Shown here: positions 1-50,699 of the stretch, in pieces
Numbering within the stretch: the stretch's first letter is position 1
How the letters are laid out: each line of letters starts with the position of its first letter
Source: a phage
Sequence record: PZ150740.1
DNA: 50,699 bases
Strand: one strand, 5' to 3'
Notes under the pieces: generated by a model
Seen by the model: the letters and a program-made list of their open reading frames with translations, nothing else
Told to the model about the DNA's origin: nothing
The model's database searches: none
Program-made: the position numbers and the translations under genes

Positions 1-4
1 GGGC

Positions 5-49
5 ACTTTATCAAATGCCCTTGCGGAAGTTTTAACAAAAAGTGCTATT
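5..49 (-). promoter_or_regulatory. box promoter unit (box 29-49, -10-like TAAAGT 5-10); leader continues at window end
   Basis: Perfect box; 18-bp spacer; stop of gene 48-338 in box. Confidence 0.5.
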
Positions 50-338
50 AGCTCAGATAGTAAAGCTCATCGCGCGCGAAGTCGTCAAAATCTCGCTGTG
101 TCAGCGGTCGATCCTCTCGCGCCGCTTCCTCTATCATGTTGATCAAGAAATCGTTCATCGCTCCTAGTCCACCATCCGGCATATAGCAAGCTGCGAAAGC
201 TCGCGCCCATGAACGAGCATTTTTGAATCCGGCGCGCTTCATTGTGACTGGCGAGTGTTTAGAGTCGTTCCACTTGTTAAACTGCGCGATGTTTTCAAAA
301 GCGTTAACCAGTAGTTTGCGGTAAGTTTTGTTTGCCAT
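48..338 (-). CDS. hypothetical early protein
   Basis: ORF track; stop codon embedded in box copy at 29-49. Confidence 0.5.
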   Translation of the reverse strand: MANKTYRKLLVNAFENIAQFNKWNDSKHSPVTMKRAGFKNARSWARAFAACYMPDGGLGAMNDFLINMIEEAAREDRPLTQRDFDDFARDELYYLS

Positions 339-349
339 TTTAGATCCCC

Positions 350-553
350 TTATTTTTGTTTAAGTCCCATCAGCATCTTGCGCACGCCATCCTTTTTCCC
401 GTCAGAGTAGCCAGCAATTGAACCAGCGGCAAACATCATCAAGTTGCCCCAAAAGGCCATAATGCCCTCATAGTTAATGGTTAAATGGCTGCCGAAAAGG
501 ATCAGAAAAAGAATAATAATACCAGTCTTCATTTTCACCTCAGTAACAATCAT
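350..553 (-). CDS. small hydrophobic (membrane) protein
   Basis: ORF track; hydrophobic stretch GIIILFLILFG; true start may be internal Met (MKTGII). Confidence 0.45.
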   Translation of the reverse strand: MIVTEVKMKTGIIILFLILFGSHLTINYEGIMAFWGNLMMFAAGSIAGYSDGKKDGVRKMLMGLKQK

Positions 554-788
554 TAACGTGAATCAGTACGAAAAAACGACACTTGCGTAAGCGGTGGCGC
601 TTCTTGACGTACATATAGGCATCACTGTAATACTTAAATTCAGTGGCAATGATGCCGAAAAAGTCATCTGTAACATAGTGCCAATTTCCGCCTAAGCTGC
701 GTCGCTGCACATGATAAGTAGAACAGTCGCGGCAAAATACGATCCGGTATTCCGGCTTAAACAGTCGTTTCAATGCGTTAAAAACCAT
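540..788 (-). CDS. hypothetical Cys-containing protein
   Basis: ORF track; several Cys pairs. Confidence 0.45.
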   Translation of the reverse strand: MVFNALKRLFKPEYRIVFCRDCSTYHVQRRSLGGNWHYVTDDFFGIIATEFKYYSDAYMYVKKRHRLRKCRFFVLIHVNDCY

Positions 789-887
789 AGTAGCGCCCTC
801 ATGCTATAAAGAAAAAGTAGCATTGATAATACCGCAATCATTGCGGAATGAAAATCAAAAGGTGGCTTAGGATTCGTTGCGTTATTG

Positions 888-1268
888 TTATTTTCCAGCA
901 TTGCGCGCGATCCTCTTGTAACCATAGTAGAAATCATCGCCTACGCCACGGAATTTTAACGCGTTACGCGCCAGGCGGCGGATTCGACGATTATCCAGTT
1001 TGCCGTAATTGGTTGGCGCTTTAATCGTCTTGATTGGACAACCTCTATGATTAGTGATTCGTTTAAGAGTGGCAACAATACCCTCAAGCGCACGGATAGC
1101 GAAGCCGTCGAAGCCAAGATCTTTATTGATTAGATAGCCATTGATACCAGGGATTCCGAACCTTTTGCTATCAACCTTAACAATCTGGCCCTTCTTCATT
1201 CCGCTATCTGGAATTGCGTAAGTAACTAAGAATTTAGTGCCGACGCGAATTTTTCTGATGTTAACCAT
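888..1268 (-). CDS. hypothetical protein
   Basis: ORF track. Confidence 0.5.
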   Translation of the reverse strand: MVNIRKIRVGTKFLVTYAIPDSGMKKGQIVKVDSKRFGIPGINGYLINKDLGFDGFAIRALEGIVATLKRITNHRGCPIKTIKAPTNYGKLDNRRIRRLARNALKFRGVGDDFYYGYKRIARNAGK

Positions 1269-1338
1269 TGTGATCTCCTCTTGATTGTTGATGTGCGCAT
1301 TATAGCGGGGCCGATAACCCCGCGTTTAGCAATTCGTG

Positions 1339-1929
1339 CTATTTAATCTGCGTGTGCTTCCATTTGACAGTATTGACGATCTCGTTTACAGCCAGTTCCG
1401 GCTTACCGTCCTGCAAGTGGAAATCATAGTGATGGATTCGATAGTGATAACCGCTCAGGTCAATGTAGTCTCTCGAATCGCCAGCAAACGTGAAGCCGTC
1501 GCGATGCAATCGGCAAATATGCACCTCATGCCCCGCCTTAACGAGCGGCTTGATTTCTTCGGGGAATCCGCCATCACTGATCACAACCGACAAATCTCGG
1601 TACATCTCGTGAATCTCTTCAACCATTCGACGCCCGAAATAGTGATCTCCAAAAACTGGCTTCATTACATCCTCGCTAATCCAGATCATGAATTGTCGAG
1701 GCGACTTGCCACCTAAGATAACTTGAGGCTTTTCTTTTTGCTCTCGGTCGTTGTATAGGCCCATAAATTCATCGTATCGAGTCGGGCCAAGCATAGAAAA
1801 AGCAATGTCGAACATAGGTTGCTTGAATGATGCCTTAACCGCTTGGTAACGATGGCCCGTTAGGTAAGCTGCAATAGTGTCCTTCCCGCAACCTGGCGGC
1901 CCATTAAGGATGATAATGTCTCGTTTCAT
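1339..1929 (-). CDS. P-loop nucleotide kinase (dNMP kinase-like)
   Basis: Walker A GPPGCGKDT at N-terminus, resembling the SGKDT P-loop of phage dNMP kinases as recalled. Confidence 0.6.
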   Translation of the reverse strand: MKRDIIILNGPPGCGKDTIAAYLTGHRYQAVKASFKQPMFDIAFSMLGPTRYDEFMGLYNDREQKEKPQVILGGKSPRQFMIWISEDVMKPVFGDHYFGRRMVEEIHEMYRDLSVVISDGGFPEEIKPLVKAGHEVHICRLHRDGFTFAGDSRDYIDLSGYHYRIHHYDFHLQDGKPELAVNEIVNTVKWKHTQIK

Positions 1930-2323
1930 GATTAATGATCTCCATAGCGAAAAATCGCATTAAATTTTTTCCCGCGCTTCTTGTCTTCGTTGCGCTTCTT
2001 GCGTTGCTTTTTCACAAGCTCCACATGCTCATCGTACCCGCGACGCTTCTTTTTGGTAATGATTTTTTCAAAGTTACGCATCATTTCCCCCTTTAGGTTT
2101 TCTCAAAATGGCGCACTTCATGAATGCGCCATAGCAAGAATCACCACTCAAATTTATGTTTGTCTCTGATGATCTCGTAAATTGCTAACCACACCCAAAC
2201 AAACCAGAAAGCGAGAACGATTTTATCGTCTTTGTCTGTCGCGTCAGAATATTTCACCAACGCGCGGAACGTGAATAAGCCTGAAATGTAAAGAAAAACA
2301 ACCAAAAAAAACAAGTAACCAAA

Positions 2324-2587
2324 TCATTTATTTTCTCCTTCAACTACCAGCGTGTAAAGCAGAACAGGCTCTACCATGTCGCGGCGGCGTGGCTCTCGTG
2401 GTGAATCGGGCCATGCGCATTTCCCGATTGACACAATATGGCCTACCAGGTCACTAAGTTTTGAGATTCCATCTCGACGGATAACGTTGTACCCAATATC
2501 CTTGCCGTTAATAGAATGGATAGCAAAAAAGCTAGGCGCGCCATCAACAACGTCTACCGCTTTAAAAAACTCGATCTTGTTAGTCAT
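2324..2587 (-). CDS. hypothetical protein
   Basis: ORF track; preceded by box promoter unit. Confidence 0.5.
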   Translation of the reverse strand: MTNKIEFFKAVDVVDGAPSFFAIHSINGKDIGYNVIRRDGISKLSDLVGHIVSIGKCAWPDSPREPRRRDMVEPVLLYTLVVEGENK

Positions 2588-2618
2588 GATTTAATCCTCG
2601 TTTGTTGTTGATGGGCTT

Positions 2619-2663
2619 ACTATACCGCAAGCCCGTTAAGATGTTTTAACAAAAAGTGCTATT
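2619..2663 (-). promoter_or_regulatory. box promoter unit (-10-like TATAGT)
   Basis: Perfect box 2643-2663; 18-bp spacer; hairpin GGGCTT/AAGCCC around -10. Confidence 0.55.
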
Positions 2664-3372
2664 ACGCATTAACAAAATCGCCGTCGTTGTGCTTGAACTC
2701 CCAGGCCGTTCCTGCTTCATCACACACGAGAAACGCCGTTTCGTTGTAGCTCCAAACATCATAAACCTTATCTTTTATAAAGTTGGCACTGACAAGGCTG
2801 TCTTTGCTGCCGATGAATCTTGCTCGCTCTGTGATCTTGATAGCATCAACGCCGTGAGATTGTATGTGAGCGTGTGGCTTGTCGTATTCCGTGACCTGAT
2901 AGGTTGTGATCCCCAAGCTGCGGAAGTGCTTAACCACGTTCGGCGAATCGTCAAAGGCGCAAACAATGTTGTCCAGGCCAATAGCGCGCAAGGCTTCTTC
3001 TTTAATAACCGTATCCTTTCGATTGTCCTCCTGGCGGCGCATGATGATTTCGTCAAACTTCACGCCGTTCTCATTCAACCATTTGCAGGTTTCATAGCGC
3101 ACCTCGTCGCTGCGTCCGGTCAGGATGACGATGGCAAATCCCGACACCCACAAACCGTTAATAACCGCGATCGTGCTTTTAATCGGTGAATCTCCGGCGG
3201 CGGCCCTGTTAAATTCGCTCCACGATTCCGTAAGGTGCAAGTTTTCAGTTGGCAGCAAGTGCAAGCGATGCGATCCGTCCGATAGTGTGCCATCCAGATC
3301 AACGATAACAATCGGCTTGCTGGTGATTAATTCGTACTTCTTGCCCCACAGTTCGAAAGTATACTTTTTCAT
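2662..3372 (-). CDS. HAD-superfamily phosphatase
   Basis: N-terminal DxDGT motif (IVIVDLDGT); stop codon in box copy 2643-2663. Confidence 0.6.
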   Translation of the reverse strand: MKKYTFELWGKKYELITSKPIVIVDLDGTLSDGSHRLHLLPTENLHLTESWSEFNRAAAGDSPIKSTIAVINGLWVSGFAIVILTGRSDEVRYETCKWLNENGVKFDEIIMRRQEDNRKDTVIKEEALRAIGLDNIVCAFDDSPNVVKHFRSLGITTYQVTEYDKPHAHIQSHGVDAIKITERARFIGSKDSLVSANFIKDKVYDVWSYNETAFLVCDEAGTAWEFKHNDGDFVNA

Positions 3373-3384
3373 CTATCGCCCCTG

Positions 3385-3564
3385 TCATGCTCTATGGATA
3401 TATTCAGCCGTGATAACGATTAGCAAGGAAAATGCTGGAATGCTCCAAATCACTTCCGCAAACGAATTGTCGTAATTCAGCCGGAATCTATGCCGCGCCG
3501 CGTGGATAAGCCACGTAAAAATGAATAACGCCCAGCACAACACAATAATAGTAAAATCTTCCAT
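3385..3564 (-). CDS. small membrane protein (59 aa, below ORF-track cutoff)
   Basis: Hand-translated ORF MEDFTIIVLCWALFIFTWLIH...; fills gap between flanking genes. Confidence 0.3.
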   Translation of the reverse strand: MEDFTIIVLCWALFIFTWLIHAARHRFRLNYDNSFAEVIWSIPAFSLLIVITAEYIHRA

Positions 3565-3585
3565 TGCATTCTCGCTTGTTAAATT

Positions 3586-3795
3586 TTATTGCAATTGCTC
3601 AATCTTTGCCGCCAGTTTATTTAACACGTTCGCCATGCGGCGGGCGCTCTCTGCCGAAAGTATTCCCCGAAAGTCTGGCATCCTGCCATATTCGAAAGTG
3701 CCATCTATAAATATCTGATTTCCACGCTGATAAACGTCGATAGTGTCTCCGTAGTCGTCGGTGAATTTATATTTTGCTGTTTTGTTCTGGTTCAT
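3586..3795 (-). CDS. hypothetical protein
   Basis: ORF track. Confidence 0.5.
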   Translation of the reverse strand: MNQNKTAKYKFTDDYGDTIDVYQRGNQIFIDGTFEYGRMPDFRGILSAESARRMANVLNKLAAKIEQLQ

Positions 3796-3797
3796 GA

Positions 3798-4157
3798 TTA
3801 ATCCTTAAACGCGTGAGCAATTTTGCTGTTAACCTTCGCTTTGATAATCGCGACGCAATAATCAGACAGGCCTCCTCTTGCAATGCGCGATTGCTGATTA
3901 TTAAATTCAATGATGGCCTCGCCAGTTTCGCCATCAATGAAGCGCTCGCGGCCCCAATTGTCTGATATGCGAGCTACACGGGAAACAGCCAGGTAGGGAT
4001 CGTCAATCCCGTAAAATTCCTTGACTGCCTTTTTTGTTAGCTCGTCCTTTTTCGCTACGATTTTCATCGCCACATTGTGACCAATCTGATCTACTGACTG
4101 GTTGCGTTCGATGATATGGCTTACGCGAAAATCAACGTCTTTGTAGCTCTTGAACAT
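3798..4157 (-). CDS. hypothetical protein
   Basis: ORF track. Confidence 0.5.
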   Translation of the reverse strand: MFKSYKDVDFRVSHIIERNQSVDQIGHNVAMKIVAKKDELTKKAVKEFYGIDDPYLAVSRVARISDNWGRERFIDGETGEAIIEFNNQQSRIARGGLSDYCVAIIKAKVNSKIAHAFKD

Positions 4158-4384
4158 TATTTGACTTCCTCAAAGGTTGCGATAAGGTCGGCGTAAGCGC
4201 AAATTGCGTTGCCGTTTTGACCGTTCAGGAACATACGGAATCCTTGATTGTTATTGACGTAAAACGATCCGGTTGATGTTCTCATTTTCTGCGCGGAGTA
4301 GATATGCCCCACTGTGAACATAAAGCCGCAACCTGGCGCTACACTGACACACTTCATTTTTTTCTGGATGATTAAACTTTCCAT
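4157..4384 (-). CDS. hypothetical protein (start adjusted to MESLIIQ)
   Basis: ORF track frame; ATG at 4384 downstream of box unit and RBS-like GAGAGGGGAAA. Confidence 0.45.
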   Translation of the reverse strand: MESLIIQKKMKCVSVAPGCGFMFTVGHIYSAQKMRTSTGSFYVNNNQGFRMFLNGQNGNAICAYADLIATFEEVK

Positions 4385-4414
4385 CGCGTTTCCCCTCTCG
4401 TTGAAAGTAGGGCC

Positions 4415-4458
4415 ATTATACCTGGCCCCACATTTGAGTTTTAACAAAAAGTGCTATT
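4415..4458 (-). promoter_or_regulatory. box promoter unit (-10 TATAAT, 17-bp spacer)
   Basis: Perfect box 4438-4458; hairpin GGGCC/GGCCC around -10. Confidence 0.55.
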
Positions 4459-5351
4459 TACACTTTGACCTTCCACTTAACCATCGTTCCGCGCTTGATG
4501 CTGATCTCACCCGCAACAGTCCGGTTTTTAGTGCCGCCATAGTGAAGCAGGAGAATAACAACATCATCATGAATTTCGATCGTCTTTGGTGTAGCCGTTA
4601 ATTCATACCAAGTGCCGTCATCAAGCCGGACTCCTTTTAGCGTGGCTGCAACTGGCATATCTTCAATCGCGCCCTGCGTTACGATTTCTTGATAGGCAAA
4701 GGCACTCTTATCAATACGCCAGCCTCCAGGCGCTTTCATTTCGGCGACCGCTTTGTGGATCTCCTCGCCAATGATTTTTTGAATTGAAGTCTTTCCGCCG
4801 CCGAATGGTGTTTCTCCAAACAAGTGTTTTGTAATGTCTTCCACGTAGTAAATCTTATCCTCTTCGTTGTGCGGATTGAATTTGTTGTGACCATTGACAA
4901 AGAAATCAACTTTCAACTCTGATTTCTGACCATCGCTATAAACGCCATTGTCGCGCGATGTGTAGCGAATCGTTGAATTACCAGCGGAGCGGAACGTGAT
5001 CGGATACTTGATATTGTCCACGCTTAAGCACCACAGCTTTTTGTAGTCGCATGTTTTCATATTTACCATCGGAATCTCTGCGCGTTCCGTTGAGCGCACT
5101 GGTAACACCTGGCCCTTATATGGCTTGTAGTGCAAGCATGTGTAGCCTGGCATTGCATAGCCATAGTCTTTAAGTGCGTTGTAGTGCTTGTTATGTGCAT
5201 CAATGAAGTGTTCAATCTCCATGCTTGATGGCGCACGCTTGTAGCTATGCAAATCAACCTTATGGCAGGTTTTTTCATCGGTAAAAATGTAATGACCAAT
5301 ACCGCGAGATTCGAAGGTGATCGGGAATTTAATGTCAGCAAGTTTTAACAT
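4458..5351 (-). CDS. hypothetical protein with internal duplication
   Basis: ORF track; repeated segments ADIKFPITFESRG / VDNIKYPITFRSAG. Confidence 0.5.
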   Translation of the reverse strand: MLKLADIKFPITFESRGIGHYIFTDEKTCHKVDLHSYKRAPSSMEIEHFIDAHNKHYNALKDYGYAMPGYTCLHYKPYKGQVLPVRSTERAEIPMVNMKTCDYKKLWCLSVDNIKYPITFRSAGNSTIRYTSRDNGVYSDGQKSELKVDFFVNGHNKFNPHNEEDKIYYVEDITKHLFGETPFGGGKTSIQKIIGEEIHKAVAEMKAPGGWRIDKSAFAYQEIVTQGAIEDMPVAATLKGVRLDDGTWYELTATPKTIEIHDDVVILLLHYGGTKNRTVAGEISIKRGTMVKWKVKV

Positions 5352-5405
5352 GGTGCTTTCTCCTGATTGGTTTTGTGGGCGACGCCGTGCCGCCCTATGT
5401 GATTT

Positions 5406-5450
5406 ATTATGCCTGGTTATCGTTTTCGAGTTTTAACAAAAAGTGCTATT
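5406..5450 (-). promoter_or_regulatory. box promoter unit (-10-like CATAAT)
   Basis: Perfect box 5430-5450; 18-bp spacer. Confidence 0.55.
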
Positions 5451-5635
5451 TAGAATTTTACCTCTTCCACAAGCTCAACCATTTTATAACCAAGACGATA
5501 AGAGTCACCGAACAACAAGATCCCCATAAATTCATCATAGCTTATTGACTCTTTGCCAACCGTTCTAAGCTCTCCGTTGTGAATCACAGTATCGCCGATC
5601 TTGATTTCTGATTTATGGACTAATTTCGTTTTCAT
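5450..5635 (-). CDS. hypothetical protein
   Basis: ORF track; stop in box copy. Confidence 0.5.
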   Translation of the reverse strand: MKTKLVHKSEIKIGDTVIHNGELRTVGKESISYDEFMGILLFGDSYRLGYKMVELVEEVKF

Positions 5636-5650
5636 TTATTCACCTGCTAA

Positions 5651-5836
5651 TTAAAAGAAAGCTACATAGTTTGCAATGCCTTTGGCGTCGTCGTTTGGCA
5701 TTGCTTTTACAGCCAGGTCATAACCTGCCTCTACCTTCTGCTTTGCTGTTTCTTCGTTGTAGCCCCAGATAACCAGGATTTTAACTACGTTTTCTTTGTT
5801 CAGGACTTTAAGGTCTTTGGTGATGCGACGTGCCAT
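5651..5836 (-). CDS. hypothetical protein
   Basis: ORF track; box unit upstream. Confidence 0.5.
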   Translation of the reverse strand: MARRITKDLKVLNKENVVKILVIWGYNEETAKQKVEAGYDLAVKAMPNDDAKGIANYVAFF

Positions 5837-5868
5837 TTTTGTTTCCTCAATCTCGTTTCGATGAGGCT

Positions 5869-5913
5869 ATTATGCCAGGCTTTGCGCCTGGCGTTTTAAC
5901 AAAAAGTGCTATT
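5869..5913 (-). promoter_or_regulatory. box promoter unit (-10-like CATAAT)
   Basis: Perfect box 5893-5913; spacer is palindrome GCCAGGCgcaaaGCCTGGC. Confidence 0.55.
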
Positions 5914-6169
5914 TAATATCTGTTGTGACTTGCTGGTGCATTACGTTCTTTCCGCTGTTGTACGTGCTATCCGTTGCGCCTTTGCAATTGGTGTAATAGA
6001 TGGCGCGACCGTTATCATAGAATCTGTATGCTGTGCATCCGTCAACAGTGAACAGGCGACCGACCTTGAAATCTGACTCCGCGCCTACGACAACCGTTGA
6101 TTCTGATGCCTTTTCGCATCCGGTCAGGAGTGTCATTGCCGCCAAAACGCCGATTAATGCCTTTTTCAT
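5909..6169 (-). CDS. lipoprotein (possible Cor-like superinfection exclusion protein)
   Basis: Signal peptide with lipobox LLTGC; small Cys/Tyr-rich mature part; Cor assignment is inference. Confidence 0.5.
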   Translation of the reverse strand: MKKALIGVLAAMTLLTGCEKASESTVVVGAESDFKVGRLFTVDGCTAYRFYDNGRAIYYTNCKGATDSTYNSGKNVMHQQVTTDIK

Positions 6170-6633
6170 TATTGCTCCTCCTCTTTGATGATTTCGCGGA
6201 TCATATCCTGGTAGCGGCTTACGCCCTCACAAGCTCCAGCCAGTTTATCCCCTTCCAGGTCCACGATGTTCGGAATTGCTGCCAGTAAGCGATCGGCAAA
6301 CTTTTTGATCGCCCTTGCCTTGATAGCTGGCAATTCTTCGGGTGTGATGATTTTCCTTTTCGATTCTCGGACCATGCGGAAAACGTAAAATTTATCATCT
6401 TCCGTTTCCTCAACCTTGATGCTTACCCGACCTGCGGCCCTTACTTCTGGAACGCGGTTGATAATGGTCCGGCTGTAGGATGAACTGCGCGTGATCTTGT
6501 AGCAGTCATCGCCGCTTAACATTCCGGCCAGGTCAATTAGTGACATTTTATACTCTTCAATATCGCCACTAGCCAGGCGGCGACCAAGCTCGCGAAGCCA
6601 ATCGCAATAGTCCTTAGTGGTCTTCTGTTCCAT
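6169..6633 (-). CDS. hypothetical early protein (start adjusted to MEQKTTK)
   Basis: ORF track frame; strong RBS GGAGGAAAGGAA before ATG at 6633; first gene after leftward consensus promoter. Confidence 0.5.
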   Translation of the reverse strand: MEQKTTKDYCDWLRELGRRLASGDIEEYKMSLIDLAGMLSGDDCYKITRSSSYSRTIINRVPEVRAAGRVSIKVEETEDDKFYVFRMVRESKRKIITPEELPAIKARAIKKFADRLLAAIPNIVDLEGDKLAGACEGVSRYQDMIREIIKEEEQ

Positions 6634-6664
6634 TTCCTTTCCTCCAGTTGTTGACTGTTGGCGC

Positions 6665-6692
6665 ATTATAAAAGCTATTTGGTGCGTGTCAA
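6665..6692 (-). promoter_or_regulatory. near-consensus sigma70 promoter (TTGACA-16-TATAAT) for leftward early genes
   Basis: Minus strand reads TTGACAcgcaccaaatagctttTATAAT immediately upstream of gene 6169-6633. Confidence 0.6.
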
Positions 6693-7114
6693 TGTTTTTG
6701 TTGTATTCAAAACGTTACCAATATCGAAAAACTACAAAATCATGCGCAAGTTGTTGATTTCAGGGCTGTTATTTTTCTGTTCACGCTGTTAACGCAATCC
6801 GCCGGAAAAAGTATATATACATATGCAATCCGCCGCGCGCGCAACTATCCATATATACCCACACACAACCAGACCATAACCAACAAAAAGCACTGTAACA
6901 GTGAGAACAAAAAGAAAACATTATAGATATATATAAATAAATAATCTTTATTTTCAATGTATTATAGAGGGATTTTTTTGTTTTTTCCGTTTTCGCTACA
7001 CCGGAAAACCGCGCGGAAACACGCCGCCTGAAATCGGTAACAGGGGTGAACAAAAGACAACAACCACTGACAGCCAGGCGGAAAAGTGAGGCAAGAGGGG
7101 AAGGTTTCACTATC

Positions 7115-7220
7115 TCCCCTGCAACCAATGATTAAACGTGATTACTTTTCTCATCAAATTTGCAAAGGCAATCATCATTTTGACGTGATTTGATTACGAA
7201 TGATTACTTTTGATTATTTC
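7115..7220. repeat. cluster of GATTA(C) direct repeats (iteron-like) in divergent control region
   Basis: About six copies of (T)GATTAC/GATTT within ~100 bp, e.g. tgattacttttc twice. Confidence 0.35.
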
Positions 7221-7246
7221 GATCACAATCCTGGCGCTAACCGTCA

Positions 7247-7291
7247 AATAGCACTTTTTGTTAAAACTCAGACCACCTGATCGGGTACATT
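7247..7291 (+). promoter_or_regulatory. box promoter unit (-10-like TACATT)
   Basis: Perfect box 7247-7267; leader ACACACATCGAAACGAA. Confidence 0.55.
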
Positions 7292-7325
7292 ACACACATC
7301 GAAACGAACCGCTCAGGAGATAGCA

Positions 7326-7598
7326 ATGAACATCAGCAAAACCACTTTCAACTTCGCTAAGCGTCACGGTCTGGATCTGACTGTTGAAGACTTCGGCGAT
7401 GTTCTGCAACTCTGCATATGGGAAGCAGATAACGATTGCGAGTGGCTTTGCTCTTACCGTATCAACTACGATTGCTTGACCTGGCACGGCAATATCTATC
7501 TGCCGCAAGAAGTGAAGGAAGAATTGCCAGCGACTATCAACAACGAAGTTTTCTTGCGTCAGGTGCTGAAATTTATCAGTGAGGAGATCAAGAAGTGA
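7326..7598 (+). CDS. hypothetical early protein
   Basis: ORF track; box unit 7247-7291 upstream. Confidence 0.55.
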   Translation: MNISKTTFNFAKRHGLDLTVEDFGDVLQLCIWEADNDCEWLCSYRINYDCLTWHGNIYLPQEVKEELPATINNEVFLRQVLKFISEEIKK

Positions 7599-7864
7599 TG
7601 GCGGTGATTACCGAAAATGATTTGGATCTGGCGGAGGCATTTTGCAGGGCCGCCAGGGCTAACCTGGATGTGGCTACTAAATTTCTTCCGGTGCGCCCAC
7701 TCTTTTCGTGTGCGCCCGTGAATAAACCGACTCGCGTAATGATCGTGATTGAAGGTGATGGCCTGTACGCTGAAAAGACGTTCCACATCAGCAACATTAA
7801 GGGCCGTGCTGATTTTATCAATGATGTTTGCTTATTGCAGGAGAAGAAAAAATGCTTAATGTGA
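7598..7864 (+). CDS. hypothetical protein
   Basis: ORF track; start overlaps upstream stop (TGATG). Confidence 0.5.
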   Translation: MAVITENDLDLAEAFCRAARANLDVATKFLPVRPLFSCAPVNKPTRVMIVIEGDGLYAEKTFHISNIKGRADFINDVCLLQEKKKCLM

Positions 7865-8064
7865 TCAAGAAAGCACATGAGATGGGTATGGATGTTTCAA
7901 TCTGCGACGCTTCCTCGCGTCACCCGTCAGCACCTGAAAATATGGTTGTTGTCATCGTACATAATCACCGCTATGAGTGCCGTGCGATGTTTGAGAAGCA
8001 GGATAAAGAGTCTCAACGCTGTTTTATCAACGAAGTTTGCGATCTGTATGGGAGAATCAACTGA
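7852..8064 (+). CDS. hypothetical protein
   Basis: ORF track frame; ATG after GGAGAAG RBS. Confidence 0.5.
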   Translation: MLNVIKKAHEMGMDVSICDASSRHPSAPENMVVVIVHNHRYECRAMFEKQDKESQRCFINEVCDLYGRIN

Positions 8065-8330
8065 TGGCACGTATCAATGCACCTATTCCAGTTAAGCGCA
8101 AAGCGCGTTTGCTCAATAACGGATGTTACGCCCTGCGGCCAGCATTTAAGGATCGCACATTTCCGGTTATCGTTAACGTGTCTCACGTAAGCCGTAGCGG
8201 AAACCTGGTATTCGTTAAAGGTGAAGATCTGGCGGCGCTTGGATTCTACGGCGGTGTTTATAGCGAACCGCTCGGATTCTGGCTTGTAGATCCGTTAACT
8301 GGCGAGCGTGAAATCGAATTTCTGGACTAA
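8064..8330 (+). CDS. hypothetical protein
   Basis: ORF track frame; TGATG overlap; stop TAA embedded in box 8330-8350. Confidence 0.5.
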   Translation: MARINAPIPVKRKARLLNNGCYALRPAFKDRTFPVIVNVSHVSRSGNLVFVKGEDLAALGFYGGVYSEPLGFWLVDPLTGEREIEFLD

Positions 8331-8374
8331 ATAGCACTTTTTGTTAAAACTCAATCCTCTCATTCCTGTACATT
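8330..8374 (+). promoter_or_regulatory. box promoter unit (-10-like TACATT)
   Basis: Perfect box; leader ACACGCATCGACAACGAA. Confidence 0.55.
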
Positions 8375-8407
8375 ACACGCATCGACAACGAATGTGAGGA
8401 TTTGAAA

Positions 8408-8560
8408 ATGGTTACTCTGATTACCTGGGAACACGAAAACAGCCAGCCGGAAGCGCGCGAATTTGAAACCGTAGCCGCTTGTTACAACCTGGCGAAAAAT
8501 GGCGGATTCTACAAGGCGCAAATCGTTAACGAGTTTGGAGTTGTTGACTATGAGTTCTAA
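8408..8560 (+). CDS. small protein (50 aa, below ORF-track cutoff)
   Basis: Hand-translated MVTLITWEHENSQPEAREF...; preceded by box unit and RBS TGAGGA. Confidence 0.4.
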   Translation: MVTLITWEHENSQPEAREFETVAACYNLAKNGGFYKAQIVNEFGVVDYEF

Positions 8561-8837
8561 GTTTTACAGCTACACCGACACAGTGGATTTTGAGGGGATA
8601 CAATTGCCCCTCCCGAATATATACCGCTATATCACTCGTGACGAACGCGGATTTATTGAAGCCTGGCGCGCGAAGCCAGTGCGGGATCTTGAATTTGGTG
8701 GCTTCCGATCCCTTGAAGGTGAATTGCCGATCTGCTTTGGTCATCAAAGCGGTAAAAACCTTCCTGTTGTTGAGCGTCAGTATCGCCGCCACAAGATTAC
8801 AAGGCAACTTATCTCTTTAACTGGAAAAGTTGTTTAA
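8550..8837 (+). CDS. hypothetical protein (start adjusted to MSSKFYS)
   Basis: ORF track frame; stop TAA inside box 8836-8856. Confidence 0.5.
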   Translation: MSSKFYSYTDTVDFEGIQLPLPNIYRYITRDERGFIEAWRAKPVRDLEFGGFRSLEGELPICFGHQSGKNLPVVERQYRRHKITRQLISLTGKVV

Positions 8838-8880
8838 TAGCACTTTTTGTTAAAAACGATGTGCGCCTGAATGGTATATT
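8836..8880 (+). promoter_or_regulatory. box promoter unit (-10-like TATATT)
   Basis: Box with 1 mismatch; leader ACATCCATCGACAACAAA. Confidence 0.55.
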
Positions 8881-8911
8881 ACATCCATCGACAACAAACG
8901 AGGATTTAAAG

Positions 8912-9109
8912 ATGGAAAATCAAGTTGATGTTAAAGTAATTATTCGCGACAAGTCTCACGAAAAAGGCTTATTCAAGAAAGGCACTGAAATTACCATCGA
9001 TCTTGATGATATGGTTGCTTACCATTCAGGCTTGGAATGGAAGGTTGTTAAGGTTAACGAATATCATTTCAAGTTGGCTGGCTTTGAAACCGTAATGGAG
9101 ATCATTTAA
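8912..9109 (+). CDS. hypothetical protein (start adjusted to MENQVDV)
   Basis: ORF track frame; RBS GAGGA before ATG. Confidence 0.5.
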   Translation: MENQVDVKVIIRDKSHEKGLFKKGTEITIDLDDMVAYHSGLEWKVVKVNEYHFKLAGFETVMEII

Positions 9110-9321
9110 TGGCAAAGCAATTAAAACTTAAATGCGTAGAAACTTATAACTCAACTTGGAGATTTACGCGCGGAAAAGAATATCGACTAATGGGAAATCT
9201 CAAAGAAGATCCCCATGTAATTTCAGACAATGGTCTTCACCTTTATTTAATGGAATACAACGATGGCTATATTGGCGCTGGTGTTCCAGGCCATAAATTT
9301 AAGATGAAAAATAAGAAATGA
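9109..9321 (+). CDS. hypothetical protein
   Basis: ORF track; TAATG overlap with upstream gene. Confidence 0.5.
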   Translation: MAKQLKLKCVETYNSTWRFTRGKEYRLMGNLKEDPHVISDNGLHLYLMEYNDGYIGAGVPGHKFKMKNKK

Positions 9322-9429
9322 TGCTATTTATTTTCAAAAATGCCTGGATGGTGGCTGTTGCAAATGATCATTACGGCGGCGACGGAAAAAGAGCGCCACG
9401 TCATTCATATTTCAATTGAGGATATTTAA

Positions 9430-9657
9430 ATGAAAGCAAAAGTTTTAAACATTATGGCAACTATTGACGCTCATCACCGCGTTGCTGTAAAACTTGATAA
9501 GTCTTGCGGAATTAGCCAAATCACTATCACCGAGGGCAAAGGCGGCTATCTTATTGGTATCCATCCAGGCGGTAAGGTGCGCAAATACAATAAAGATCAG
9601 GTAAAAGAATTACTGGAAGAAAACGCTTTCTATATTCAAAGTTGGCGCGCTCTTTAA
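9430..9657 (+). CDS. hypothetical protein
   Basis: ORF track; followed by terminator. Confidence 0.5.
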   Translation: MKAKVLNIMATIDAHHRVAVKLDKSCGISQITITEGKGGYLIGIHPGGKVRKYNKDQVKELLEENAFYIQSWRAL

Positions 9658-9664
9658 TTAATCT

Positions 9665-9685
9665 GGCGGCGTTTTGCCGCCTTTT
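9665..9685 (+). terminator. rho-independent terminator
   Basis: GGCGGC-gtttt-GCCGCC hairpin followed by TTTT. Confidence 0.5.
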
Positions 9686-9699
9686 AAATGAGGTGGAAA

Positions 9700-9816
9700 A
9701 TGATAGATAAAGCTATTGATTTCTTTTTTTATTCGATTATTGGTGCGGTTGGCTTTTTGGTTACTGCTGCTGGCCTGGCTATTATCTTAGCTGTTATTAA
9801 GGGGATTATGCGATGA
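9700..9816 (+). CDS. small single-TM peptide (38 aa, not in ORF track)
   Basis: RBS GAGGTGG then ATG; hydrophobic core IIGAVGFLVTAAGLAIILAVI. Confidence 0.35.
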   Translation: MIDKAIDFFFYSIIGAVGFLVTAAGLAIILAVIKGIMR

Positions 9817-9977
9817 GTCAAGACGGATTTTTTGAACGCCTTCAAATGGCAGAAGATGCCGGACTAAATAAAGAGGCGGCGCTTGAGGTGGCATATAAAA
9901 TTAAGACTCTTGATGAGGCTTTAGGTGATATGGATATGGATCTGAATCAAGCGCAATATTTGCAGATCCCACTATGA
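9813..9977 (+). CDS. small acidic protein (54 aa, not in ORF track)
   Basis: ATGA overlap with upstream ORF; hand-translated MSQDGFFERLQ... Confidence 0.35.
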   Translation: MSQDGFFERLQMAEDAGLNKEAALEVAYKIKTLDEALGDMDMDLNQAQYLQIPL

Positions 9978-10171
9978 TTGTTAATGATTGTGGATGCGAT
10001 TTCGATCCTGGTTGTGCGCGCTGTTTTCCGTTTTGAGGTAATTACGATGTATAAAGGTTTAATATTCTCCCTATTGATGGATCTGGTAAAGCCGTTAAAG
10101 ATTGGGCTGATAATGGCTATAAGTGCATTTGCTTTAATGCTGACGGCGGCGATCACGGTGATTACCAGTCA

Positions 10172-10756
10172 GTGCGCATACAGCATGAGAATATCGAATA
10201 CGTTAACGTCTGGATTGATGAAAGATTTTACCACCGCGCGCGCTGGGAGGAATGGGGCATTCCTGACTTTATTATGGCATTTCCACCATGCACCGACCTT
10301 GCAAATAGCGGATCTCGCCATTGGGCCAAAAAACGCCTTGAGAATCCATCGTTCCAGGATGAGGCCGCCGACACTTGCAGGATCGCGGCTGATATAGCTG
10401 ATTATTTCGGTGTTCCTTACATGATCGAAAATCCGGTTGGCAAGTTGTCAACGTTATGGCGAAAGCCTGATTATACGTTCCATCCGTGCGATTACGCTGG
10501 CTATCTGCCGGAAGATGATAAACATCCCGACTTCCCTGATATTATTCCGGCGCGGGATCGCTACTTTAAGAAAACGTGCCTCTGGACTGGCAACGGCTTT
10601 GTTATTCCTCCACGCGCTTTAATCCTGCCGAAAGAGGAAGACAAAGATAATCCAGGCTGGGCCAAAACTGGCGGCAAGTCATCGCGCACAAAGATGATCC
10701 GCTCCCTCACTCCGCGCGGATTTGCTCGCGCCGTCTTTGAGTCAAACTCAAAATAG
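10172..10756 (+). CDS. cytosine-C5 methyltransferase-like protein (catalytic core; N-terminus uncertain, frame open from 10055)
   Basis: FPPC (PC-motif-like), ENP(V)G (ENV-like), PARDRYF and GNGFV motifs in C5-MTase order; no ATG for motif-I region. Confidence 0.4.
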   Translation: MRIQHENIEYVNVWIDERFYHRARWEEWGIPDFIMAFPPCTDLANSGSRHWAKKRLENPSFQDEAADTCRIAADIADYFGVPYMIENPVGKLSTLWRKPDYTFHPCDYAGYLPEDDKHPDFPDIIPARDRYFKKTCLWTGNGFVIPPRALILPKEEDKDNPGWAKTGGKSSRTKMIRSLTPRGFARAVFESNSK

Positions 10757-10796
10757 CACTTTTTGTTAAAAGCCAGGTGTAAAAACCTGGCATAAT
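10752..10796 (+). promoter_or_regulatory. box promoter unit (-10-like CATAAT)
   Basis: Box with 1 mismatch; spacer palindrome GCCAGG-tgtaaaaa-CCTGGC. Confidence 0.55.
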
Positions 10797-10825
10797 CACA
10801 TCGAACAAACAAAGGAGATCTGATC

Positions 10826-11026
10826 ATGAATGTTATCTGTAATGAAACCAACGTATTGATGAAAGGCCGTTTTAAAACGGTTTATCAGAAGATTGCAGGA
10901 AGTAATGATGTGATCGAGGTGGAAGAATTCAGGTTAAGACGCTTGTTAAGGGTAGCCGCTGGCTTCCAGCAAACCGAGATGATTACCGCGCCATTAACAC
11001 AAAAACCGTTCTTTGCACGTTTGTAG
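10826..11026 (+). CDS. hypothetical protein
   Basis: ORF track; box unit 10752-10796 upstream. Confidence 0.5.
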   Translation: MNVICNETNVLMKGRFKTVYQKIAGSNDVIEVEEFRLRRLLRVAAGFQQTEMITAPLTQKPFFARL

Positions 11027-11034
11027 ATCATAAC

Positions 11035-11211
11035 ATGCCGTGCAAAAAGCACTTTAAGCAGGGCAAGCGATACCGAATCGAGAAAGGGCGACCGCTTGGA
11101 AGCGTTGCGGGTTATGTTTTTGATGAGTGCGGCGACCGCTGGAACCTGTACCGTGAAGAGGTCGGATTCTCTGCTGGCGGCTGTTATCTGTTTGAGGGTA
11201 AATATCTGTGA
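11035..11211 (+). CDS. small Cys-containing protein (58 aa, not in ORF track)
   Basis: Hand-translated MPCKKHFKQGKRYRIEKGRPLG... Confidence 0.35.
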   Translation: MPCKKHFKQGKRYRIEKGRPLGSVAGYVFDECGDRWNLYREEVGFSAGGCYLFEGKYL

Positions 11212-11429
11212 TAAACAGTGAAAACCGTTACAAAGTAACGCATTCTACCACAAAGACTTTCAAGCCTGGCGATATAGTCAGGCCCATCAAAAAAACGGCG
11301 GTAGGTTGGCTGATTGGTTTTTCATATCATAAGGCGCTTTACTTTACGTTTAAGGATGGGATTACAGGAGAATGCTACAGCGACCGCCAGCCTGATCGAC
11401 TTCTGGTTGCAATAGAGCGGATCAAATAG
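11208..11429 (+). CDS. hypothetical protein
   Basis: ORF track; stop TAG inside box 11425-11445. Confidence 0.45.
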   Translation: MINSENRYKVTHSTTKTFKPGDIVRPIKKTAVGWLIGFSYHKALYFTFKDGITGECYSDRQPDRLLVAIERIK

Positions 11430-11469
11430 CACTTTTTGACAAAACGGGGTAGTATTGGGCCGTTAAAAT
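11425..11469 (+). promoter_or_regulatory. box promoter unit variant (TTGACA inside box; -10-like TAAAAT)
   Basis: AATAGCACTTTTTGACAAAAC; hairpin GGGCCG/CGGCCC overlaps -10. Confidence 0.5.
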
Positions 11470-11497
11470 TTACGGCCCACAAAGGAGAAGCTAACGA

Positions 11498-13078
11498 ATG
11501 TTTTCATTAGAAACGAACAAATTAACTCCACAGCAAATAATCGCTATGGCTGAAAGCCAGAACCTTTCACCAGTTCGCGTATCAATTCAGGCTAACGGCT
11601 ATCGCCAGTCGTCCAGCTTTTGGGGCGACGTGAAGGATGTAAATAGCGGTCATGATCGCTACCCCGTTATTTCTCTTGGTAATGATATTGATGTTGTAGG
11701 CAAGTTATCACGCAGTATTGCGCGATCCGTTCAATTTCCTGAATCATCGGCTTACATGCACTTTATCGGCTGCATTTCCGCCGCTATGCTTGGACGCTTT
11801 ACGGTTGACTATCACGGAACCGATCAGCCGACTGCGCTTTACGTGGTTACAAGCCAGCCGCCGTCAACTGGTAAATCTGCGATCAACAGTATGGCTATTG
11901 CTCCGATGATTGCGGAAGTTGAGAAGATCAACGAGCAACGCCGCAAGGAAAGAAAGAAAATACAGGCAAAGTTGGCAGGTCTTGCAAAGGAGATGAAAAG
12001 CGAAAGATCCGGCGCTGATATGGAATCTCTATACCAGGAAAAAGAGGATCTGGAGGAGAAGCTGGAAAAGATGTGTGATATAACTTTCCCTGTTTCAGAT
12101 ACAACTCCAGAAGGCTTGGCGAAAATCAACAACAAGCAAGGTAACTTTGCCGTAATATCTGACGAAGCAACAAGTATTAATAGCCTGTTAGGCTTGACCT
12201 ATGCAAATAGCGAAAGGAAGACTAACAGTGAGCTAGTGCTTAAGGCGTGGGATAATGGTCACGTATCAATTGCCCGTGCTAATGCTGACAATAATATGAG
12301 TTTTCGCGCGCTTGGATGCATGAGCGTTATAGCACAGGATGAAACGATAAGCGGTATCATGGACGCTGGATCGCGCGGTATCGGTGTGAGTGAGCGCTTT
12401 TTGTTGGTCCGCGAAGAATCATTCTTAGGCCGTCGCTCATTCATTGATGAAAATGGTGATTCTACCTATGAGGCGGTGGATTCTGAATTGAAAGCCCAAT
12501 ATTATCAATTGGTGCATAACATCATGAGCGAATCAAATATATCGCTGAAAATAAGCCGCTCAGCTATGCGAGTGCTCAACATTGCTCGTCAGGATATGGA
12601 ACCGCATCTTGCAGACGGCGGAAAGTATTCTCATACAATGTTACGCGGTGCGCTGGGTAAAATGGATAAACAGGTGATCAGGCTTGCTTCCGTCCTGCAT
12701 GTTATCCGTAACTGGTTTAATCCTGCCGGATACCCGCAGAAGTCGAAAGAGATCGACGTGGAAACAATGCAAGAGGCGTTGATCATGTTTCAGGAATTGA
12801 GCAAAACATACATTAGCGCCGCCAATGCTTCTGGTTATGCTGGTGATGATGCTGAAATGGGTAAATTGATTGAATTGATCACGAGGCACGGCAAGGCTAA
12901 CAAAGGGATTCTGAATATTCGCGCCCTGTACGAATCAGCGAGAAAGGTAAAACCTTTCGTTGGTCAGGCTGGCGTAATGAAGAGGATAGAGGGGCACTTG
13001 CTGCCAATGCTGGAAGAAAGAAATTATGTTTGTGTGATTAATGGTGTTATTTTTGTCAATCCAATACTGCTGGGATGA
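11498..13078 (+). CDS. large early protein, possible replication-associated ATPase
   Basis: 526 aa; deviant P-loop-like PPSTGKS; placement in early right block; family assignment uncertain. Confidence 0.35.
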   Translation: MFSLETNKLTPQQIIAMAESQNLSPVRVSIQANGYRQSSSFWGDVKDVNSGHDRYPVISLGNDIDVVGKLSRSIARSVQFPESSAYMHFIGCISAAMLGRFTVDYHGTDQPTALYVVTSQPPSTGKSAINSMAIAPMIAEVEKINEQRRKERKKIQAKLAGLAKEMKSERSGADMESLYQEKEDLEEKLEKMCDITFPVSDTTPEGLAKINNKQGNFAVISDEATSINSLLGLTYANSERKTNSELVLKAWDNGHVSIARANADNNMSFRALGCMSVIAQDETISGIMDAGSRGIGVSERFLLVREESFLGRRSFIDENGDSTYEAVDSELKAQYYQLVHNIMSESNISLKISRSAMRVLNIARQDMEPHLADGGKYSHTMLRGALGKMDKQVIRLASVLHVIRNWFNPAGYPQKSKEIDVETMQEALIMFQELSKTYISAANASGYAGDDAEMGKLIELITRHGKANKGILNIRALYESARKVKPFVGQAGVMKRIEGHLLPMLEERNYVCVINGVIFVNPILLG

Positions 13079-13470
13079 TTATGTTTTTGCTTGATCTGTA
13101 TAAATGGTGTGAGTCATACGACTGGTTTAACAGGCAGCACATAGCCAAATTTATCTATCAGCATAGAGAATGTGAGCGGCTCGCACGGGCCGCCGGACTT
13201 ACGCCGCGAATGTTCGCCAGCCTTGCATCTAAGGAATTTTGCGCAAGAATGATGACGGCTGGTTATATAGATGGGGTCTGCGGAAAATACTGGTCCAAAG
13301 GATCGTCAAAGCGGCCTTTCGGATTCGAATTGTATAGCCTGGATGGTATGCGCAACGACTGGATCAGGGATATGGCGAGAATAGGGGAGATGGGCGATGA
13401 TGAATTGTTCCAGGCAAAAGCTGATAGACAAGATCTTGAAGCACTGCGCCGTAAATTCAATATCACATGA
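13075..13470 (+). CDS. hypothetical protein
   Basis: ORF track; ATGA overlap with upstream gene. Confidence 0.5.
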   Translation: MIMFLLDLYKWCESYDWFNRQHIAKFIYQHRECERLARAAGLTPRMFASLASKEFCARMMTAGYIDGVCGKYWSKGSSKRPFGFELYSLDGMRNDWIRDMARIGEMGDDELFQAKADRQDLEALRRKFNIT

Positions 13471-13586
13471 GGATTTTATTCATGCTTTACTTACGCTACT
13501 TTATTCAGATATGCGCGCTTTTAGCACCACTGAACATGTTTTATGCAATGATGATGGTGTATTACTGGTTACGGTAAAGCGTATGG

Positions 13587-13631
13587 AATAGCATTTTTTG
13601 TTAAAACGCCCGGCCTAGTGTCGGGTATATT
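13587..13631 (+). promoter_or_regulatory. box promoter unit (-10-like TATATT)
   Basis: Box with 1 mismatch; 40-bp near-identity to unit at 16802-16846 on the opposite strand. Confidence 0.55.
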
Positions 13632-13667
13632 TGTTTCATCGAAACGAAACAACCAAAAGGTAAAATT

Positions 13668-13892
13668 ATGTCCAGCAAGTTTTTAGTAGTTCGCGTATAT
13701 AATCATGACAACGGATCTTCTGCTGAAATCCCAACAATTTACGACAGGGATTTTGGATGGAGTGAGCAATCGGCGGTTGAAAATGAGCGCAAGATTGCAG
13801 AACTGTACGGCGACACTTGCAGCATTGAAGTAAGGCAGTACGACGAATCGAACAAGCCAACAAACGAAACTCATATGTGGCCCGACGCATAA
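13668..13892 (+). CDS. hypothetical protein
   Basis: ORF track; box unit 13587-13631 upstream; terminator downstream. Confidence 0.5.
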   Translation: MSSKFLVVRVYNHDNGSSAEIPTIYDRDFGWSEQSAVENERKIAELYGDTCSIEVRQYDESNKPTNETHMWPDA

Positions 13893-13898
13893 AAATAA

Positions 13899-13926
13899 AG
13901 GAGGCATTAAGCCTCCTTTTTCTTTT
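13899..13926. terminator. rho-independent terminator (plus strand), overlapping 3' end of spanin gene
   Basis: AGGAGGC-attaa-GCCTCCT followed by TTTTTCTTTT. Confidence 0.5.
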
Positions 13927-14302
13927 CTCTCCAGTAAAGACAAATCAGCACAATTAACACAACCACGCATATGATTACTGGATCGTACCATCTGCCGTTA
14001 TTACCCTGCACGACCTGAATTTTGTCTGCCTTGATGGTATTGGCCTGAATGGTTGATGTTGTGAAATCCTTCTTGCTGGACGTGTCCACCTTGTCAACCG
14101 CAGATTCCTTTATTGTGGTTTCCTGTTTTGTGCTGGCGTCCTGCTTTGCTGTAATGCCAACTGTCTGCTTCACGTTCTCCGCGCCAGCCTGTGCTGTGAT
14201 TTCCGGCTTACTGCCGATTAATCCGGTCAGTGGCGTAACGCTTGAACATCCAGACAAGATCACCGCCATTGCGATTGGTGTAAGTAAAAATTTCTTCATC
14301 AT
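13907..14302 (-). CDS. unimolecular spanin (u-spanin)
   Basis: N-terminal lipoprotein signal (ILSGCSS) plus C-terminal TMD (VIICVVVLIVLICLYW); immediately downstream of endolysin. Confidence 0.6.
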   Translation of the reverse strand: MMKKFLLTPIAMAVILSGCSSVTPLTGLIGSKPEITAQAGAENVKQTVGITAKQDASTKQETTIKESAVDKVDTSSKKDFTTSTIQANTIKADKIQVVQGNNGRWYDPVIICVVVLIVLICLYWREKKKEA

Positions 14303-14303
14303 T

Positions 14304-14788
14304 TCAATCCATTGTGCAATATTTGTATTCGACCTTGCGCCTGTTAAGTAAGCCTTTAGACTTCTCGCGCTTTCCTGTTTTGGGGTTATGGTAATACGTC
14401 CAACGATAAAGCTGATCGCAAGCCTCGTTTAATTTCCCCTGGTTGATGAGTTTCAGCATTGTTGAATTTCTGAAAGCTCCAACTCCTGCATTATAAGTGA
14501 ATGAGTACATTGCTGCACGCATACTATCAGGAATGTCAACCTTAACTTGCTTGTCAACTTCTTTTTTAGCAACCTGGATATGTTTAGCCAACAAAGCATC
14601 ACACTCTTTTTAGTGTACGTTTTCCCCAGGATAACATCTGGTCCGGTTATTCCTGCGCAAACAGTCCATACTCCCGCAATATCTTTGTATGGCTTGTATC
14701 TTACCCCTTCGATCTCTTCAAGAAGTGGAGAAGTCAAGGCAACCGCAACGCCAAAGGCCGCAGCCGCTACCTTGTTCTTTATGCTCAT
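14304..14788 (-). CDS. SAR endolysin (lysozyme), reading frame interrupted by 1-nt frameshift near 14600-14612
   Basis: Two track ORFs in different frames; N-part has SAR-like TMD and [19 protein letters not shown]-part [17 protein letters not shown]; resembles P21-type lysozyme as recalled. Confidence 0.6.
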
Positions 14789-15003
14789 TACTTGCCCCTG
14801 ATTTCAATAGCTTTTTGAATATCACCTTTTTCGATCGCCTCGTGGAATTTTTTACTATCACGCCAGCGAAGGTAAGCGCCCCATGCACCGAATGCAGCCA
14901 TTAAAACAAAGCTGGCAATAGCAATGGTTAACTGCCCTGTAGCTGCGCTTGCGATAGATGAACCGCCAGATCCGGCGGTAGCTGCGTTAATAAAATCTTT
15001 CAT
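14788..15003 (-). CDS. holin (pinholin-like)
   Basis: 71 aa, two hydrophobic segments, Gly/Ala/Ser-rich first TMD; directly upstream of endolysin. Confidence 0.55.
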
Positions 15004-15147
15004 TTTTATTCTCCATATTAATTAAAGTCAATATATTGACCGAATGATAAACTTACATGGTAAAAAATTAAACAAAAAAAGAGGCGACAAACGCCGCCCC
15101 TTTGCAAGTTTTTGATTTAATTTGTCATTGATTTAAATAAAAATTCA

Positions 15148-16265
15148 TCAATTCATCATTTCTGGATAGTGAACAAATCGCCCCACTTCTCCATGCTCTT
15201 TGTCGTAAATGATAACCGCTGCACGGCGTCGAGATCTCCAGCCACCGCGCGCGGCGTATGCGTCTTTTGCCGCCAGGGTGCTATGCACCTCAACGATGCC
15301 AAGCGACGTTTCCGTCACAGTCTGGTGATGCCAGTGCCCTACGTGCGCATACATAGTTTTTGAGTTTCCGAAGTCCTCCCGCCAATCTGACGCGCACATC
15401 ATTAGCAAAGTCTCAGGTTTGCGCACTGTGTGCCCGTGATGGTACGCAAGGAAAGTTTTTCCGTATTGCGTGTGGTGAACAACGCGAGGAGAAACATCAA
15501 CGTAAACGCGCGGCTCGTTCTCATATGCTGCCGCCATTGCTGCGCGTAGCCAAATCATTCCTGATTGGTCGTGATTCCCCTCTACTACCTGGACCTCAAC
15601 ATGTTTATGCTTTAACAGCATTTTATTAATTGCGCGGCGCACTGCACGTATTGCAACGTAAACCAATTTTGCATATCGGCTATCTTGATCAAGTACGTGA
15701 CCGCTTGCAGGTGTCACCGCCTCCAGGCCGTCGCTATGCAGCATATCGCCACCAATCAGGATAACAGCCTTTTCGCTGTCCGGTGCGCACATCAAAGCAT
15801 AGTCGATAAAGTTATTCATAACGCGCTCTGCCGTCGCAGTATCCCAATTTTCGCCGCATTCGTGCTTATGGGCCATAGCGCCTAAGTGCATGTCAAAGAT
15901 CGGATACAATGAAAGCGTTTCATTATAGTTACGCTCCTGCAATGGAACTGGATCTAATCGCGGCACTTCCTCGCTAAATGCCTCCATTGCTGCGCGCATC
16001 AATGCCTCTAATTGCTCTTTATCCTTGCTGGTTTTTGTCCACTTGAGGATTATGTTGCCTTCTTTGTCAGTCATTACTGACTCACCATGAACACCAAAAC
16101 CAGGCGCTCCAATGGTCGATAACTGTCCTTGCTTTGCAAGACGCGCCGCGCGACGCTCGACGCTTCTCACATTCATTCCGTACTCTTGAGCGATCTGTTT
16201 ATATGTCTTACCTGCCGCCCGTTCGATCTTGAGTTGCTCATCTGTAATTTTTACATTTTTCATTC
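15148..16265 (-). CDS. calcineurin-like metallophosphoesterase with N-terminal HTH-like domain
   Basis: Motifs GGDMLHSDG, EGNHD, HHGH; N-terminal segment YKQIAQEYGMNVRSVERRAARL; start adjusted to MKNVKI. Confidence 0.6.
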
Positions 16266-16357
16266 TGCTACCTATCTCATTACTATATGGTACATAACTG
16301 TAACAGCGATGATAACGGGTAACGGTAGAACAAACAAGCGCCACATGATAACTATCC

Positions 16358-16600
16358 TCATTTATAATATTTGCGAGGCTCTCGGATTTTAGCCATTGCC
16401 TCTTTGAAATCAATTTTTGTTGGAACTGCTGGAACTCTCACCATTTTTCGCGGCCTTTCCTTGAGGAAAGTCATCTTATCGCCGCTAATTATGCTCACAT
16501 CTGCAATATCAAAGTATTGCGCGATCTTCTTTATATCGTCGGCTATTCCGCATTCTTTAGCGTGATTCCATACCGCATCTCTACCTTGCTCAACCTTCAT
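16358..16600 (-). CDS. hypothetical protein (start adjusted to MKVEQGR)
   Basis: ORF track frame. Confidence 0.45.
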   Translation of the reverse strand: MKVEQGRDAVWNHAKECGIADDIKKIAQYFDIADVSIISGDKMTFLKERPRKMVRVPAVPTKIDFKEAMAKIREPRKYYK

Positions 16601-16769
16601 GCTTATAATATGCCTCCGCTTGTTCAATTGGCGCGTGACCGTATGCAACTTTCAGTAAAAACATTGCGATGTCCCAATCAAACTGGAACCCTTCCTTTGA
16701 ACCGCCCTCTACTGAACCTTTTGCTACTTCTTGAGCAAGATTAAAAGCGCGTTTATCGAATACCACCAT
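16590..16769 (-). CDS. small protein (59 aa, not in ORF track)
   Basis: Hand-translated MVVFDKRAFNLAQEVAKGS...; RBS GAGGAAATAAAA; downstream of box unit. Confidence 0.4.
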   Translation of the reverse strand: MVVFDKRAFNLAQEVAKGSVEGGSKEGFQFDWDIAMFLLKVAYGHAPIEQAEAYYKHEG

Positions 16770-16801
16770 TTTTATTTCCTCATGTTTGCTTCGTTGAAAT
16801 A

Positions 16802-16846
16802 ATTATGCCCGACACTAGGCCGGGCGTTTTAACAAAAAATGCTATT
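16802..16846 (-). promoter_or_regulatory. box promoter unit (-10-like CATAAT)
   Basis: Box with 1 mismatch; near-identical to unit at 13587-13631. Confidence 0.55.
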
Positions 16847-17102
16847 AGTGGATCATTCCGTGCTGAAAATTCCACGAATCGACAAACTCTTGCATGTCAT
16901 TTCTTATTTGTTCGTGCCATTTTTCAAGCGGTAGTTTTCTTGTCTCCTCAAAGCTCATATCTAATGCGCTTGAAAATTCCCACGGATCGCAATCAATCAT
17001 CTTTTTCACGTTATGGTTTTTATCAAGTGCATCGCACACCATAGCGCGAAATAACAACCATTCGCCAGTTTCATTTAAATAAACGCTTCTCTCTTTTTTC
17101 AT
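16845..17102 (-). CDS. hypothetical protein
   Basis: ORF track; stop in box 16826-16846. Confidence 0.5.
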   Translation of the reverse strand: MKKERSVYLNETGEWLLFRAMVCDALDKNHNVKKMIDCDPWEFSSALDMSFEETRKLPLEKWHEQIRNDMQEFVDSWNFQHGMIH

Positions 17103-17106
17103 CGTG

Positions 17107-17832
17107 TTAGCTCCGTTTGCGTGCGCGACGTTCGGTTACAGAAGGGCAAATATCGCTGATCTTAACGTATCGCGTTTTCTGCTCCTCGCCTTCTTTAAGT
17201 TTGCGCATGACAAAAATCACGCTTCCCTTGTTGTTGCCCTGCACAGGCTCACCAGTCAATCCAGACACAAAGGCGATTCTTCCGGTGCGGGAGTATTCTA
17301 CTCCACCCTCTTCGTAAACCTCGCCAGTGATCCAGATGATTTCAGCCGCGTTTTTCTGCGCTTCATAAAACCATGCTGTAGAGTTGTCGGCTGGCAACAA
17401 AACATCAATTTGGTTGTTGTGCTCCATTTGCTCAATTGCTTTCTTGATAAATGGAGTTGGGTTGCTGTACGGTGGGTTAAGCCATACGTGCTTGTTGCTA
17501 CCCCACCAACGCTTTAAGCAGTTTGTTTCCTTGCTATAGAACTTCTCGCAAACTGCGTTTTCCTGGCTTGCTGCTGCGTCGAGATCGTATTCACCAAATT
17601 CTGATTCCATCCACTCCACGATCTCTTGAGGAGTGCTCCACATATCGCGCACAACGTCCGGCGTGGTGCTTCCAGCGTATCGGTTGCCGCTTACCTTATA
17701 ATATTGATTTGGCTTTACTGCCTGGTAATGGCCTCCAGTTGCAAGGGCATTCCCTATAAACGTTTCTCTCTCCAACTGCTCAAAGCTAACGAATGCGTCA
17801 TGAGTGTCTTTATCTAAAATATCTTTAGCCAT
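17107..17832 (-). CDS. dam: DNA N6-adenine methyltransferase (Dam-like)
   Basis: NPPY motif (WLNPPYSNP); box unit upstream. Confidence 0.75.
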   Translation of the reverse strand: MAKDILDKDTHDAFVSFEQLERETFIGNALATGGHYQAVKPNQYYKVSGNRYAGSTTPDVVRDMWSTPQEIVEWMESEFGEYDLDAAASQENAVCEKFYSKETNCLKRWWGSNKHVWLNPPYSNPTPFIKKAIEQMEHNNQIDVLLPADNSTAWFYEAQKNAAEIIWITGEVYEEGGVEYSRTGRIAFVSGLTGEPVQGNNKGSVIFVMRKLKEGEEQKTRYVKISDICPSVTERRARKRS

Positions 17833-17871
17833 TTCATTTCTCCGCTATTAAAAGCAATCTCGTGTTATTGA

Positions 17872-17916
17872 ATTATGGCGCAATCCATCGCGCCAGTTTT
17901 AACAAAAAGTGCTATT
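17872..17916 (-). promoter_or_regulatory. box promoter unit upstream of Dam gene (-10-like CATAAT)
   Basis: Perfect box 17896-17916; spacer hairpin GGCGC/GCGCC. Confidence 0.55.
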
Positions 17917-18232
17917 TAAGCATGTATTCAATAGCCAACTTAAACTGATTGAATCCGTAGGCGACCGCAGCGAATCCTCCTAAGCTGCGAACGCGACGCA
18001 AAAAAGCCTTTTGTTCATCGCTGACTGGTGATGCTTTCCCCTTGCCTGATTTATTTACTCGTTTGATCTCAATCGCTGCAAAGGGGTATTTTCCGTTTAA
18101 ACCAATCAGGATGATGAAATCGCTTACTCCCTTAACCAAGCCGGACTGCTGATCAATCATCGCCGTTACTTTAGACTTCTCATTCTCGTTTACCGTATGC
18201 CACGCCAGCAAGTAAGGATGAGCATAAGTCAA
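17912..18232 (-). CDS. VRR-NUC domain nuclease
   Basis: KGVSDFII ... IEIK ... SDEQKAFLRRVRSLGG pattern typical of VRR-NUC; start codon uncertain (TTG in track). Confidence 0.6.
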   Translation of the reverse strand: MTYAHPYLLAWHTVNENEKSKVTAMIDQQSGLVKGVSDFIILIGLNGKYPFAAIEIKRVNKSGKGKASPVSDEQKAFLRRVRSLGGFAAVAYGFNQFKLAIEYMLK

Positions 18233-18329
18233 CCACTGAAAACTATCTATCTGGTGATTAACTTCCTTTCTCGTGTCGGTTGATCTCTTTCGTAAAACTC
18301 AAGATAATCGCCTTTATCAGTTATAGCCA

Positions 18330-18860
18330 TTAAACAAACTCCCGTTTTGCAATGTTATCCTCACCTTTGCCGTTTTTGCGATGCGTTACGCGTACAGGAG
18401 GCATGATGTGATGAGCGTATGACATTATTTTACGCGCATTTCTATAGCTCGCCACCATACCAGCAATCTTGCGATCCGGTATGTGCTGCAATGCTATTTT
18501 TCTCCATATCGTCCGGCAAATGTTGCTTTCTGACTCAGGGAAAAATCTTTCGTATGCCTTGAACGTGTCGCCGTTGGCCTCAAGCTCATAGCAAAAAACA
18601 ATTCCTTTCTGGTTTTTCGTCATATCAACGCGGAAAGATTTAACGTTGCACCAATCGTTTTTGGTGTAGTGCTTACCGCTTAACTTCTCGTTAGGATCGA
18701 CAAGAGAAATATCGCAACAACGGCAAACTCTCGCCACTACGTCGTTTTTTGTTCCGCAACCGCGCTTGATTATCTTTTTTGTTCTCTGATCTACCTGGTC
18801 CTCGCAAATTCTGTAAGTCCAAAAATGCTCGCATCTCTTCCCGTTATCGTCTACGTGCAT
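18330..18860 (-). CDS. Cys-rich (zinc-ribbon-like) protein
   Basis: Multiple CxxC-like pairs (CEHF...C, CRCC). Confidence 0.45.
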   Translation of the reverse strand: MHVDDNGKRCEHFWTYRICEDQVDQRTKKIIKRGCGTKNDVVARVCRCCDISLVDPNEKLSGKHYTKNDWCNVKSFRVDMTKNQKGIVFCYELEANGDTFKAYERFFPESESNICRTIWRKIALQHIPDRKIAGMVASYRNARKIMSYAHHIMPPVRVTHRKNGKGEDNIAKREFV

Positions 18861-18909
18861 ACATCGGCGAGCGTAAAAGCTGTTTAGCGTTCCACATATC
18901 GGGCAAGTC

Positions 18910-20325
18910 TTAGGCTCTTTCCGTTTGTAAATCTCTTTTGAAATTGCGCTTGCTCAAGAATTCGATCGAATACAAATCCCCTAACTCATCCATAGTACCT
19001 GCAAAATCCAATACAAGATGATCTTTTTTCTTGAATCCCTGCTCAATGTGCCATTGCTTAAGCAGTCGCATACCGCGCCCCAAAAGCTGGATAAGCAATG
19101 TTAGAGATCCTATCTTTCTCAGTATTACCGAAGTATCCCAAAACGGAACGTTAACGCCAGTGGTAAGCGCCTGTACCTGGAAGATGTATTTTACTTTCCC
19201 CTCGTATGCCTCCCTCAGCCACTCTTTACGCTGATTATCTCCAGTTTTGCCAGTTATGATCCTGTATTCAACGCCTTGCGGCAGTGCGGCGGCGGCCTCC
19301 TTGCAGTGTCTTTCCCCTGCGCATGTAACTAAAACTCCGTTCCTGTCTTTGCATATCTCATGGACTTTAGCCATGATTTTCTGTGTCATTGTTGCGTCTT
19401 GATGGATCTTTTCTTCCATCTTGCGCAATGTTTTAGCGTCAAAGTCTGAAACGCCATCCTCGCTACTGGCTTCGAACTCTGAAAGGTCATACCCCAGGTC
19501 GCCTACGTCGCCGAAATTTGTTGGCACTACCGAACCGAATTTGATTAAGTAGTTTGTGTCTATGTTAGTAACCTGCTCACGCCAGAATCCCTTTTTGTTC
19601 TTATCTTCAACCAGTATTGGAACCACGCCGCGAAATTCAGATCCAGTCATACCGAATATTCGCAATTCGTGCCCGTATGCCTCGCGACACCTGCGCATCA
19701 TTTCCATGATTATTACGGTGTACTGTGTGCGCCCTGTTCCGAACATTCGATCGCCATTGGAATCAAATTGCTGTTCTTCTCCAATCAGTACAGGCAAATC
19801 CTTCTTAGTGGTCATCTGCTGGTAAGATTCATTATTTTCTATCGCGTCCGCGAGATCCTCCCAATCCACCTGGTGACATTCATCAATACCGATAACGTGC
19901 GGAACATAATCACCTAACGACTTAAACAATCCGTTTACTACAGTGCCCTCAGAACCGACTACGATCGGAAAGTATGCGCTTTTTGTTTTCAGTCCGGCAC
20001 AATAGATTGAGTTTGGCACGCCAAGATTGCTGATCTCTTCCGAATCCTGATCAACAATTTCAGCCTGGCGAGCAAGCACCATCATTTTCAATCCCATTTT
20101 GCGGCATTGCGCCGCAACCATCGCAAACATCAATGTTTTGCCAGCCGACACAGAAGCCTTAACAAAGAAAGGATGCTCATAGTTTTTCATGCGCTTTGCG
20201 ATCTCGGCATACGCAACGCACTGATAAGGATAAGGCACTATATTGCCAACCGTGAATCGCTCTTGGATGCTTTTTATTACTGCCTCGCCTAACGCCGATA
20301 TTTGTTTTTCTATATTTGGAATCAT
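18910..20325 (-). CDS. SF2 DNA helicase (DExH-box)
   Basis: Walker A SAGKT; GIDECHQ (DECH box). Confidence 0.8.
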   Translation of the reverse strand: MIPNIEKQISALGEAVIKSIQERFTVGNIVPYPYQCVAYAEIAKRMKNYEHPFFVKASVSAGKTLMFAMVAAQCRKMGLKMMVLARQAEIVDQDSEEISNLGVPNSIYCAGLKTKSAYFPIVVGSEGTVVNGLFKSLGDYVPHVIGIDECHQVDWEDLADAIENNESYQQMTTKKDLPVLIGEEQQFDSNGDRMFGTGRTQYTVIIMEMMRRCREAYGHELRIFGMTGSEFRGVVPILVEDKNKKGFWREQVTNIDTNYLIKFGSVVPTNFGDVGDLGYDLSEFEASSEDGVSDFDAKTLRKMEEKIHQDATMTQKIMAKVHEICKDRNGVLVTCAGERHCKEAAAALPQGVEYRIITGKTGDNQRKEWLREAYEGKVKYIFQVQALTTGVNVPFWDTSVILRKIGSLTLLIQLLGRGMRLLKQWHIEQGFKKKDHLVLDFAGTMDELGDLYSIEFLSKRNFKRDLQTERA

Positions 20326-20357
20326 CTTAAACCTTTAAAAAATGCCATTTGGAGTAT

Positions 20358-20402
20358 ATAATAGACTCATTACAATAAACTGTTTTAACAAAAAATGCTA
20401 TG
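20358..20402 (-). promoter_or_regulatory. box promoter unit upstream of helicase (-10-like TATTAT), overlapping divergent plus-strand TATAAT
   Basis: Box with 2 mismatches; plus-strand TATAAT at 20357-20362 for gene 20413. Confidence 0.5.
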
Positions 20403-20412
20403 AGGTGACTAG

Positions 20413-20889
20413 ATGAAAGATGCACGAATTGCAGTGTCTACGGGTGAGATCGACAAGCGCACTATTAACGGTAACAACGGAACGCGACGAGGTAAAGACA
20501 AAAAGCCACGAAAACACCGAACCGGATTTCTTATCCTGCGAGATGAGGTAAAAGCAAGCCTGAAATCTCGCCTTGACATTCTGATCGAGTATTACGGCGG
20601 TGTTCCTGCTATGGCTCGGCGTCTGCGCGTATCTCAGCAGGTAGTTAACCAATGGCGAAAGCGTGGTATGATTTCAGCCGCCGGAGCGCAAAAGGTGCAT
20701 AACGACTACAAATATAATGGATGCAAAGGATACCGCGCCTCGTTTTGTCGTCCAGATCTGCGGTTTGACTCTAACGGTAAGCCCATTACTACCCGTTGCG
20801 ACAAATACGAAATGTTGCGCGTAGTCAAAAATTCAGACTACGAACCTGGTGGGCGATTCTACAAAGGTGATAACAGCACGAATAGCTAA
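20413..20889 (+). CDS. putative HTH DNA-binding regulator
   Basis: Segment GVPAMARRLRVSQQVVNQWRKRG resembles Cro/YdaS-type HTH; basic N-terminus. Confidence 0.45.
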   Translation: MKDARIAVSTGEIDKRTINGNNGTRRGKDKKPRKHRTGFLILRDEVKASLKSRLDILIEYYGGVPAMARRLRVSQQVVNQWRKRGMISAAGAQKVHNDYKYNGCKGYRASFCRPDLRFDSNGKPITTRCDKYEMLRVVKNSDYEPGGRFYKGDNSTNS

Positions 20890-20896
20890 TGATAAG

Positions 20897-20932
20897 GCCC
20901 AGCGAAATGATAATATTTGCTGGGCTTTTTTT
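20897..20932 (+). terminator. rho-independent terminator
   Basis: GCCCAGC ... GCTGGGC hairpin followed by TTTTTTT. Confidence 0.5.
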
Positions 20933-20945
20933 ATTGAGGTTTGCT

Positions 20946-21875
20946 ATGAACACTGAAAACTTTATGACCTATCAGAAAGAAGATGTTTTGCCATATATGA
21001 AGGGGTTATGGCGTGAAGCTCTACAAAGCATTTGCGGACTGCATAGCGATGTTTTCAACAAAAAGCATCAGCCTTGCCCACACTGCGGCGGTAAGGATCG
21101 TTTTAGATGGACTGATAAGTTAAACGAAGAGGGCGACGGCGGCGCGATCTGCAACGTGTGCGGTAACGACACTGGAATCGGTTGGTTAATGAAATTGACT
21201 GGAGAACCTTACAGCGAGGCCATCAACATTTTGGGCCGCTTCCTCGGCAAAGTGCCACAAGATTACAGGATCAGAGCAAACAAACGCGCTTCACGTTCTT
21301 CTGGCTACTCGTTCGGGAAACAGGCAAGTCATGAATGCTGCGAAAAAGTGATGGCAAAAACATTAAAATTCGATCGCACACCTTTAAGCGTTTATGAGGG
21401 GATATATCCGCCGGAAGATTGTCATTATGATTGCGGCGTCAAGGATGGTCGATACATTCACGCGCTACCTTGTCACCTGGTGCATGATGACGGGCTGGAT
21501 GATGAAATGTGTAACGTGCTTTTCATTGATGAGGATGGAAAGGATTGGTTTTTAGCTCGCGACTACACGCGCGGATCTGTTGTTAAAACAGGTAGCACGG
21601 ATAAGACGATCTATTTGTGCCTTGATTGGGTTGACTCCCAACACGTTCATTTATCAACTGGTCAAGAGGTGTGGGCCTGTTTTACTCCTTCAAATCTTGA
21701 AATGGTTGCGCATAGATATAAAGGAGAAAGAAGAATGCGCGTAGTCTGCCGGAAAGATGATCGTGATGTGATAATCGCGGCAGAGGAAAGAGGTCTTGAC
21801 ATAATGATGCCTGTTAACGATAATTTTAAACAGGGCGTAGAAAGAAAACTCTACAAGCCCGAATCACTGCTATAA
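20946..21875 (+). CDS. primase-like protein with zinc-ribbon (start adjusted to MNTENF)
   Basis: CPHCGGKDRFRW ... CNVCG zinc-binding motif typical of primase zinc-ribbon domains. Confidence 0.65.
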   Translation: MNTENFMTYQKEDVLPYMKGLWREALQSICGLHSDVFNKKHQPCPHCGGKDRFRWTDKLNEEGDGGAICNVCGNDTGIGWLMKLTGEPYSEAINILGRFLGKVPQDYRIRANKRASRSSGYSFGKQASHECCEKVMAKTLKFDRTPLSVYEGIYPPEDCHYDCGVKDGRYIHALPCHLVHDDGLDDEMCNVLFIDEDGKDWFLARDYTRGSVVKTGSTDKTIYLCLDWVDSQHVHLSTGQEVWACFTPSNLEMVAHRYKGERRMRVVCRKDDRDVIIAAEERGLDIMMPVNDNFKQGVERKLYKPESLL

Positions 21876-21890
21876 AACTCCGCTAGTATT

Positions 21891-21916
21891 GCCCCGCTTA
21901 TGCGGGGTTTTTTTTT
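21891..21916 (+). terminator. rho-independent terminator
   Basis: GCCCCGC-ttat-GCGGGG followed by T9. Confidence 0.6.
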
Positions 21917-21981
21917 GCACTTGAAAATGCTATTATCTGCATTATCATTAGCAAAAAGTGCTATTTAGGAGGATTTTACAA

Positions 21982-24612
21982 ATGGCGATTTACAGACAAG
22001 GCCAAGCGTCTATGGACGCGCAAGGTTATGTAACTGGTTACGATACAAAATGGCGTGAGCAATTAACATTGATTCGCCCAGGTGCAACTATTTTCTTTCT
22101 TACTCAACCTTTGCAAGCTGCTGTGATTACAGAGGTGATTAGCGATACAAGCATTCGCGCAATTACTACTGGCGGCGCGGTAGTCCAGAAGACAAATTAC
22201 CTGATCTTGCTTCATGACTCGTTGACGGTTGACGGGCTGGCGCAGGACGTAGCGGAAACATTGCGTTACTATCAAAGCAAGGAAACGGAGATTGCTGACG
22301 CGCTTGAATTTTTTAGAGATTTCGATCTTGATGGGTTGAAAGATCTTGTAAATCAGGTGAAACAAGGCGCTGAATCAGCAAAACAAAGCGCTAGTGCCGC
22401 AAAGACTTCTGAAACAAACGCTAAAACATCGGAAACTAATGCCAAAGCATCTGAAAATGCAGCCAATGCAAGTAAGAATGCGGCTAAAACATCGGAAACT
22501 AATGCTGCTAACTCGGCTAGTGCCGCAAAGACTTCTGAAACAAACGCCAAAACATCGGAAACTAATGCCAAAGCATCTGAAAATGCAGCCAATGCAAGTA
22601 AGAATGCGGCTAAAACATCGGAAACTAATGCTGCTAACTCGGCTAGTGCCGCAAAGACTTCTGAAACAAACGCCAAAACATCGGAAACTAATGCCAAAGC
22701 ATCTGAAAATGCAGCCAATGCAAGTAAGAATGCGGCTAAAACATCGGAAACTAATGCTGCTAACTCGGCTAGTGCCGCGAAGACTTCTGAAACAAACGCT
22801 AAAACATCGGAAACTAATGCTGCAAACAGTGCAAACAAGGCTAAAACAGAGGCTGATCGCGCAGCGGCTGCTGCTGGAAGCTCAGAGGCTCAGAATAGAG
22901 TGCCGTATGCTGGTGTAACATTACCTGCGCCTACTGGCGTAAGGGATATGCTCAAGCGGTTGCGCGATACTGTCAAAGGAGGATTCTGGCGCGTCGATGA
23001 TATTACGCAGTTCCCTTCTGGCGAGATGACGCCGTTCAGGTATGGTCCAGGGGTGTGCGGCGGCGCTGGTGACACATTTTTTGCGTTTAACGTTGACTAT
23101 CAGACCTCTCGCGTGAAGGTTTTCGCTGGAAACAATGCCGCGATTAACGGCTCATCTGGAAATGTGGGTGCCATTGAACTGGCGAAGCTGGGTGCTAACG
23201 GTGACGTGGCGATCGGAGACGGCGGGACAGGCGCATCGAACGACCAGGGAGCGCGCGCAAACCTTCAGGTCATGCATGAGCGCCGGGCAACGTTGGTTAG
23301 TGAAGACCTTAACATCCTTCAGGGTGATAAGGCTGGATTTTATTATACTAGCTTATCTGCCAACGCAACGCCGGAGCGTAATTATCCCGTTCAGGAAGCA
23401 GGTTGTCTACTTGTTCAGCGCACTGGCGCTAACGATCCTAAAAGCTGCATACAGACGTTTACAGGATACAATAGCGGGCGTCGTTTTATGCGATGGCTTA
23501 GTAACGCGACTACTGGCATCTGGTCGAAATGGTACGAGTTGTATAACGCGGGGTCGTCGCCGGAATATAACGCTTACGTGAGAGCTAAAAGCGGTGATCG
23601 AATCGTCGAAATGTTTGTAGGAGGCACGGATGTTGGCATTCGCAACCGCACGTCGCAGAAAGTGCTACAGCTGCGTGATGATGGAGGCCTTTCGTATGAC
23701 AACAAGCTGATCGCGTATAACGGACTTGTAGCCAGCGGCACCTTCGCTATGACCGTACCAAGCATTAAAGTTACAACCGCTAATGGCGGTTTTCGTATCG
23801 ACGGAACAGCATCAACAAACAACCAACCGCTGCACGTAACAGGGTACAACTCCGCAGGCACGCGTCTTTGGTTTTTAGGTAAAGATACTGGAACGAGTGC
23901 GTTATTTCTAAATGACATAACGAAAAGCAAGGTTGAACTTATCGATTCTGGGGTTGTGTTAGGTACGAAAGACTTTGCGGGAAAAGCATATGTACAGGCG
24001 GCGAGTTTAGAGATAGACCGACCGAGTGGTAAGTATTTCAAAATGCAGAACGACGGAAACTCATCACACCCTGCAAGTTTCAAATTGTGGGGGAACGGGT
24101 CAGATAGACCGTCTGTTATTGAGTGGGCTTTCGATAACGGCCCTGGGTGGGTTTTTTACGGTCAGTTAAATAAAGATAACTCAAAGCATCTTCAAGTTAA
24201 CGGCCCTGTAAATGCGACAGCATTCAATCAAGCATCTGACAGAGATCTTAAGGACAACATTGAGGAGATTGATAACGCAACTGAATCATTGCGCAAAATG
24301 AGCGGATACACTTACACGCTTAAGGAGAATGGTTTACCTTATGCTGGGGTAATTGCTCAAGAAGTAATGGAGGCAATACCGGAAGCTGTTAGCGGATTCA
24401 CTCGGTACACGGATCTTGCTGGTCCAACTAAGGATGGAAATCAGCTAGTTGGCGAGGAAAGATTCTTATCTGTTGATTATGGCGCTGTTACTGGATTGCT
24501 TGTGAAAGTATGCCGTGAAAGTGACGATCGCATAAGCAAACTTGAAAATGAGGTTGCAGAATTAAAAGATTTACTGTCAAAGCTAATCAACAATCCTACT
24601 ACTCTTAACTAA
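21982..24612 (+). CDS. tail fibre with tandem Ala/Ser/Thr-rich repeats and C-terminal intramolecular chaperone domain
   Basis: 42-aa repeat x3.4; C-terminal [13 protein letters not shown]...YAGVIAQEV...LENEVAELK typical of autocleaving chaperone domains. Confidence 0.8.
22390..22819 (+). repeat. intragenic tandem repeat, 126-bp unit, about 3.4 copies, near-identical
   Basis: Unit starts at 22390, 22516, 22642, 22768; only 1-2 substitutions between copies. Confidence 0.85.
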
Positions 24613-24618
24613 AAAAAT

Positions 24619-24644
24619 GCCCCGCAAATGCGGGGCATTTTGTT
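24619..24644. terminator. bidirectional rho-independent terminator
   Basis: GCCCCGC-aaat-GCGGGGC flanked by A-run and T-run, between convergent genes. Confidence 0.65.
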
Positions 24645-24645
24645 A

Positions 24646-25098
24646 TTAGAATGGTATATCATCGTCAAAGTCAATCGGAGGCTGATTGCTTTGCTGTGGC
24701 TGCTGTTGAGTGTTTTGTTGCTGTTGCTGTTGTGGTTGCCCCCAACCTCCTTGCGTTCGCTGTTGATATTGTTGCTGACTTTCCCCACGCTGGCTAAATA
24801 GCAAGTTTGCAAATCCGCCAGGCTGCACGGTGCTGTAAATCTTTCCGTTGTATTCTCGCGTTTCAACTCGCAAGGTATCGCAGGAAACAGAAATAACCTT
24901 GCCTACCTGGAACGCCTCAGCATACCAACCATTCAGGCCGTCTGTTTTCGCGTTAAAGAAAAATACATAGTTTGTATACTGCCAATTGCCTTCACGGTCT
25001 TTATATCGTTCGGAAAGCTCAACAACATATAGCGTGCTGCCGTTAGGCATTTGCTTTACTTTTGGCTCTTTTCGGATCTCACCTGTAATAACGTGCAT
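24646..25098 (-). CDS. ssb: single-stranded DNA-binding protein
   Basis: Gln/Gly-rich linker and acidic C-terminal tail DFDDDIPF; start adjusted to MHVITGEI after RBS. Confidence 0.85.
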   Translation of the reverse strand: MHVITGEIRKEPKVKQMPNGSTLYVVELSERYKDREGNWQYTNYVFFFNAKTDGLNGWYAEAFQVGKVISVSCDTLRVETREYNGKIYSTVQPGGFANLLFSQRGESQQQYQQRTQGGWGQPQQQQQQNTQQQPQQSNQPPIDFDDDIPF

Positions 25099-25112
25099 TT
25101 TGTTTTCTCCTA

Positions 25113-25140
25113 TGACAAAAGGGGCGCAAGCGCCCCGTTT
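25113..25140 (-). terminator. rho-independent terminator after Erf gene
   Basis: GGGGCG-cttg-CGCCCC followed by TTTTGT on minus strand. Confidence 0.5.
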
Positions 25141-25141
25141 A

Positions 25142-25798
<657 letters not shown>

Positions 25799-25871
25799 TT
25801 AATTCTCCCGTTATCTGGTTGGCGAATTATATCACCAACCATTATAAAAGTTTAGCTATTTATTTGGTTTG

Positions 25872-26927
25872 TCATAGATACTGCCTGAATTGAGCGCGTA
25901 CCCAATCAGGAGTATCAAGATCAATTTCTGGTTGCCCGTTTGCATACGAAGGCCATTCATCTAACTGTTGGCAAACGTTGAACTTGTTGATCACGCTCAT
26001 GTACTGGATGCGACCGATCTTCAATTGCTCAATGTTCATGCGGAATGCGAGCGGCAAGTAAGGCTCTTTCTTCTCTTGAGCAAGCAATCTCACAATTACT
26101 GGCCTTTCCTCGTCTGGATACGCCTTTTTAAATAAATCATGCTGCAAAGCCATTTTGAGATAATAGCCGTGATTGTAAGCCAGGCGCTGGAAGTCAACCG
26201 GATTTGCGCTAACCGTTGTTTTATAGTCAGTGATAATCACAGCTTCTGGATAGATGACTTCTTCATAAATCGGTCGGCCTTTTTCGTCGTAACCGTTAAT
26301 GATTGTGGCCTTTACATCCTTGTTTACGTCAACGTGATCAAGGCGCACTTTAACTTTTACGCCATTGATGATCCCGAATATTGACATTTCACGCTGCGCG
26401 GTTGGGCTATTCATGCAAGCATTATGCTCAGGTATTGCCTCAAGTACGCGCCGCATCGCTACACAGGCATCATAATCTTTCGCGTCGATTAGCTGCACGC
26501 CGTCCGCTGCGGCCTGGCATTCTGCCATCATTTCGATAAGCCACCATACATTGAGATCCTCACCGCACTTGTACAGCATTTCCAGCAATTCGGGGTATTG
26601 CTTACCCGTTGTACCTTTCAGGCCAAAAGATTTCAGCTTTGAGGCCAACGCCGTTTGACTTGTGATCAGATCTTTAAAATCATCCTGCGATGGTGCGCGG
26701 CGATATGTTTTTTCGAATAACTCCTTGCTTTCAAAATTGGTATGCGACTGCGTACCGAAAACAAGTGCCTTAGTTTCCTGGCGAGGCTTGTACTTCCAGT
26801 ACGCCGGGCAAGTGCTGTAAATCTCCGCCAAGCTGGAACCGCTGACGTATTCAGCAGTCCACGCGTTAGGATCATGATAAAGCTCATTGCTCATTTCTTC
26901 GCTGGTGTAGGCGTTAAAATCACTCAT
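25872..26927 (-). CDS. recombination exonuclease (PD-(D/E)xK family)
   Basis: Position upstream of Erf/SSB; D...(I)TDYK nuclease-like motif. Confidence 0.55.
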   Translation of the reverse strand: MSDFNAYTSEEMSNELYHDPNAWTAEYVSGSSLAEIYSTCPAYWKYKPRQETKALVFGTQSHTNFESKELFEKTYRRAPSQDDFKDLITSQTALASKLKSFGLKGTTGKQYPELLEMLYKCGEDLNVWWLIEMMAECQAAADGVQLIDAKDYDACVAMRRVLEAIPEHNACMNSPTAQREMSIFGIINGVKVKVRLDHVDVNKDVKATIINGYDEKGRPIYEEVIYPEAVIITDYKTTVSANPVDFQRLAYNHGYYLKMALQHDLFKKAYPDEERPVIVRLLAQEKKEPYLPLAFRMNIEQLKIGRIQYMSVINKFNVCQQLDEWPSYANGQPEIDLDTPDWVRAQFRQYL

Positions 26928-26957
26928 CTTTAATGCTCCTGGTTGCTTTGTGTGTGC

Positions 26958-26985
26958 ATTGTAGCCATTTGGTTGATTTAGTCAA
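26958..26985 (-). promoter_or_regulatory. near-consensus sigma70 promoter (TTGACT-16-TACAAT) for recombination genes
   Basis: Minus strand reads TTGACTaaatcaaccaaatggcTACAAT; spacer resembles promoter at 6665-6692. Confidence 0.55.
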
Positions 26986-27353
26986 TAGTTGTTTTGTTTT
27001 TTCTGTTTTCTAAACGTTCTCAGATGGCAATAAAACAAATTTGACGCGTAAGTTAATGATTAATATGTGTTATTTTTCTTGTTCCCTTGTTCTCTCAGAT
27101 ACGCCGGATTATATACATACACATGAATGATGGCACATACAGATACTCAGAAAGAAAAATCACCACAAACAACCAAAACCACAAGAAACACAGATAACAA
27201 GAAAAAACAAATATACATACATAAATAAATAAACTATTGATTTTATATGTATATATCTATTTTGTTGATTATTTATTGTTCTTATGTTGGCTAAAATTTG
27301 CGCTAAATTTACGCCGTCTTAAATCCGATAACACCGGAAAACAAAAAATAACA

Positions 27354-27397
27354 TGTAGCACTTTTTGCTAAACCCAGCTTGTCGGATCGTGTATAGT
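27354..27397 (+). promoter_or_regulatory. degenerate box promoter unit (-10-like TATAGT) upstream of lipoprotein gene
   Basis: TGTAGCACTTTTTGCTAAACC (4 mismatches); leader TACAGTCAACAACAAC. Confidence 0.45.
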
Positions 27398-27428
27398 TAC
27401 AGTCAACAACAACTAAGGAGTATTGAAG

Positions 27429-27704
27429 ATGAAAAAATTAATCGCAGTTATAGCCACCGTAGCCGCTCTGACCGGATGTTCTTCTTCGCCTACTGGCAAC
27501 TTCAAGGAGATCGATTGCACGGCAAAATTTAACGTTAAAACATTCCCTGTTAACGGATTCCATGAGGTTAAAATTAATGCTGTCCGCGAAAACAGATTCA
27601 GCCAAAAGCAATACAGGTTGAGCGTTGACAATAAAGAAGTTAAATTTATCAACCGTTGGCAAGATGAAAGAAAATTCATTGATTTGAGGTGCAAAAATGG
27701 CTGA
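27429..27704 (+). CDS. lipoprotein
   Basis: Signal peptide with lipobox ALTGCSS; start adjusted to ATG at 27429. Confidence 0.55.
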   Translation: MKKLIAVIATVAALTGCSSSPTGNFKEIDCTAKFNVKTFPVNGFHEVKINAVRENRFSQKQYRLSVDNKEVKFINRWQDERKFIDLRCKNG

Positions 27705-27975
27705 ATATGGGTATGCAATATATGATGAGCAAGGTAGAAATGTTACTGGCCTTTTAACTCCAGTTTTTTTCTTGGATAAATTTACTCAATCATCTGGCAG
27801 TAAGACCTACTCAAACAGGCCGCCAGGTAAGTCGTTGAAAGCAATATATGTTGGAATGAATTCGTGGCGCGGAGGAGATCCTGGCGCTCCAAGTTTAGGT
27901 GTAAGCGGTGATACTGTTACATGGAGCGGACTTTCTGGATCTGACTCAAGATATATATATACTTTTTGGGGGTAA
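27697..27975 (+). CDS. hypothetical protein
   Basis: ORF track. Confidence 0.45.
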   Translation: MAEYGYAIYDEQGRNVTGLLTPVFFLDKFTQSSGSKTYSNRPPGKSLKAIYVGMNSWRGGDPGAPSLGVSGDTVTWSGLSGSDSRYIYTFWG

Positions 27976-28592
27976 TAATGTACGGGATGAGCATAAAAAA
28001 ACCAGACGGATCATTGTGGTTAAGTCCAGATTTCACTCCTGTTAACCTTATAGATAAAGGTAAAATATCAGCAAAAACAGGAACCGTTTTTAATACTTCT
28101 ATACCAATAAATAGACCGTGCTTCTTTTTTGTAAGGTTAACATCAAAATCATACATAGCATTTAATCAGTTTAATAATGGTGGGAAGCACGCAATAAAGA
28201 TAGAAAAGTCCGACAATCAAGGTGAGGTATTTGTTTATGCTTTTAGCAATATGGTTACTCCTCCTGGTAGTCACGGAATAGCTTTTTATAATGCTAATGG
28301 TGAGATGGTTTATCATGGAAAGATGAAGCCTTTGGATGCAAAACTTGTATCTGTAAGCGGGATCACTTTTGACGTTAACTTGGGATACCCTTGCGCCATC
28401 ATGCCATCACTAACAGCTTTAAACTCTGTGCGTAATCCGTCTTTAGGTGGATTCATGATATTTGAGTCTCAAGCTGCCGCGTATGGCAACGGGGTATATT
28501 CTTTATCTAGGCAGGTTGCGCAAACTTCTGGTCCTGTTGGTATTTACACGGCTTCATCTGTTTTGGTTATAAATTCATCACACTATGATTAA
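27966..28592 (+). CDS. hypothetical protein
   Basis: ORF track. Confidence 0.5.
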   Translation: MGVIMYGMSIKKPDGSLWLSPDFTPVNLIDKGKISAKTGTVFNTSIPINRPCFFFVRLTSKSYIAFNQFNNGGKHAIKIEKSDNQGEVFVYAFSNMVTPPGSHGIAFYNANGEMVYHGKMKPLDAKLVSVSGITFDVNLGYPCAIMPSLTALNSVRNPSLGGFMIFESQAAAYGNGVYSLSRQVAQTSGPVGIYTASSVLVINSSHYD

Positions 28593-28596
28593 AATT

Positions 28597-28622
28597 AAAG
28601 GGGGCTATGCCCCCTTTTTTTT
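28597..28622. terminator. bidirectional rho-independent terminator
   Basis: AGGGGGC-tat-GCCCCCT with T8, between convergent genes. Confidence 0.65.
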
Positions 28623-31600
28623 ACCAACTTCCGGTTATTCTCCCTATCTCAACCCTCAATTGTCCATTTGCATCTTTCACCTTTAATCCTTCGTTAGTGA
28701 ATTTTGTAGCTCCTTCTCCCGCTCTCGTTCCGTAGTTCTCAAAGTTACCATTTTTATCAAGCCTCCATCCTTGCTGATTCTGAACAAAGTTATTTGACTG
28801 AATCACGTTACCAATCATTGCGTTAGTAATGGACCCGTTTTTCACTAGCAGGCTGTTAATGAAAACCTGGTTGTTTTCAACAACGAAAGGCAAAGTAAAC
28901 GTTCCGCCAGTAGAGCTAGTCATGATCGCGAACCTGTTAGCATCAAACAAGATTTGCGAGATCAAGCCTTGAGAAGATTGCGACAACTGCATGATCATTC
29001 CTGCGCTGTACTTCTGCCCCTTGTAAGTAAGGCCCAATTTCATAGCGTACTTAGCGCCAACAGAATCAACGTTAGCCCACGAATCAAGTTTTTCGGCTAG
29101 TGCTGATTCAACGTCTCCGAATTTGGCTGTTAAAGCCTGGTCAGCCTGAACCCTTGCCTCTGTCTCATTAGCGATAGCCTGTCTTACTTCTGAGATGTTC
29201 GCCTCAACATCAACCTTGATTGCATCGTTAAGGTCATTAATCTCTTTCGAAAACTTAGCGTCAAGCTGCTGAACGGCTTGCGCACGCGCTTCTGATTCAT
29301 TGGTAATGGTTTGCCTTACCTCGCCAATACTTGCAGCCGTATCTCGTTTTACGCCGTCTATTTCCTTCGTAAATTTAGAATCAAGCTGCTGAACTTGAGT
29401 AGCTCGCGTCTCTGCTTCGTTGGCAATCGCTTCCTGAACGGTTTTGATACTTGAAACTATATCGTCATCAATTGAAGCCTTTAACTCTTCGATTTGAGTT
29501 ACTCGCGCCTCCGTTTCGTTGGCGATAAGCTCAAGAGCGTGACCATATTCAGCCTTGCGCTTTCCGTTTTGTACTCGCGTCCATTTCACATCAGCATCGT
29601 TTGCCAATGCGTTCTGGATGATTGATTGCGCCTGGTCTTTGATTTTGTTGGCACTGTCTATGGCGTTCTCTTTGATTTCTTGACCCGCTTCGGTATCAAA
29701 AATCTTGTCCAGAATGTCGCCTAAAACAGATTCAACATCATCTGACGCCATGCCGCGAACAAAGTCAGTCCAGCCGGAAACATTGCCGATCCTGTCAACG
29801 CTACGGATTCTATACCATACAACTTGCCCCGCTGGTAACGTGCTATGCCAATACTCATATTGAGGATACGGGATCAGAGTAAGCAAACTTGAGTTTTCCA
29901 CTGTTCCATCTGGCGATTGGTGAAGCTCAATGTAAGCCGTATCTCCAGACCCTTCCGGCATACCCCATTTGACACGAATGCCAAAAACTTCATTATCAGA
30001 AGCTGTAAGATTAATCGGCGCTCCTGGCTCGCCAACTTTACCCGTCAGGGTGGCGGTTGCAATCTTTGACCACGGGGAGGTGTTCCCACTTGCAGAAACA
30101 GATCTAACCCTTACTTGATAGTTCCCCGCGTAAATTCCTTCCACCTCTATCTCTTTGTTAGCTGTCTGCGGCGTGTTCAGCCAGTTACCATCACCTTTTC
30201 GCCATTGCATTTCATACAGTGACGCATAAGGAACTTTTTCCCACGACACAACCATAGTTTCAACGCTGACGCCCTGCACGACGCGAGAATAAGAAGAGAT
30301 CTGCACGTTATCAGGTGCTGCCATCACGTCAGGTTGAACAATTGAAGTTGGCCTGTCATCAATGTTTACGCCATAATCAATCTCGTCGTATTTGTTCGGA
30401 TCGTACTCCACAGCCGTGATTGAAAAGGTAAACTCGTTTTCGTCATCACCCTTGCTGATAGTTGTCACAACGTATTGCTGCAACGCAAGGTCAGTGCGGT
30501 CAATCGCAAAAACAGTATCAGGCTTAACATCAAAACCAAAGCCAATATTTAACTCAATGGTTTTTCCGTCTGCGCTCACCTTTGAGATCGTTCGCTTAAC
30601 TGGCTTTCCGTCCGGCTTGTTGATGATAATAAAATCACCAGGACGAGCATCAACCTTAAACGGAACGAAAACCTGCAATCCTGAAACTTCCATCACTCGG
30701 CCCGATAGGTTTAACGTTAGGTTGCTGCTCTGAAAATTATCAGCGATAGCAATCACATCACCTATTGATGGAATCATCCCCTCCAGTCCAGTAGCAAAGT
30801 TTACAGTAGTGCTTCTAAGGTTTGTTTTCAAAACCCACCGACCGCGACGATTCGCTTCGCTCCTGCGTGTACACCCGATCGCTGTAATGCTTGTTGGATT
30901 GTATCCAAATCGTAATGCCGCCTCAGTATCAAAAACACCCTCTACGTCCTGTTGATACATGTTTTGTTCGTCGTCAAACGTCACATTACATTGCGTGTAC
31001 ATGCTTTTTTCGCTTGCTGCTGTGTACTGAAAATCACCGTTGATGACGTTTTCATTAGTAAACACGTATGATGGATCGCGCGGTTTATCAATCACGATTG
31101 ATAAGCTCTCTCCATTCCAAAAGCTCATTCCGCGAAAGATTGAGCAAATGTCACGGATTAGCTGATAAGCCTCTACTTGATTCTGGATCACCACATCGCA
31201 TAGGTAGCGAGGCTCTGTCCCGCCCTTGCCGTCTGGAACTTTCTGATCACAGTAAACACCTGCCTCGTATAAGCTCCACTTGTCGATCTGTATTCCTAAC
31301 TCTCGCTGGTCAAGCCCATAACGCTGATTCGTCACCAGATCATAAAGAACCCATGCAGGATTATTTGACCACGCTTTTTTAAAAGTCCCATCCCATGACC
31401 CGTGATATTCTCTTGATATTGGATCATAGTTGCTTGGCACATTAATAATCTTCCATTTCTTTTTTATAGAAATGTTAGGGATTTGCGTAGGAAACAATTC
31501 GCTGTCAAATTCTACGAATACAAGGCCAGTCAGAGGATAACGGAATTTTGCATCCACAACCTCAGCGTAACTTTGCAGTTTGATTTTATCAGTCACCTTT

Positions 31601-32199
31601 GAAGATGTGCTGTCTGGAGTCAGTCGCTTGACTCTGATTAAAACGCGCTCCTCAAACTTAGGAAGATCAATCCTTCTGCTGCGGTCATATCCTGATCTTG
31701 TCTTGCCGTCAATTACATCTCTCATAACCTCGCTATAAGAACCGCCATCAACAGCCATATCTACGGCATATTGAACCCTTACACCAACAAGATCGCCGTT
31801 ATCCTCCTGTTTTATGCCAGTTGGCATCAGAATCTTGATTCTGATTGCGGAAAGATTTTTGTTTGTTACAGAGATAATATAGGGATTGTCTGCTGTAATA
31901 TCTCGCGAAACTGTCACCTCGCTTGATGTGTCAGTAAAACCCTGGATGTAATCTTGCGTCTGTGTGCCTGGTCTATATTCAGCCGTTACCCCCTCATAGT
32001 TAACAGTGCCATCACTGGCAATGACAGGAACATCATCAAGATAAAGATCACGCAACGTGAAATCTGGATCGCACTCGCCATCAGATACAGCCAGCAAAAC
32101 TTTAATCTTGTTTATCGAGATCAGGTTATCTTCCATCTCTTTTGGCACGTATGGCTTTTTGCTTCCGCCCTTACTGCCGCTTATCATATATTTAGCCAT
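28621..32199 (-). CDS. tail tip / host specificity protein (lambda J-like)
   Basis: Strong resemblance to lambda J (VPSNYDP...WDGTFKKAWSNNPAWVLYDL); start adjusted to MAKYMISGSKGG. Confidence 0.85.
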   Translation of the reverse strand: MAKYMISGSKGGSKKPYVPKEMEDNLISINKIKVLLAVSDGECDPDFTLRDLYLDDVPVIASDGTVNYEGVTAEYRPGTQTQDYIQGFTDTSSEVTVSRDITADNPYIISVTNKNLSAIRIKILMPTGIKQEDNGDLVGVRVQYAVDMAVDGGSYSEVMRDVIDGKTRSGYDRSRRIDLPKFEERVLIRVKRLTPDSTSSKVTDKIKLQSYAEVVDAKFRYPLTGLVFVEFDSELFPTQIPNISIKKKWKIINVPSNYDPISREYHGSWDGTFKKAWSNNPAWVLYDLVTNQRYGLDQRELGIQIDKWSLYEAGVYCDQKVPDGKGGTEPRYLCDVVIQNQVEAYQLIRDICSIFRGMSFWNGESLSIVIDKPRDPSYVFTNENVINGDFQYTAASEKSMYTQCNVTFDDEQNMYQQDVEGVFDTEAALRFGYNPTSITAIGCTRRSEANRRGRWVLKTNLRSTTVNFATGLEGMIPSIGDVIAIADNFQSSNLTLNLSGRVMEVSGLQVFVPFKVDARPGDFIIINKPDGKPVKRTISKVSADGKTIELNIGFGFDVKPDTVFAIDRTDLALQQYVVTTISKGDDENEFTFSITAVEYDPNKYDEIDYGVNIDDRPTSIVQPDVMAAPDNVQISSYSRVVQGVSVETMVVSWEKVPYASLYEMQWRKGDGNWLNTPQTANKEIEVEGIYAGNYQVRVRSVSASGNTSPWSKIATATLTGKVGEPGAPINLTASDNEVFGIRVKWGMPEGSGDTAYIELHQSPDGTVENSSLLTLIPYPQYEYWHSTLPAGQVVWYRIRSVDRIGNVSGWTDFVRGMASDDVESVLGDILDKIFDTEAGQEIKENAIDSANKIKDQAQSIIQNALANDADVKWTRVQNGKRKAEYGHALELIANETEARVTQIEELKASIDDDIVSSIKTVQEAIANEAETRATQVQQLDSKFTKEIDGVKRDTAASIGEVRQTITNESEARAQAVQQLDAKFSKEINDLNDAIKVDVEANISEVRQAIANETEARVQADQALTAKFGDVESALAEKLDSWANVDSVGAKYAMKLGLTYKGQKYSAGMIMQLSQSSQGLISQILFDANRFAIMTSSTGGTFTLPFVVENNQVFINSLLVKNGSITNAMIGNVIQSNNFVQNQQGWRLDKNGNFENYGTRAGEGATKFTNEGLKVKDANGQLRVEIGRITGSW

Positions 32200-32278
32200 G
32201 ACTTTTAACCTTTTGTGCTGTTTCTTGGTTTGAACATTATAAAGGCACAAAAAAACCCGCGCAAGGCGGGTATTTTTT

Positions 32279-32878
32279 TTATGCTTTATCTTCTGCGTAG
32301 CTGCCAGCCGACCAGATCGCGCCGCCTACTGTCCTATATCCATATGGCAAAGGAACCGGATAGCCTGCCGCCGTGGTATTTACTGCGCCGCCGAAAGCGT
32401 AAGAAGGCTTGTTTTCTGCTGATTGGCTTTGCAGTTTCATTCCGCCCTGCTGCGGCGAGATCATTTGCATGACACCGCCAAGCGCGATAGCACCACCCAT
32501 GAGGAAAGCAGAAGATGCAAACGAACTAGCCATCATTGCTGCCACGCCGCCACTTGCAATCACTGCCACCGCCATGATGGTAACACCAAGTATTGATTGG
32601 AACAGTCCTCCTGACTTCGACCCCGTGGGAATTGGAATTATCCTGACCTCTTTCGCGCATTTCCAAGTGCGTTCGTCATGCTGGTTAATCTCTTTTCCGT
32701 CAACAATAACAGCGTAACGCATACGCGACCCCACTTCGCTTTGCATGTAGTCTTTGAACCCTTCAACCTGGGAAGATAACGCGCGTATTGCTTCGGGGTA
32801 TGAGTCAACCGCCATTTTGTGAAAGACGCCAAATCTACGCCCCAGAGAACCAGATAGCTTAATTACTTTCAATGTCAT
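32279..32878 (-). CDS. tail assembly protein (lambda I-like)
   Basis: Position between K-like and J-like genes; Gly/Ala-rich C-terminal half. Confidence 0.6.
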   Translation of the reverse strand: MTLKVIKLSGSLGRRFGVFHKMAVDSYPEAIRALSSQVEGFKDYMQSEVGSRMRYAVIVDGKEINQHDERTWKCAKEVRIIPIPTGSKSGGLFQSILGVTIMAVAVIASGGVAAMMASSFASSAFLMGGAIALGGVMQMISPQQGGMKLQSQSAENKPSYAFGGAVNTTAAGYPVPLPYGYRTVGGAIWSAGSYAEDKA

Positions 32879-33590
32879 ATTTCAGATCCTTATGTCGGCA
32901 AATTTTTACAGTGTGCTCCTGATACCATCCAGAATACAAGTCGATGCGAGATAGCTTTCCAAACGCATGATGTAATAGCTGGTTGTTACCCAAATAAATC
33001 CCCGCATGATTCCAGACTGGCGATGATAGTTGCATAATCACCATATCACCAGGTTTTGGAGGCTCGTTAGTTTCAACAAATCCCTCTTTCAAATAATTAT
33101 CCTGGTAAAGATTTTCACCATATTCTGACTTCCACCACTCGTAAGGCTTTCGGAAGTCATTCAATACTACTCCGTGCTGTTTATGCCATGCCATGATAAG
33201 ACCCCAGCAATCAAACGACCCCAGCGACCACGGGCGACCGATAAGCGGCCTCTCCTGCGGCTCGACAATTCTCATATCACCTTCTGGCCATGAAACTATA
33301 ATCCACGACACACCCATTTCATCGCACATACATGAGTCGTGCGCGCTCGGTATCGTGCTAGCACCATCCCCGCAATGGGAATGCACCACCGCGATTAATT
33401 CGCCTTTGTCGAGCGATTCAGCGTATTCTACGGCGTCCATTTCAAAATGATTTTCTGGATCGTCATGCACATTGGTTATGCGGTGATATTTCTGCACCCG
33501 TGACTTTTGAGTTATGACGCCGCAAGCCTCTTTAGGGTATTCCTCTTTAACGTGCTGCATTATTTCAAGTTTAATTTTTGCACTAATCAT
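32859..33590 (-). CDS. tail assembly protein (lambda K-like; JAB/MPN plus NlpC/P60)
   Basis: HSHCGD...S..D JAMM-like motif and Cys/His peptidase-like C-terminal part; start adjusted to MISAKIK. Confidence 0.65.
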   Translation of the reverse strand: MISAKIKLEIMQHVKEEYPKEACGVITQKSRVQKYHRITNVHDDPENHFEMDAVEYAESLDKGELIAVVHSHCGDGASTIPSAHDSCMCDEMGVSWIIVSWPEGDMRIVEPQERPLIGRPWSLGSFDCWGLIMAWHKQHGVVLNDFRKPYEWWKSEYGENLYQDNYLKEGFVETNEPPKPGDMVIMQLSSPVWNHAGIYLGNNQLLHHAFGKLSRIDLYSGWYQEHTVKICRHKDLKYDIESN

Positions 33591-34351
33591 TATTGATTCC
33601 TCCGTAGCAGTGACGCCACCGCGCAACCGCCGAAATCCAACTCGTTTTGCTGACCGAATCTCAATTTGCAAGCCGTTACAGTTCCGGCGCAATAGTCTTG
33701 TGATGGATCTGTTACTGGCTTATTGTCTTTATCGAACATTGCCGATCCGTTATAAGAGCAACCCTTTCCGCTCCTATACCATCCCCTTTGCGCCCAATAG
33801 CAAACGCTTTGAGTGATGCGCGGCGGTATCATTAATCCATCCATATCGTAAGGCGATGTCAGATCAAATTTCGCCACCTCTCTATTATACTGGCTTGGGC
33901 GCTCAATGTAATAAACCAATTTTCTGTAAGCGCCATCTTTGATTGCTCCGCCTTCTCCGATAAATTCCTTTGCCGTGATCCAGAAAGTCACCTTTGCTTG
34001 CATCATGCCATTGTAATTTCTGATCATTGCGCTAACCCTGCTGTCAAGGTTTGACAATATAAGCTGAGGCTTATCTGCCCTGCCGTTACTTGTGAAGTTA
34101 ATCCCGCTCACACCGAAAGGCCGCGCCCCGTAAACCTCACCCCGGAAAATAATATCTTTCGGCGGCAAGATTCCAGTTTGCTGCGCTTGCATTAATTCTT
34201 CGGCAGTATAAGAGATGTTCTCATTGTGAAATCGGTAAATATTTGCTCCGAACTTCGTCCCGTCAATCTCTACAAGCGTTATAATTTCGCCTGGGTACAA
34301 ACTTTGTAGGCAGTTCTCAAATTCAACTCTACCTGATTCTTTATTAGCCAT
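33590..34351 (-). CDS. minor tail protein (lambda L-like)
   Basis: Position; C-terminal Cys cluster CAGTVTACKLRFGQQNELDFGGC. Confidence 0.65.
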   Translation of the reverse strand: MANKESGRVEFENCLQSLYPGEIITLVEIDGTKFGANIYRFHNENISYTAEELMQAQQTGILPPKDIIFRGEVYGARPFGVSGINFTSNGRADKPQLILSNLDSRVSAMIRNYNGMMQAKVTFWITAKEFIGEGGAIKDGAYRKLVYYIERPSQYNREVAKFDLTSPYDMDGLMIPPRITQSVCYWAQRGWYRSGKGCSYNGSAMFDKDNKPVTDPSQDYCAGTVTACKLRFGQQNELDFGGCAVASLLRRNQ

Positions 34352-34414
34352 TTTCTACCTCCTTTTTGCTCATTGTAACATCAAGAAAAAAGCCGCACAA
34401 AGGCGGCTTTAAAA

Positions 34415-34771
34415 TTACTGCATTGATGTAAATTGTTCCGTAAAAGTGGCTTTTACTTCCTGAACGGTTGGCGACAGTGGAGTAAGGCCGACGCTGCCGC
34501 TTTTCACCCTGAACAATCCAGGGCTTCCATCGGGCATGATCCACAAGAAAGGTTTTAGCCTGTGCTCATTCAGGAACTTGACAACATCTCTGTAATCAAG
34601 CCCAGCGTAAACAATGCTAAACTCTCGCCGGATTGTGTTAAAGCCTCCAGATGCTACCTGTGTGTATCCGTTACCGAATGCAATCTCTCGATCGTTATTT
34701 GATGACGTCATGGACCCGCCGCCGTTCTGAACCTGCGTACACCACTTAAACTGATCCAGCTTCATTATCAA
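34415..34771 (-). CDS. minor tail protein (lambda M-like)
   Basis: Size and position between tape measure and L-like gene. Confidence 0.55.
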   Translation of the reverse strand: MIMKLDQFKWCTQVQNGGGSMTSSNNDREIAFGNGYTQVASGGFNTIRREFSIVYAGLDYRDVVKFLNEHRLKPFLWIMPDGSPGLFRVKSGSVGLTPLSPTVQEVKATFTEQFTSMQ

Positions 34772-37449
34772 CCTCGCTTGCTCATAACAAATTCGTAAAC
34801 CTCCCCGCCCTGCATACAGGAACGTTTAATCATATCAGTAAAGATCATCTTAACGCCAGTTTCGATGCCCTTCGGATCGCTGCCGTTATTGATGCTAACA
34901 TCAATCCCACCAATGTTAAATTGAGGTGCTCCACCAGTGACAGCGCCACCGCCAGTATAGCCGGAACCACCAACAACGCCGCCATTAGCATAGCCTCTCA
35001 TCATGCGGTACAAGTTGCCTACCCCGATACTCTGCGTCGCCTCCTTCGTCATGACAAATTCACCTTTATGGACAATTCCGGCTGGCTCATACTTCCCGCC
35101 GTCGCCAGTGTATCCACCGCCAGCAAATCCGCCAATGTTCTTAAGCAAGCTCCCCATCGTCCAGGTTTGACCACCCATCAGGCCAGATAACGCATTAAAG
35201 ACAACCATTTTCGTGATCATCTGAATAATCATTTTGATGATAGCCGTCGAGAAGTCTTTAAAGTTTGCCTTGCCAGTAGCGATAAAATTCGCTAATTGGT
35301 TTGTAAGGCCGTTTAACGCCTCGCTTGCGATCTGCTGAACATTGCCATAGGCATTGTTTGCATCTTCCGCGAATAGCTCCCATGCGTTCTTTGCTCCGGC
35401 TAACCAGTTGCTTTGCGCCTCGTCTTGCGCCTGGTAATACAGCTTAAGTTTCGTCTCCATTTGCTGAAAAACTTCGTCGCTAACGCTTCCGCCTTGCGCC
35501 TCGTAGTCGGTGCGCAGCTTGCGTAACTCTAACTCACGCTCGATCTGCTTTTCAGTGTAGCCAAGTTGCTTAAGGCCAATCGCATCAATAGCCGCCTCCG
35601 TTTCACGGATAAACTTAAGACTATCTTGCTCCAGCTTGTTTTTGCGCTCCTGCAAAACAATCTGATCCCCTAGCTCCGCTTTTTGCCTTGCCATTTCAAG
35701 AACGGCTTTTTGCTCGTTTAGTAGCGCCTGTTCCGCTCCAGTCAATTTACGCTTGCTCTGCGCATCCTCCAGGATCTCTATCTGCTTTTCGATGCTCCAT
35801 AAAGATTTACGCTGACGAGAAATAACATCATTAACAGTGCGATGCTCTTTAAGCGTTTCCAGTTGCGCTTTTAAAACGTACAACTCTTTATCAAGCTGCT
35901 CAGTCGGGCCGCGAACTATTCCGCCTTTAGCCTCTTTCTTTTTCTGCTCCTGCTTCTTGATCTCCTCAAGCTCTTTGCGTCTGAACTCCACGTTTTCAGC
36001 CGCGCGCTTTTTCAGTTCTTCATCAGCAGAACGCGCCACACCCTTCTGATCCTCAATGGCTTTGTTTAAAGCCTCTTGTGCTGCTCTCACTCTGTTTAAT
36101 GACAGGTTTTCTTTGTCGATTCGCTCCGCTCGCTCAGCCATATCCCTATTCGCATCTTTTACGACCTTTCCAATGTCTTCATAAGTGTTAAGTGCAAACT
36201 TAAGCATAGGATTAACATAGCCAAGCTCTTTACCTAACAGGCCGCCTGACGGGGAAGCGTAATCACGTTTCGCTTTCAACACTTCATACCACGAATCGCC
36301 CAACTCAAGGACTTTGTTTTTGTGGTTTGCAATTTCGTTATTCAAGCTAACAAAGCTAGACGCGCCCTTGTACTCGTTGACTTTCTTTTTTGCGTCATCA
36401 TAAGTCATGCCAACGTCAACCAGTTTTTTAATCGCCTCGCTCGCGCCGTCTTTCGTGGTGATGTAAGCCTTTGCCAGATCTTCGGCGCTTTCTCCTGTTT
36501 TGTCGGAAAGCTCCTGGATTCCGGTAGCAATCTTTTCGGCAAACTCACCAGAAAGACCAGTTGCATCCTCAACTGTTTTTGTGATCTCCTTTAGCTGCGC
36601 ATTTGCCTTATATGCATTGTATGCAGCAAATCCAAGAGCACCAGTCAACACAGTCATTCCAGCACTTAAAGGAGTGATAAAGGTCATTAGTGCCTTAAAT
36701 GTATTAGCCACCCCACCAAAAGAATCCTTAATCTGTCCACCCTGCTGGATTGCTACCAACCAAACGGGCATACCAGAAGCAAGTGAAGTCACCACGTCTG
36801 TGATCTGCATTGGCAATAGCTTCATTGCTTGATTGTATTGGCCTGTAGAAATCCCAAGTTTTTGGATCTGCTTTTCCTGCTCTTTCAGTCTTGCGATGTA
36901 AGGTGCCGCCTCCTGGCTAACTCCAAGCTGTGCCGCTTTCATTTCCAGCAATTCAGACTTGCTTTTTCCGGCTGCTTCTTCCTGCTCACGCAAAGCCTGG
37001 ATGAATTTTTTAGCCTCTTCCGCTGCACGCGCTTTGTTCTTTGATTCCTCAAGCGCCGCGCGGCCTTCCTCTGTCATCGCTTTTTTTGTTGCGATCAGCT
37101 TGTTTTGCTGTGTCTCAAGAATTGCCCCAAGCTCAAAAAAAGTCTCATCAGGAACAATGCCCTTTTTCCATAGCGCATCAAGCTGTGTCGCCGCATTTCG
37201 CAGCTTATCCATCTTTGACGCGGTGGGATCAATTGACTCCTGGATTTTCTTAAATTCTGCTTTCTGGCGCGCCAATTCTTCGGCAAACTGTTTAGCTTGC
37301 TGTCGCGCCACAACCTCAGAATCAACAAATTCATTAACGCTTTTTTTTGCGTCGTCGTTTGCCTTCTTGAATTGCTGCAATGATTTAACAGCATTATTGA
37401 CCTGCGACACGTCAACGCCTAGCGTTAGGCCAGCGTATTTCTCAGCCAT
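34768..37449 (-). CDS. tail tape measure protein
   Basis: 893 aa, coiled-coil-rich, follows G/GT chaperone genes. Confidence 0.8.
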   Translation of the reverse strand: MAEKYAGLTLGVDVSQVNNAVKSLQQFKKANDDAKKSVNEFVDSEVVARQQAKQFAEELARQKAEFKKIQESIDPTASKMDKLRNAATQLDALWKKGIVPDETFFELGAILETQQNKLIATKKAMTEEGRAALEESKNKARAAEEAKKFIQALREQEEAAGKSKSELLEMKAAQLGVSQEAAPYIARLKEQEKQIQKLGISTGQYNQAMKLLPMQITDVVTSLASGMPVWLVAIQQGGQIKDSFGGVANTFKALMTFITPLSAGMTVLTGALGFAAYNAYKANAQLKEITKTVEDATGLSGEFAEKIATGIQELSDKTGESAEDLAKAYITTKDGASEAIKKLVDVGMTYDDAKKKVNEYKGASSFVSLNNEIANHKNKVLELGDSWYEVLKAKRDYASPSGGLLGKELGYVNPMLKFALNTYEDIGKVVKDANRDMAERAERIDKENLSLNRVRAAQEALNKAIEDQKGVARSADEELKKRAAENVEFRRKELEEIKKQEQKKKEAKGGIVRGPTEQLDKELYVLKAQLETLKEHRTVNDVISRQRKSLWSIEKQIEILEDAQSKRKLTGAEQALLNEQKAVLEMARQKAELGDQIVLQERKNKLEQDSLKFIRETEAAIDAIGLKQLGYTEKQIERELELRKLRTDYEAQGGSVSDEVFQQMETKLKLYYQAQDEAQSNWLAGAKNAWELFAEDANNAYGNVQQIASEALNGLTNQLANFIATGKANFKDFSTAIIKMIIQMITKMVVFNALSGLMGGQTWTMGSLLKNIGGFAGGGYTGDGGKYEPAGIVHKGEFVMTKEATQSIGVGNLYRMMRGYANGGVVGGSGYTGGGAVTGGAPQFNIGGIDVSINNGSDPKGIETGVKMIFTDMIKRSCMQGGEVYEFVMSKRG

Positions 37450-37487
37450 TTTAAAACCTCCAGATATTAAAAAGCGCCTTGCGGCGC

Positions 37488-38122
37488 TTATGTTTTGTTT
37501 GAATGAATCATTTCTAGCGCCTTTTGTTCCATGATGCGCAAATCATTTAGCGCCATCTCCCGATCCTCAATCTTGTAAATGTCAAAAAGCATAGGCAAAA
37601 CGTTATAGTCGAACCCATACACACTGCCGCTAGTCGATCTCCATTGCGTCTGCATAGCGCAAAACAGATCCCAAGATTGAAACATTGATTCATCAAAAAT
37701 TACCTCCGGCGGCTCCTCCCCTTCGTAGTCTGAACGGGATAGGCCGACGGCCTCTAATTGTGCGTCAGTTGGCGGCTTGAGGTAAAACAGGTAAACCGCC
37801 CGCTTTAGTTTTTTACCCGCTGCCCCGCAAGTGCTTTCATATAATGACCAGTCAGCGATAATGACGCAGAAGGGTAATAATCCAGCAATTTAGCAACGTT
37901 TTCCTCGTTAAATTCATCTTCCAGATCCCAACCGGAAGCAAGGAAGGTGATCATTTCTACGTCACTCATCGGCTTTTCTGCCGTGTATCGCTCGTGAATC
38001 TCGCTTGCCTTCTTGTGGCGCACAGTGAAAACAATAACTTGCTCATCACCATTTGGAAGCACGAAAGAAACAGGCAGTTTAAAATCAGGCAGTGGGCCTA
38101 ACGTTAGTTTCATCTTTGCCAT
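37488..38122 (-). CDS. tail assembly chaperone G and GT fusion via -1 frameshift (G = 37805-38122)
   Basis: G ORF ends ...VKN-stop; -1 frame open from slippery site to 37488 and matches track ORF 37488-37685. Confidence 0.7.
37808..37814 (-). other. slippery heptamer A_AAA_AAC for programmed -1 ribosomal frameshift
   Basis: Minus strand GTA AAA AAC TAA at end of G ORF; -1 frame continues 100+ codons. Confidence 0.65.
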
Positions 38123-38145
38123 CTCAAGATCTCCTTATAGCACTT

Positions 38146-38190
38146 TTTGTTAAAAGTGGAATTAATTTATTTGATAGATTGATTTTACAG
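38146..38190 (+). promoter_or_regulatory. orphan box copy, antisense to tail operon
   Basis: TATAGCACTTTTTGTTAAAAG + 18 bp + TAGATT on plus strand; its complement abuts RBS of G gene. Confidence 0.4.
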
Positions 38191-38197
38191 GAATGAA

Positions 38198-38222
38198 AAA
38201 AGGGGCGCAACGCCCCTTGTTT
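38198..38222. terminator. rho-independent terminator downstream of major tail protein gene
   Basis: GGGGCG-caa-CGCCCC with flanking T/A runs. Confidence 0.6.
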
Positions 38223-38884
38223 TACTTAACGTCAGAAGGTAAGAACGTGAATCGACCTTTCAGAGATACGGAAAGGGAAACAGTTTCCATTTCGTTCATA
38301 GTGGTTTGCGGAATGTCATTAAAAGACAATACGCCAGCCCAGCAACGCATCTCTTTAGCTTTCGGCACGTACATACGCAAGGCGGTCACGTCGCCGGACT
38401 CCTCAGCCTCGCGCAAGATCGGATAAATCGGATTATCATACTCATGCGCGAAAGTATAGGTAAGAGAAACGGCGCTCTTGTAGGTCGGCAACTGCTGCTC
38501 CTGGTCATCAGCCAAACACTGATAAGTGTAATACTGTTGCTCGCCGCCGTCCTGCGCAAGATCCTGTACGCAAGGAACCTCTACCCAAGATTTCACTTCT
38601 CGGAAAGTTGCTGTGTTCTGTCCTTCTGGAAATACGTTTGTATCTTTAGTGCTAACACCCTCAAGAGTAACACTTACATTATCTGATACTTCCTTAACTC
38701 GAAGCACTCGACTAACAAGTTTGCCCCAAGAAGATGTTTCAATAAGAACATAAGCGCCTTTTTTGATGCTTTGAGTGTTTTCGGTTGTAAAAACAGGATT
38801 ATCAGCATTGCTGATTTGAGTCGCGCTAATTGGCTCACCCATATTAACGCCGATGAAAATTTGAGAACCATTAGGCAAGTGCAT
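38222..38884 (-). CDS. major tail protein
   Basis: Position upstream of G/GT; followed by attenuating terminator. Confidence 0.6.
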   Translation of the reverse strand: MHLPNGSQIFIGVNMGEPISATQISNADNPVFTTENTQSIKKGAYVLIETSSWGKLVSRVLRVKEVSDNVSVTLEGVSTKDTNVFPEGQNTATFREVKSWVEVPCVQDLAQDGGEQQYYTYQCLADDQEQQLPTYKSAVSLTYTFAHEYDNPIYPILREAEESGDVTALRMYVPKAKEMRCWAGVLSFNDIPQTTMNEMETVSLSVSLKGRFTFLPSDVK

Positions 38885-38886
38885 GA

Positions 38887-39288
38887 TTATTCCTCCTTTG
38901 TGTCAAGCCTAACACTGAAACGGATCGGCAAGAACCAACCTGTTTCACTTTTTAGTAATGCGTGGACGTTTGCCCCCTCGCTAATATAGCCAGTTTCAAA
39001 CATTCTACCATCATAGAAAAATCTCGCAATCTCTTTAGCCAGCAAACGCGCTTTATCAGTGCCACCGCCAGGAGGAATGACAATCCCAACCTGAACCAAA
39101 CCGATATAAGAAACACATTTTCTATCAAGAGATATGCGATCCGTGTCTGCTTCCATGTAGTTAAATTTTAACCACATAGAACCATCTCCAGGCGGCACAA
39201 AATCAACGTTTTCATAGGCTATCTTAAATTGTGATTCATATTCAGCCGCCAGCGCCTTTCTTGCCGCCAACATTAAATCATAGTGCAT
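38887..39288 (-). CDS. tail terminator / tail completion protein (by position)
   Basis: ORF track; synteny. Confidence 0.4.
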   Translation of the reverse strand: MHYDLMLAARKALAAEYESQFKIAYENVDFVPPGDGSMWLKFNYMEADTDRISLDRKCVSYIGLVQVGIVIPPGGGTDKARLLAKEIARFFYDGRMFETGYISEGANVHALLKSETGWFLPIRFSVRLDTKEE

Positions 39289-39730
39289 TTTTTGCCCTCG
39301 AATCCTTTATTGCCTTAGCCATATAAGATCGCAGCTTTACCGCCACGATTCCAAGTACGCCGGACGGCGCTTGTTTTGAATGCCCGTATTCAAGCGCGTT
39401 GGCGTAAATGAGCATGTTTGAAAAATAGATTGACCGCACCGCGCCACCGCCACGCATGATTGCATATATTGCTCGCTTACCTTCTGCAATGGTTTTACTA
39501 CCATCGCGATCGTATTGGTTGAGCGCATATAGCGGCGGCTTGTTTGCCGTTATCTGCCAGTTGGCTTTATATCGGCCCGTATCAACTGGCGAGCGATTTA
39601 CAAGATCCTCGTGGACGTTTGTCGCGAACATTTCAACGCAATCAACAAGGCCGCTGCTTACTGAATCAATCCACCTGCTTATATCACCGTGAAATTCCCT
39701 GATCTTATAATTATCAGCCATGCACAGCAA
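39278..39730 (-). CDS. head-tail joining protein (by position)
   Basis: ORF track; synteny. Confidence 0.4.
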   Translation of the reverse strand: MLCMADNYKIREFHGDISRWIDSVSSGLVDCVEMFATNVHEDLVNRSPVDTGRYKANWQITANKPPLYALNQYDRDGSKTIAEGKRAIYAIMRGGGAVRSIYFSNMLIYANALEYGHSKQAPSGVLGIVAVKLRSYMAKAIKDSRAKNAL

Positions 39731-40094
39731 TCCTCCTTAATATCGGACGATAAGCCGCCGTGATGTTAGTCTGCCTGACTGGTCTTGCTTCAACGACAAC
39801 ATAACGTTCGCCATCAATTTCAATCTGATAACCATTTTTGATCTCAGTTTCATTGGTGAATATCCCCAACTTGTCGGTTACTCGGATTGTTTCACCGTCA
39901 ACCTCTCTAGTCCTCGGAGATCTAACAAGCCCCTTTATCATCACTGAAATCTCCGGCTTGGTAACTTCCTCTCCGCCGATAATCTCAACCCCTCCCTGCT
40001 GCGTGATGCACTTAAACATACCGTTAGCATCGCTGAAAAAGTTAATCCCAGCCGTAGCCATTCTTGCAATCTCATTGTAGTTCATCGGCAGCAT
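39714..40094 (-). CDS. head-tail connector / head closure protein (by position)
   Basis: ORF track; synteny. Confidence 0.4.
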
Positions 40095-40564
40095 CTCCGG
40101 CGCAATCCAGTCACAAGGCCAAAGCCGCCACCGTTCTTACGGTTTAACACTTCGTACATTTTGCCCCACGGCGTTTGTCGGATCTGCTTTCCGCTTGTAT
40201 CGGAAGAAATTCGATCAAACGTCTGACTAAACTCACCAGTCAGAGTGAACGAGGCAACGCGGCGGGAGTAGCTTTCTACGCTTTCACCTTCCTGTTTCAT
40301 TGCCCCGTCTAAGGTCATAAGGTGAAGAGTGTAAAGCGCAACCGCTTTCGGGTATGAGTTTTTAAACCGTTTTTTGCAAACAAACTCTTTAGCAAGCTCA
40401 ATCCATGCCACAATTAAATCGGGATCAACCTGTTGCATTGGTGGGGCCAACTTTACGATTTGCTGAACGATTTCAGCGTCTGTGTAAAATTCATCTACCA
40501 TTTTGTTTTCTCCAGATGTGACAAAGGGCGCATAAGCGCCCCAATTATTAATATTCGCCGCCAT
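40082..40564 (-). CDS. head-tail adaptor protein (by position)
   Basis: ORF track; synteny. Confidence 0.4.
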
Positions 40565-40829
40565 CCTCTAGCTCTTTGCGGCTCTTACCCTCGGTAGGAT
40601 CTTTTTTGCGCTTCTTCTCCGCTTTCGCCTTGATTTGCTCGTTAATTTCGGAATTGTCTTTAACTTCCACATCGCCGCGAGCGATTAGGTATTCAACTGC
40701 GGAATCATTAATGCGATCGGATTCAATTTCAATTTCATCACCAGGATGATAACGCTTACCGTCCATAATAATCATGCAAACGCCAGTTACTTTAAGTTTT
40801 AAGGTTTTGCTCATTTTTGTGTACTCCAT
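40548..40829 (-). CDS. small structural-module protein
   Basis: ORF track; Lys/Glu-rich C-terminus; true start may be internal MSKTLKL. Confidence 0.4.
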
Positions 40830-40872
40830 AAATAAAAAAAGGGGAACCCTTAAGGCTCCCCATGTTATCTAA

Positions 40873-41844
40873 TTACTCAGCTTTTTTCAAGCCAGTAATA
40901 AGCACCATCGTAAACGGACGATAAATAGTAAGGCCAGTACACTTGGAAGTGCAAGGAACCTTGAAATGTAGGTCTTTTGGCTGCGCCGGAAGCATGTTAA
41001 ACGCTTCTGGAATCTCAATGCTCATGTTCATTGGATCTTTTTCGTAAACCAAGCAACCTTTCGTACCTTTGCCGTCAATGTCCTCAAGCTCTGCGATAGA
41101 GTCGATAGTGATACCGCCGTTTTGCTTCTGGAAGTATTCAAGATAACTTTCAGTGGTATTTTCCATTCGAACCGTTAGGACTTTACGCATGGACGGCGGG
41201 ATCAGGATGTTGGTCGCGCGGTGCTGACCTTTGGTCACTTCCTCGATCGTTTCGATTGCAGCCTCCAGTTCATCGCTTGCTACCTGCGGGAACTTGGTAT
41301 TGCCGTCATTGCTCATCCAGCCTTTGGATGCAATTTTCGTAAGGTTAGGATGATCGAAAACTGAAACGATCTTATGAGGCTTGGAACCTTTGAACACCAG
41401 GAAGTTAATCAACTGATCATGTGCATTTTGCGCAGCGTTAGCCTTGCGAGTTGACAGGCTCTTGCCAGTTCGCTGACCTGCTTTAATCTCATCAATGGAG
41501 ATCAGATAAGCGTTACCCAGGCGGAACACTTTGCCAAACTCAGAAGTCATCAGCGCGTCCACGGTCGGCAGATCATCGGTGTAGTCGGCGATAATTTTCG
41601 CGTAGCCAACCTTATCAAAAGTCTGATACTCGAAAGTCTTATCAGTATCAGAAAGCTCGTTTGTTACAGGGAATACGCGAAGCGCGGAACCTGCCGGATA
41701 CTCTTTCTCGTATGCGGTAGAGCGGATCTTGTGTAGCTCTTGAGCGGTCCAAATACCCATATCAGAAGCGTCGGACTTAACACCCTGAATCTGCAAATGA
41801 TTCGCTACAATCGTAGCATCTAGTTCATCATATTTTTTAGCCAT
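40873..41844 (-). CDS. major capsid protein
   Basis: 323 aa, position after scaffold and paralogous head proteins; strong RBS GGAGGAA. Confidence 0.7.
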   Translation of the reverse strand: MAKKYDELDATIVANHLQIQGVKSDASDMGIWTAQELHKIRSTAYEKEYPAGSALRVFPVTNELSDTDKTFEYQTFDKVGYAKIIADYTDDLPTVDALMTSEFGKVFRLGNAYLISIDEIKAGQRTGKSLSTRKANAAQNAHDQLINFLVFKGSKPHKIVSVFDHPNLTKIASKGWMSNDGNTKFPQVASDELEAAIETIEEVTKGQHRATNILIPPSMRKVLTVRMENTTESYLEYFQKQNGGITIDSIAELEDIDGKGTKGCLVYEKDPMNMSIEIPEAFNMLPAQPKDLHFKVPCTSKCTGLTIYRPFTMVLITGLKKAE

Positions 41845-41854
41845 TTTGCTTCCT

Positions 41855-41884
41855 CCATAAAAAAGGCCGTTAAATGTAACGGCC
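41855..41884 (-). terminator. hairpin plus T-run immediately upstream of capsid gene RBS
   Basis: Minus strand GGCCGTTA-catt-TAACGGCC followed by TTTTTTAT. Confidence 0.45.
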
Positions 41885-41889
41885 TAGAT

Positions 41890-41910
41890 GATAGCACTTT
41901 TTGTTAAACG
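41890..41910 (+). promoter_or_regulatory. orphan box copy, antisense to head operon
   Basis: GATAGCACTTTTTGTTAAACG; no good -10 at fixed spacing. Confidence 0.35.
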
Positions 41911-41934
41911 CGCAATGTTTTTTTATGCTATCAG

Positions 41935-42717
41935 TTATGCGCCAGCGGTTTTCTTAAATACAATATCAAACTGGTCAGCAACTCCAGAACCATCATTAGC
42001 AGTCCAGTTGACATTAACTCTGCCTCCTACACCAGTAGGAACAACAAGACCTGTGCGGCTAACACTGGCAACCTTTGGATCTTGTGGATTTGTAATTGTC
42101 CACTGACCCGTTTTGTCATCAGCCCAAGTCGGAACAACCGTTACCTTTAATTGAACGTTATTGATCGTCTCTGTGCCCTCTATGTATCCATTTTCAGCCT
42201 CAATAATCGCACCAGTAAGAAGGTATTTTCTATGATGAAGCGGCGTTATCCTTACTCCTACTATGTTTATTGTTTCATCAAACTTGTAGAAGTCACCAGT
42301 AAAAATCCAGCCATCGACGATTTCATCGCCATCACTCTTTGCTACAAAACCATCATTGTTAACATAAACAAGATCCCCGTGCTCAGGGGGAGATTCAATT
42401 GTTTGAGTTACACACCATACAACACCTCTTGTCAAAATGTTGATGGAGTCTCCTTCCTTGTAGTCGGAATACCCGTCTTCCTCGTTAACTGTCGTTGTTA
42501 TGTTGCTCCTTAGCGCAACACCCGCAACCACAGCGTCCTCCTCTTTGTGGTCAACAAATATGTTGTAACCGCCGATTCTCTCCTTAAAGAAAACAACCTT
42601 ACCAGCAATGATCGATTCAGAACCACAAACGCCAGTACCATCAATATTGTAGCGAGTAGAATCAACCAAACAACCAGGGCAAGAAAGACCCATAACAGAT
42701 GAATAATCTTTAGCCAT
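41935..42717 (-). CDS. head-associated structural protein with C-terminal Ig-like extension (paralogue of 42768-43277)
   Basis: Shares MAK...YNIDG...GVA.RS...IN..T.G.VW.V...GFV.S.G....WIFTGD pattern with neighbouring gene. Confidence 0.5.
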   Translation of the reverse strand: MAKDYSSVMGLSCPGCLVDSTRYNIDGTGVCGSESIIAGKVVFFKERIGGYNIFVDHKEEDAVVAGVALRSNITTTVNEEDGYSDYKEGDSINILTRGVVWCVTQTIESPPEHGDLVYVNNDGFVAKSDGDEIVDGWIFTGDFYKFDETINIVGVRITPLHHRKYLLTGAIIEAENGYIEGTETINNVQLKVTVVPTWADDKTGQWTITNPQDPKVASVSRTGLVVPTGVGGRVNVNWTANDGSGVADQFDIVFKKTAGA

Positions 42718-42767
42718 TTTATTTCTCCTTACATAATAAAAAAGGCGCTCAAGCGAGCGCCTTGATT

Positions 42768-43277
42768 TTAGCTTGGGAAGACCTGAACTTCAAACAATGT
42801 AATCACATCCTGACCAGAACCGTAAGTTGTTTTATCGCCAGTAAAGATCCAGTTCGTTGTAATTGCTCCAGAACTTTTAACAAATCCTGTGGAATCATCA
42901 ATTTTCACAGGCTCGCGATATTGTGGAGTCTTTGCCTTATCGGAATCATCTACGACCATCCAAACTCTACCCTCTGTCATGACGTTGATGCCTCCACCAA
43001 CTTCATAAACCATACGACCGTTTTCTCCGGTTGTCTGGAAGTGCGATCGGATAGCCACGCCATAAGGAACGTCACCGCTTGAAGTGATGGCGTCGATAAG
43101 TTTGTTACCCATAGAATCTACGCCTTTTAATTTTACCGCCACGCCAACGGGGATAGCGATTCCATCATCCTTGTCAAGAACACAAGCGCCGTCGATGTTA
43201 TATGCCGAAGTATCGGATACCTGACCAGGAAGAGCGCGCGCCATAGTGTCAAAATAACTTGCTCCAATTTTAGCCAT
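42768..43277 (-). CDS. head-associated structural protein (paralogue of 41935-42717)
   Basis: Paralogy to adjacent gene; position between scaffold and capsid genes. Confidence 0.5.
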   Translation of the reverse strand: MAKIGASYFDTMARALPGQVSDTSAYNIDGACVLDKDDGIAIPVGVAVKLKGVDSMGNKLIDAITSSGDVPYGVAIRSHFQTTGENGRMVYEVGGGINVMTEGRVWMVVDDSDKAKTPQYREPVKIDDSTGFVKSSGAITTNWIFTGDKTTYGSGQDVITLFEVQVFPS

Positions 43278-43289
43278 TTTAATTACTCC

Positions 43290-44405
43290 TTATTTCAGTT
43301 TCTCAAAACGAGCGTTAGGATTCAGCTTAGAACCTGAGTCATCCTGCTTTTCATTCGCGAAAGAGTCACCTTTAATGCTCTTACGCTGCGCCGCCATTTT
43401 ATCAGAGTTTTTGGCAATGTCGAAAGCTGTTTCGATATAGGCATCAGTTTTATCGGAAACGTCATTTCCCATAACTTCTTTGATGTATGCAACCTTGATT
43501 GCTTTCGCATCCAGGCCGTCGCACTTGATGCCTAACTCTTTAGCGTCCGCTACTAATTGAGCATGTTGCGCGGCATCTTCTTTGGCTTTCTTGACTGCGG
43601 CATCAATCTGATCCTGAATGCCATCTACTTTGGTTTGCAGTGCGTCTCGCTCAGCTTCCAGGCCGTCCGCCTTTTCTTTCTGCGCTTTGGCATCAGCTTT
43701 CAGTGATTCAATGTGATCCGCAACTGCTTTCGGCACGTCAAACTCTACAGCGCCATCCAGTTTAATTTTTACAGTCATGATTTGATCCTCTTTGTTGTTA
43801 ATAACGTCGTCACTATACGGAAAATCTTGCTGGCTATCAAGGTTTAATTTTGCAATGCCAGCTCGACCTCGGAAAACTAACGCGATGTGGTTTACCTTGA
43901 TTTCAGTCTGGATTGCATCAAACTTAACCCAATCAGGAGAATCAGGTTTCCAGTCTTCGCTAACGTCCTCATCGAAAACGTACTCACCAGTTTTATTATT
44001 GCCCCAGCCTGGTTTATCAATATCAACCGATGTATAACCAACTGAAATTTCCGCCGTGTCTCGCTTCTTCGCGCTTTCGATTGCTCGTTTTGAGTAAATG
44101 CTTAACGGAACCTCTACGCCGATCCCGTTAGGAACACCAGCGCCAGCACAAGAACCAACCACAACCTTTTCGGCGTTTTCTGGCGTTACCGTGACGTGAC
44201 CAACCGTGACTGGCTTCCCTGCGAAGGTGGCGAGCGAGTCGGCCTTGAATACTTCGGACGCCGGACGAAATTCTCGGCGCTCACCGAAAGGAGTCTGATA
44301 GACTTGTAAACCAATTCGCGCCACGATAGGGCGATCAACTAAAAACCCGTTATCATCAAAGTGCGCCTTTACTTTGGCGCTATCAAATCTTTGTTTTGCT
44401 TTCAT
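43290..44405 (-). CDS. head scaffolding protein (possibly with N-terminal protease-like domain)
   Basis: C-terminal Ala/Lys/Asp/Glu-rich coiled-coil region; position. Confidence 0.5.
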   Translation of the reverse strand: MKAKQRFDSAKVKAHFDDNGFLVDRPIVARIGLQVYQTPFGERREFRPASEVFKADSLATFAGKPVTVGHVTVTPENAEKVVVGSCAGAGVPNGIGVEVPLSIYSKRAIESAKKRDTAEISVGYTSVDIDKPGWGNNKTGEYVFDEDVSEDWKPDSPDWVKFDAIQTEIKVNHIALVFRGRAGIAKLNLDSQQDFPYSDDVINNKEDQIMTVKIKLDGAVEFDVPKAVADHIESLKADAKAQKEKADGLEAERDALQTKVDGIQDQIDAAVKKAKEDAAQHAQLVADAKELGIKCDGLDAKAIKVAYIKEVMGNDVSDKTDAYIETAFDIAKNSDKMAAQRKSIKGDSFANEKQDDSGSKLNPNARFEKLK

Positions 44406-44415
44406 TTAATACCTC

Positions 44416-45171
44416 TTAACTATTCCAATCTGGTATAGCCCAACAACGACAACCGAAAGGCTCACCAGGAAAATCATGTTCAGAATCTAGCGCAATGCGC
44501 TTACCTTCCCATTGTACATGCTGCAATCGCTCTCTGTCATCAAGCATACCATGCCAAAAATAATGAGTTACTTTTGCATCGTAAAGACGCTGGCGCATGA
44601 GTCTACTATTCCAAGCGCCTATGATGTTTTCCGCCCTGGTCTTACCCCAAGAGCTATACACTGCGAACCTCTTACCAGCCAATTCATTGACCTGACTATC
44701 TCTCATTCCGCGAAAGTTTGCCAATCTAATATTGGTTGACCAGTCAGACACGATGTTTCCAAATAGTTTTTGAAGAGATGCGATCGTCATGTCATGCCAT
44801 TGACCGTATAGCGTCCTATACCAACTCTCATTCGCATTGGCCCCAATAGCCATAAGGATGATAACGGCGTAATTTGACTTGCCTCCCGTTGATTTCGCTA
44901 CGTTAATAAATTGCTTTGAGTTGAATTTATACACAGCAAGGCCGATAGCCGGAAGTGATGCGGCGATGCCATCTATTAGCTTTAACGCGAAGCTACTAAT
45001 CTCATCCTCTGCGGCGTTGATTTCTTCGGTGTCCGCGTCAAATTTCATTTCCTTTGTTTTGCTGCGCATCAGCACAACAAGATCCCTTATCGCCTCCTGA
45101 ATTGAGCGGCGCAATTGCCGCTCGCTTGCTTCAGGAAAGCGCCATTGTTTAACGACGCCTTTCACTATCAT
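44416..45171 (-). CDS. minor head protein (Mu F / SPP1 gp7-like head morphogenesis protein)
   Basis: C-terminal ...GEPFGCRCWAIP motif typical of this family; position after portal. Confidence 0.75.
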   Translation of the reverse strand: MIVKGVVKQWRFPEASERQLRRSIQEAIRDLVVLMRSKTKEMKFDADTEEINAAEDEISSFALKLIDGIAASLPAIGLAVYKFNSKQFINVAKSTGGKSNYAVIILMAIGANANESWYRTLYGQWHDMTIASLQKLFGNIVSDWSTNIRLANFRGMRDSQVNELAGKRFAVYSSWGKTRAENIIGAWNSRLMRQRLYDAKVTHYFWHGMLDDRERLQHVQWEGKRIALDSEHDFPGEPFGCRCWAIPDWNS

Positions 45172-46466
45172 TGATCGTTACCCTCGGTTGTTCCTGGCTC
45201 CGGCTCTACGTCCTGCTCAGGTAATTTAATGTTATTGCCGTCTTTTAGTTTAACGTTAGGCGCAATGGCTCGCAATGTGTCGCGCGCCTCCTCTGTATCC
45301 ATGAATTGACCGTCAATAGCTTTGCTCAAAGAATCAATATTCTTGTTCAAGATCTCGGCCTGGTCCTTTTCACTTGGAACGCTTAACGGCGCAAACTGAA
45401 TGCTCCATTCTTCCTCTTGAATCAGGAACGGGATCAGAAATTCAAGGATTGGTTTGTATTCCTCCTTTCTCTTTCGATCGATCAGCTTATAGAAGGTTTC
45501 AAGCGCTGTGTTCTGGCTCGCACTAACACCGCCAACGTTCTTGTTTTTGAGGATGATTTCATGGATGCCGGAAAGAGATACAATGCGATCCATCTTCTTT
45601 TCCAGGAATGAATCTACGCCGGAAATATCAGAATTTAAAACATCATATTCCTCATCTTCCGCATCAATGCCGATCGCACGGCCTACGCCACCCTCATCAT
45701 CAACTTGAGCAAGGCGCAAACGCGCGGCGTTAACACCATCATCATCATCACAAAGATCGGCAAGTCCTTTAGCTTTCCATACTGCCTGTTGCTTACGTCG
45801 CAACAATTGAGTTGCTAAGTTTTCGCAGTAGTTATAATCACAAATGGCCTCAACAAGTCGCTTATTCAGGACCGACTCACCCCACCCATCATTTGATTGA
45901 CGTCGCTGATTTGGTAGACGCTCACCGTCGATAATACAGATTCGCGAATAGTGAACCTGGTATTCTGGCAAGTCGGCACCAGGTGCAATGGTGTAAATTA
46001 ATGGCTCACCATATCGTACCTTGCGTGGATTAGTTTCTCGCTTTTCTACTCGAACCTGAAAGCGATCGTAAACGCGAACATCTTCAAGGATTGCACCAGG
46101 CGCTACAGGTGACTTTAACGCCCTGCCATCCTGAACGATTGCCACGATTGCAGCGCCACCAAAAAGACGCGACCAGCAAAGCGCATCAATGATTTTATCG
46201 TTTAGTCGCTTCTCATCCCACAAAGATCTGATACTTTCCTCATCTTCCACGCCATCAATATTAAATCCAGGCGTTACCATTTCCTCTGGAACAACGTCGA
46301 TGATTCTTTTTGCTAGGCCGTCGCGAATGTAAAAATCAGCGTGCGTGGTGTATTCGAACCCTTGCATAAAGAAAGGCAATTCCACACGCCCATTGCCCTT
46401 GCTGCCCTTGAAAATCTCGTTGTATCCATCGGCCTTAACTAGCCTTGTTTTTTCACTCATCGTCAA
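45168..46466 (-). CDS. portal protein
   Basis: Size 432 aa, position immediately downstream of terminase large subunit. Confidence 0.75.
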   Translation of the reverse strand: MTMSEKTRLVKADGYNEIFKGSKGNGRVELPFFMQGFEYTTHADFYIRDGLAKRIIDVVPEEMVTPGFNIDGVEDEESIRSLWDEKRLNDKIIDALCWSRLFGGAAIVAIVQDGRALKSPVAPGAILEDVRVYDRFQVRVEKRETNPRKVRYGEPLIYTIAPGADLPEYQVHYSRICIIDGERLPNQRRQSNDGWGESVLNKRLVEAICDYNYCENLATQLLRRKQQAVWKAKGLADLCDDDDGVNAARLRLAQVDDEGGVGRAIGIDAEDEEYDVLNSDISGVDSFLEKKMDRIVSLSGIHEIILKNKNVGGVSASQNTALETFYKLIDRKRKEEYKPILEFLIPFLIQEEEWSIQFAPLSVPSEKDQAEILNKNIDSLSKAIDGQFMDTEEARDTLRAIAPNVKLKDGNNIKLPEQDVEPEPGTTEGNDQ

Positions 46467-46530
46467 ATCTCCATAATAAAAAAGGCTGGAAAAATCCAGC
46501 CTTGATTATATAACTTTTTAGCAATTAGTG

Positions 46531-48099
46531 CTATTTATTGCGTAGACCAGCCAGCTTTTTCATCCTTGCCACCGGATCATCTGCCAAATTCATTTCGACG
46601 TTAACAGCATCAACTATATTATCGACAATATCATCATGGGGATGAGAATCATCAAAAGTGAATGCTGCAACCTCTGCCAGTATCTCAGGCAGCATGGGGT
46701 GATTTTCTGGCAGTGCCACACGTCCGGCCCTCATCACTGGCGCGGCGTCCATTGCTCGCGTTACCTTGTCATTGCTTCGCTGAACGGGATTTATATCAAT
46801 CTGGATCTTCTTTTTGGCCCCCTGAATCAAACCCGTGCCGCTGGCCTTATCCTCAATGTGGATACGTCGCAAGCTGCCACACTCCTTATTGCGCTTCCAG
46901 CACTGATTAACGAAGGCAATAAAATTTAATTCAAGATCCGGCGCTTCCCACTTTCCGCGAATGCCATCAATGAAGTAAACGCGATTCTTATACATCCCCC
47001 AATAACAAAAAACTGAATAGTCGTTAAGCTCTCCGGCCTTCTGCGCGGTATCTCCAGTAATAAATGTGTATTCAAAGCGATCCGGTTTTGGTAGTGCGCA
47101 TTTTTCGCCGCTGCCGTAATACTGGAACCACTCTGTTTTAAACACGTTCCCGCCAAGCGCGATTGGTTGCTGTTGGTATTGGCTGGCGAACGTGTAAGGA
47201 TCTGCATTGCGCAATGCAAGCAATTCCTCCGCGCTTTCCTTTGCAGGCCAAAATGAATAATGAGCAACGCCATCTATCATAACTGGCTTACTTGACAGCA
47301 CATCACGATCAAATTCAGGCTTCAACCAATCAGGAAGCGTCTCGCGGTATTCTTTCGTAACCAGCGCCGGAATGCTCACAACTTTAAACTCGATACCACC
47401 CATCCCGCCATTAAGCATAAACCAGGTGGAATCATTAACGTGTAGTCGCTGTTGCACCATAACAATCGGCGTGGTGTCTTTCATTCGACGCGATCGCACT
47501 GTGTTTTTTAACCGCATGTGGATAGCCTCACGCTTTACCTTAGAAAGCATATCATCCGGCTTGTCTGGATCGTCAAGAACCAGCATACCAGTAAAACCAT
47601 CGTCCATATAGCCGCCACGCAAACCTGTTACCTGGCCGCCAATAGAACGTGAGTTAACTTGCAATTTAACCTTGCCGCCTTCGGTGACTATCAGATCTTT
47701 AGCGCTCGCCTTTGCCAGTTTTCCTGGCCATAGCTCTTGCCACTCAGGAGAACCAATAATCTCCTTTATCCGGTTGCTGTTTTGCTGGACAAGGCCATCA
47801 CTAAACGAAAGGTTAAGGTTTCTCACTTTCCGGCTTTTCAATGACGCGTAGGGTGACATGTGGATCGAGAAAATCTCAGTCTTACCGCTACCTGGCGTAA
47901 TGTTGAAAATCACATTCTGCGACTCTCCATTGATGATCTTCTCTACCTCACTGCACAATAAGCTAAAATGCCAGTTGCTCTGGAATTTTTGCCCCTGCAA
48001 TAACTGGAACCAGATTCTGATCATCTTTTCGAATGAATGCTCACTGATTTCTTTAATGGCTCGCTTTTGCGCCGCCGTCAAATCTTCCCATATGATCAT
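46531..48099 (-). CDS. terminase large subunit
   Basis: Walker A-like NITPGSGKTE, Walker B MLVLDDPDK; size 522 aa. Confidence 0.85.
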   Translation of the reverse strand: MIIWEDLTAAQKRAIKEISEHSFEKMIRIWFQLLQGQKFQSNWHFSLLCSEVEKIINGESQNVIFNITPGSGKTEIFSIHMSPYASLKSRKVRNLNLSFSDGLVQQNSNRIKEIIGSPEWQELWPGKLAKASAKDLIVTEGGKVKLQVNSRSIGGQVTGLRGGYMDDGFTGMLVLDDPDKPDDMLSKVKREAIHMRLKNTVRSRRMKDTTPIVMVQQRLHVNDSTWFMLNGGMGGIEFKVVSIPALVTKEYRETLPDWLKPEFDRDVLSSKPVMIDGVAHYSFWPAKESAEELLALRNADPYTFASQYQQQPIALGGNVFKTEWFQYYGSGEKCALPKPDRFEYTFITGDTAQKAGELNDYSVFCYWGMYKNRVYFIDGIRGKWEAPDLELNFIAFVNQCWKRNKECGSLRRIHIEDKASGTGLIQGAKKKIQIDINPVQRSNDKVTRAMDAAPVMRAGRVALPENHPMLPEILAEVAAFTFDDSHPHDDIVDNIVDAVNVEMNLADDPVARMKKLAGLRNK

Positions 48100-48626
48100 T
48101 AAAGTTGCTCCAGAATATCAATCACAGCCTCTTTCACCTCATCGGCAGTTACTGCGTCAATGCTTGCATTAGCTGCCGCGCTCGCTTCAACGCTCACTGT
48201 TGCTGGTTTCTCTACGCCGATCTCTTTACCGATAAATCCAGCGTTAATCATGTTATTTGCCGCAAGCTGGAATTTTTGCTCGTAAATTACTTTATCAACA
48301 AACTCCATCACATCGCAGAATCCAGGCTCTTTACGCCACTTGCTTACAGCCGCCTCAGTAACTCCGAGATACAAGCTGAATCCGTTTACCGTGAAAACGC
48401 GAGGCTTGTAAACTCTGCTCTCGTACACGTCACCCTGAAAGGAAGCAGTTTCAGCCGCCTGAATGTGATTCTCTTCGGCCCAAGTGAAATAGCGGATCGC
48501 CATATCAAAAACCTGTTCCGGCGTGTACTTGTGGCGGTTATTTAGCGTGACAATATCGCCATAAGTTTTATTGTATAACTCTTTGAAATTTAATGCCTTT
48601 ACAGCAGGCTCAACGTTTTTAGCCAT
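48099..48626 (-). CDS. terminase small subunit (putative; start adjusted to MAKNVEP)
   Basis: Position upstream of and overlapping terL (ATGA); RBS AAGGAGGA. Confidence 0.5.
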   Translation of the reverse strand: MAKNVEPAVKALNFKELYNKTYGDIVTLNNRHKYTPEQVFDMAIRYFTWAEENHIQAAETASFQGDVYESRVYKPRVFTVNGFSLYLGVTEAAVSKWRKEPGFCDVMEFVDKVIYEQKFQLAANNMINAGFIGKEIGVEKPATVSVEASAAANASIDAVTADEVKEAVIDILEQL

Positions 48627-48669
48627 TGTTAATCCTCCTTTGGTTAGATGCCTGATTATACCAAACAAC

Positions 48670-48700
48670 GGGCAATAAAAAACCCGCCGTGCGGCGGGTC
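48670..48700 (-). terminator. rho-independent terminator upstream of terminase promoter
   Basis: CCCGCC-gtgc-GGCGGG hairpin followed by TTTTTTATTG on minus strand; then TGGTATAAT extended -10. Confidence 0.5.
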
Positions 48701-48704
48701 ATTT

Positions 48705-48929
48705 TTAAGCTGTATATTTTACTTTTCCATCTTTGGCTCGAATGGAATTTAGGATCTTGCTACCGATCATCAGGTATTGACCACGGACAAGCCATTTCTT
48801 TTGTTTTTCGCTCCAGATTGCAGAAGCGTACCAACCTTTATTAATCACGAACTTATAAGCAAAGCGCATGACAACGGAAAAGATAATGATAGCCATGATA
48901 AAACCAATGCAGAAAGATAATGCGATCAT
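48705..48929 (-). CDS. small membrane protein
   Basis: ORF track; hydrophobic N-terminus. Confidence 0.45.
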   Translation of the reverse strand: MIALSFCIGFIMAIIIFSVVMRFAYKFVINKGWYASAIWSEKQKKWLVRGQYLMIGSKILNSIRAKDGKVKYTA

Positions 48930-49111
48930 TGTAAAGCCCTCACAAGGTTAATTGAAAATTGATGTGTTTCAGGATTAGCGCCAGATTGCTCTTTTGCTTT
49001 TGCTACTGCTTCCAGTTCATCAAGAGCATCAACTACGCATTCATATTCCTGTTTGCATGATTGGCAATTACGCCCCATTCGCCGGATCGTCATCTTCACT
49101 TTGTAATTCAT
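48926..49111 (-). CDS. small Cys-containing protein (start adjusted to MNYKVKM)
   Basis: ORF track frame; CQSC...C motif. Confidence 0.4.
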   Translation of the reverse strand: MNYKVKMTIRRMGRNCQSCKQEYECVVDALDELEAVAKAKEQSGANPETHQFSINLVRALQ

Positions 49112-49301
49112 CAGCGACAACCTCACGCTTAATGCTGGTAATGTTGTGAATCGGGTAAGCAACATTACCGATAGAAATGCAAGTTTCGTCACCGTCTAGC
49201 TGATCCTCTGTAGCTTCTACTGTAAAGCTGTTAACAAAGCTATTGTAGAAAGGATGAATAACGGTATCACGGAAAGAAACGGTTAATTTGTATTTAATCA
49301 T
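49068..49301 (-). CDS. hypothetical protein
   Basis: ORF track; RBS GGAGA; downstream of structured leader. Confidence 0.5.
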   Translation of the reverse strand: MIKYKLTVSFRDTVIHPFYNSFVNSFTVEATEDQLDGDETCISIGNVAYPIHNITSIKREVVADELQSEDDDPANGA

Positions 49302-49434
49302 TTTGAATCTCCATTAAAAAAGGCGATACGTCTTACGGATTATCTTGCATTGCAAAAACCTCCTGCATATCGCCGTTGCTGTGTGACTATCGCGTCACGC
49401 GTTCGGACTAAGCCGCTCTTATGTAAACGACGCC

Positions 49435-49463
49435 ATGCTAACCAATCAGGAAAGAGTTGTCAA
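49435..49463 (-). promoter_or_regulatory. sigma70-like promoter (TTGACA-17-TAGCAT) with long structured leader
   Basis: Minus strand TTGACAactctttcctgattggtTAGCAT; ~125-nt leader with inverted repeats before gene 49068-49301. Confidence 0.45.
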
Positions 49464-49694
49464 TCATTCCCTGTCGAAAGCGTTCCCCCAACGTCCGCGC
49501 AAGTAACCACATAGCCAAATGAATTGAGTGATCGTCAACATTGGCGCGATTGGCTGGTAGTGTTCTGCAATGATGCCCTTCATTACTTCATCAACATACT
49601 TCCCGCGCTTTTCCACATCCGCTTTCATCGCCTCGCCGCACTTTTTAGCCTGGCGTTTAGCTGCGTTGAATTGCGCCTCATTCATTCCAAACAT
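49464..49694 (-). CDS. hypothetical protein
   Basis: ORF track. Confidence 0.5.
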   Translation of the reverse strand: MFGMNEAQFNAAKRQAKKCGEAMKADVEKRGKYVDEVMKGIIAEHYQPIAPMLTITQFIWLCGYLRGRWGNAFDRE

Positions 49695-49878
49695 TACAGA
49701 CCTCTACCCTTCCACAAGTTGTACATTTCGAAATAGTGCATTGCTGTTTCAGTGTCGCCTCGCTCTAATGCTTCCTCTTGCTTCTGTGCGCACCACTGCG
49801 ACGGTTTTATGTAGTTATCCATTGAATCACCTTAACTAAAAAATTCATCGTTAGAATGAGATTTATGCTCTCCTATGG

Positions 49879-50202
49879 CTATTCATTTTCGTTAAATTCT
49901 CCGCGCATTATGCACTTGATGTTTTCCAGTGAGTTGTGCTTGTACTCGTTCCACTGCTCAGTGGTGAAATTCATGCTCCTGGGCGATCCCAATTCTTCGC
50001 TAATTAGATCGTCAATCAATTGGCTCACCTCGTCGACAACAAGTTCGTTGGTTTGTTCGATGTTCTCCACGCACTCAAAACCCTGAATGCACCCACCTAA
50101 AACCTGTTGACGCTTTTTAGCCTCATCAAGAGTGTCACAAATTGCGCGACGCTCCTGCTTGTTTTCGTTAGTTCCGATCTTGTAGTAGTGAATATAAATC
50201 AT
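49879..50202 (-). CDS. hypothetical protein
   Basis: ORF track. Confidence 0.5.
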   Translation of the reverse strand: MIYIHYYKIGTNENKQERRAICDTLDEAKKRQQVLGGCIQGFECVENIEQTNELVVDEVSQLIDDLISEELGSPRSMNFTTEQWNEYKHNSLENIKCIMRGEFNENE

Positions 50203-50480
50203 AAACCTGATTCCTCCATAGTCTCGTTTATGCGCTTCCAGTTTTCGACTTGCTGATCTCTGTATCCGTTCTCACCGAACCAAGCCGCTGTTTCTGCCTG
50301 ATCAGTGCCAACAGGAACAAATGCGTGTTCAAGCTGGTTAAAAACTTCACGCGCTACCGTCTCAGGAATTTTAACAGTTGCCTGGACGCCGTCATCATCC
50401 CGCCAGCCAAAGGCCGCTAACATAATGCGCGCTTGCTGCTCTGACAGGTTAATCGTGATCATTCTTCTACTACCTCGCAT
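50199..50480 (-). CDS. hypothetical protein
   Basis: ORF track. Confidence 0.5.
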   Translation of the reverse strand: MRGSRRMITINLSEQQARIMLAAFGWRDDDGVQATVKIPETVAREVFNQLEHAFVPVGTDQAETAAWFGENGYRDQQVENWKRINETMEESGL

Positions 50481-50671
50481 TCGTCATGGTTAACACTAAT
50501 ATTATCGCCAGCCTTGATAAACTCGCTGTTACGCGGCGCAATAACACAATAAGATCCGTCACTGAAATGACCGTCAACCTCCAGCACATCACCAACAACC
50601 AAACCGCATTGCTCAAGAGTAATTGATCCGTCGCCGTTGATAGTGTCGATTTTGGTGATTTTGATTTTCAT
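50459..50671 (-). CDS. hypothetical protein (first gene of box unit that spans the window junction)
   Basis: ORF track; RBS GAGGAAAG; leader matches box-unit leader consensus. Confidence 0.5.
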   Translation of the reverse strand: MKIKITKIDTINGDGSITLEQCGLVVGDVLEVDGHFSDGSYCVIAPRNSEFIKAGDNISVNHDECEVVEE

Positions 50672-50699
50672 TGCGCTTTCCTCTGTTTCGCTTCAATAA

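Follow-up and report, generated by a model that had tools for sequence, protein, structure and literature searches.

Upstream stop codons meet a repeated box that heads a proposed composite gene-boundary cassette in a T1-like coliphage

Many early genes of a T1-like coliphage end at copies of one short repeat, which raises the question of whether this arrangement reflects promoters fitted between genes, recombination at the repeat, or both. The window analyzed here (PZ150740.1, the whole stretch of 50,699 nucleotides) is the complete genome of a member of Warwickvirus (Drexlerviridae), and its ends join circularly. In the whole window, the box ATAGCACTTTTTGTTAAAA (a 19-mer, up to 3 mismatches) occurs in 19 copies versus 0.03 expected from shuffled sequences; TAATAGCAC occurs in 3 copies (0.45 expected) and TAAATAGCAC in 8 copies (0.08 expected). 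The copies point along transcription, and some are reversed, lying directly upstream of the Shine-Dalgarno (SD) sequences of divergent or late genes (20401, 21964, and 38137). The box is a member of the 21-nt TLS repeat family published in 2024, and the repeat itself is thus not new. What is new here is that it heads a fixed 80-base cassette, a putative terminator-promoter unit, composed of a stop codon, the box, a GC hairpin, a -10 element, a CA-rich leader, an SD sequence, and ATG (Table 1). It appears probable, although well short of certain, that the whole arrangement is a composite gene-boundary cassette whose stop junction was made by compaction and at which modules are exchanged.

All 12 gene ends named by the sequence-only reading were confirmed as ORF ends, each at a box copy. 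Its count of 12 among 14 canonical copies was too low, although the pattern is real: between 29 and 17916 the actual number is 13 of 14, because the variant copy 1324-1342 also ends an upstream gene (1339..1929) by its in-box TAG. The single exception is copy 7248, located in a divergent region without a co-directional upstream gene. It had also been stated that the TAA or TAG forms the first bases of the box, which describes only part of the set. Three junction types are found: TAA abutting the box (TAA/ATAG; 4458, 5450, and 8330), TAA sharing its last A with the box so that the box TAG follows in frame (TA[A]TAG; 48, 2662, 8837, and 16845), and a stop formed by the TAG at box positions 2-4 (A[TAG]; 5909, 10756, 11429, 13591, and 17912), the last five lying inside the box with no leading TAA. 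One of the ORFs concerned (13397..13591) is doubtful, as it overlaps 13075..13470 and is annotated in only some relatives. The RefSeq annotation of phage vB_EcoS-95 independently places CDS ends within boxes, such as CDS 13567..14340 with a box at 14337 and CDS 14793..15014 with a box at 15011.

Table 1. Coordinates of the cassettes and of an adjoining regulator gene in the window.
Feature	Coordinates	Strand	Upstream stop and gene	Box	Hairpin	-10	ATG	Remarks
Cassette 1	1..50	-	TAA 50..48; gene 48..338	48..30	surrounds -10	TAAAGT 10..5	50671	downstream gene lies across the circular junction
Cassette 2	1266..1345	-	in-box TAG 1341..1339; dNMP-kinase-like gene 1339..1929	1342..1324, variant ATAGCACGAATTGCTAAAC	GC hairpin	TATAAT 1304..1299	1268	
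Cassette 3	2585..2664	-	TAA 2664..2662; polynucleotide kinase gene 2662..3372	2662..2644	loop holds -10	TATAGT 2624..2619	2587	5 relatives have a breakpoint at the box edge
Cassette 4	4382..4460	-	TAA 4460..4458; gene 4458..5351	4457..4439	surrounds -10	TATAAT 4420..4415	4384	in relatives, 230-nt extra gene precisely at stop/box edge; other gene after leader
Cassette 5	5349..5452	-	TAA 5452..5450; gene 5450..5635	5449..5431		CATAAT 5411..5406	5351	long leader, with 360-nt insertion in 3 relatives; one end of 2-gene box-to-box indel
Cassette 6	5834..5912	-	in-box TAG 5911..5909; gene 5909..6169	5912..5894	CCAGGC/GCCTGG	CATAAT 5874..5869	5836	
Cassette 7	7248..7328	+	no upstream co-directional gene (divergent region)	7248..7266	none	TACATT 7286..7291	7326	leader CATCGAAACGAACCGC; in L003, extra gene and second cassette inserted at leader
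Cassette 8	8328..8410	+	TAA 8328..8330; gene 8037..8330 (start probably ~8067, by homology)	8331..8349		TACATT 8369..8374	8408	left end of unit missing in 5 relatives
Cassette 9	8835..8914	+	TAA 8835..8837, then box TAG in frame	8837..8855		TATATT 8875..8880	8912	in vB_EcoS-95, GAA replaces TAA and the stop is the in-box TAG
Cassette 10	10753..10828	+	in-box TAG 10754..10756; Dcm methylase ORF	10753..10771	CCAGGT/ACCTGG	CATAAT 10791..10796	10826	
Cassette 11	11426..11500	+	in-box TAG 11427..11429; gene 11208..11429	11426..11444, TTGACA variant	loop holds -10	TAAAAT 11464..11469	11498 (helicase)	
Cassette 12	13588..13670	+	in-box TAG 13589..13591; doubtful ORF 13397..13591	13588..13606	present	TATATT 13626..13631	13668	
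Cassette 13	16767..16847	-	TAA 16847..16845; gene 16845..17102	16845..16827	GCCCGGC/GTCGGGC	CATAAT 16807..16802	16769	
Cassette 14	17830..17918	-	in-box TAG 17914..17912; VRR-NUC gene	17915..17897	GGCGC/GCGCC	CATAAT 17877..17872	17832 (Dam)	
Cassette 15	20323..20401	-	no upstream gene	20401..20383	no strong hairpin	TATTAT 20363..20358	20325 (helicase)	beyond the range of the sequence-only reading; box 5′ edge 12 nt from ATG of divergent HTH regulator gene
Cro/YdaS-like HTH "transcriptional regulator" gene	20413..20889	+						candidate box-binding protein

The same junction is seen across the family. We collected 244 unique junctions from Drexlerviridae sequences, among them fragments of TLS, T1, and Rtp; in ~77% of these, the upstream ORF stops at -3 to +16 of the box, the positions being -3 TAA (22), -2 TAA (14), +1 TAG (113), and +14 TAA (24). 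When grouped into 157 junction families, which are phylogenetically not fully independent, the TAG frame accounts for 84 and the other two frames for 17 and 15. The box opens with a conserved aAATAG that includes TAG and lies one mutation from TAA through its flanking A's, and the stops within the box (TAG at positions 2-4, TAA at 15-17) cover two of the three frames. The ATAG of the box is kept in 90% of cases even without a preceding ORF, and it is therefore part of the DNA motif. Upstream ORFs end at or within the box because the cassette fills the intergenic space and the box carries stops. These two features suffice for the fixed junction without recombination, although it had been taken to imply cassette-like modularity that possibly arose by repeated recombination; it is best explained by genome compaction together with the box's own stops.

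With regard to the cassette itself, the box appears to be the upstream element of a composite unit of 75-100 bp, of which the early and middle region carries at least 15 copies. Briefly, the predicted order is the stop of the upstream gene, the box (aa)ATAGCACnnnTTGnTAAAA, a GC-rich stem-loop over the spacer and usually over the -10 as well, a putative sigma70-type -10 exactly 19 nt past the box (often with G at -14), and a CA-rich leader (CATCGAAACGA or ATCAACAACAAACGAGG) followed by an SD sequence and ATG. In 219 of 275 unique cassettes (80%) from Drexlerviridae loci, a spacing of exactly 19 nt separates the box from the best -10 hexamer downstream of it, and in the window the distance from box start to ATG is 72-83 nt in 13 of the 15 early cassettes. 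The idea that the box marks a promoter unit thus stands for the upstream part of a predicted promoter. The idea of one such unit per gene does not, since each unit contains 1-6 genes (mean ~3), with single-gene units making up just 2 of ~15. Across the 275 cassettes, G-14 carries ~1 bit of conservation, and the leader, too, is conserved; just 4 of the 15 window cassettes have a full TGn, and the conserved G-14 could partly be a product of hairpin composition.

There is no enrichment of canonical -35/-10 promoters (27 found versus 36 expected), and the cassettes contain no -35 hexamer at usable spacing, TTGnTA sitting 22 nt from the -10; recruitment or activation of the host RNA polymerase is therefore probably the task of the box. 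The box would span about -51 to -32, with its center near -42, where a weak quasi-palindrome, TAGCA-N5-TGyTA (4-5 of 5 positions), is also centered relative to the predicted start site. The box probably works via a phage-encoded factor or as a UP/-35 surrogate, and transcription would restart at the cassette for the next 1-6 genes. A literature search on T1-like phages found neither mapped 5′ or 3′ termini of transcripts nor results from reporter or binding assays; from the layout, we infer cassette roles as promoter, terminator, and activator site.

Of 271 cassettes, 71% contain a hairpin with dG <= -8, versus 2.6% of shuffles; its median extent is +19 to +49, counted from the first base of the box, so that it ends at the predicted start site. 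Such hairpins occur in 83-90% of cassettes with a stop abutting the box and in 35-48% of those lacking a co-directional ORF upstream (Mann-Whitney p=6e-4). Since the hairpin is located upstream of the predicted start site, it would be absent from the RNA of the cassette's own promoter; it may instead end or attenuate transcripts from the upstream unit, or stabilize their 3′ ends. Most hairpins lack a U-tract and are therefore not canonical intrinsic terminators.

In phage TLS, 21-nt intergenic direct repeats (aaATAGCACnnnTTGnTAAAA) were reported ~76 nt upstream of start codons, and also in T1, Rtp, and Rogue1; a stoperator, an enhancer site, or a UP element was considered as their role (German, Kropinski, Misra et al. 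2024, PMC11447400). The window boxes share their motif, orientation with transcription, and distance to the start codon (~76 versus 72-83 nt), whereas embedded stops, the fixed 19-nt spacing to the -10, the hairpin, and gene-content variation are not mentioned in that paper. A matching layout is found in the promoter-early stem-loops (PeSLs) of T4-like myoviruses, which mediate modular shuffling (Arbiol et al. 2010, PMC2839356; Comeau et al. 2014, PMC4122927) and comprise a stop codon, an AT-rich region, -35/-10 elements, a stem-loop between them or over the -10, an SD sequence, and a start codon (PMC2839356). In sequence, the window cassettes share the upstream stop in an A/T-rich stretch, the host-type promoter layout, the stem-loop, and the SD sequence with ATG; both kinds of element cluster among small genes of unknown function, and both are found at junctions of indels or replacements between close relatives. 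However, the window phage is a siphovirus of the Drexlerviridae, its cassettes have no consensus -35 at usable spacing, and they show no clear recombination excess over ordinary gene boundaries. For PeSLs, mini-circles have been detected by outward PCR. Their 19-21-nt box is also far more strongly conserved, which suggests a specific binding factor.

Among promoter classes, the class II activator-dependent ones (such as CRP or FNR at -41.5) and the extended -10 sigma70 promoters (TGnTATAAT) have in common with the cassettes a good -10 with G at -14, the lack of a usable -35, and a conserved quasi-palindromic site centered near -42. The MotA-box middle promoters of T4 are a phage precedent, but the MotA box is centered at -30 rather than near -42 as predicted here.

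Gene content between boxes was compared with 10 close relatives, as the sequence-only reading had proposed, and cassette-bounded modules were found. L004, L128, and L129 cleanly lack the 2-gene unit bounded by boxes 5912 and 5449, five relatives lack the unit bounded by boxes 8331 and 8837, and additional one- or two-gene units occur between duplicated cassettes in L003, L127, and L130. L004 equals L003 minus 463 nt, with both flanks identical. Hybrid cassettes with crossovers at the -10/leader are also present among the relatives. In more distant loci, the box usually stays with its downstream gene, and the upstream partner varies. Box positions and gene-content breakpoints are correlated, since 35-48% of breakpoint sites lie in cassettes, which make up ~10% of the sequence (~4-fold enrichment by sequence length). 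The precise unit gains and losses and the hybrid cassettes support the proposed cassette-like modularity, yet there is no clear excess over ordinary gene boundaries: ~10 distinct events at non-box gene boundaries (including 1934, 3372/3584, 3800/4156, 8058/8073, and 9091/9114, and others) stand against ~9 involving cassettes, and a manual tally on vB_EcoS-95 gave ~0.4 breakpoint sites per cassette edge versus ~0.3 per ordinary gene boundary. Recombination is not specific to the box either; two events lie in the 22-nt box repeat, but at least five lie in the -10/leader block. The two conserved blocks, box (~22 nt) and -10/leader (~8-20 nt), probably double as short stretches of homology through which related phages gain, lose, or exchange units of one or two genes, following the same logic as PeSL cassettes. 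The cassettes are one route of mosaicism among several.

Without a clear per-edge excess, cassettes may simply mark gene ends and not promote exchange. Compaction with no recombination role would account for this: the cassette is a promoter squeezed between genes from which spare DNA was deleted, and breakpoints meet boxes only since boxes sit at gene boundaries, like all phage mosaic junctions. The similar event counts agree with it, as do 4-24-nt microhomology overlaps that are also found at non-box junctions (3372/3584, 3800/4156, and 9091/9114). Such an account does not predict the two unit indels that are exact between two identical 22-nt box repeats, the identical flanks of the 463-nt difference, the three inserted units flanked by duplicated or hybrid cassettes (the crossover being placeable in the shared -10/leader), or the enrichment by length, and it is regarded as possible but rather unlikely.

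Two other explanations concern what the box and its stop do. One is selection at the RNA level: a terminator or a 3′-protective stem-loop of the upstream transcript would fold undisturbed by the terminating ribosome only if the stop precedes the hairpin by ~18 nt or more. With or without recombination, such selection would anchor gene ends at the 5′ edge of the box, and it is compatible with the preferred composite-cassette explanation. Among box-abutting junction families, the earliest stop frame (+1 TAG or -2 TAA) is used in 72% and the +14 TAA in 15%, a strong bias that fits selection keeping the terminating ribosome off the hairpin. In addition, hairpins go with the presence of an upstream ORF; they are found in 90% of the earliest-stop class, starting at +19, and in 65% of the +14 class, starting ~5 nt further downstream. 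However, the difference in hairpin energy between the TAG-frame and +14-frame classes, although in the expected direction, is not significant (p=0.11), and the frame bias could be inherited history. Such selection may contribute to the junction, whereas as the explanation in its own right it is unlikely. A stoperator-type or repressor site as suggested in the TLS paper, at which a phage protein on oriented repeats blocks or silences transcription, is highly improbable. The boxes do resemble the stoperators of mycobacteriophage L5, being many copies of a short asymmetric repeat that is intergenic and oriented along transcription (PMC11447400); a Cro/YdaS-like HTH gene adjoins one box, and the reversed boxes lie directly upstream of the SD sequences of divergent or late genes. 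On the other hand, stoperators are not set at a constant distance from promoter elements and work together with a prophage repressor, whereas the window phage belongs to a virulent family with no repressor known; the constant distances to the -10 and the start codon are unexpected for a roadblock, and boxes also head divergent units with no upstream transcription to stop (7248 and 20401). In more distant loci, the box usually stays with its downstream gene, and the upstream partner varies.

Over its first 20 kb, the window shares ~96% identity (86-95% query cover, megablast) with Escherichia phages vB_EcoS-95, tonijn, tunus and swan01 (Drexlerviridae, Tempevirinae, Warwickvirus), among others. 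Warwickvirus relatives carry annotation as virulent T1-like phages, and the window is a complete, circularly permuted T1-like genome, because its end (47705-50699) is continuous with the sequence upstream of position 1 in these relatives. Compared with tonijn, 11 single-base deletions were observed in 12 kb, chiefly in short single-base runs, owing to which the genes for Dcm methylase, endolysin, VRR-NUC and an ATP-dependent helicase, as well as a 387-nt gene, are each read as two ORFs; the deletions seem due to faulty sequencing or assembly, and true pseudogenes are the less likely reading. A symmetric hairpin (AAAGGAGGC...GCCTCCTTT) between the convergent genes 13668..13892 (+) and 13907..14302 (-) is probably a bidirectional terminator.

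Coordinates of stop-box junctions and other features in the window
Feature	Coordinates	Strand	Remark
Junction type 1	4458, 5450, 8330		TAA immediately 5' of box
Junction type 2	48, 2662, 8837, 16845		Last A of TAA common to box, then box TAG in frame
Junction type 3	5909, 10756, 11429, 13591, 17912		Stop is TAG at box positions 2-4
Minus-strand gene blocks	1-7128 and 13907-20325	-	
Plus-strand gene block	7326-13892	+	
Single-base deletions vs tonijn	9943, 10075, 10930, 14306, 14606, 15073, 16768, 17831, 18281, 18920, 18968		
Symmetric hairpin	13897-13919		T-runs on both strands
Cro/YdaS-like HTH gene	20413..20889		12 nt from box 20401
Consensus sigma70 promoter	6665-6692	-	TTGACA-16-TATAAT
Box copies antisense to minus-strand structural genes	38137-38155, 41891-41909	+	
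Box variant between late ORFs	46466-46534	-	ATAGCACTAATTGCTAAAA

The sequence-only reading had proposed that the stop codon of the upstream gene is embedded in the box, a repeated 19-base motif, in 12 of 14 canonical copies. All 12 gene ends are indeed ORF ends coinciding with a box, and the count rises to 13 of 14, as the in-box TAG of the variant copy (1342..1324) is likewise the stop of the gene before it; the fourteenth copy, at 7248, stands at the head of a divergent unit without an upstream gene. In the RefSeq annotation of vB_EcoS-95, which is an independent source, CDSs likewise end inside boxes. At 8837 the window reads GTT TAA TAG and vB_EcoS-95 reads TTG AAT AG (i.e., GAA TAG), so that, judging from the two sequences, the in-box TAG is a back-up stop in the vB_EcoS-95 counterpart. 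One of the 12 ORFs (64 aa, 13397-13591, +), which overlaps the end of 13075..13470 and terminates at an in-box TAG, is doubtful as a real gene; JLBYU01 and ExeQuayColi have it in their annotation, RefSeq vB_EcoS-95 and tonijn do not.

The layout extends beyond this genome: the stop lies at the box in 13 of the 13 early cassettes (upstream stop, box, hairpin, -10 hexamer, CA-rich leader, SD and ATG) that have a co-directional upstream ORF, and in ~77% of 244 unique junctions family-wide. Relative to the box start, the upstream stop of these 244 junctions is TAA at -3 (22) or -2 (14), TAG at +1 (113), a stop at +7 (8) or TAA at +14 (24), the remainder having a stop further upstream (~36) or no upstream ORF stop (21). 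When junctions from the fetched Drexlerviridae loci (L005-L124) and relatives were pooled into 157 families by upstream flank, 116 abutted the box, with the TAG frame in 84, the +14 TAA in 17 and the -3 TAA in 15. Boxes without a preceding ORF conserve the ATAG (90%) as well as the others do; therefore, the TAG triplet belongs to the DNA motif and is exploited by ORFs.

The box itself has already been published. In the re-annotation of phage TLS, 18 intergenic 21-nt repeats with the consensus aaATAGCACnnnTTGnTAAAA were reported ~76 nt 5' of start codons, and the same repeats were recorded in T1, Rtp and Rogue1; their function was left open, with a stoperator, an enhancer site and an UP element named as options, and stop codons, hairpins and recombination are absent from that account (PMC11447400). 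The window boxes share the consensus aaATAGCACnnnTTGnTAAAA, the intergenic location, the co-orientation and the spacing to the start codon. All 15 early-region copies have the orientation of local transcription and of the downstream gene, and the distance from the first box base to the ATG is 72-83 nt in 13 of the 15 early cassettes (98 nt at box 5449). The 19-mer ATAGCACTTTTTGTTAAAA occurs in 19 copies at up to 3 mismatches (0.03 expected), TAAATAGCAC in 8 (0.08 expected) and TAATAGCAC in 3 (0.45 expected). The box is a weak palindrome, TAGCA-N5-TGyTA, with a T5/A4 core and ATAGCAC as its most conserved part; the palindrome is perfect in the GAA variant, and the copy at 1342..1324 fits this GAA subgroup of the TLS/T1-type repeat. 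When IMG/VR was scanned with a degenerate box motif, numerous Drexlerviridae fragments were recovered, those of TLS, T1 and Rtp among them. The anatomy of the cassette and its behavior in a T1-like phage, which resembles that of the promoter-early stem-loop (PeSL) cassettes of T4-like myoviruses, appear to be undescribed.

With regard to promoter elements, box-anchored alignment placed a -10-like hexamer (such as CATAAT, TATAGT, TATTAT or TATAAT) exactly 19 nt past the box in 219 of 275 unique cassettes (~80%), with G-14 conserved at ~1 bit and a conserved CA-rich leader, CATCGAAACGA, after the hexamer. A generic -35/-10 scan yielded 27 sites against 36 in shuffles and missed nearly all cassettes, the sole one found being at 4444. 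This paucity agrees with the TLS re-annotation, in which just three sigma70-like promoters were found (PMC11447400). The in-box TTGnTA lies 22 nt and TTAAAA 19 nt from the -10, and no -35 is present at 16-18 nt; as the 22-nt spacing holds for all copies, even the TTGACA variant at 11426, TTGnTA was rejected as an ordinary -35. Across the first 20 kb, a single sigma70 promoter fits the consensus perfectly; it is located upstream of gene 6169..6633, has AAATAGC in its spacer and a CAACAAC-type leader after it, and may be a box-independent immediate-early promoter.

In 11 of 15 early cassettes, a GC stem-loop (-12 to -18 kcal/mol) either lies in the interval from box to -10 or encloses the latter; it is absent from the two at the head of divergent units. 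Family-wide, hairpins of -8 kcal/mol or stronger were detected in 71% of 271 cassettes versus 2.6% of shuffles, and their share is 83-90% where the upstream stop abuts the box versus 35-48% without an upstream ORF (p=6e-4). Since the stem typically spans +19 to +49, its end coinciding with the predicted start site, it is predicted to occur in the read-through RNA of the upstream unit and not in RNA initiated at the cassette. Different stems occupy the same place in paralogous or allelic cassettes (GGGCTT/AAGCCC vs GGCCT/AGGCC; GATGCGCT/AGCGCATC vs GATGT/ACATC, TGCGGTAA/TTACCGCA and GGGATAAC/GTTATCCC), which points to selection for structure rather than sequence. Most stems lack a U-tract, and a search for known RNA families and tRNAs within or around the cassettes found none.

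Ten Warwickvirus relatives were compared with the window over their early regions. The proposal of promoter-headed modules stands in that relatives exchange genes at cassettes, but the units are multi-gene and recombination is not specific to the box. Sizes derived from ORFs checked against annotated relatives do not fit one promoter unit per gene: units hold 1-6 genes, with just two single-gene units (~2, 1, 5, 4, 5, 4, 2, 6, 2, 2-3, 1, 2, 2 and 6 genes between successive cassettes). Five relatives are missing the unit that boxes 8331 and 8837 enclose; the junction is at the box, and the lone remaining cassette aligns to both of the window's with an 80-nt overlap. Three of the fetched relatives (L004, L128 and L129) lack the 2-gene unit enclosed by boxes 5912 and 5449. 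L004 corresponds to L003, another relative, minus 463 nt between two boxes that have 22 identical bases in common, and L003 carries an additional box-plus-gene unit at 7248. Other breakpoints fall at the exact 5' edge of the box (2663 and 4465), and a 360-nt insertion lies within the leader at 5368/5385.

Clustering of flanks into upstream gene ends (U), spacer/-10/leader segments (P) and downstream genes (D) revealed re-assortment across the cassette: U8 is joined to D8, D19 or D25, U22 to D6, D5 or D22, and D3 to six U flanks. The units inserted in L003, L127 and L130 are flanked by hybrid cassettes; their junctions, and those of the D4/D18 and D5/D22 alternatives, lie in a shared -10/leader block (catcgaaacgaaccgc, CATCGA, gtatagtaRgcccatc, ctttcaacga and cacatag). 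Recombination had been tentatively attributed to the box itself; read base by base, the -10/leader harbors junctions no less often than the box does, and thus the whole cassette, not the box alone, is the exchange zone.

All-against-all comparison gave ~30 breakpoint sites per genome. Box positions correlate with gene-content breakpoints, as had been anticipated: 35-48% of the sites are in cassettes, which represent ~10% of the sequence (~4-fold enrichment by length) and ~25-30% of gene junctions. Sorting the vB_EcoS-95 sites by hand against its annotation placed 11 in 13 cassettes, ~10 at 31 ordinary junctions and ~9 inside genes, so that the excess per boundary is not clear in this genome (~0.4 per edge, with two edges for each cassette, vs ~0.3 at ordinary boundaries); therefore, the cassettes are not claimed as recombination hot spots. 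About ten distinct events were found at ordinary boundaries (including 1934, 3372/3584, 3800/4156, 8058/8073, 9091/9114 and 13431/13891), some of whose junctions have overlaps of 4-24 nt. Cassettes serve as joints, and a preference for them as joints cannot be shown. Among distant fragments (tblastn), the downstream gene usually retains its box and the upstream partner varies, a trend drawn from short fragments with thin coverage.

The simplest account of the stop at the box is a gap-filling cassette with built-in box stops and flanking A's. The cassette occupies the entire intergenic space, two frames are closed by stops within the box, the conserved A's that precede it leave TAA a single mutation away, and an ORF that has lost its own stop ends there. 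A universal three-frame stop (TAAATAG...TAA) as a selected feature was rejected: it is present in 8 window copies, but position -3 is unconserved family-wide. Compaction alone leaves unexplained the 5:1 bias to the earliest stop frame. A ribosome halted at +1 would leave the hairpin (from +19) free, while one halted at +14 would cover its 5' arm, and hairpins of the +14 class are less frequent and start ~5 nt later, a difference that is not significant; such clearance is plausible as a contributing cause. Recombination is not needed to explain the overlap, which is a modest point and mostly a consequence of compaction and of the stop triplets in the motif.

We infer promoter, terminator and activator functions for the cassettes; a literature search for mapped Drexlerviridae transcripts and for the precise motif, part of it poorly targeted, gave nothing useful. 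With a start site that would lie ~7 nt past the -10 hexamer, the box spans ~-51 to -32, the position of a class II activator site. UP elements are A/T-rich alpha-CTD sites at ~-40 to -60 without a G/C requirement; the box overlaps this region and has the T5/A4 core, but its most conserved part is ATAGCAC. A sigma54 promoter was suggested by the likeness to TGGCAC-N5-TTGC and was rejected, the GG-to-GC spacing being 10 rather than 12 nt and a sigma70-type -10 standing at a fixed distance. L5-type stoperators are repressor-bound sites of a temperate phage with no fixed promoter spacing, whereas the window boxes have a fixed 19-nt spacing to the -10 and a fixed ATG distance, and the relatives are virulent. 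To our knowledge, the box has no convincing match to the CRP, FNR, Fis, IHF, LexA or DnaA consensus sequences. The Cro/YdaS-like HTH protein, whose gene adjoins a box, is a candidate box binder. A small AbrB-like protein is encoded immediately past box 48.

PeSLs have a sigma70-type promoter, a stem-loop mostly between the -35 and -10 or over the -10, and an SD and start codon at the end, and they mediate modular shuffling (PMC2839356, PMC4122927). The window cassettes share this layout, as they open with the upstream stop in an A/T-rich stretch, carry the stem-loop before or over the -10 and close with an SD and start codon; they also lie at indel or replacement junctions of close relatives. 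As to the promoter, PeSLs have both -35 and -10; family-wide, 80% of cassettes have a -10 at a fixed position, with no -35 at 16-18 nt. Promoter and terminator activity and the formation of mini-circles are further marks of PeSLs. In the literature searched, PeSLs were described only in T4-likes and a few other large phages, never in T1-likes. As the window belongs to Drexlerviridae and PeSLs to T4-like myoviruses, the cassette is an analogue of the PeSL and not a member by descent.

A tentative and rather unlikely reading is that the box is bound by a phage-encoded class-II-type activator (e.g., the HTH protein) and that a portable cassette for gene boundaries is made up of box, hairpin, -10 and leader, an independently evolved siphovirus counterpart of the PeSL. 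Such a cassette would stop translation in two or three frames, end the upstream transcript and then restart transcription, and supply homology for the plug-in and plug-out of small gene units. If true, this activator-cassette reading would answer the question left by the TLS authors. The principle of a compact terminator-promoter cassette as a recombination joint may, from the cassette analysis as a whole, extend beyond T4-like phages. That analysis predicts start sites in CATCGA leaders, ~7 nt past the -10 that is 19 nt from the box, promoter activity that depends on the box although there is no -35, and hairpins that act on the upstream transcript. It is of use in the annotation and engineering of Drexlerviridae, which are common therapy and model phages: cassettes are natural places for insertion, and removing units between them copies variation found in nature.

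Some boxes lie outside the early cassettes. Of the two good antisense copies, the one at 38137 directly adjoins the SD of a late gene on the minus strand (ATG 38122) and has, on its own strand, a terminator ~35 nt past the predicted -10, and the one at 41891 precedes the ATG of ORF 40873..41844 by 47 nt; both could act as bidirectional regulator sites, antisense promoters or sources of short RNAs. Another type of tight junction, between the 5' box edge and the SD of a divergent gene, was seen at three places (20383-20412, 21946-21990 and 38120-38155), where GTGCTAT is followed by GAGGTG, TTAGGAGG or AAGGAG and then ATG. The HTH regulator gene thus has the box in its promoter or 5' UTR, which would allow autoregulation. 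In addition, the variant box between the 522-aa ORF 46531..48099 and the 432-aa ORF 45168..46466 ends the upstream late ORF at its in-box TAG, and a canonical intrinsic terminator (GGCTGGA...TCCAGCC plus a T-run) replaces the usual -10 at 19 nt.

What the first reader, a model, noticed from the sequence alone, without database searches (positions are those of the whole stretch)
1339..3372. Early nucleotide-metabolism pair: dNMP kinase-like P-loop kinase and a HAD phosphatase
Gene 1339-1929 has an N-terminal P-loop (GPPGCGKDT) most like phage dNMP kinases. Gene 2662-3372 has the DxDGT signature (VDLDGT) of HAD phosphatases such as 5-prime nucleotidases or polynucleotide 3-prime phosphatases. 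Together they could remodel dNTP pools or, alternatively, act as a split polynucleotide kinase-phosphatase for RNA or DNA end repair. No ligase partner was recognised, which favours the nucleotide-pool reading.
Basis: partly seen in the sequence, partly recalled or inferred. Interest (0 to 1): 0.4.

Follow-up and report, generated by a model that had tools for sequence, protein, structure and literature searches.

The report
Phage 3'-phosphatase and nucleotide-kinase gene pair
Two nearby genes of a T1-like coliphage encode a stand-alone copy of the 3'-phosphatase half of T4 polynucleotide kinase and a small kinase built like T4's deoxynucleotide kinase; the pair is common and already annotated in related phages, so it is ordinary, but its true substrates have never been tested.

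The parts
1339..1929 (-). gp1-type P-loop nucleotide kinase, 196 aa. The Walker A motif GPPGCGKDT is at nt 1876-1902.
2839..3372 (-). Core of a PNKP-type HAD 3'-phosphatase (residues 1-178). It includes an N-terminal beta-hairpin, the DLDGT nucleophile motif (nt 3286-3300), and a flexible flap (residues 28-49) carrying the invariant HRLHLLP..W..FN motif.
2662..2835 (-). C-terminal, beta-rich mini-domain of the HAD protein (residues about 180-236), joined by a low-confidence linker. It is an accessory module that varies between relatives.
   Evidence: pLDDT is about 90 for residues 180-236, and the linker 164-177 is below 50. The domain is absent in 179-183-aa relatives or replaced by CxxC..CxxC tails. 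It is not similar to the 69-aa ORF that follows the short HAD gene in FritzSarasin.
1932..2587 (-). Three small ORFs between the two genes: 2324-2587 (87 aa), 2141-2314 (57 aa, hydrophobic) and 1932-2084 (50 aa, very basic, with its stop 2 nt before the kinase ATG). They are variable filler and not a conserved part of the pair.
   Evidence: In relatives the gap between the HAD and kinase ORFs runs from an overlap to about 2 kb.
6665..6692 (-). Perfect sigma-70 consensus promoter (TTGACA-16-TATAAT). It probably drives the leftward block that contains both genes.
   Evidence: 12 of 12 positions match, and no terminator-like site was found on the minus strand between it and the genes. This is a consensus match only; function was not shown.

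Best explanation
The pair is an accessory DNA-precursor cassette of a T1-like phage that lacks its own DNA polymerase, ribonucleotide reductase and ligase. The kinase is a T4 gp1-type deoxynucleoside-monophosphate kinase. It would use ATP to convert 5'-dNMPs, released when DNA is broken down, into dNDPs, which host Ndk turns into dNTPs for phage DNA synthesis. The HAD protein is a Mg-dependent aspartyl-phosphatase of the T4 Pnkp clade. It would remove 3'-phosphates from DNA fragments or 3'-phosphorylated (deoxy)nucleotides, so that they can be digested by exonucleases, extended or ligated. Shown here: family, fold and residue conservation of both proteins, and their genomic linkage. Inferred: the substrates and the physiological role.
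Against: No biochemical test exists for any member of either subfamily. A 3'-phosphatase and a 5'-dNMP kinase do not act on successive intermediates of one textbook pathway, so this reading does not fully explain their tight linkage and the three fusion clusters. gp1 residue R177 (phosphate and base contact) is a conserved Gly (G121) here, and the equivalence of gp1 K37 to K36 is uncertain. No curated Pfam or NCBIfam kinase model reaches its threshold. The residue map rests on weak sequence alignments, not on a structural superposition. The kinase is directly adjacent to a DNA ligase gene in 16 of 80 loci, which fits end repair as well.
Confidence: 0.5

Rival explanations
1. The pair is a non-canonical, split polynucleotide kinase-phosphatase. 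The HAD protein removes 3'-phosphates and the gp1-like kinase has been recruited to phosphorylate 5'-OH DNA ends. This converts 'dirty' nicks or breaks into 3'-OH/5'-P ends that host LigA (or, in other phages, the adjacent phage ligase) can seal.
For: Three protein clusters fuse the orthologous HAD and kinase domains in the order phosphatase-kinase (P0257, P0387, P0272). The HAD and kinase ORFs abut or overlap in several unrelated genome types, and Erwinia phage Era103-like genomes carry a contiguous HAD-kinase-ATP-dependent ligase triad. All 79 Drexler-like HAD loci have the kinase downstream. The HAD protein's closest relatives are all end-healing enzymes.
Against: The kinase fold and pocket are of the gp1 type, with conserved Arg and Lys residues that bind an acceptor phosphate in gp1. 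There is no conserved Asp at the position of the general base Asp35 of T4 Pnk, whose role is described in PMC2831316; D41 is not conserved in A3. In 64 of 80 kinase loci no HAD gene lies within 10 kb, yet the pocket residues are identical. Eighteen of 53 HAD loci lack the kinase. 5'-OH DNA ends are uncommon in E. coli (own knowledge). Ligase next to a nucleotide kinase also occurs in T7 (genes 1.3 and 1.7) without any known functional link (own knowledge).
Confidence: 0.27
2. The two enzymes have independent functions. The kinase makes dNDPs. The HAD protein cleans 3'-phosphate-blocked DNA ends, for example after oxidative damage or AP-lyase action, for replication or recombination. Their neighbourhood reflects only shared membership of a mobile DNA-metabolism module.
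For: Each gene occurs frequently without the other. The small ORFs inserted between them vary, with gaps from an overlap to about 2 kb. Only 3 fusion clusters were found among 5.8 billion clustered proteins. Neighbours of both genes are generic replication and repair genes.
Against: The gene order HAD->kinase on the same strand recurs in several genome types, often with the ORFs abutting or overlapping. The fusions share a conserved linker motif (GPELHG) although they are only 37% identical overall, which suggests the fusion is maintained by selection.
Confidence: 0.13
3. The pair is an RNA-repair or counter-defence device. One version heals tRNA or mRNA cut by anticodon nucleases or HEPN toxins. 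Another version clears a danger-signal mononucleotide such as m6dAMP, which the Metis defence system senses.
For: T4 Pnkp and Pnkp1, the closest relatives of the HAD protein, heal RNA ends. Metis is triggered by m6dAMP released from degraded host DNA, and its own HAD phosphatase MisB detoxifies that nucleotide. This phage carries two DNA methyltransferase genes.
Against: No RNA ligase and no tRNA genes are in the window. E. coli has no ligase for 3'-OH/5'-P RNA ends, and healing such ends would remove the substrate of RtcB (own knowledge). MisB belongs to a different HAD family (PF13419), which gave no hit here. No experiment links Drexlerviridae to Metis.
Confidence: 0.06

Closest known systems
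T4 gp1 deoxynucleoside monophosphate kinase (PDB 1DEK)
   Different: Only 15-18% identity. The window protein is 196 aa against 241 aa; gp1 carries a roughly 45-residue insert in its helical domain. gp1 R177 is Gly and R11 is Gly in the window protein. HMMER searches against PDB and Pfam do not connect the two. Specificity is unknown; T4 gp1 takes hmdCMP, dGMP and dTMP.
T4 Pnkp (PseT), C-terminal 3'-phosphatase domain (1LTQ, 5UJ0), and Capnocytophaga Pnkp1 (4XRP)
   Different: The window protein stands alone, with no N-terminal PNK kinase domain. It has an 11-residue longer flap after motif I with its own invariant HRLHLLP..W..FN signature. T4 R279 is Ser here. It also has an extra N-terminal hairpin and a C-terminal mini-domain.
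Mammalian PNKP
   Same: In the rare fused relatives (P0257, P0387, P0272) the domain order is phosphatase then kinase, as in mammalian PNKP, and the phosphatase is of the HAD type.
   Different: The kinase of mammalian PNKP is a T4-Pnk-like 5'-OH kinase with a catalytic Asp (own knowledge). Here the kinase is of the gp1 type, and in the window the two are separate genes.
P. putida PP_1964 and phage T5 Dnk (gp1-like dNMP kinases with tested activity)
   Same: They are gp1-like P-loop kinases carried by mobile elements and phages. PP_1964 supplies dTMP kinase activity in vivo (PMC10653934).
   Different: Direct similarity of the window protein to these two was not measured here. They are longer proteins.
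Metis MisB (HAD phosphatase that dephosphorylates m6dAMP)
   Same: It is a HAD phosphatase acting on a mononucleotide released by phage-driven DNA degradation.
   Different: It belongs to a different HAD family (PF13419), is encoded by the host, and acts on a 5'-phosphate.

Membership tests
T4 gp1-type dNMP kinase (phrog_139) | Membership of the same profile family as T4 gp1 | tested here: met
   The window kinase matches phrog_139 at E 3.3e-51 over profile positions 81-261. T4 gp1 matches phrog_139 at E 1.8e-65 over positions 83-261.
T4 gp1-type dNMP kinase (phrog_139) | gp1 fold (P-loop core plus helical NMP domain) | tested here: met
T4 gp1-type dNMP kinase (phrog_139) | dNMP phosphate- and base-binding residues of gp1 (K37, R68, R132, R177, D175, E181, D204, H206) | tested here: inconclusive
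   R62, R78, D119, E125, D151 and R153 are invariant and align to R68, R132, D175, E181, D204 and H206. R177 aligns to G121. The K37 to K36 equivalence is uncertain. The map rests on weak sequence alignments, not on a superposition.
T4 gp1-type dNMP kinase (phrog_139) | Curated family model (Pfam or NCBIfam) above threshold | tested here: not met
   Only sub-threshold P-loop matches were found, such as AAA_18 at 18.8 bits against a cut-off of 29.4. A profile search of PDB finds only P-loops.
T4 gp1-type dNMP kinase (phrog_139) | ATP:dNMP phosphotransferase activity | not testable with these tools
   An enzyme assay is needed.
T4 Pnk-type 5'-OH polynucleotide kinase | General-base Asp (T4 Asp35) and Arg38 just after strand 2; tunnel-like acceptor site (PMC2831316) | tested here: not met
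   The family-invariant residue in this segment is K36. D41 is not conserved in A3. Presence of a tunnel could not be examined.
T4 Pnk-type 5'-OH polynucleotide kinase | Sequence or structural similarity to PNK kinase domains | tested here: not met
PNKP-type HAD 3'-phosphatase (Pfam PF25109) | Curated model above its gathering threshold | tested here: met
   74.8 bits against 27.6, E 1e-20, residues 21-162.
PNKP-type HAD 3'-phosphatase (Pfam PF25109) | DxDxT nucleophile/acid, motif II Ser/Thr, motif III Lys, motif IV DD | tested here: met
   D25-L-D27-G-T29, T85, K124 and D141-D142 are invariant or nearly invariant in A2 and A4. D165 and D167 of T4 are the essential nucleophile and acid (PMC3592404).
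PNKP-type HAD 3'-phosphatase (Pfam PF25109) | Clade-specific Arg and Asp residues of T4 Pnkp (R213, R246, D254, R279). Their importance is recalled from the Shuman laboratory literature and was not re-read here. | tested here: inconclusive
   R87, R112 and D120 align to R213, R246 and D254, and R279 aligns to S143 (alignment). R87 and D120 are not strictly invariant in A4.
PNKP-type HAD 3'-phosphatase (Pfam PF25109) | Fold closest to the T4 Pnkp phosphatase | tested here: met
Bifunctional Pnkp (T4 PseT type) | PNK kinase domain fused to the phosphatase in one polypeptide | tested here: not met
   The 236-aa protein has the HAD core plus a 57-aa non-kinase tail. It matches only the C-terminal part of phrog_505 (positions 159-292 of 295).
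Phage RNA repair system (Pnkp + RNA ligase) | An RNA ligase partner in the genome | tested here: not met
   No ligase was found among the ORFs of the 50.7-kb window that were classified, and there are no tRNA genes.
5'(3')-deoxyribonucleotidase-type HAD (NT5C) and MisB-type HAD_2 | Match to those family models | tested here: not met
   Neither family was among the Pfam hits at E<=0.1.

The most novel reading that the evidence does not exclude
The conserved HAD->kinase pair, together with its rare fusions and the HAD-kinase-ligase triads in Era103-like phages, is a previously unrecognised type of polynucleotide kinase-phosphatase. In it, the 5'-kinase was recruited from the gp1 dNMP-kinase lineage rather than the T4 Pnk lineage. 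It would give many phages a DNA end-healing pathway that feeds host or phage DNA ligase.
Probability: 0.25. Interest if true: 0.55.

Novelty: new member of a known kind. Interest (0 to 1): 0.3.

Why it matters
There are two practical consequences. First, database records label this HAD protein 'polynucleotide kinase' or '3'-phosphatase, 5'-polynucleotide kinase'. The protein has no kinase domain, so those labels are wrong. Second, the conserved pairing with a gp1-type kinase, and the occasional fusion, pose a simple and testable question. Do widespread phages use a 3'-phosphatase plus dNMP kinase to recycle DNA into precursors, or have they built a PNKP-like repair enzyme from a different kinase lineage? 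Either answer would clarify how small phages without their own polymerase or reductase secure dNTPs or protect their DNA. Nothing here overturns current understanding.

Tried and rejected
1. Sequence searches of PDB with the kinase and with its family profile found only P-loop matches. Structure prediction was needed to identify the fold.

2. hhalign of the kinase family against gp1 aligned only the N-terminal 74 columns (80% probability). A family HMM aligned gp1 and the T4 Pnk kinase equally weakly. Sequence alone therefore cannot discriminate between them.

3. I looked for a ligase, RNR, thymidylate synthase, polymerase or tRNA in the window and found none.

4. I tested whether the HAD C-terminal tail equals the separate 69-aa ORF of FritzSarasin. 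There is no similarity.

5. I tested whether the window's 'DNA repair exonuclease' (15148-16413) is the same family as the Metallophos gene that precedes HAD and kinase in podovirus-like contigs. A narrow HMM gave no match, so no conserved nuclease-phosphatase-kinase trio is claimed.

6. The first HAD locus search (A2) returned only Drexler-like contigs, because its patterns were too specific. It was repeated with a more diverse alignment.

7. Literature searches found no experimental work on these proteins in T1-like phages, only annotation-level remarks.

8. The first attempt at context-specific residue counts was off by one residue and was corrected.

Full report
WHAT IS THERE

The window is a near-complete genome of a T1-like siphovirus. 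It belongs to Drexlerviridae, is close to Warwickvirus, and is about 96% identical over 8 kb to phages Poky, tunus, SECphi27 and FritzSarasin/Bas04. The quoted motifs are at residues 10-18 (GPPGCGKDT) of the 196-aa protein and residues 24-29 (VDLDGT) of the 236-aa protein.

Both genes have plausible ribosome-binding sites, and the kinase ATG lies 2 nt after the stop of a small upstream ORF. They sit in a roughly 6.6-kb leftward block of mostly small genes. That block starts below a perfect sigma-70 consensus promoter at 6692-6665 (-), and the scan found no terminator-like site on that strand in between. Early transcription by host RNA polymerase is therefore plausible but not shown.

THE KINASE

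- Curated libraries give only sub-threshold P-loop matches, and PDB sequence searches see nothing beyond the P-loop.
- The protein matches phrog_139 'dNMP kinase' at E 3e-51. T4 gp1, the founding dNMP kinase, falls in the same PHROG over the same profile region (the gp1 sequence was verified as 100% identical to T4 records).
- Next come adenylate-kinase-like proteins, animal phosphomevalonate kinase and MiaA.

The family is large, with 3087 cluster representatives at E<=1e-3. Its invariant residues are N9, G15, K16, D17, K36, R78, I82, S85, E86, K90, D119, F122, E125, D151 and R153.

I used the list of gp1 substrate-site residues in PMC10653934 Table 2 and motif-level alignments to map gp1 onto the family:

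| gp1 residue | window-family residue |
|---|---|
| R68 | R62 |
| R132 | R78 |
| M135 | M81 |
| D175 | D119 |
| E181 | E125 |
| R197 | R143 |
| D204 | D151 |
| H206 | R153 |
| G225 | G175 |
| R177 | G121 (a conserved Gly, so not retained) |
| K37 | K36 (equivalence uncertain) |

The protein therefore appears to keep a gp1-like mononucleotide pocket, including residues that bind the acceptor's 5'-phosphate in gp1. It lacks a conserved Asp at the place of the general base of T4 Pnk (PMC2831316).

THE PHOSPHATASE

- Pfam HAD_PNKP is matched well above threshold (74.8 bits against 27.6, E 1e-20).
- The significant PDB sequence hits are Pnkp1 and T4 Pnkp only.
- The T4 catalytic set is conserved in the alignment: D165/D167, S211, R213, R246, D254, K258 and D277/D278 correspond to D25/D27, T85, R87, R112, D120, K124 and D141/D142. 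T4 R279 is Ser here.
- There is no PNK kinase domain. The protein covers only the C-terminal part of the full-length Pnkp PHROG (phrog_505 positions 159-292). The label 'polynucleotide kinase' carried by relatives is a misnomer.

Three features are specific to this clade. One is an N-terminal hairpin. The second is a longer, flexible flap after motif I with an invariant HRLHLLP..W..FN signature. The third, in this phage, is a confidently folded 57-residue C-terminal mini-domain that relatives lack or replace with CxxC..CxxC tails.

T4 Pnkp phosphatase works on 3'-P and 2',3'-cyclic-P polynucleotides and also on the mononucleotide 3'-dTMP (PMC3592404). Family membership therefore does not fix the substrate size.

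ARE THE TWO GENES LINKED?

Yes.

1. Three protein clusters fuse orthologues of exactly these two proteins, in the order phosphatase, then a 60-100-aa linker, then kinase. They are P0257 (403 aa, on a 60-kb phage contig), P0387 (74% identical) and P0272 (37% identical). The linker shares a GPELHG motif.
2. All 79 Drexler-like HAD loci examined carry the kinase downstream on the same strand. The gap between the two ORFs runs from an overlap to about 2 kb, filled with variable small ORFs.
3. In other genome types the HAD and kinase ORFs abut or overlap. These include Erwinia phage Era103-like podoviruses and several groups of 41-45-kb contigs.

The linkage is not obligatory. Only 16 of 80 kinase loci have a HAD gene within 10 kb, and 18 of 53 further HAD loci lack the kinase. 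The kinase pocket residues are invariant in all three contexts examined. That argues the kinase does the same chemistry with or without the phosphatase.

WHAT THE NEIGHBOURS SAY

- A 5'-3' exonuclease gene lies within 6 kb of the kinase in 38 of 80 loci.
- An ATP-dependent DNA ligase gene lies within 6 kb in 23 loci and is directly adjacent in 16. The arrangements are HAD-KIN-LIG or Metallophos-KIN-LIG in Era103-like phages, and LIG-KIN-dUTPase in Erwinia phage Y2-like phages.
- dUTPase lies immediately downstream in 14 loci.
- DNA polymerase A, primase-helicase, endonuclease VII, RuvC and PhoH genes also occur nearby.

This is a replication and nucleotide module, compatible with both readings. 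One observation discriminates. The T4-like Krischvirus G2248 already has a full-length Pnkp and an RNA ligase. It also carries a stand-alone HAD gene 48% identical to ours, whose start overlaps the nrdB stop in the td-nrdA-nrdB operon. That places this HAD clade with precursor metabolism rather than canonical end healing.

MECHANISM

My preferred reading (about 0.5) is a precursor-supply cassette. T1-like phages rely on the host replisome and encode no reductase or thymidylate synthase. Phages commonly rebuild their genomes from host-derived mononucleotides, and I recall the same for T1 itself, which I did not verify here. The kinase would convert 5'-dNMPs to dNDPs. The phosphatase would remove 3'-phosphates that block exonucleases, polymerases or ligases, or would dephosphorylate 3'-phosphorylated nucleotides. 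The authors of the KanT1 paper reached the same annotation-level idea (PMC13164509).

The weakness of this reading is that it does not explain well why the two enzymes are so tightly coupled and sometimes fused.

The main rival (about 0.27) is a non-canonical PNKP in which a gp1-type kinase phosphorylates 5'-OH DNA ends. The fusions and the HAD-kinase-ligase triads favour it. The gp1-like phosphate-binding pocket, the many HAD-less kinases and the rarity of 5'-OH DNA ends in E. coli argue against it. Absence of a phage ligase is not an argument against DNA healing, because host LigA is available. It does argue against RNA repair.

Two lesser alternatives remain: independent functions (about 0.13), and RNA-repair or counter-defence roles, including removal of the Metis trigger m6dAMP (about 0.06).

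NOVELTY

Both proteins are ordinary members of known families and are annotated in close relatives, and the pair has been remarked on in print. What this analysis adds is fourfold:

- the demonstration that the 'PNK' is phosphatase-only;
- structural confirmation that the kinase is gp1-like rather than Pnk-like;
- quantification of the linkage, including the rare fusions;
- contextual evidence on both sides of the substrate question.

No experiment exists for either subfamily, and simple enzyme assays would settle the matter.

Noticed in passing
Kinase homologues P0058, P0064, P0083, P0099, P0104-P0106, P0108, P0109, P0112, P0114, P0115, P0118-P0120, P0255; window SSB gene 24646-25149 (-): Sixteen of 266 kinase homologues, including Escherichia phage JulesPiccard, end in an acidic '..[DE][DE]IPW' tail that mimics the SSB C-terminal tip. 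The window's own SSB ends DFDDDIPF. The window kinase lacks such a tail, and no HAD homologue has one. This suggests that some of these kinases are recruited to SSB-tail-binding replication or repair proteins.
   Followed up: partly
window 2662-2835 (-): The HAD protein carries a confidently predicted beta-rich C-terminal mini-domain of about 57 residues (pLDDT about 90) after a disordered linker. Relatives lack it or have Zn-ribbon-like CxxC..CxxC tails instead. Its fold and function were not identified.
   Followed up: partly
window 6633-6692 (-): A perfect sigma-70 consensus promoter (TTGACA-16-TATAAT, 6692-6665) overlaps the first ATG (6666) of the DUF7174 ORF 6169-6666. The real start is probably Met12 (nt 6633), which matches the 154-aa homologue in FritzSarasin.
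   Followed up: partly
L218 (Escherichia phage vB_EcoM_G2248) 4998-5474: A T4-like Krischvirus with a full Pnkp and an RNA ligase carries an extra stand-alone HAD gene, 48% identical to the window protein. Its start overlaps the nrdB stop in the td-nrdA-nrdB operon.
   Followed up: partly
L021, L025, L034, L040, L045-L047, L051, L064 (just upstream of the kinase): In podovirus-like contigs a calcineurin-like metallophosphoesterase gene, annotated 'DNA repair exonuclease' in Era103, lies just upstream of the kinase, or of HAD plus kinase, sometimes in the position the HAD gene occupies elsewhere. It shows no detectable similarity to the window's own 'DNA repair exonuclease' (15148-16413).
   Followed up: partly
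window 4458-5351 (-): This 297-aa protein of unknown function (phrog_7116) matches its profile in two stretches and shows an internal repeat (IKFPITFESRG... / IKYPITFRSAG...), so it appears to be a tandem domain duplication.
   Followed up: no
window 1932-2084 (-): A 50-aa, extremely basic ORF (KKKRRG...KKQRKKRNEDKKRGKK) ends 2 nt before the kinase start codon. It may be translationally coupled to the kinase, and its function is unknown.
   Followed up: no
window 10172-10756 (+) and 17107-17832 (-): The phage encodes two DNA methyltransferases (phrog_757 and phrog_111).
   Followed up: no
P0257 residues 143-209, P0272 residues 149-257: The linkers of the fused phosphatase-kinase proteins share a conserved 'DG.F.GPELHG' motif, and the P0257 linker weakly matches a small-protein PHROG (phrog_2741, E 2.7e-4). 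The fusion may therefore have absorbed a small intervening gene.
   Followed up: no

Follow-up and report, generated by a model that had tools for sequence, protein, structure and literature searches.

Short inverted repeats in the 21-nt box units of a T1-like phage pair on the gene strand and most likely cap the RNA of the upstream gene

The repeated intergenic box units of sequence record PZ150740.1 carry short inverted repeats that occur far more often than expected by chance, sit in one of two registers, and conserve their pairing on the sense (gene) strand. We propose that the resulting stem-loops most likely cap the RNA of the upstream gene rather than serve as antisense terminators. The window, i.e., the whole stretch of 50,699 nt that was analysed, is an entire Drexlerviridae (T1-like) genome, circularly permuted. 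Its box units and stem-loops are listed in Table 1.

The box, a 21-nt intergenic repeat already known from T1-like phages, contains a dyad (TAGCA-N5-TGYTA) centred near -42. Each unit is a predicted promoter for the host RNA polymerase, consisting of the 21-nt box, an 18-nt spacer, a -10 hexamer at -12 to -7 and CA at -1/+1; the conserved start of the predicted transcript is AUCGAAACGA. The best -10 was located exactly 18 nt past the box in 358 of 427 unique boxes. Counting from the box, nAnnnT was fixed at p19-24 and CA at p30/31, with C at p30 in 80% and A at p31 in 82% of units. The leader downstream of the start is A/C-rich and unstructured. As the stop codon of the upstream gene adjoins the box, the intergenic gap leaves free only the spacer and the six nucleotides that separate the -10 from the start, and these are exactly the positions that the inverted repeats fill.

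Table 1. Box units and associated stem-loops in the window (fold energies in kcal/mol).
Feature	Position	Strand	Remarks
Class B stem-loop AAGGGCA..TGCCCTT around -10 TAAAGT, unit 29(-)	1..22	-	Extends across the window ends into 50698-50699, the genome being circularly permuted
21-nt box AATAGCACTTTTTGTTAAAAC	29..49	-	
Class A stem-loop GCGGGG-ttatcgg-CCCCGC immediately upstream of TATAAT	1305..1323	-	
Box variant ATAGCACGAATTGCTAAACG of stem-loop 1305..1323	1323-1343	-	Overlooked in the first-pass annotation
Class B stem-loop GGGCTT..AAGCCC around -10 TATAGT (2619-2624)	2613..2634	-	8 bp counting a G·U pair; sense fold -14.9
21-nt box	2643..2663	-	
Class B stem-loop around -10 TATAAT (4415-4420)	4407..4431	-	Perfect core 4410-4428, extendable to the full span; folds: sense -17.1, antisense -12.2
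21-nt box	4438..4458	-	
Displaced stem-loop GGGCGGC-acggc-GTCGCCC, unit 5430(-)	5377..5395	-	~+5 to +23 of predicted transcript; kept in 5 sequence variants; sense G·U pair
21-nt box, unit without spacer hairpin	5430..5450	-	
Class A stem-loop GCCAGGC-gcaaa-GCCTGGC filling spacer	5874..5892	-	Last C is first base of -10 CATAAT (5869-5874)
21-nt box	5893..5913	-	
21-nt box of hairpin-less unit, first rightward-cluster promoter, divergent junction	7247..7267	+	Hairpin absent in 19/20 orthologous variants
21-nt box of hairpin-less unit	8330..8350	+	Orthologous promoters of other phages bear class A or class B hairpins
21-nt box, unit with weak fold only	8836..8856	+	-6.9
21-nt box, ending in G	10752..10772	+	
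Class A stem-loop GCCAGGT-gtaaaa-ACCTGGC	10772..10791	+	Includes last box base and C of CATAAT (10791-10796)
21-nt box variant (TTGACAAAAC)	11425..11445	+	
Class B stem-loop TGGGCCGT..ACGGCCCA around -10 TAAAAT (11464-11469)	11456..11479	+	
21-nt box, GCAT variant	13587..13607	+	
Class A stem-loop GCCCGGC-ctagt-GTCGGGT, then AUAUUUGUUU	13608..13626	+	Sense G·U pair; with 16807..16825 forms the two arms of an inverted repeat (62 nt, 90%)
Class A stem-loop, copy of 13608-13626	16807..16825	-	
21-nt box, GCAT variant	16826..16846	-	
Class A stem-loop TGGCGC-gatggatt-GCGCCA	17876..17895	-	Takes in C and A of CATAAT (17872-17877)
21-nt box	17896..17916	-	
21-nt box of hairpin-less unit, second divergent junction	20382..20402	-	Hairpin absent in 8/8 orthologous variants

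All six inverted repeats listed in the first-pass annotation were present, with positions corrected here by 1-6 nt (those starting at 5874, 10772, 17876, 2613, 4410 and 11456). Five further hairpins of this type in the window had been overlooked (1-22, 1305-1323, 13608-13626, 16807-16825 and the displaced 5377-5395). Folding of both strands, proposed at that stage as a check, yielded sense-strand z-scores of -2.2 to -5.2 relative to shuffles. Within the 36 nt past the box, eight of the 13 window units folded at -9 kcal/mol or below, compared to 7.5% of random 36-mers from the same genome, and none of 1000 shuffles matched the observed mean. Box units make up ~1.3% of the genome, yet they hold seven of its ~31 strong perfect GC-rich inverted repeats. 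Among representatives of 151 clusters formed at 80% identity, 58% folded better than the 5th percentile of shuffles of the same sequence.

For comparison, 47 related genomes supplied 342 unique units. Of these, 219 have a stem-loop in either register, although such counts are higher than the true number of independent events because the units are phylogenetically related and copied between promoters. Copying of promoter cassettes is evident in the pair of units at 13587 and 16826; hairpin regions at least 80% identical were also shared by 284 unit pairs despite differing flanking genes. Class A stem-loops (105 units, 53 distinct left arms) fill the 18-nt spacer, borrowing the C and A of CATAAT, and start flush with the box at p1 in 75 of the 105 units. 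Class B stem-loops (110 units, 80 distinct left arms) surround the -10 and end at -1. Stems are typically 5-10 bp, with register and length varying among units; in some class B helices, p1-5 pair with +1 to +5 and the length reaches ~15 bp. The conserved placement of differing sequences that had been described earlier is thus real and sharper than it first appeared.

Pairing is retained while sequence changes. At a single orthologous promoter (16826 type), at least four different stems were found with compensatory changes, such as gccAgg..tcTggc versus gccCgg..tcGggc and TGCCCGGC/GTCGGGCA versus TGCCCCGC/GTGGGGCA. The stems extend into the least critical positions of the -10: the C at -12 in class A, where CATAAT occurred in 61 of 105 units, and the G at -8 in class B, where TATAGT occurred in 51 of 110 units versus two of 105 in class A. 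The hairpins could be passengers copied along with their promoter cassettes and devoid of a function of their own, as the copying described above would allow. The diversity of stems, the compensatory and wobble-only changes, a strand bias as strong as that of true terminators, and the intrusion of stems into the hexamer at the cost of consensus match make this extremely improbable.

The strand on which pairing is conserved was evident from mismatch type. Inside helices defined in a strand-neutral way, G·T outnumbered A·C by 150 to 15, where composition predicts 1.1 to 1 (p-value = 2e-26). In class A helices the ratio was 60 to 1, and half of the class A stems contained at least one G·T. At the cluster level, G·T was present in 51 representatives and A·C in eight. 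As a positive control, canonical U-tract terminators at these loci gave 67 to 20. Sense folds were more stable than antisense folds (Wilcoxon p-value = 4e-30), and GNRA or UNCG tetraloops accounted for 27 of 83 sense loops versus three of 53 antisense loops.

These data bear on the reading first put forward, that an antisense hairpin followed by GUUUUA(A/G)C acts as an intrinsic terminator and stops antisense or convergent transcription. The perfect palindromes are indeed equally stable on the antisense strand (5874-5892, -17.1; 10772-10791, -12.3; 17876-17895, -12.2 kcal/mol), and class A stems that lie flush with the box have four U directly after them on that strand. Each antisense hairpin had been said to be followed by GUUUUAAC. 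This was true of the spacer hairpins at 5874, 10772 and 17876 but not of the three that enclose the -10, which stop 8-11 nt short of the U run; class B, which makes up half of the hairpins, does not adjoin it. The run is only four U long, and its source, AAAAC, is a constant component of the box, in units with and without a hairpin alike. A flush position is unavoidable in any case once 19-20 nt have to fit into an 18-nt spacer. A·C, the wobble pair on the antisense strand, is nearly absent, and G·T, which breaks the antisense stem, is frequent. The antisense fold of 13608-13626 was no better than shuffles (z = -0.14), and a terminator scan of the antisense strand flagged no box-unit hairpin. 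Convergent transcription has one meeting place, which already possesses a canonical bidirectional terminator (13897-13919). Given the sense-strand G·T excess, tetraloops, and fold stability, antisense termination is not supported, and we consider it very improbable.

The same bias weighs on an element acting as DNA, in which a cruciform or the mechanics of the spacer would tune promoter strength or supercoiling sensitivity, e.g., with the -10 in the loop. The repeat lies strictly within the promoter, its stems are GC-rich, and the class B loop holds the -10. A cruciform, however, needs both strands paired, and with G·T exceeding A·C 10 to 1, mismatches are common in the template-strand arm. 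The bias in tetraloops is confined to one strand, stems differ in length and register, the hairpin of unit 5430 lies outside the promoter, and promoters at the head of a cluster have no hairpin. Such an element therefore seems improbable.

The explanation we favour, and to which we would give an even chance of being correct, is an RNA stem-loop of read-through transcripts, serving as a graded terminator or 3'-end barrier and packed into the next promoter. Polymerase started farther upstream would transcribe through the unit, and the inverted repeat would act as RNA on the gene strand, forming a stem-loop just past the upstream coding region. Where a U run comes next, it would be a full intrinsic terminator; elsewhere, it may be a leaky terminator or only a pause. 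It would also block 3'-to-5' exonucleases, leaving a stable stem-loop at the end of the upstream message. From sequence comparison, we infer that the units are active promoters, that read-through occurs, and that upstream RNA is terminated or stabilised by the hairpins. The literature searched contained no transcript 5' or 3' ends for Drexlerviridae phages.

Some units carry recognisable terminators. In nine, a complete mini-terminator (AAAAC-CCGC-UNCG-GCGG-GUUUU) lies within the spacer, and a U run follows some class B stems. The terminator scan found 13608-13626 and 16807-16825 terminator-like on the sense strand. The GenBank record of T1 marks four box-embedded hairpins as sense terminators (35930-35971, 38973-39001, 39998-40024 and 41980-42007), and T57 and T62 in the TLS table are marked likewise, making six in total. 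A U run is absent after most class A and, generally, after class B hairpins, which are thus not efficient intrinsic terminators; T content past class A was only slightly raised (p-value = 0.07).

Genomic context was compatible with a role in read-through RNA. Units at the two divergent junctions, which read-through transcription cannot reach, lacked a hairpin in 27 of 28 sequence variants. A group of units preceded by a canonical terminator had no hairpin at all, and unit 5430 keeps its displaced hairpin in the leader. Of the units whose upstream ORF runs in the same direction, 68% had a hairpin, versus 32% of other units, an association that was not significant per orthologous group, with only two truly divergent groups and crude ORF calls. 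Several co-directional units, including 8330 and 8836, have no hairpin.

For the hairpin to be a stabilising stem-loop at the 5' end of the unit's own RNA, transcription would have to start just past the box. 5' stem-loops stabilise E. coli mRNAs, and class A stems do begin at p1-2. However, nAnnnT at p19-24 and CA at p30/31 put the start after the hairpin, in TAAAAC the essential T at -7 is missing, and class B RNAs would begin with 6-8 unpaired bases. This reading would also leave the lack of hairpins at the first promoters of clusters without an explanation, and we assign this arrangement next to no probability.

The earlier fallback, in which the repeats act at the RNA level in read-through transcripts, goes in the right direction since the signal sits on the sense RNA. 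In one form it would serve the downstream cistron, either as an RNase III or RNase E-linked cleavage site or as a stem-loop that halts 5'-to-3' scanning by RNase E, isolating the unstructured leader and its ribosome site. In mosaic comparisons, the hairpin region travelled with the downstream gene in 31% and with the upstream gene in 11%, a pattern no less consistent with a promoter-linked role or with one in protecting the downstream RNA. The A/C-rich leader and the ~15 bp class B helices also accord with it. RNase III requires about two helical turns, and is unlikely to act here because typical stems are only 5-10 bp; a conserved cleavage motif is absent. Neither the continuum to hairpins with a U run nor the replacement of the hairpin by a canonical upstream terminator is explained. 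Overall, we regard a downstream role as unlikely.

Several known systems resemble these box-unit hairpins in part. The annotated rho-independent terminators of T1 and TLS, and the T1 'transcripton' idea, likewise place sense hairpins directly past the box to end the upstream unit. Those annotations took a few hairpins with U-rich tails singly, whereas most box-unit hairpins here have no U run. REP hairpins and the stem-loops to which Rho-terminated RNAs are trimmed stabilise E. coli mRNAs at 3' ends or between cistrons. They too are short, GC-rich, free of a U run, and located on the sense strand just past the coding region, but the phage stem-loop is overlaid on the spacer or -10 of the next promoter in fixed registers. 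RNase III sites of the T7 early region are also structured RNA between early genes of a lytic coliphage, within read-through transcripts; they are irregular helices of ~20-25 bp versus 5-10 bp in the units. Phage N4 promoters share a hairpin-forming inverted repeat inside the promoter. In N4, the template DNA strand forms the hairpins, which have 3-nt loops and conserved sequence and need a virion RNA polymerase, whereas here the signal is on the non-template/RNA strand and the sequence is variable. The TLS authors did not find a polymerase gene, in contrast to N4 with its virion RNA polymerase. The box matches the motif aaATAGCACnnnTTGnTAAAA of the 21-nt intergenic direct repeats DR1-DR18 of TLS, also noted in T1, Rtp and Rogue1, whose function as a stoperator, enhancer or UP element was posed as an open question (PMC11447400). 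That study covers the 21-nt repeat only; it describes neither the -10 at its fixed distance nor the variable hairpins with their two registers and strand. In the T1 and TLS annotations, the majority of the hairpins, without a U run and inside or around the -10, had not been recognised as a family-wide feature. The idea that adjacent units share DNA between their termination and initiation sites is also put forward in a preprint on coupled promoters and terminators of bacteria (bioRxiv 10.64898/2026.08.19.745784).

By megablast, window positions 2000-12000 were ~95% identical to Escherichia phages vB_EcoS-95, tonijn, tunus and others, T1-like siphophages belonging to the Drexlerviridae. The window represents a circularly permuted whole genome, since the unit at 29-49 runs across its joined ends. 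A 21-nt box, AATAGCACTTTTTGTTAAAAC in gene direction, was found in 13 copies with at most two mismatches and in 16 with at most three, where chance would give none. All units carried the box dyad TAGCA-N5-TG(C/T)TA (e.g., 5893-5913 and 10752-10772). In phage TLS, an intergenic 21-base repeat (DR) with the consensus aaATAGCACnnnTTGnTAAAA, noted also in T1, Rtp and Rogue1, is oriented with transcription and lies ~76 nt ahead of the start codon (PMC11447400). Each window box was likewise oriented to a downstream ATG, ~50-60 nt past the box end, and, judged by its sequence, the box is this T1-like direct repeat. The exact box sequence had no match in the searchable literature. The TLS authors acknowledged in 2024 that the function of the repeat is an open question and suggested stoperators, enhancer sites or UP elements (PMC11447400).

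Each repeat can now be seen as one element in a promoter-like module of fixed layout, the unit. In every good unit, the upstream gene ended in a stop codon that abutted or overlapped the box. The box was followed by an 18-nt spacer, a hexamer of the nAnnnT type (CATAAT, TATAGT, TATAAT, TACATT and others), six bases and CA; then came conserved sequence resembling AUCGAAACGA, a GAGGA ribosome site and ATG. This phage, T1 and 45 related contigs together supplied 427 unique boxes; the distance from box to best -10 was exactly 18 nt in 358 of them, 17 nt in 26 and 19 nt in 11. With positions counted from the first base 3' of the box (p1), p30 was C in 80% of units and p31 was A in 82%. This geometry is that of a putative sigma-70 -10 element at -12 to -7 with the predicted start at the A of p31; a usable -35 was absent from the units, and TGn was rare. 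As the -10 stands at a fixed distance of 18 nt and CA marks the predicted start, the dyad centre falls at ~-42. Class II activators bind at such a position (~-41.5), at promoters with a poor or absent -35. The arrangement suggests that a dimeric DNA-binding protein may read the box. We infer that the units are active as promoters, as we infer the read-through and the RNA ends considered below.

Several other features were seen around the predicted promoters. The first 11 predicted transcribed bases (p31-p41, e.g., window 5852-5862, - strand) were conserved as AUCGAAACGAA in all units, and the leader 3' of them was A/C-rich and G-poor up to the GAGGA ribosome site. The conserved start may enhance translation or reflect an initial-transcribed-sequence effect. 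A 158-aa protein with a weak Cro/YdaS helix-turn-helix match was 58% identical to T1 gp23, annotated as 'transcriptional regulator'. Box 20382-20402 lies antisense in the leader of its gene, 10 nt ahead of the ATG, and the -10 region of the gene's sigma-70-like promoter (TTTAAA-17-TATAAT) is shared, back-to-back, with unit 20382(-), whose -10 is TATTAT. This Cro-like protein is a candidate for a box-binding, self-regulating factor. Immediately ahead of a DUF7174 gene stands a perfect sigma-70 consensus (TTGACA-16-TATAAT), the sole 12/12 match in the first 20 kb and possibly an immediate-early promoter.

The first-pass annotation had pointed to six inverted repeats within the units. All six exist, 1-6 nt from where they had been placed, and belong to two classes: stem-loops filling the spacer (class A) and stem-loops enclosing the -10 (class B). 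Five more window hairpins of the same kind had not been listed (see the table of features). In the 36 nt past the box, eight of 13 window units folded at -9 kcal/mol or below, against 7.5% of random genome 36-mers, and none of 1000 shuffle sets reached the observed mean fold energy. Although box units make up ~1.3% of the genome, they held seven of the ~31 strong perfect GC-rich inverted repeats; the remaining ones were mostly canonical terminators of the late region. The displaced hairpin was conserved in five sequence variants, at +5 to +23, and the spacer of its unit, 5430(-), had no hairpin. A rival explanation, in which the hairpins in general are 5'-terminal stem-loops of the new transcript, is very unlikely; class A stems lie ahead of the predicted start, and class B stems end at it.

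Hairpins and other features of the window
Feature	Coordinates	Strand	Details
Class A hairpin	5874-5892
Class A hairpin	10772-10791
Class A hairpin	17876-17895
Class B hairpin	2613-2634
Class B hairpin	4410-4428
Class B hairpin	11456-11479
Additional hairpin	1-22
Additional hairpin	1305-1323
Additional hairpin	13608-13626		sense terminator-like in consensus scan
Additional hairpin	16807-16825		sense terminator-like in consensus scan
Displaced stem-loop	5377-5395	-	GGGCGGC-acggc-GTCGCCC; ~-14 kcal/mol; predicted 5' leader of unit 5430(-)
Convergent unit, repeat arm	13587-13648
Convergent unit, repeat arm	16785-16846
Gene of 158-aa protein	20413-20889	+
Sigma-70-like promoter of 158-aa protein gene	20334-20362
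Perfect sigma-70 consensus	6665-6692	-
DUF7174 gene	6169-6666	-
Late-region terminator	24614-24641
Late-region terminator	28597-28617
Late-region terminator	32255-32271
Late-region terminator	34389-34410
Late-region terminator	37472-37489
Late-region terminator	38200-38218
Late-region terminator	41864-41885
Late-region terminator	42742-42763
Late-region terminator	48682-48699

Roughly 900 Drexlerviridae genomes have the helicase homologue. We surveyed the family using units from an IMG/VR pattern scan, contigs around helicase homologues and T1 (342 unique units), calling a hairpin where a strand-neutral helix finder gave a helix scoring at least 13. Such a helix was present in 219 of the 342. 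The 105 class A stems ran from p1-2 to p19-20, filling the spacer and using the first one or two hexamer bases; they were 5-8 bp long, had loops of mainly 4-5 nt and started 19-21 nt past the stop codon. In the 110 class B units, the left arm began at ~p6-9 and the right arm reached ~p29-32, so that the -10 was enclosed and the stem (mainly 8-10 bp, range 5-12 bp) ended at the predicted start. The hexamer was CATAAT in 61 of the 105 class A units, its C pairing with the G of p1, and TATAGT, with its G paired, in 51 of the 110 class B units versus two of the 105 in class A. The stems extend into the least critical hexamer positions, -12 and -8, and selection on them is strong enough to alter these positions. 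Clustering at 80% identity yielded 151 clusters; in 58% of these, the representative folded more stably than the 5th percentile for shuffles of the same sequence.

The earlier claim that sequences differ and placement is conserved was borne out by 53 (class A) and 80 (class B) distinct left arms in two registers. A single orthologous promoter, the 16826 type, carried at least four different hairpins among different phages, with compensatory changes (gccAgg..tcTggc versus gccCgg..tcGggc; TGCCCGGC/GTCGGGCA versus TGCCCCGC/GTGGGGCA). Other orthologous promoters (group 2) had a class A hairpin, a class B hairpin or none, depending on the phage. Units 13587 and 16826, two convergent units of the window, form the arms of an inverted repeat (62 nt, 90%); both have the GCAT variant of the box, which is rare, and the 18-nt spacer hairpin is identical in the two, which indicates copying or gene conversion between these promoters. 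Across the survey, whose sequences are related and copied among sites, 284 unit pairs with different flanking genes had hairpin regions at least 80% identical, so that cassettes copied between unrelated promoters make the counts overstate independent events. A rival reading, in which the hairpins are function-less passengers, would fit this copying but has the compensatory changes against it and is very unlikely. RNAalifold on 11 orthologues and a column-pair complementarity scan on the 342 units gave weak or misleading output because hairpin registers vary (i+j = 18-23 and 37-46), and fixed-column covariation was replaced by per-sequence helix finding and strand-asymmetry counts.

The helices were defined symmetrically, with G·T and A·C both tolerated. 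Inside them, 150 G·T stood against 15 A·C (composition expectation 1.1 to 1, p = 2e-26); the counts were 60 and one in class A helices, and among cluster representatives 51 had G·T and eight had A·C. Where the gene strand has G·T, sense RNA forms a G·U pair, whereas antisense RNA and the opposite cruciform arm have A·C, a mismatch. For calibration, canonical one-sided terminators of the same contigs showed 67 G·T versus 20 A·C on the U-tract strand. Mean fold energy was -9.0 kcal/mol for sense and -7.0 kcal/mol for antisense (Wilcoxon p = 4e-30), and GNRA/UNCG tetraloops accounted for 27 of 83 sense loops versus three of 53 antisense loops. When both strands of the window hairpins were folded, the sense z-scores were -2.2 to -5.2, and the antisense folds were weaker. 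In our judgement, the hairpin signal is very likely that of sense-strand RNA, and annotators should read hairpins inside these promoters on the gene strand.

The same observations bear on three rivals. The first-pass annotation had proposed antisense intrinsic terminators, each hairpin being followed by GUUUUAAC on the opposite strand. Three of the six hairpins fit this description. The others, which surround the -10, stop 8-11 nt short of the run, and even the run abutted by class A is UUUU followed by A. A window scan for at least five T in eight returned no antisense terminator. With pairing not conserved on that strand, where folds were weaker, the proposal is not supported. A DNA-level promoter element, the second rival and an unlikely one, would fit the overlap with the -10 and has the A·C mismatches of the opposite cruciform arm to account for. 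Replication-linked single-stranded DNA hairpins were rejected: in each of the three oppositely oriented clusters, the strand that pairs is that of the genes. One fork direction would not produce this pattern, and RNA is favoured.

On the sense strand, the hairpins grade continuously into ordinary terminators, which have GC-rich stems of 5-11 bp and loops of 3-8 nt soon after a stop codon, as class A stem-loops do. In the window, a U-rich tract directly follows the stems at 13608-13626 and 16807-16825. Nine units, TLS T62 among them, contained a complete spacer mini-terminator, AAAAC-CCGC-U(A/U/C)CG-GCGG-GUUUU, and some stems enclosing the -10 were followed by a U run (e.g., TLS T57 and T1 35930-35971). 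The T1 record marks as sense terminators the class A hairpins 38973-39001, 39998-40024 and 41980-42007, directly 3' of boxes 38953, 39976 and 41956. The U run was missing after most hairpins, including all six in the first-pass annotation: 96 of the 110 class B units had at most two T in the next 8 nt, and T enrichment 3' of class A stems was marginal (p = 0.07).

Related arrangements occur elsewhere in the genome. At 46482-46535 (-), and likewise for L135, L141 and L146, boxes have a full canonical terminator (stem and U run) overlapping the -10 position, as in 46482-46503, AAGGCTGGA-tttt-TCCAGCCTT TTTTATT; in such units, the terminator character appears to outweigh that of a promoter. Canonical terminators are numerous in the late region (20001-50699); they are often bidirectional and follow single genes or small groups of genes, which fits the 'transcripton' layout described for T1. 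Antisense box units lie inside the late-gene region beside bidirectional terminators at 38136-38218 and 41864-41944, an arrangement conserved in T1 (18831-18850 and 15067-15086). The predicted RNA of unit 38136(+) is only ~50 nt long, ending at terminator 38200-38218, and such units may give rise to short antisense RNAs.

We propose that the stem-loops would act as RNA in transcripts reading through from the upstream gene, each marking and protecting the 3' end of the upstream message: as a full terminator where a U run is present, and otherwise as a leaky terminator, a pause or a 3' exonuclease barrier. We give this end-forming or stabilising role for the upstream RNA an even chance. Their place within the next promoter would follow from a lack of room: in the intergenic gap, nothing is unoccupied except the spacer and the six positions past the -10, which yields exactly the two registers observed. 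The free positions of the module would thereby be reused to encode an RNA stem-loop of the transcript arriving from upstream, a natural case of two signals within one 20-30 bp, one read in double-stranded DNA and one in RNA.

Genomic context supports the upstream read-through role suggestively. No upstream read-through can reach units at the two divergent junctions, and hairpins were lacking there in 27 of 28 variants (7247 type, 19/20; 20382 type, 8/8). One orthologous group with a canonical terminator upstream had no embedded hairpin; as a general substitute for missing hairpins, canonical upstream terminators gave no significant result (4/84 versus 6/219). Taking all units, hairpins were present in 68% of those with a co-directional upstream ORF versus 32% of others, a comparison that is suggestive only, since the ORF calls were crude and the classification mislabels shadow ORFs; per orthologous group, the association was not significant (Spearman 0.24, p = 0.2). 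The hairpin region travelled with the downstream gene in 31% and with the upstream gene in 11%, which leaves room for a rival role, in which the hairpins would act for the downstream cistron as signals of processing or insulation; its co-travel with both flanking genes is not decisive for function.

A bolder extension of the read-through role, which we regard as improbable, is a terminator-promoter relay. The nascent hairpin would stop or release the read-through polymerase within the next promoter, just before the -10 in class A and at +1 in class B, and a ~60-bp dual-coded element would end one message and pass polymerase or promoter access on. If this were true, the relative dosage of early genes would be set by how strong each hairpin and its tail are, and the 21-nt repeat units of T1-like phages would be compact insulated expression cassettes, not simple promoters.

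Already known are the box and a handful of hairpins annotated singly as terminators in T1 and TLS. The searchable literature held no description of the general pattern, the two registers, the sense signature or the -10 overlap, and no transcript-end mapping for Drexlerviridae; the AHP/AKS, MSK, KanT1 and BASEL-daunorubicin literature had nothing bearing on units or hairpins. Rfam gave no match at gathering score over the whole window. The first-pass annotation had alternatively suggested RNA processing sites in read-through transcripts; the sense signal points to an RNA feature, and an RNase III site is unlikely, as the T7 type has ~20 bp of mostly double-stranded RNA and the unit stems have 5-8 bp (class A) or 5-12 bp (class B). 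N4-type hairpin promoters have a conserved template-strand hairpin, whereas the unit stems are variable and pair on the non-template strand. The N4 type also needs a phage-encoded RNA polymerase, and the TLS authors report neither an RNA polymerase nor a sigma gene (PMC11447400). In lambda nut-like boxA/boxB sites, a conserved loop is bound by an antiterminator protein, whereas unit loops vary in length and sequence within one genome. We rate the affinity of the units as being with overlapping terminator-like hairpins and promoters, or with intercistronic stabilising stem-loops.

What the first reader, a model, noticed from the sequence alone, without database searches (positions are those of the whole stretch)
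5909..6169. Two small lipoproteins as candidate superinfection-exclusion (Cor-like) factors
Genes 5909-6169 and 27429-27704 both encode short proteins with classical lipoboxes (LLTGC, ALTGC) and Cys/Tyr-rich mature parts. Phages that use outer-membrane receptors often encode small lipoproteins (Cor) that block the receptor after infection. The second gene sits next to the receptor-recognising tail genes. The functional assignment is inference from architecture only.
Basis: inference. Interest (0 to 1): 0.45.

Follow-up and report, generated by a model that had tools for sequence, protein, structure and literature searches.

The report
Two unrelated phage lipoproteins, one receptor-blocker
This T1-like coliphage encodes two unrelated small lipoproteins: the one beside the tail genes is most likely the usual factor that blocks the phage's own receptor (probably BtuB, not FhuA), and the one at the given coordinates belongs to a large uncharacterised phage family (DUF4884) that does not track any receptor.

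Summary
Both ORFs exist as described and both carry a real lipoprotein signal peptide. The window is a Warwickvirus-like Drexlerviridae coliphage.

**LP2 (27429-27704, +)** is the first gene of a three-gene operon convergent with the J tail-tip gene.
- The three products are 94, 93 and 86% identical to those of phage FritzSarasin (Bas04), whose terminal receptor was determined experimentally as BtuB.
- LP2 is therefore the positional equivalent of Cor, Llp and Rtp45, and most likely a BtuB-blocking exclusion lipoprotein.
- Its PHROG "Cor" match depends on the signal peptide. The mature domain alone gives no Cor hit and keeps only a weak C-terminal Cor-like motif.

**LP1 (5909-6169, -)** is not Cor-like.
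- It belongs to the DUF4884 family: at least 1231 clusters, and every genomic context I examined was phage or prophage.
- It is the second gene behind a perfect sigma-70 promoter.
- T1 lacks it. Nearly the same allele occurs in BtuB-type and FhuA-type phages, and a roughly 53-55% identical one in LptD-type phages.
- Its mature domain is swapped as a cassette, independently of every other gene.
- No fold match points to a function, so its function is unknown. A periplasmic binder of a host envelope target is my best guess.

Overall, LP2 is an ordinary new member of a known kind and LP1 is an open question.

The parts
5909..6169 (-). LP1 gene: 86-aa lipoprotein precursor of the DUF4884 family. 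The signal peptide is encoded by 6119-6169, the lipid Cys18 codon is 6116-6118, the mature domain is 5912-6118, and the stop codon is 5909-5911.
   Evidence: ORF. Pfam DUF4884 E 1.5e-5, 25.1 bits, below the gathering cut-off of 30. phrog_6360, unknown function, E 8.6e-12. 106 of 121 relatives hit DUF4884. AF2 model of the mature part: pLDDT 83, six-stranded beta meander.
6169..6633 (-). Upstream gene of the same operon, encoding a DUF7174 protein. The likely start is Met12 of the listed ORF 6169-6666. Its stop codon overlaps the LP1 start.
   Evidence: Pfam DUF7174 E 4e-51. JLBYU26 annotates a 465-nt CDS here. A homologue (rtp1) also precedes the LP1 homologue (rtp3) in phage Rtp, and T1 has neither gene.
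6665..6692 (-). Perfect consensus sigma-70 promoter (TTGACA, 16 nt, TATAAT; 12 of 12 matches) driving the DUF7174-LP1 operon.
   Evidence: Promoter scan. The region is 100% identical in phage tonnikala.
27429..27704 (+). LP2 gene: 91-aa lipoprotein precursor, the probable exclusion lipoprotein of the host-recognition module. The signal peptide is encoded by 27429-27476 and the lipid Cys17 codon is 27477-27479. The mature domain has Cys30 and Cys88.
   Evidence: ORF. 94% identical to FritzSarasin bas04_0025. phrog_1119 'Cor' E 5.9e-8 for the full-length protein, but no hit for the mature part alone. C-terminal Cor-like motif by hhalign.
27697..27975 (+). Second gene of the module (92 aa, phrog_557 'outer membrane protein'). 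It is a distant homologue of T1 gp32 and a candidate receptor-binding component.
   Evidence: phrog_557 E 6e-21. 93% identical to bas04_0024, and 32% identical to the corresponding protein of the FhuA-type phage Bas05.
27978..28592 (+). Third gene of the module (204 aa from the ATG; phrog_425 'membrane associated protein'). It is a distant homologue of T1 gp31 and a candidate receptor-binding protein.
   Evidence: phrog_425 E 1e-50. 86% identical to bas04_0023, and 24% identical to the FhuA-type counterpart.
28597..28617 (.). Bidirectional intrinsic terminator between the LP2 operon and the convergent J gene.
   Evidence: 9-bp GC-rich stem with T runs on both strands.
28621..32250 (-). J-like tail-tip protein gene (1209 aa), convergent with the LP2 operon.
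   Evidence: ORF list. Annotated as tail fibre or J-like protein in relatives.

Best explanation
The two lipoproteins are unrelated and do different jobs.

LP2 is the exclusion lipoprotein of the phage's host-recognition module.
- It is made from a three-gene operon (lipoprotein, then two receptor-binding-module genes) convergent with J.
- There it probably binds the periplasmic face of the phage's own terminal receptor, so that further virions cannot bind an infected cell or its debris.
- By homology to FritzSarasin (Bas04), that receptor is most likely the TonB-dependent transporter BtuB, not FhuA.
- The mechanism is inferred by analogy with T5 Llp-FhuA and Rtp45-LptDE.

LP1 is a member of the large DUF4884 family of small phage lipoproteins.
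- It is expressed immediately from a consensus host promoter.
- It probably sits in the periplasm anchored to the outer membrane (Glu, not Asp, at +2) with a Cys45-Cys62 disulfide.
- It is not the blocker of the phage's own receptor.
- My best guess is that it binds a host envelope component through a conserved beta core, with specificity tuned by its variable tether and C-terminal hairpin. It would then act in phage-phage competition or envelope conditioning. This last step is inference only.
For: Evidence for the LP2 reading:
- The window's LP2, p557 and p425 are 94, 93 and 86% identical to FritzSarasin bas04_0025, 0024 and 0023, with the same gene order and orientation.
- BASEL supplementary file 5 lists BtuB as the terminal receptor of FritzSarasin and of KarlJaspers, whose LP2 homologue is 56% identical. 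It lists FhuA for JakobBernoulli and Bas05, which carry a T1-like Cor in the T1-type gene order.
- Published work places exclusion lipoproteins directly beside the receptor-binding genes downstream of gpJ (PMC8594841, PMC9586334, PMC12685063, PMC13164509).
- LP2 shares Cor's layout: a lipobox, one Cys near the start and one near the end of the mature domain, and a C-terminal FxxRWx5Fx3C motif. The hhalign score is 19.6, and 0 of 150 column shuffles reach it.

Evidence for the LP1 reading:
- Family size and lipobox conservation.
- Perfect promoter, RBS and translational coupling.
- Two family members lack both Cys together, which supports a disulfide.
- Alleles at least 88% identical occur with BtuB-type modules (window, FritzSarasin, KarlJaspers) and with T1-like Cor, FhuA-type modules (PGN590, herni, Henu8, aalborv). 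A 52-55% allele occurs in the LptD-type phages Rtp and JeanPiccard, which have their own exclusion lipoprotein Rtp45.
- Against phage tonnikala, only the mature-domain coding part (5920-6119) drops to 40-72% identity, while the flanks and signal peptide stay at 90-100%.
- No other gene in 8 related genomes shares LP1's allele pattern.
Against: Nothing here is experimental for this phage.

Against the LP2 reading:
- The mature domain has no significant match to Cor profiles on its own and none to Llp or Rtp45 sequences in the PDB.
- BtuB binding rests entirely on homology to relatives whose receptor, not whose lipoprotein, was tested.

Against the LP1 reading:
- No partner, phenotype or informative fold match was found.
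- The strong conservation of the core across phages of E. coli, Serratia and Pseudomonas, with some members carrying unusual lipobox sequences, may simply reflect folding constraints in a 50-residue domain.
- The whole early region is mosaic, so cassette exchange is not unique to LP1.
Confidence: 0.6

Rival explanations
1. One reading: both lipoproteins are Cor-like blockers of the phage's own outer-membrane receptor, with LP1 as a second, redundant blocker.
For: Both have lipoprotein signal peptides with a non-Asp +2 residue. Both are small beta-rich proteins with a single disulfide pair, like Llp, Cor and Rtp45. LP1 is expressed early, as T5 Llp is (bioRxiv 10.64898/2026.03.26.714494, abstract).
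Against: The LP1 mature domain shows no similarity to Cor or to LP2. It lies about 21 kb from the tail genes. The same allele occurs with BtuB-type and FhuA-type modules, and a diverged one in LptD-type phages. T1 has Cor but no LP1. The LP1 allele is unlinked to LP2, J, the tape measure and the lateral fibre.
Confidence: 0.08
2. LP2 is a genuine Cor that blocks FhuA, as the PHROG-based label 'Cor superinfection exclusion protein' in some relatives implies.
For: phrog_1119 E 5.9e-8, and all 13 family members hit it. NCBIfam Cor aligns over the full length at E 0.0014. The neighbouring genes fall in the same PHROGs as T1 gp32 and gp31. Phage Kalemo annotates its homologue as Cor.
Against: The hit disappears when the signal peptide is removed, whereas mature T1 Cor scores 3e-19. 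The NCBIfam score of 18.6 is below the cut-off of 31. The closest characterised relatives use BtuB, while FhuA users in the same genus carry a T1-like Cor in a different gene order.
Confidence: 0.1
3. LP1 acts on the host envelope for the phage's own benefit rather than in exclusion. It might be a periplasmic inhibitor of a host hydrolase, protease or stress sensor, it might stabilise the envelope until lysis, or it might counter an envelope-based defence.
For: It is expressed immediately-early among host-takeover-type small genes. Homologues always sit in early, recombination or nin-like gene arrays of virulent and temperate phages, never beside receptor-binding genes. The conserved core across hosts suggests a conserved target.
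Against: There is no match to any known inhibitor family or defence or anti-defence model. Mature-domain cassette exchange between near-identical phages looks more like a specificity determinant than a housekeeping function.
Confidence: 0.22
4. LP1 is a lysis component, such as an o-spanin-like lipoprotein.
For: It is a small outer-membrane-type lipoprotein.
Against: The phage already has a holin, endolysin and unimolecular spanin cassette elsewhere (13907-14302 and neighbours). LP1 is not proline-rich and not near the endolysin. The upstream DUF7174 protein has no transmembrane segment. LP1 sits behind an early promoter.
Confidence: 0.03

Closest known systems
Cor exclusion lipoproteins of T1, phi80, N15 and HK022 (PHROG 1119, NCBIfam NF047972)
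   Same: LP2 shares several features with Cor: a very similar signal peptide and lipobox; similar size; one Cys near the start and one near the end of the mature domain; a C-terminal FxxRW...F...C motif; and a location next to J together with phrog_557 and phrog_425 genes.
   Different: The LP2 mature domain does not hit the Cor profile on its own. Its gene order differs: all three genes are convergent with J, whereas in T1 only cor is. Its relatives use BtuB, not FhuA. LP1 shares nothing with Cor beyond being a lipoprotein.
Rtp45 of phage Rtp (LptDE-blocking exclusion lipoprotein, PDB 9RPS)
   Same: It has the same operon logic as LP2: the lipoprotein gene comes first, then the receptor-binding gene, convergent with J. 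It is a small disulfide-containing beta-hairpin lipoprotein that binds the receptor from the periplasm (PMC12685063).
   Different: There is no sequence similarity to LP2 or LP1, and it targets a different receptor class. Rtp carries both Rtp45 and an LP1 homologue (rtp3), which shows that the two have separate roles.
Llp of phage T5 (FhuA-blocking lipoprotein, PDB 8A60)
   Same: It serves as the mechanistic model for LP2: an early-made outer-membrane lipoprotein that binds the periplasmic face of a TonB-dependent transporter and allosterically closes the phage-binding site (PMC9586334).
Pfam DUF4884 (PF16225), with PHROG 6360
   Same: LP1 and nearly all of its relatives match this model. They share the core FxVxxLFtvDGCxxYRFxDxGrxxYYTnCxG.
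   Different: The window protein scores just below Pfam's gathering cut-off (25.1 against 30). No function has been described for the family. Only two papers in the library mention it, both in passing.

Membership tests
Cor family (PHROG 1119 / NF047972) - LP2 | Lipoprotein signal peptide with lipobox and a non-Asp +2 residue | tested here: met
   MKKLIAVIATVAALTGC|SS. The feature is conserved in all 13 family members.
Cor family (PHROG 1119 / NF047972) - LP2 | Mature domain matches the Cor profile | tested here: inconclusive
   The full-length hit is E 5.9e-8, but the mature part alone gives no hit, while mature T1 Cor gives 3.1e-19. NCBIfam scores 18.6 bits, below the cut-off of 31. hhalign on mature domains only finds a 17-column C-terminal motif with score 19.6, which 0 of 150 shuffles reach.
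Cor family (PHROG 1119 / NF047972) - LP2 | Gene lies beside J together with homologues of T1 gp32 and gp31 | tested here: met
   phrog_557 and phrog_425 genes follow LP2, and J is convergent. The orientation differs from T1.
Cor family (PHROG 1119 / NF047972) - LP2 | Blocks FhuA-dependent phages | not testable with these tools
   The closest characterised relatives, Bas04 and Bas06, use BtuB, which argues against FhuA as the target.
Cor family - LP1 | Mature-domain similarity to Cor, and location beside the tail genes | tested here: not met
   hhalign score 8.9, below the shuffle mean of 10.3. Only the signal peptide aligns with the LP2 family. The gene lies in the early region, about 21 kb from J.
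T5 Llp / Rtp45 exclusion lipoproteins | Sequence or fold similarity to the solved proteins | tested here: not met
Pfam DUF4884 (PF16225) - LP1 | Match to the family model | tested here: met
   E 1.5e-5 at 25.1 bits, just under the gathering score of 30. 106 of 121 relatives match, the best at 2.2e-10. All homologues carry the precomputed PF16225 hit.
Spanins (o-spanin or u-spanin) - LP1 | Lipoprotein encoded in or next to the lysis cassette and paired with an inner-membrane partner | tested here: not met
   The lysis cassette with its own lipobox-bearing u-spanin is elsewhere in the window. The gene upstream of LP1 encodes a soluble DUF7174 protein.

The most novel reading that the evidence does not exclude
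LP1 and the DUF4884 family represent a widespread, unrecognised class of early phage periplasmic lipoproteins. They would act independently of the phage's own receptor, for example by excluding rival phages through a conserved envelope machine or by blocking genome passage across the periplasm. Exchangeable mature-domain alleles would set their specificity.
Probability: 0.25. Interest if true: 0.6.

Novelty: new member of a known kind. Interest (0 to 1): 0.33.

Why it matters
LP2 adds a likely BtuB-directed member to the set of periplasmic lipoproteins that switch off phage receptors from inside the cell. Structures exist so far only for FhuA-Llp and LptDE-Rtp45, so a BtuB complex would test whether 'reverse allostery' is general among TonB-dependent transporters.

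The analysis also shows that automated 'Cor' labels on these genes rest mainly on the signal peptide. They can therefore suggest the wrong receptor.

LP1 points to a very large phage lipoprotein family with no known function. It is made first in infection and its alleles are swapped as cassettes. Its function is untested; if it proved to be an exclusion or envelope-targeting factor, it would matter for phage competition and for designing phage cocktails.

Tried and rejected
- **LP1 and LP2 as paralogues: rejected.** Profile-profile alignment covers only the 21 signal-peptide and lipobox columns, and the mature domains score below shuffles.
- **Defence-system models (PADLOC):** no hits for either lipoprotein or their neighbours.
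- **A conserved functional neighbour for LP1:** DUF7174 precedes it in Warwickvirus-like phages and in Rtp, but not elsewhere, and DUF7174 has independent alleles.
- **A phage-encoded partner by allele linkage across 8 genomes:** none was found.
- **Bacterial chromosomal homologues:** the scan returned 12 loci, mostly in Pseudomonas genomes. The one I examined (L007) lies in a prophage early region.
- **Literature searches** for DUF4884 and for SECphi27 with lipoprotein gave nothing useful.
- **Two failed runs.** One Python run misread multi-record locus files and was repeated. One timed out.

Full report
**What the window is.** The region around both genes is 97-98% identical to Warwickvirus-like coliphages of the family Drexlerviridae, subfamily Tempevirinae, such as JLBYU26, vB_EcoS-95, Poky and FritzSarasin. 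These are T1-like virulent siphophages.

**The observation.**
- LP1 (5909-6169, - strand, 86 aa) begins MKKALIGVLAAMTLLTGC|EK. It has a GAGGAG ribosome-binding site, and its ATG overlaps the stop codon of the upstream gene as TAATG.
- LP2 (27429-27704, + strand, 91 aa) begins MKKLIAVIATVAALTGC|SS behind an AAGGAG site.
- The lipoboxes are conserved in 239 of 263 LP1 relatives and in all 13 LP2 relatives, so they are not chance features.
- Besides the lipid cysteine, each mature protein has exactly two cysteines: LP1 C45 and C62, LP2 C30 and C88.
- 'Tyr-rich' holds for LP1 (5 Tyr) but not for LP2 (1 Tyr).
- The window contains a third lipobox protein, the unimolecular spanin at 13907-14302.

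**LP2 and its surroundings.** LP2 is the first gene of a three-gene + strand operon.
- The operon is LP2, then a 92-aa phrog_557 protein (27697-27975), then a 204-aa phrog_425 protein (27978-28592).
- It ends at a bidirectional terminator (28597-28617) and faces the J tail-tip gene (28621-32250, -).
- The literature describes exactly this locus in small siphophages. Receptor-binding proteins and their cognate exclusion lipoproteins are encoded directly downstream of gpJ, and the allele type predicts the terminal receptor (PMC8594841; PMC9586334; PMC13164509).
- Structures show how two such lipoproteins work. [quoted passage not shown] In both cases the extracellular loops change so that the receptor-binding protein can no longer bind.

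**Which receptor.** The three window proteins are 94, 93 and 86% identical to bas04_0025, 0024 and 0023 of FritzSarasin, with identical gene order.
- The BASEL supplementary table gives BtuB as the experimentally determined terminal receptor of FritzSarasin (Bas04) and of KarlJaspers (Bas06), whose LP2 homologue is 56% identical.
- FhuA users are arranged differently. JakobBernoulli (Bas07) and Bas05, the latter from the same genus, carry a lipoprotein 55% identical to T1 Cor. Their gene order is the T1 one: two genes co-directional with J, and cor convergent.
- The window therefore carries the BtuB-type module, and LP2 is most likely a BtuB-directed exclusion lipoprotein. This step is inferred from homology. 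Neither this lipoprotein nor that of Bas04 has been tested.

**Is LP2 a Cor?** Full-length LP2 hits PHROG 1119 ('Cor superinfection exclusion protein') at E 5.9e-8, as do all 13 family members. At least one relative, Kalemo, is annotated this way.
- When I removed the signal peptide, the hit vanished, whereas the mature part of T1 Cor scored 3.1e-19.
- The NCBIfam Cor model scores 18.6 bits against a cut-off of 31.
- I built mature-only alignments of the LP2 family and of eleven Cor proteins: T1, four close T1-like variants, JakobBernoulli, N15, phi80, mEp390, KarlBarth and Stx2-86.
- hhalign found one local match, the C-terminal 17 columns (FxxRWxxxxxFxxxC), with score 19.6. None of 150 column-shuffled controls reached it (mean 10.1, sd 2.1, maximum 17.3).
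- An earlier glocal alignment also lined up both cysteines.
- LP2 is therefore at best a very diverged relative of Cor. Membership is inconclusive, and the automated label rests mainly on the signal peptide.
- Neither LP2 nor its family profile matches Llp or Rtp45 in the PDB.

**LP1 is something else.** Profile-profile comparison of the LP1 and LP2 families aligns only the signal peptide and lipobox. The mature domains score below shuffled controls against each other and against Cor.
- LP1 matches Pfam DUF4884 (E 1.5e-5, just under the gathering score) and PHROG 6360, both of unknown function.
- The family is large: 186 clusters in the word-indexed search and 1231 representatives at E <= 0.001 in the exhaustive search.
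- Nearly all members listed in these searches are lipoproteins of about 80-95 aa sharing the core FxVxxLFtvDGCxxYRFxDxGrxxYYTnCxG.
- Two members lack both core cysteines together, which supports a C45-C62 disulfide and hence a periplasmic location.
- With 121 sequences, AlphaFold gave a six-stranded beta meander at pLDDT 83.

**Expression and context of LP1.** A perfect sigma-70 consensus promoter (TTGACA, 16 nt, TATAAT) lies at 6692-6665 on the - strand. It is followed by a DUF7174 gene (6169-6633) and then LP1, which is translationally coupled to it. LP1 should therefore be made by host RNA polymerase right after genome entry.
- Homologues occur in other Drexlerviridae, in 68-kb Serratia and Erwinia phages, in a 95-kb Pseudomonas phage, in a contig of jumbo-phage size (351 kb), and in prophages or temperate-phage contigs, including one in a Pseudomonas chromosome.
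- In every case the gene sits among small early, recombination or nin-type genes, and never in a receptor-binding module.
- DUF7174 also precedes it in Rtp (rtp1 and rtp3), but not outside Drexlerviridae. T1 lacks both genes.

**LP1 does not follow the receptor.**
- Alleles at least 88% identical to the window's occur in BtuB-type phages (FritzSarasin, KarlJaspers) and in phages with a T1-like Cor (PGN590, herni, Henu8, aalborv).
- The LptD-type phages Rtp and JeanPiccard have a 52-55% identical allele. Rtp also has its own dedicated exclusion lipoprotein, Rtp45.
- Conversely, phages whose LP2 is 100% identical to the window's (tonijn, JLBYU10, BEK26, brachmannus) carry an LP1 allele only 45-47% identical.

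**Cassette exchange.** Against phage tonnikala, the 2-kb region is 95-100% identical except for 5920-6119, which drops to 40-72%. That stretch is the mature-domain coding part of LP1, and the signal-peptide codons stay at 90-100%.
- I compared 88 window ORFs with eight related genomes. No other gene shares LP1's allele pattern. LP2, J, the tape measure, the hypervariable lateral fibre and even DUF7174 all vary independently.
- This argues against a cognate phage-encoded partner. It favours a host or rival-phage target, or neutral mosaicism in a generally mosaic early region.
- Within the family, the tether (residues 19-33) and the C-terminal hairpin (65-86) are variable, with mean top-residue frequencies of 0.41 and 0.43. 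The core (34-64) is conserved at 0.76.
- The same 'keep the signal peptide, swap the mature domain' pattern occurs at the cor locus. Some T1-like contigs fuse the T1 Cor signal peptide to an Rtp45-like mature domain. LP1 thus evolves in the manner of an exclusion lipoprotein, although that is only a resemblance.

**Verdict.**
- It does not hold for LP1, whose function remains unknown.
- I commit to LP1 being an early, outer-membrane-anchored periplasmic binder of a host envelope component that acts in competition or envelope conditioning, with roughly one-in-three confidence.
- LP2 is a new member of a known kind. LP1 is an uncharacterised but very widespread phage family that deserves a simple expression screen.

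Noticed in passing
window 6665-6692 (- strand): A 12-of-12 consensus sigma-70 promoter (TTGACA, 16 nt, TATAAT) lies immediately upstream of the DUF7174-LP1 operon. Because of it, the listed ORF start at 6666 is unlikely, and Met12 at 6633 is the probable start.
   Followed up: partly
window 13907-14302 (- strand): A third lipobox protein (MMKKFLLTPIAMAVILSGC|SS, 131 aa). Homologous genes in related phages are annotated as 'Rz-like spanin' or unimolecular spanin in their lysis cassettes.
   Followed up: no
L036 and L038 (IMG/VR T1-like contigs), 2501-2730: A lipoprotein with the exact T1 Cor signal peptide (MKKLITIIAAAFILTGC) but an Rtp45-like mature domain (..VPAGEIDMRFKG..). At the cor locus, exclusion lipoproteins appear to exchange mature domains while keeping the signal peptide.
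   Followed up: partly
window 6169-6633 (- strand): The DUF7174 gene has its own sharply distinct alleles among near-identical phages (about 100%, 65% and 26-27% identity). These are distributed independently of the LP1 alleles.
   Followed up: partly
window 21958-24612 (+ strand): The lateral tail-fibre gene (884 aa) is the most variable large gene, at 3-75% identity times coverage across eight relatives. This fits the reported hypervariability of this locus.
   Followed up: no
window 3798-4157 (- strand): A 119-aa ORF absent from all eight close relatives examined, but 34% identical to T1 gene product 1 (ST1).
   Followed up: no
window 26928-27428: A 500-bp AT-rich stretch with no ORF between the exonuclease gene and LP2. 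No + strand consensus promoter was found for the LP2 operon.
   Followed up: no
GenBank records MG0656xx (for example L023): Records named 'Campylobacter phage' (UNVERIFIED, host C. jejuni) are classified as Drexlerviridae (Hanrivervirus). They carry LP1 and LP2 homologues typical of coliphages, so the host label looks doubtful.
   Followed up: no
OR243293.1 (Vibrio phage vB_VibM_83AMN) 52154-52423: The only LP2-like hit outside Drexlerviridae: 35% identity over the full length, E 5e-6. Its genomic context was not examined.
   Followed up: no

What the first reader, a model, noticed from the sequence alone, without database searches (positions are those of the whole stretch)
6634..7325. Two paralogous A/C-rich divergent control regions with phased A-tracts and near-consensus sigma70 promoters
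Regions 6634-7325 and 26928-27428 are the only long ORF-free stretches. They share segments in the same orientation (ataaataaata; caccggaaaac; A/C-rich runs such as acacaaccagaccataaccaacaaaaag versus caccacaaacaaccaaaaccacaagaaac, with AAC every 9-10 bp, suggesting curved DNA). Each has a leftward near-consensus sigma70 promoter with a similar spacer (TTGACA-16-TATAAT at 6665-6692; TTGACT-16-TACAAT at 26958-26985) and a rightward box unit (7247; 27354). They look like duplicated immediate-early control hubs and could also hold origins or non-coding RNAs.
Basis: seen in the sequence. Interest (0 to 1): 0.6.

Follow-up and report, generated by a model that had tools for sequence, protein, structure and literature searches.

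The report
Twin non-coding control/origin-like modules, T1-like phage
The two long gene-free stretches of this T1-like coliphage genome are real, ancient duplicates of one ~400-bp non-coding module, made of a strong early promoter, an IHF-like site, five phased TGTT repeat sites and the most easily melted DNA in the genome. This makes them the best candidates so far for the still unmapped replication origins and early control hubs of the T1 phage family.

Summary
The window is a complete T1-like coliphage genome (Drexlerviridae, Tempevirinae, about 98% identical to SECphi27 and tonnikala). Positions 6665-7062 and 26958-27353 align collinearly (score 95 against 22.8 +/- 2.6 for shuffles), and these are the only two copies in the genome.

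Both copies are conserved at the same syntenic positions across the family, T1 included. Each contains:
- a leftward sigma70 promoter (12/12 and 10/12 matches);
- an IHF-like site;
- five ~23-bp "triple-TGTT" sites arranged -> -> <- [core] -> <-;
- two CGCCG(G) motifs;
- a TA-rich core that is the least stable DNA in the genome.

The "rightward box" is the known ~20-copy ATAGCAC repeat and is not specific to these regions. Copy A carries an extra 185-bp segment of 10-bp-phased TGATTA repeats. This segment lies on the side where the T1 and TLS records place pac.

Neither a structured RNA nor a coding reading is supported. The best reading is a nucleoprotein assembly module that combines an immediate-early promoter hub with a probable replication origin (confidence about 0.45). 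The main rival is a transcription-only function. It is a new member of a known kind, of moderate interest, and directly testable.

The parts
6665..6692 (-). P_left(A): TTGACA-16-TATAAT, driving the leftward early-gene arm (first gene DUF7174, ATG at 6633)
   Evidence: Only 12/12 sigma70 consensus match in the genome. An A-rich UP-like block lies immediately upstream.
6693..6708 (+). Block I: T-rich partial TGTT site, at the UP-element position of P_left(A)
   Evidence: Conserved block in the alignments. A site position occupied in 14 of 38 homologues.
6747..6759 (-). IHF-like core (reverse complement AATCAACAACTTG = WATCAANNNNTTR)
   Evidence: TAAGTnnnTGA is conserved in both A- and B-type elements. 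The consensus is quoted from established knowledge.
6767..6790 (+). Triple-TGTT site 1 (TGTTATTTTTCTGTTCACGCTGTT)
6800..6805 (.). CGCCGG motif, first copy
   Evidence: Conserved block V.
6858..6896 (+). A/C-rich spacer. Its composition is conserved but its sequence is not.
6897..6920 (-). Triple-TGTT site 2
   Evidence: 33 of 38 homologues.
6909..6990 (.). TA-rich core, a candidate DNA-unwinding element. It contains a conserved minus-strand TATAAT at 6966..6961 and block X (a plus-orientation TGTT site) at 6973-6993.
   Evidence: 6909-6968 is the second least stable 60-mer of the genome. TA-repeat k-mers are nearly exclusive to A and B. For TATAAT conservation.
7022..7027 (.). CGCCGC motif, second copy
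   Evidence: Conserved block XI.
7039..7062 (-). Triple-TGTT site 3 (reverse complement TGTTGTCTTTTGTTCACCCCTGTT)
   Evidence: 30 of 38 homologues.
7063..7247 (+). A-specific segment absent from B. It holds five TGATTA repeats at exact 10-bp phasing (7129, 7139; 7191, 7201, 7211) and is the probable pac / terminase recognition region.
   Evidence: P about 1e-6. The segment is present at 172-250 bp in all A-type copies, with clade-specific repeats. The ends of the T1 and TLS records lie on this side.
7248..7291 (+). ATAGCAC box (7248-7265) plus a -10-like TACATT (7286-7291), forming the rightward promoter unit before the gene at 7326
   Evidence: This is the known 21-nt repeat of TLS.
26958..26985 (-). 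P_left(B): TTGACT-16-TACAAT, driving the exonuclease VIII - Erf - SSB operon
   Evidence: Homologous to TLS P51.
26995..27007 (+). Block I of B (TGTTTTTTCTGTT)
27049..27061 (-). IHF-like core (reverse complement AATCATTAACTTA, 12 of 13 positions)
27068..27091 (+). Triple-TGTT site 1 of B
27102..27107 (.). CGCCGG motif, first copy
27187..27209 (-). Triple-TGTT site 2 of B
27210..27290 (.). TA-rich core of B, including block X at 27254-27285
   Evidence: 27217-27276 is the least stable 60-mer of the genome.
27312..27316 (.). CGCCG motif, second copy
27330..27353 (-). Triple-TGTT site 3 of B
27355..27397 (+). ATAGCAC-type box (27355-27372) plus a -10-like TATAGT (27392-27397), before the cor-like gene at 27429

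Best explanation
Each region is one copy of a ~400-bp non-coding nucleoprotein-assembly module that T1-like phages carry twice.

**Shown from sequence and comparison**
- The module begins with a near-consensus host sigma70 promoter firing leftwards. An A-rich UP-like block and an IHF-like site lie upstream of it.
- It ends next to a generic ATAGCAC-box promoter firing rightwards.
- In between lie five ~23-bp sites, each made of three TGTT tetramers about 10 bp apart. They are arranged -> -> <- [core] -> <-.
- This arrangement gives two convergent pairs, each enclosing a CGCCG(G) motif.
- The pairs flank a TA-rich core that is the most easily melted DNA in the genome. The core carries a conserved leftward TATAAT.

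**Inferred**
- The module is the immediate-early transcription hub and, at its centre, a replication origin.
- A sequence-specific protein (phage or host) and IHF would bind the phased sites and bend the DNA.
- Transcription from the flanking or internal promoters would help open the TA core.
- The phage's own replicative machinery would then enter. This machinery is the MCM-like DUF3987 helicase with a C-terminal winged helix and the P4-alpha-like primase. Host Pol III would follow.
- The two copies (A beside pac, B beside the recombination genes) would act as twin origins, as in SPP1 oriL/oriR or P4 ori/crr.
- The extra 185-bp segment of copy A is most likely the pac / terminase recognition region, not part of the shared function.
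For: **Paralogy and copy number**
- Alignment score 95 against 22.8 +/- 2.6 for shuffles.
- Only two copies in the genome.

**Conservation**
- B-type elements lie upstream of exonuclease VIII in 26 or more loci.
- A-type elements lie upstream of the DUF3987 helicase in 25 or more loci.
- Degenerate copies sit at both syntenic positions in T1.
- The most widely conserved part is site 2 plus the TA core and block X, not the promoters.

**Unwinding element**
- The cores are the two least stable 60-mers of the genome: dG -0.97/-0.98 against a genome mean of -1.37 +/- 0.08 kcal/mol per step.
- TA-repeat k-mers are almost exclusive to A and B, both here and in T1. In T1, TATATATA occurs 8 of 8 times in these regions.

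**Repeat sites**
- Three exact triple-TGTT sites per element, against 0.02-0.03 in 2000 shuffles of the same region.
- Six of the eight genome occurrences lie in A or B.
- The five site positions are conserved across 38 homologues.
- Site 2 to site 3 spacing is 142-144 bp or 134 bp, a difference of one helical turn.
- In T1 a different 7-mer, TGTTACA, occurs 6 times in 48.8 kb, and all six are in the two regions.

**Other evidence**
- An IHF-like core is conserved in both types.
- Promoters.
- The one paper found that looked for an origin in these phages (TLS) reported no iterons, so origin-type cis elements remain unassigned in what I could search.
- The region is not coding and not a structured RNA.
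Against: - There is no experimental evidence of initiation here, and none was found in the searchable literature.
- AT-rich, IHF-bound upstream regions are also typical of strong phage early promoters, such as lambda pL and Mu Pe.
- The TGTT sites sit in low-complexity T-rich DNA and are degenerate.
- A-type copies in some clades lack several sites or the whole left half.
- No dedicated initiator (O/Rep/DnaA-like) was identified. The winged helix of the helicase is generic and shows no detectable relation to the P4 alpha origin-binding domain.
- The exact P4 iteron core TGTTCAC is not enriched in the genome: 6 found against 5.95 expected.
- GC skew is fully confounded with coding strand.
- In T1 the site arrangement differs between A and B.
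Confidence: 0.45

Rival explanations
1. Transcription-only hub. The whole module is upstream regulatory DNA for the immediate-early promoters. IHF bends the DNA so that A-rich, UP-like sites contact the RNA polymerase alpha subunits, as at lambda pL. The TGTT sites are operators for a phage regulator (for example the Cro-like HTH protein at 20413-20889) or for a host response regulator. That regulator switches early transcription on or off. The TA core is a third, leftward promoter. Replication starts elsewhere or by recombination.
For: - P_left(A) and P_left(B) are the best sigma70 sites in the genome.
- TLS annotators found only three intergenic sigma70-like promoters, two of them at the homologous places.
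- Block I sits at the UP-element position, and the IHF-like core lies about 55-70 bp upstream of the -35 hexamer, i.e. roughly -90 to -100 from the predicted start (sequence).
- An exact TATAAT on the minus strand at the core edge is present in 24 of 40 copies, including both T1 copies.
- A shared spacer motif, CCAAAT(A/G)GC, occurs in three early promoters, including the primase-operon promoter.
- Direct repeats at 10-11-bp spacing are typical of winged-helix transcription factors (established knowledge).
- In T1's A region, TGTAACAC-N16-GTGTTACA lies next to the leftward promoter.
Against: - The best-conserved part lies 200-300 bp upstream of P_left. That is farther than usual for sigma70 activation.
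- About 330 bp of block-wise conservation, with a dyad-like arrangement around the least stable DNA, is more than two promoters need.
- The internal TATAAT has no -35 hexamer and is absent from the clade containing the window's B copy.
- This reading does not exclude an origin role; many origins are promoter-coupled.
Confidence: 0.33
2. Packaging element. The shared module is a terminase (TerS) recognition array, comparable to lambda cosB with its three R sites and an IHF site. Under this reading A and B would both be pac sites.
For: - The record ends of T1 and TLS (pac) lie next to the A element, and PMC7718038 places pac in this untranslated region.
- The element has sites of mixed orientation plus an IHF-like site, reminiscent of cosB (established knowledge).
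Against: - The ends of the T1 and TLS records fall in or beyond the A-specific segment, which B lacks.
- That segment has its own clade-specific phased repeats, TGATTA here and TTATTCC/GGAATAA in T1.
- Restriction mapping of TLS gave a single submolar pac fragment. From memory, T1 packaging series likewise start from one pac site.
Confidence: 0.05
3. Non-coding RNA genes. Each region would encode a duplicated regulatory RNA, for example a CA-rich sponge from the plus strand or a G/U-rich RNA from the minus strand.
For: - A strongly strand-asymmetric A/C-rich spacer is conserved in composition.
- A conserved minus-strand TATAAT could start a leftward transcript.
- One weak terminator-like hairpin lies at 6903-6891.
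Against: - No Rfam family matches.
- Consensus structure energies are -0.81 (plus strand) and -2.59 (minus strand) kcal/mol, and the few predicted pairs are largely invariant (3 of 10 show any double-sided change).
- MFE z-scores are -1.0/-1.2 for A.
- The hairpin is not conserved in B or in other clades.
- The spacer sequence itself is the most variable part.
Confidence: 0.05

Closest known systems
SPP1 oriL/oriR and P4 ori/crr (phages with two related cis-acting replication regions)
   Same: - Two paralogous non-coding regions lie far apart in one phage genome.
- Each has arrays of short repeats next to AT-rich DNA.
- The phage supplies its own primase and helicase.
- The P4 type-1 repeat TGTTCACC was verified in NC_001609. 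It resembles TGTTCAC(G/C) in sites 1 and 3 of copy A.
   Different: - TGTTCAC is not enriched in the genome.
- The sites here are about 23 bp long, with three TGTT tetramers.
- No P4-alpha-type origin-binding domain or SPP1 G38P-like initiator was found.
- No replication data exist.
SaPI/PICI origins and archaeal ORB-DUE origins (repeat sets in opposite orientation flanking an AT-rich melting region)
   Same: - Inverted sets of phased sites flank the most unstable DNA.
- The helicase is MCM-like (DUF3987, SF6) with a C-terminal winged helix.
   Different: - No Rep or Orc1/Cdc6-type initiator is encoded.
- The sites are T-rich and degenerate.
- The element is embedded between divergent promoters.
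T4 oriF/oriG and T7 primary origin (promoter plus downstream AT-rich unwinding element, RNA-primed)
   Same: - Promoters lie directly next to an AT-rich core.
- A conserved TATAAT points into the core and into a stretch that would give G/U-rich RNA on C/A-rich template, which would favour an R-loop.
   Different: - Host sigma70 promoters are used, not phage-specific ones.
- There are additional repeat sites and an IHF-like site.
- R-loop formation is pure inference.
Lambda pL / Mu Pe type early promoters activated by upstream IHF and UP-like DNA
   Same: - The promoter is a strong early promoter near consensus.
- An A-rich block lies upstream of the -35 hexamer.
- An IHF core lies roughly 90-100 bp upstream of the predicted transcription start.
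   Different: Conservation extends a further 250 bp and is centred on a TA core flanked by repeat sites.
21-nt direct repeat of phage TLS (aaATAGCACnnnTTGnTAAAA; PMC11447400)
   Same: About 20 copies occur in this genome, in the direction of transcription.
   Different: It is not part of the duplicated module. In A it lies 185 bp away from the module, and in B it abuts site 3.

Membership tests
Iteron-type / DUE-containing replication origin | An AT-rich DNA-unwinding element of unusually low duplex stability | tested here: met
   6909-6968 and 27217-27276 are the two least stable 60-mers of 50.7 kb, about 4.7 SD from the mean.
Iteron-type / DUE-containing replication origin | Multiple copies of a repeated binding-site motif next to the unwinding element, beyond chance | tested here: met
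   Three exact triple-TGTT sites per element, against 0.02-0.03 in shuffles. Six of eight genome copies lie in A or B, and five positions are conserved in 38 homologues. Protein binding was not tested.
Iteron-type / DUE-containing replication origin | A cognate origin-binding initiator encoded by the element's genome | tested here: inconclusive
   No O/Rep/DnaA-like protein was found. Candidates are the winged helix of the DUF3987 helicase and the Cro-like HTH protein beside the primase.
Iteron-type / DUE-containing replication origin | Replication initiates there (marker frequency, 2D gels, autonomous or infection-dependent replication) | not testable with these tools
   No data in the tools or in the searchable literature.
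P4 ori/crr family | Clusters of the octamer TGTTCACC | tested here: not met
   One exact copy (7045-7052, minus strand) and one TGTTCACG. TGTTCAC occurs 6 times in the genome against 5.95 expected. P4 has 6 in ori and 10 in crr.
P4 ori/crr family | An alpha protein with primase, helicase and a C-terminal origin-binding domain | tested here: not met
   Only the primase domain is homologous (alpha residues 20-263, E 2e-14). The helicase family has no profile similarity to alpha.
Sigma70 promoter | -35 and -10 hexamers with a 16-18-bp spacer | tested here: met
   12/12 at 6692..6665 and 10/12 at 26985..26958. Both are conserved in homologues.
Sigma70 promoter | A mapped transcription start | not testable with these tools
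   No TSS data are available.
IHF binding site | Core WATCAANNNNTTR | tested here: met
   13/13 in A (6747-6759, minus strand) and 12/13 in B. The TAAGTnnnTGA block is conserved in both types. Binding was not tested.
Structured non-coding RNA | A conserved secondary structure with covariation, or a match to a known family | tested here: not met
   Rfam gave 0 hits. RNAalifold gave -0.81 / -2.59 kcal/mol.
Protein-coding gene | An ORF conserved in relatives | tested here: not met
   The 115-aa ORF at 6781-7128 is frameshifted in a 98%-identical relative. Most annotated relatives list no gene here.
pac site (headful packaging start) | Virion DNA ends or a submolar fragment map to the site | not testable with these tools
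   By published records the ends of T1 and TLS lie beside the A element, on the side of 7063-7247. B lacks that segment.
Intrinsically curved DNA (phased A-tracts) | AA/TT periodicity of 10-11 bp above genome background | tested here: inconclusive
   35th-97th percentile of 200-bp windows. No wedge-model curvature was computed.

The most novel reading that the evidence does not exclude
The two modules are twin origins at which an MCM-like (DUF3987, SF6) phage helicase is loaded without a dedicated initiator. Its own C-terminal winged helix would read the inverted triple-TGTT arrays on either side of the TA core, helped by IHF and by transcription. This would be a bacterial-virus counterpart of archaeal ORB/DUE origins. 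It would also be the first mapped origin of the classic T1 family.
Probability: 0.15. Interest if true: 0.75.

Novelty: new member of a known kind. Interest (0 to 1): 0.5.

Why it matters
- T1 is one of the original T phages. Even so, I found no mapped origin, early regulatory circuit or precisely defined pac for it in the searchable literature, and the TLS re-annotation states that no iterons were found.
- A family-wide, duplicated 400-bp module with a defined five-site architecture gives concrete, mutable targets. These could be used to map origins and immediate-early control in Drexlerviridae.
- Drexlerviridae are common laboratory and fermentation contaminants, candidates for phage therapy, and standard test phages in anti-phage defence research.
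- The analysis also separates the shared module from the A-specific, probably packaging-related, segment.

Tried and rejected
- **Rfam scan of the whole window:** no hit.
- **RNAalifold on 21 homologues, both strands:** essentially no structure. Single-sequence z-scores were not significant for A.
- **Coding reading:** rejected.
- **P4-type iterons:** the motif was verified in P4, but TGTTCAC occurs at chance frequency here. The alpha C-terminal domain is absent.
- **Full-text search for TGTTCACC:** useless, 2174 unrelated papers.
- **GC/AT skew for origin mapping:** tracks the coding strand only.
- **AA/TT periodicity:** unremarkable in A and B. The genome maximum lies in the tail-fibre gene.
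- **DnaA boxes:** only 6-7 of 9 matches by eye, and not conserved.
- **BLAST of the cores against plasmids and 5,426 E. coli genomes:** no match, so no link to known replicons or satellites.
- **The search for related loci with the DUF7174 flank protein:** gave only 2 loci. The helicase was used as anchor instead.
- **Literature searches for a T1 origin or transcriptome:** nothing relevant. The T1 genome paper is not held.
- **Fold searches of the helicase C-terminus:** a generic winged helix only, with no specific hit to an origin-binding domain.
Full report
**Identity of the window**

The 50,699-bp window is a complete T1-like coliphage genome. Both query regions match about 100 Drexlerviridae records, at about 98% identity to SECphi27, mar001J1, tonnikala and tunus (Tempevirinae, Warwickvirus).

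- Region A (6634-7325) lies between a leftward DUF7174 gene (ATG at 6633) and a rightward small gene (7326).
- Region B (26928-27428) lies between the leftward exonuclease VIII - Erf - SSB operon and a rightward cor-like lipoprotein gene.
- The phage carries its own primase (20889-21875) and a Cro-like HTH protein next to it (20413-20889).
- It also carries two helicases, one of which is the DUF3987 (MCM-like) type at 11498-13078.

- A local alignment gives one collinear same-strand match, 6693-7062 with 26995-27353. The score is 95, against 22.8 +/- 2.6 in 500 dinucleotide shuffles.
- A profile of the pair finds no third copy in the window.
- The leftward promoters are as described. TTGACA-16-TATAAT at 6692..6665 is the only 12/12 consensus match in the genome, and TTGACT-16-TACAAT at 26985..26958 scores 10/12.
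- Both promoters have an A-rich block just upstream of the -35 hexamer, and their spacers are similar (CCAAATAGC and CCAAATGGC).
- The 115-aa mechanical ORF inside A is frameshifted in a 98%-identical relative, so it is not a gene.
- The rightward box is ATAGCACTTTTTGTTAAA. It has about 20 copies in this genome.
- Most of these box copies are followed about 19-21 nt later by a TATAAT-like hexamer and then a ribosome-binding site.
- The box is the 21-nt direct repeat already described in TLS, whose function is unknown. It is therefore not part of what is duplicated.

**Family-wide conservation**

- Using exonuclease VIII as anchor, 43 IMG/VR loci were fetched, and 26 carry a full-length B-type element upstream of the gene.
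- Using the DUF3987 helicase as anchor, 25 loci carry an A-type element 4-5 kb upstream, in the same orientation.
- T1 itself has degenerate copies at both syntenic places, 218-426 and about 29975-30135.
- Mean identities are A-A 55%, B-B 65% and A-B 56%. An A copy is often as close to the B copies of its own clade as to A copies of other clades. This hints at co-evolution of the two copies.
- The segment found in the most distant genera (Klebsiella, Salmonella, Citrobacter and Enterobacter phages) is window 6906-6994. That is site 2, the TA core and block X, not the promoters.
- Nothing similar exists in 72,556 plasmids or 5,426 E. coli genomes.

**Anatomy**

Alignment of 21, and then 38, homologues shows discrete conserved blocks separated by variable DNA. 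The most informative feature is a ~23-bp site made of three TGTT tetramers, TGTT-N5-8-TGTT-N4-7-TGTT.

- The genome has 8 exact copies, and 6 are in A or B: 6767+, 6897-, 7039-, 27068+, 27187- and 27330-.
- That is 3 per element, against 0.02-0.03 in 2000 dinucleotide shuffles of the same regions.
- Allowing one mismatch, the 38 homologues place such sites at five fixed alignment positions. The orientations are I(+), IV(+), VII(-), X(+) and XII(-).
- The order along the module is therefore: P_left | I-> | IHF-like core | IV-> CGCCGG, TATATACATA, A/C-rich spacer, <-VII | TA core | X-> CGCCG <-XII | (box promoter).
- This gives two convergent site pairs, each enclosing a CGCCG(G) motif, on either side of the TA core.
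- Site 2 to site 3 spacing is 142-144 bp in several clades and 134 bp in another, a difference of one helical turn.
- The IHF-like core (reverse complement WATCAANNNNTTR) is 13/13 in A and 12/13 in B. The block TAAGTnnnTGA is conserved in both types.
- The TA cores, 6909-6968 and 27217-27276, are the two least stable 60-mers of the genome. Their dG is -0.97/-0.98 against -1.37 +/- 0.08 kcal/mol per step.
- TA-repeat k-mers are almost confined to A and B. In the window, ATATACAT occurs 4 of 4 times there and ATAAATAA 5 of 6 times. In T1, TATATATA occurs 8 of 8 times and ATATATA 18 of 20 times.
- An exact TATAAT on the minus strand at the right edge of the core is present in 24 of 40 copies, including both T1 copies.
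- In T1 the repeat motif is different. The 7-mer TGTTACA occurs 6 times in 48.8 kb, and all six are in the two regions.
- This shift between subfamilies fits a binding protein that has co-evolved with its sites.

**What copy A has that B lacks**

- Positions 7063-7247 are absent from B.
- They carry five TGATTA repeats at exactly 10-bp phasing: 7129 and 7139, then 7191, 7201 and 7211 (P about 1e-6).
- All A-type copies have a segment of 172-250 bp here. Its repeats are clade-specific, for example TTATTCC...GGAATAA in T1 and several other clades.
- The T1 record starts inside this segment, where the terminal repeat 1-2800 begins.
- The TLS record, whose start was set at the experimentally mapped pac, begins about 520 bp upstream of its promoter P01, on the same side.
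- PMC7718038 states that pac of T1-like phages lies in this untranslated region.
- I therefore read 7063-7247 as the probable pac / terminase recognition region, and as separate from the shared module.

**What it is not**

- No Rfam family matches.
- RNAalifold gives -0.81 (plus strand) and -2.59 (minus strand) kcal/mol over 466 columns. The only predicted pairs are between the largely invariant TGTTC and GAACA motifs.
- MFE z-scores are -1.0/-1.2 for A and -2.9/-2.3 for B.
- A structured RNA is therefore not supported.
- GC skew follows the coding strand and gives no information on an origin.
- AA/TT helical periodicity is unremarkable, so intrinsic curvature remains unproven.

**Link to the replication machinery**

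- The P4 type-1 origin repeat is TGTTCACC, as verified in NC_001609. It resembles TGTTCAC(G/C) in sites 1 and 3 of A.
- The phage primase is homologous to P4 alpha residues 20-263 (E 2e-14).
- However, TGTTCAC is not enriched here, and no alpha-type origin-binding domain is present.
- So this is a working resemblance, not membership of the P4 family.
- The C-terminal 80 residues of the DUF3987 helicase are predicted with pLDDT above 90 as a winged helix.
- This agrees with the published view of DUF3987 as MCM-like replicative helicases.
- The phage thus brings a helicase and a primase but no recognisable initiator. In the one paper I found that addressed the question (TLS), no origin or iterons were identified.

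**Interpretation**

- *Shown:* a duplicated, family-conserved, non-coding module with near-consensus early promoters, an IHF-like core, five phased repeat sites and the most meltable DNA in the genome.
- *Inferred:* it is the immediate-early promoter hub and, at its centre, a replication origin that is opened with the help of site-bound protein, IHF and transcription. The two copies would act like SPP1 oriL/oriR or P4 ori/crr (confidence about 0.45).
- *Main rival (about 0.33):* the same DNA serves transcription only, with IHF and UP-type activation and operator sites for an early-to-middle switch.
- Support for the rival comes from the promoter quality, the TLS promoter predictions, and a spacer motif shared with the primase-operon promoter at 20334.
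- The two readings are not exclusive.
- A packaging role for the shared module, and an RNA gene, are each unlikely (about 0.05).

**Verdict**

The finding is genuine and is more than a compositional resemblance. It is a new member of a known kind of element (phage control and origin regions), not a new class. Its value is that it gives the T1 family concrete, testable candidates for origins, early control and pac. Interest is 0.5.

Noticed in passing
window, about 20 sites, e.g. 31-48(-), 4440-4457(-), 8331-8348(+), 17898-17915(-), 46517-46534(-): ATAGCACTTTTTGTTAAA usually starts right after the stop codon of the preceding gene. It is often followed by a GC-rich hairpin that overlaps a TATAAT/CATAAT hexamer 19-21 nt downstream, then CATCGAAAC-like sequence and a ribosome-binding site. 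It looks like a compact phage-specific promoter (or terminator-promoter) unit whose -35 is replaced by the box. Its function is still listed as unknown for TLS.
   Followed up: partly
window 38137-38154(+), 41891-41908(+), 21947-21964(-): Three good copies of the ATAGCAC box point against the direction of the surrounding genes. Two lie in the structural-gene block on the minus strand, and one lies before the tail-fibre gene. They may be antisense promoters or bidirectional elements.
   Followed up: no
window 7063-7247: Five TGATTA(C) repeats occur at exact 10-bp phasing in two clusters 52 bp apart, together with an inverted repeat AGGGGA...TCCCCT (about 7097-7122). Other clades have different phased repeats at the same place, TTATTCC/GGAATAA in T1. 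This is probably the terminase recognition / pac region.
   Followed up: partly
window 20326-20412: A third, short divergent region lies between the SNF2/DEAD-type helicase and the Cro-like-HTH/primase operon. It has TTTAAA-17-TATAAT (rightward) with the spacer motif GCCATTTGG. The reverse complement of that motif (CCAAATGGC / CCAAATAGC) sits in the spacers of P_left(B) and P_left(A). This may be a common operator of the early promoters. It corresponds to TLS P57.
   Followed up: partly
window 7280-7291 and 27386-27397: Both box promoters next to A and B have a GATC immediately upstream of the -10-like hexamer (GATCGGGTACATT and GATCGTGTATAGT). This is conserved in B-type homologues. The phage encodes a Dam methylase (17107-17832), so these promoters may be methylation-sensitive.
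   Followed up: no
window 11498-13078, residues about 445-526 of the product: The DUF3987 (MCM-like) helicase ends in a confidently predicted winged-helix domain (pLDDT above 90). It is a candidate for origin or partner recognition.
   Followed up: yes
window about 22300-22900 (tail-fibre gene 21958-24612): This stretch shows the strongest 10-11-bp AA/TT periodicity in the genome and one of the two triple-TGTT matches outside A/B (22825, minus strand). It is probably a coding repeat.
   Followed up: no
public records matched: Eleven to fifteen records named 'Campylobacter phage' (for example A143, A139, A119) match this coliphage region at up to about 80-84% identity over the conserved core. 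A 'Pseudomonas phage Motto' record and a 'Streptococcus' record also match. These look like T1-like phages under unexpected host labels.
   Followed up: no
L003 (T1) 399-425 and 29931-30093: T1's A copy has three tandem 9-bp repeats, GT(G)GTTAATC, beside the CGCCG motif. T1's B copy has TGTTACAC(G) three times around its TA core. The iteron-like motifs therefore differ between the two T1 copies, apart from the shared TGTTACA.
   Followed up: partly
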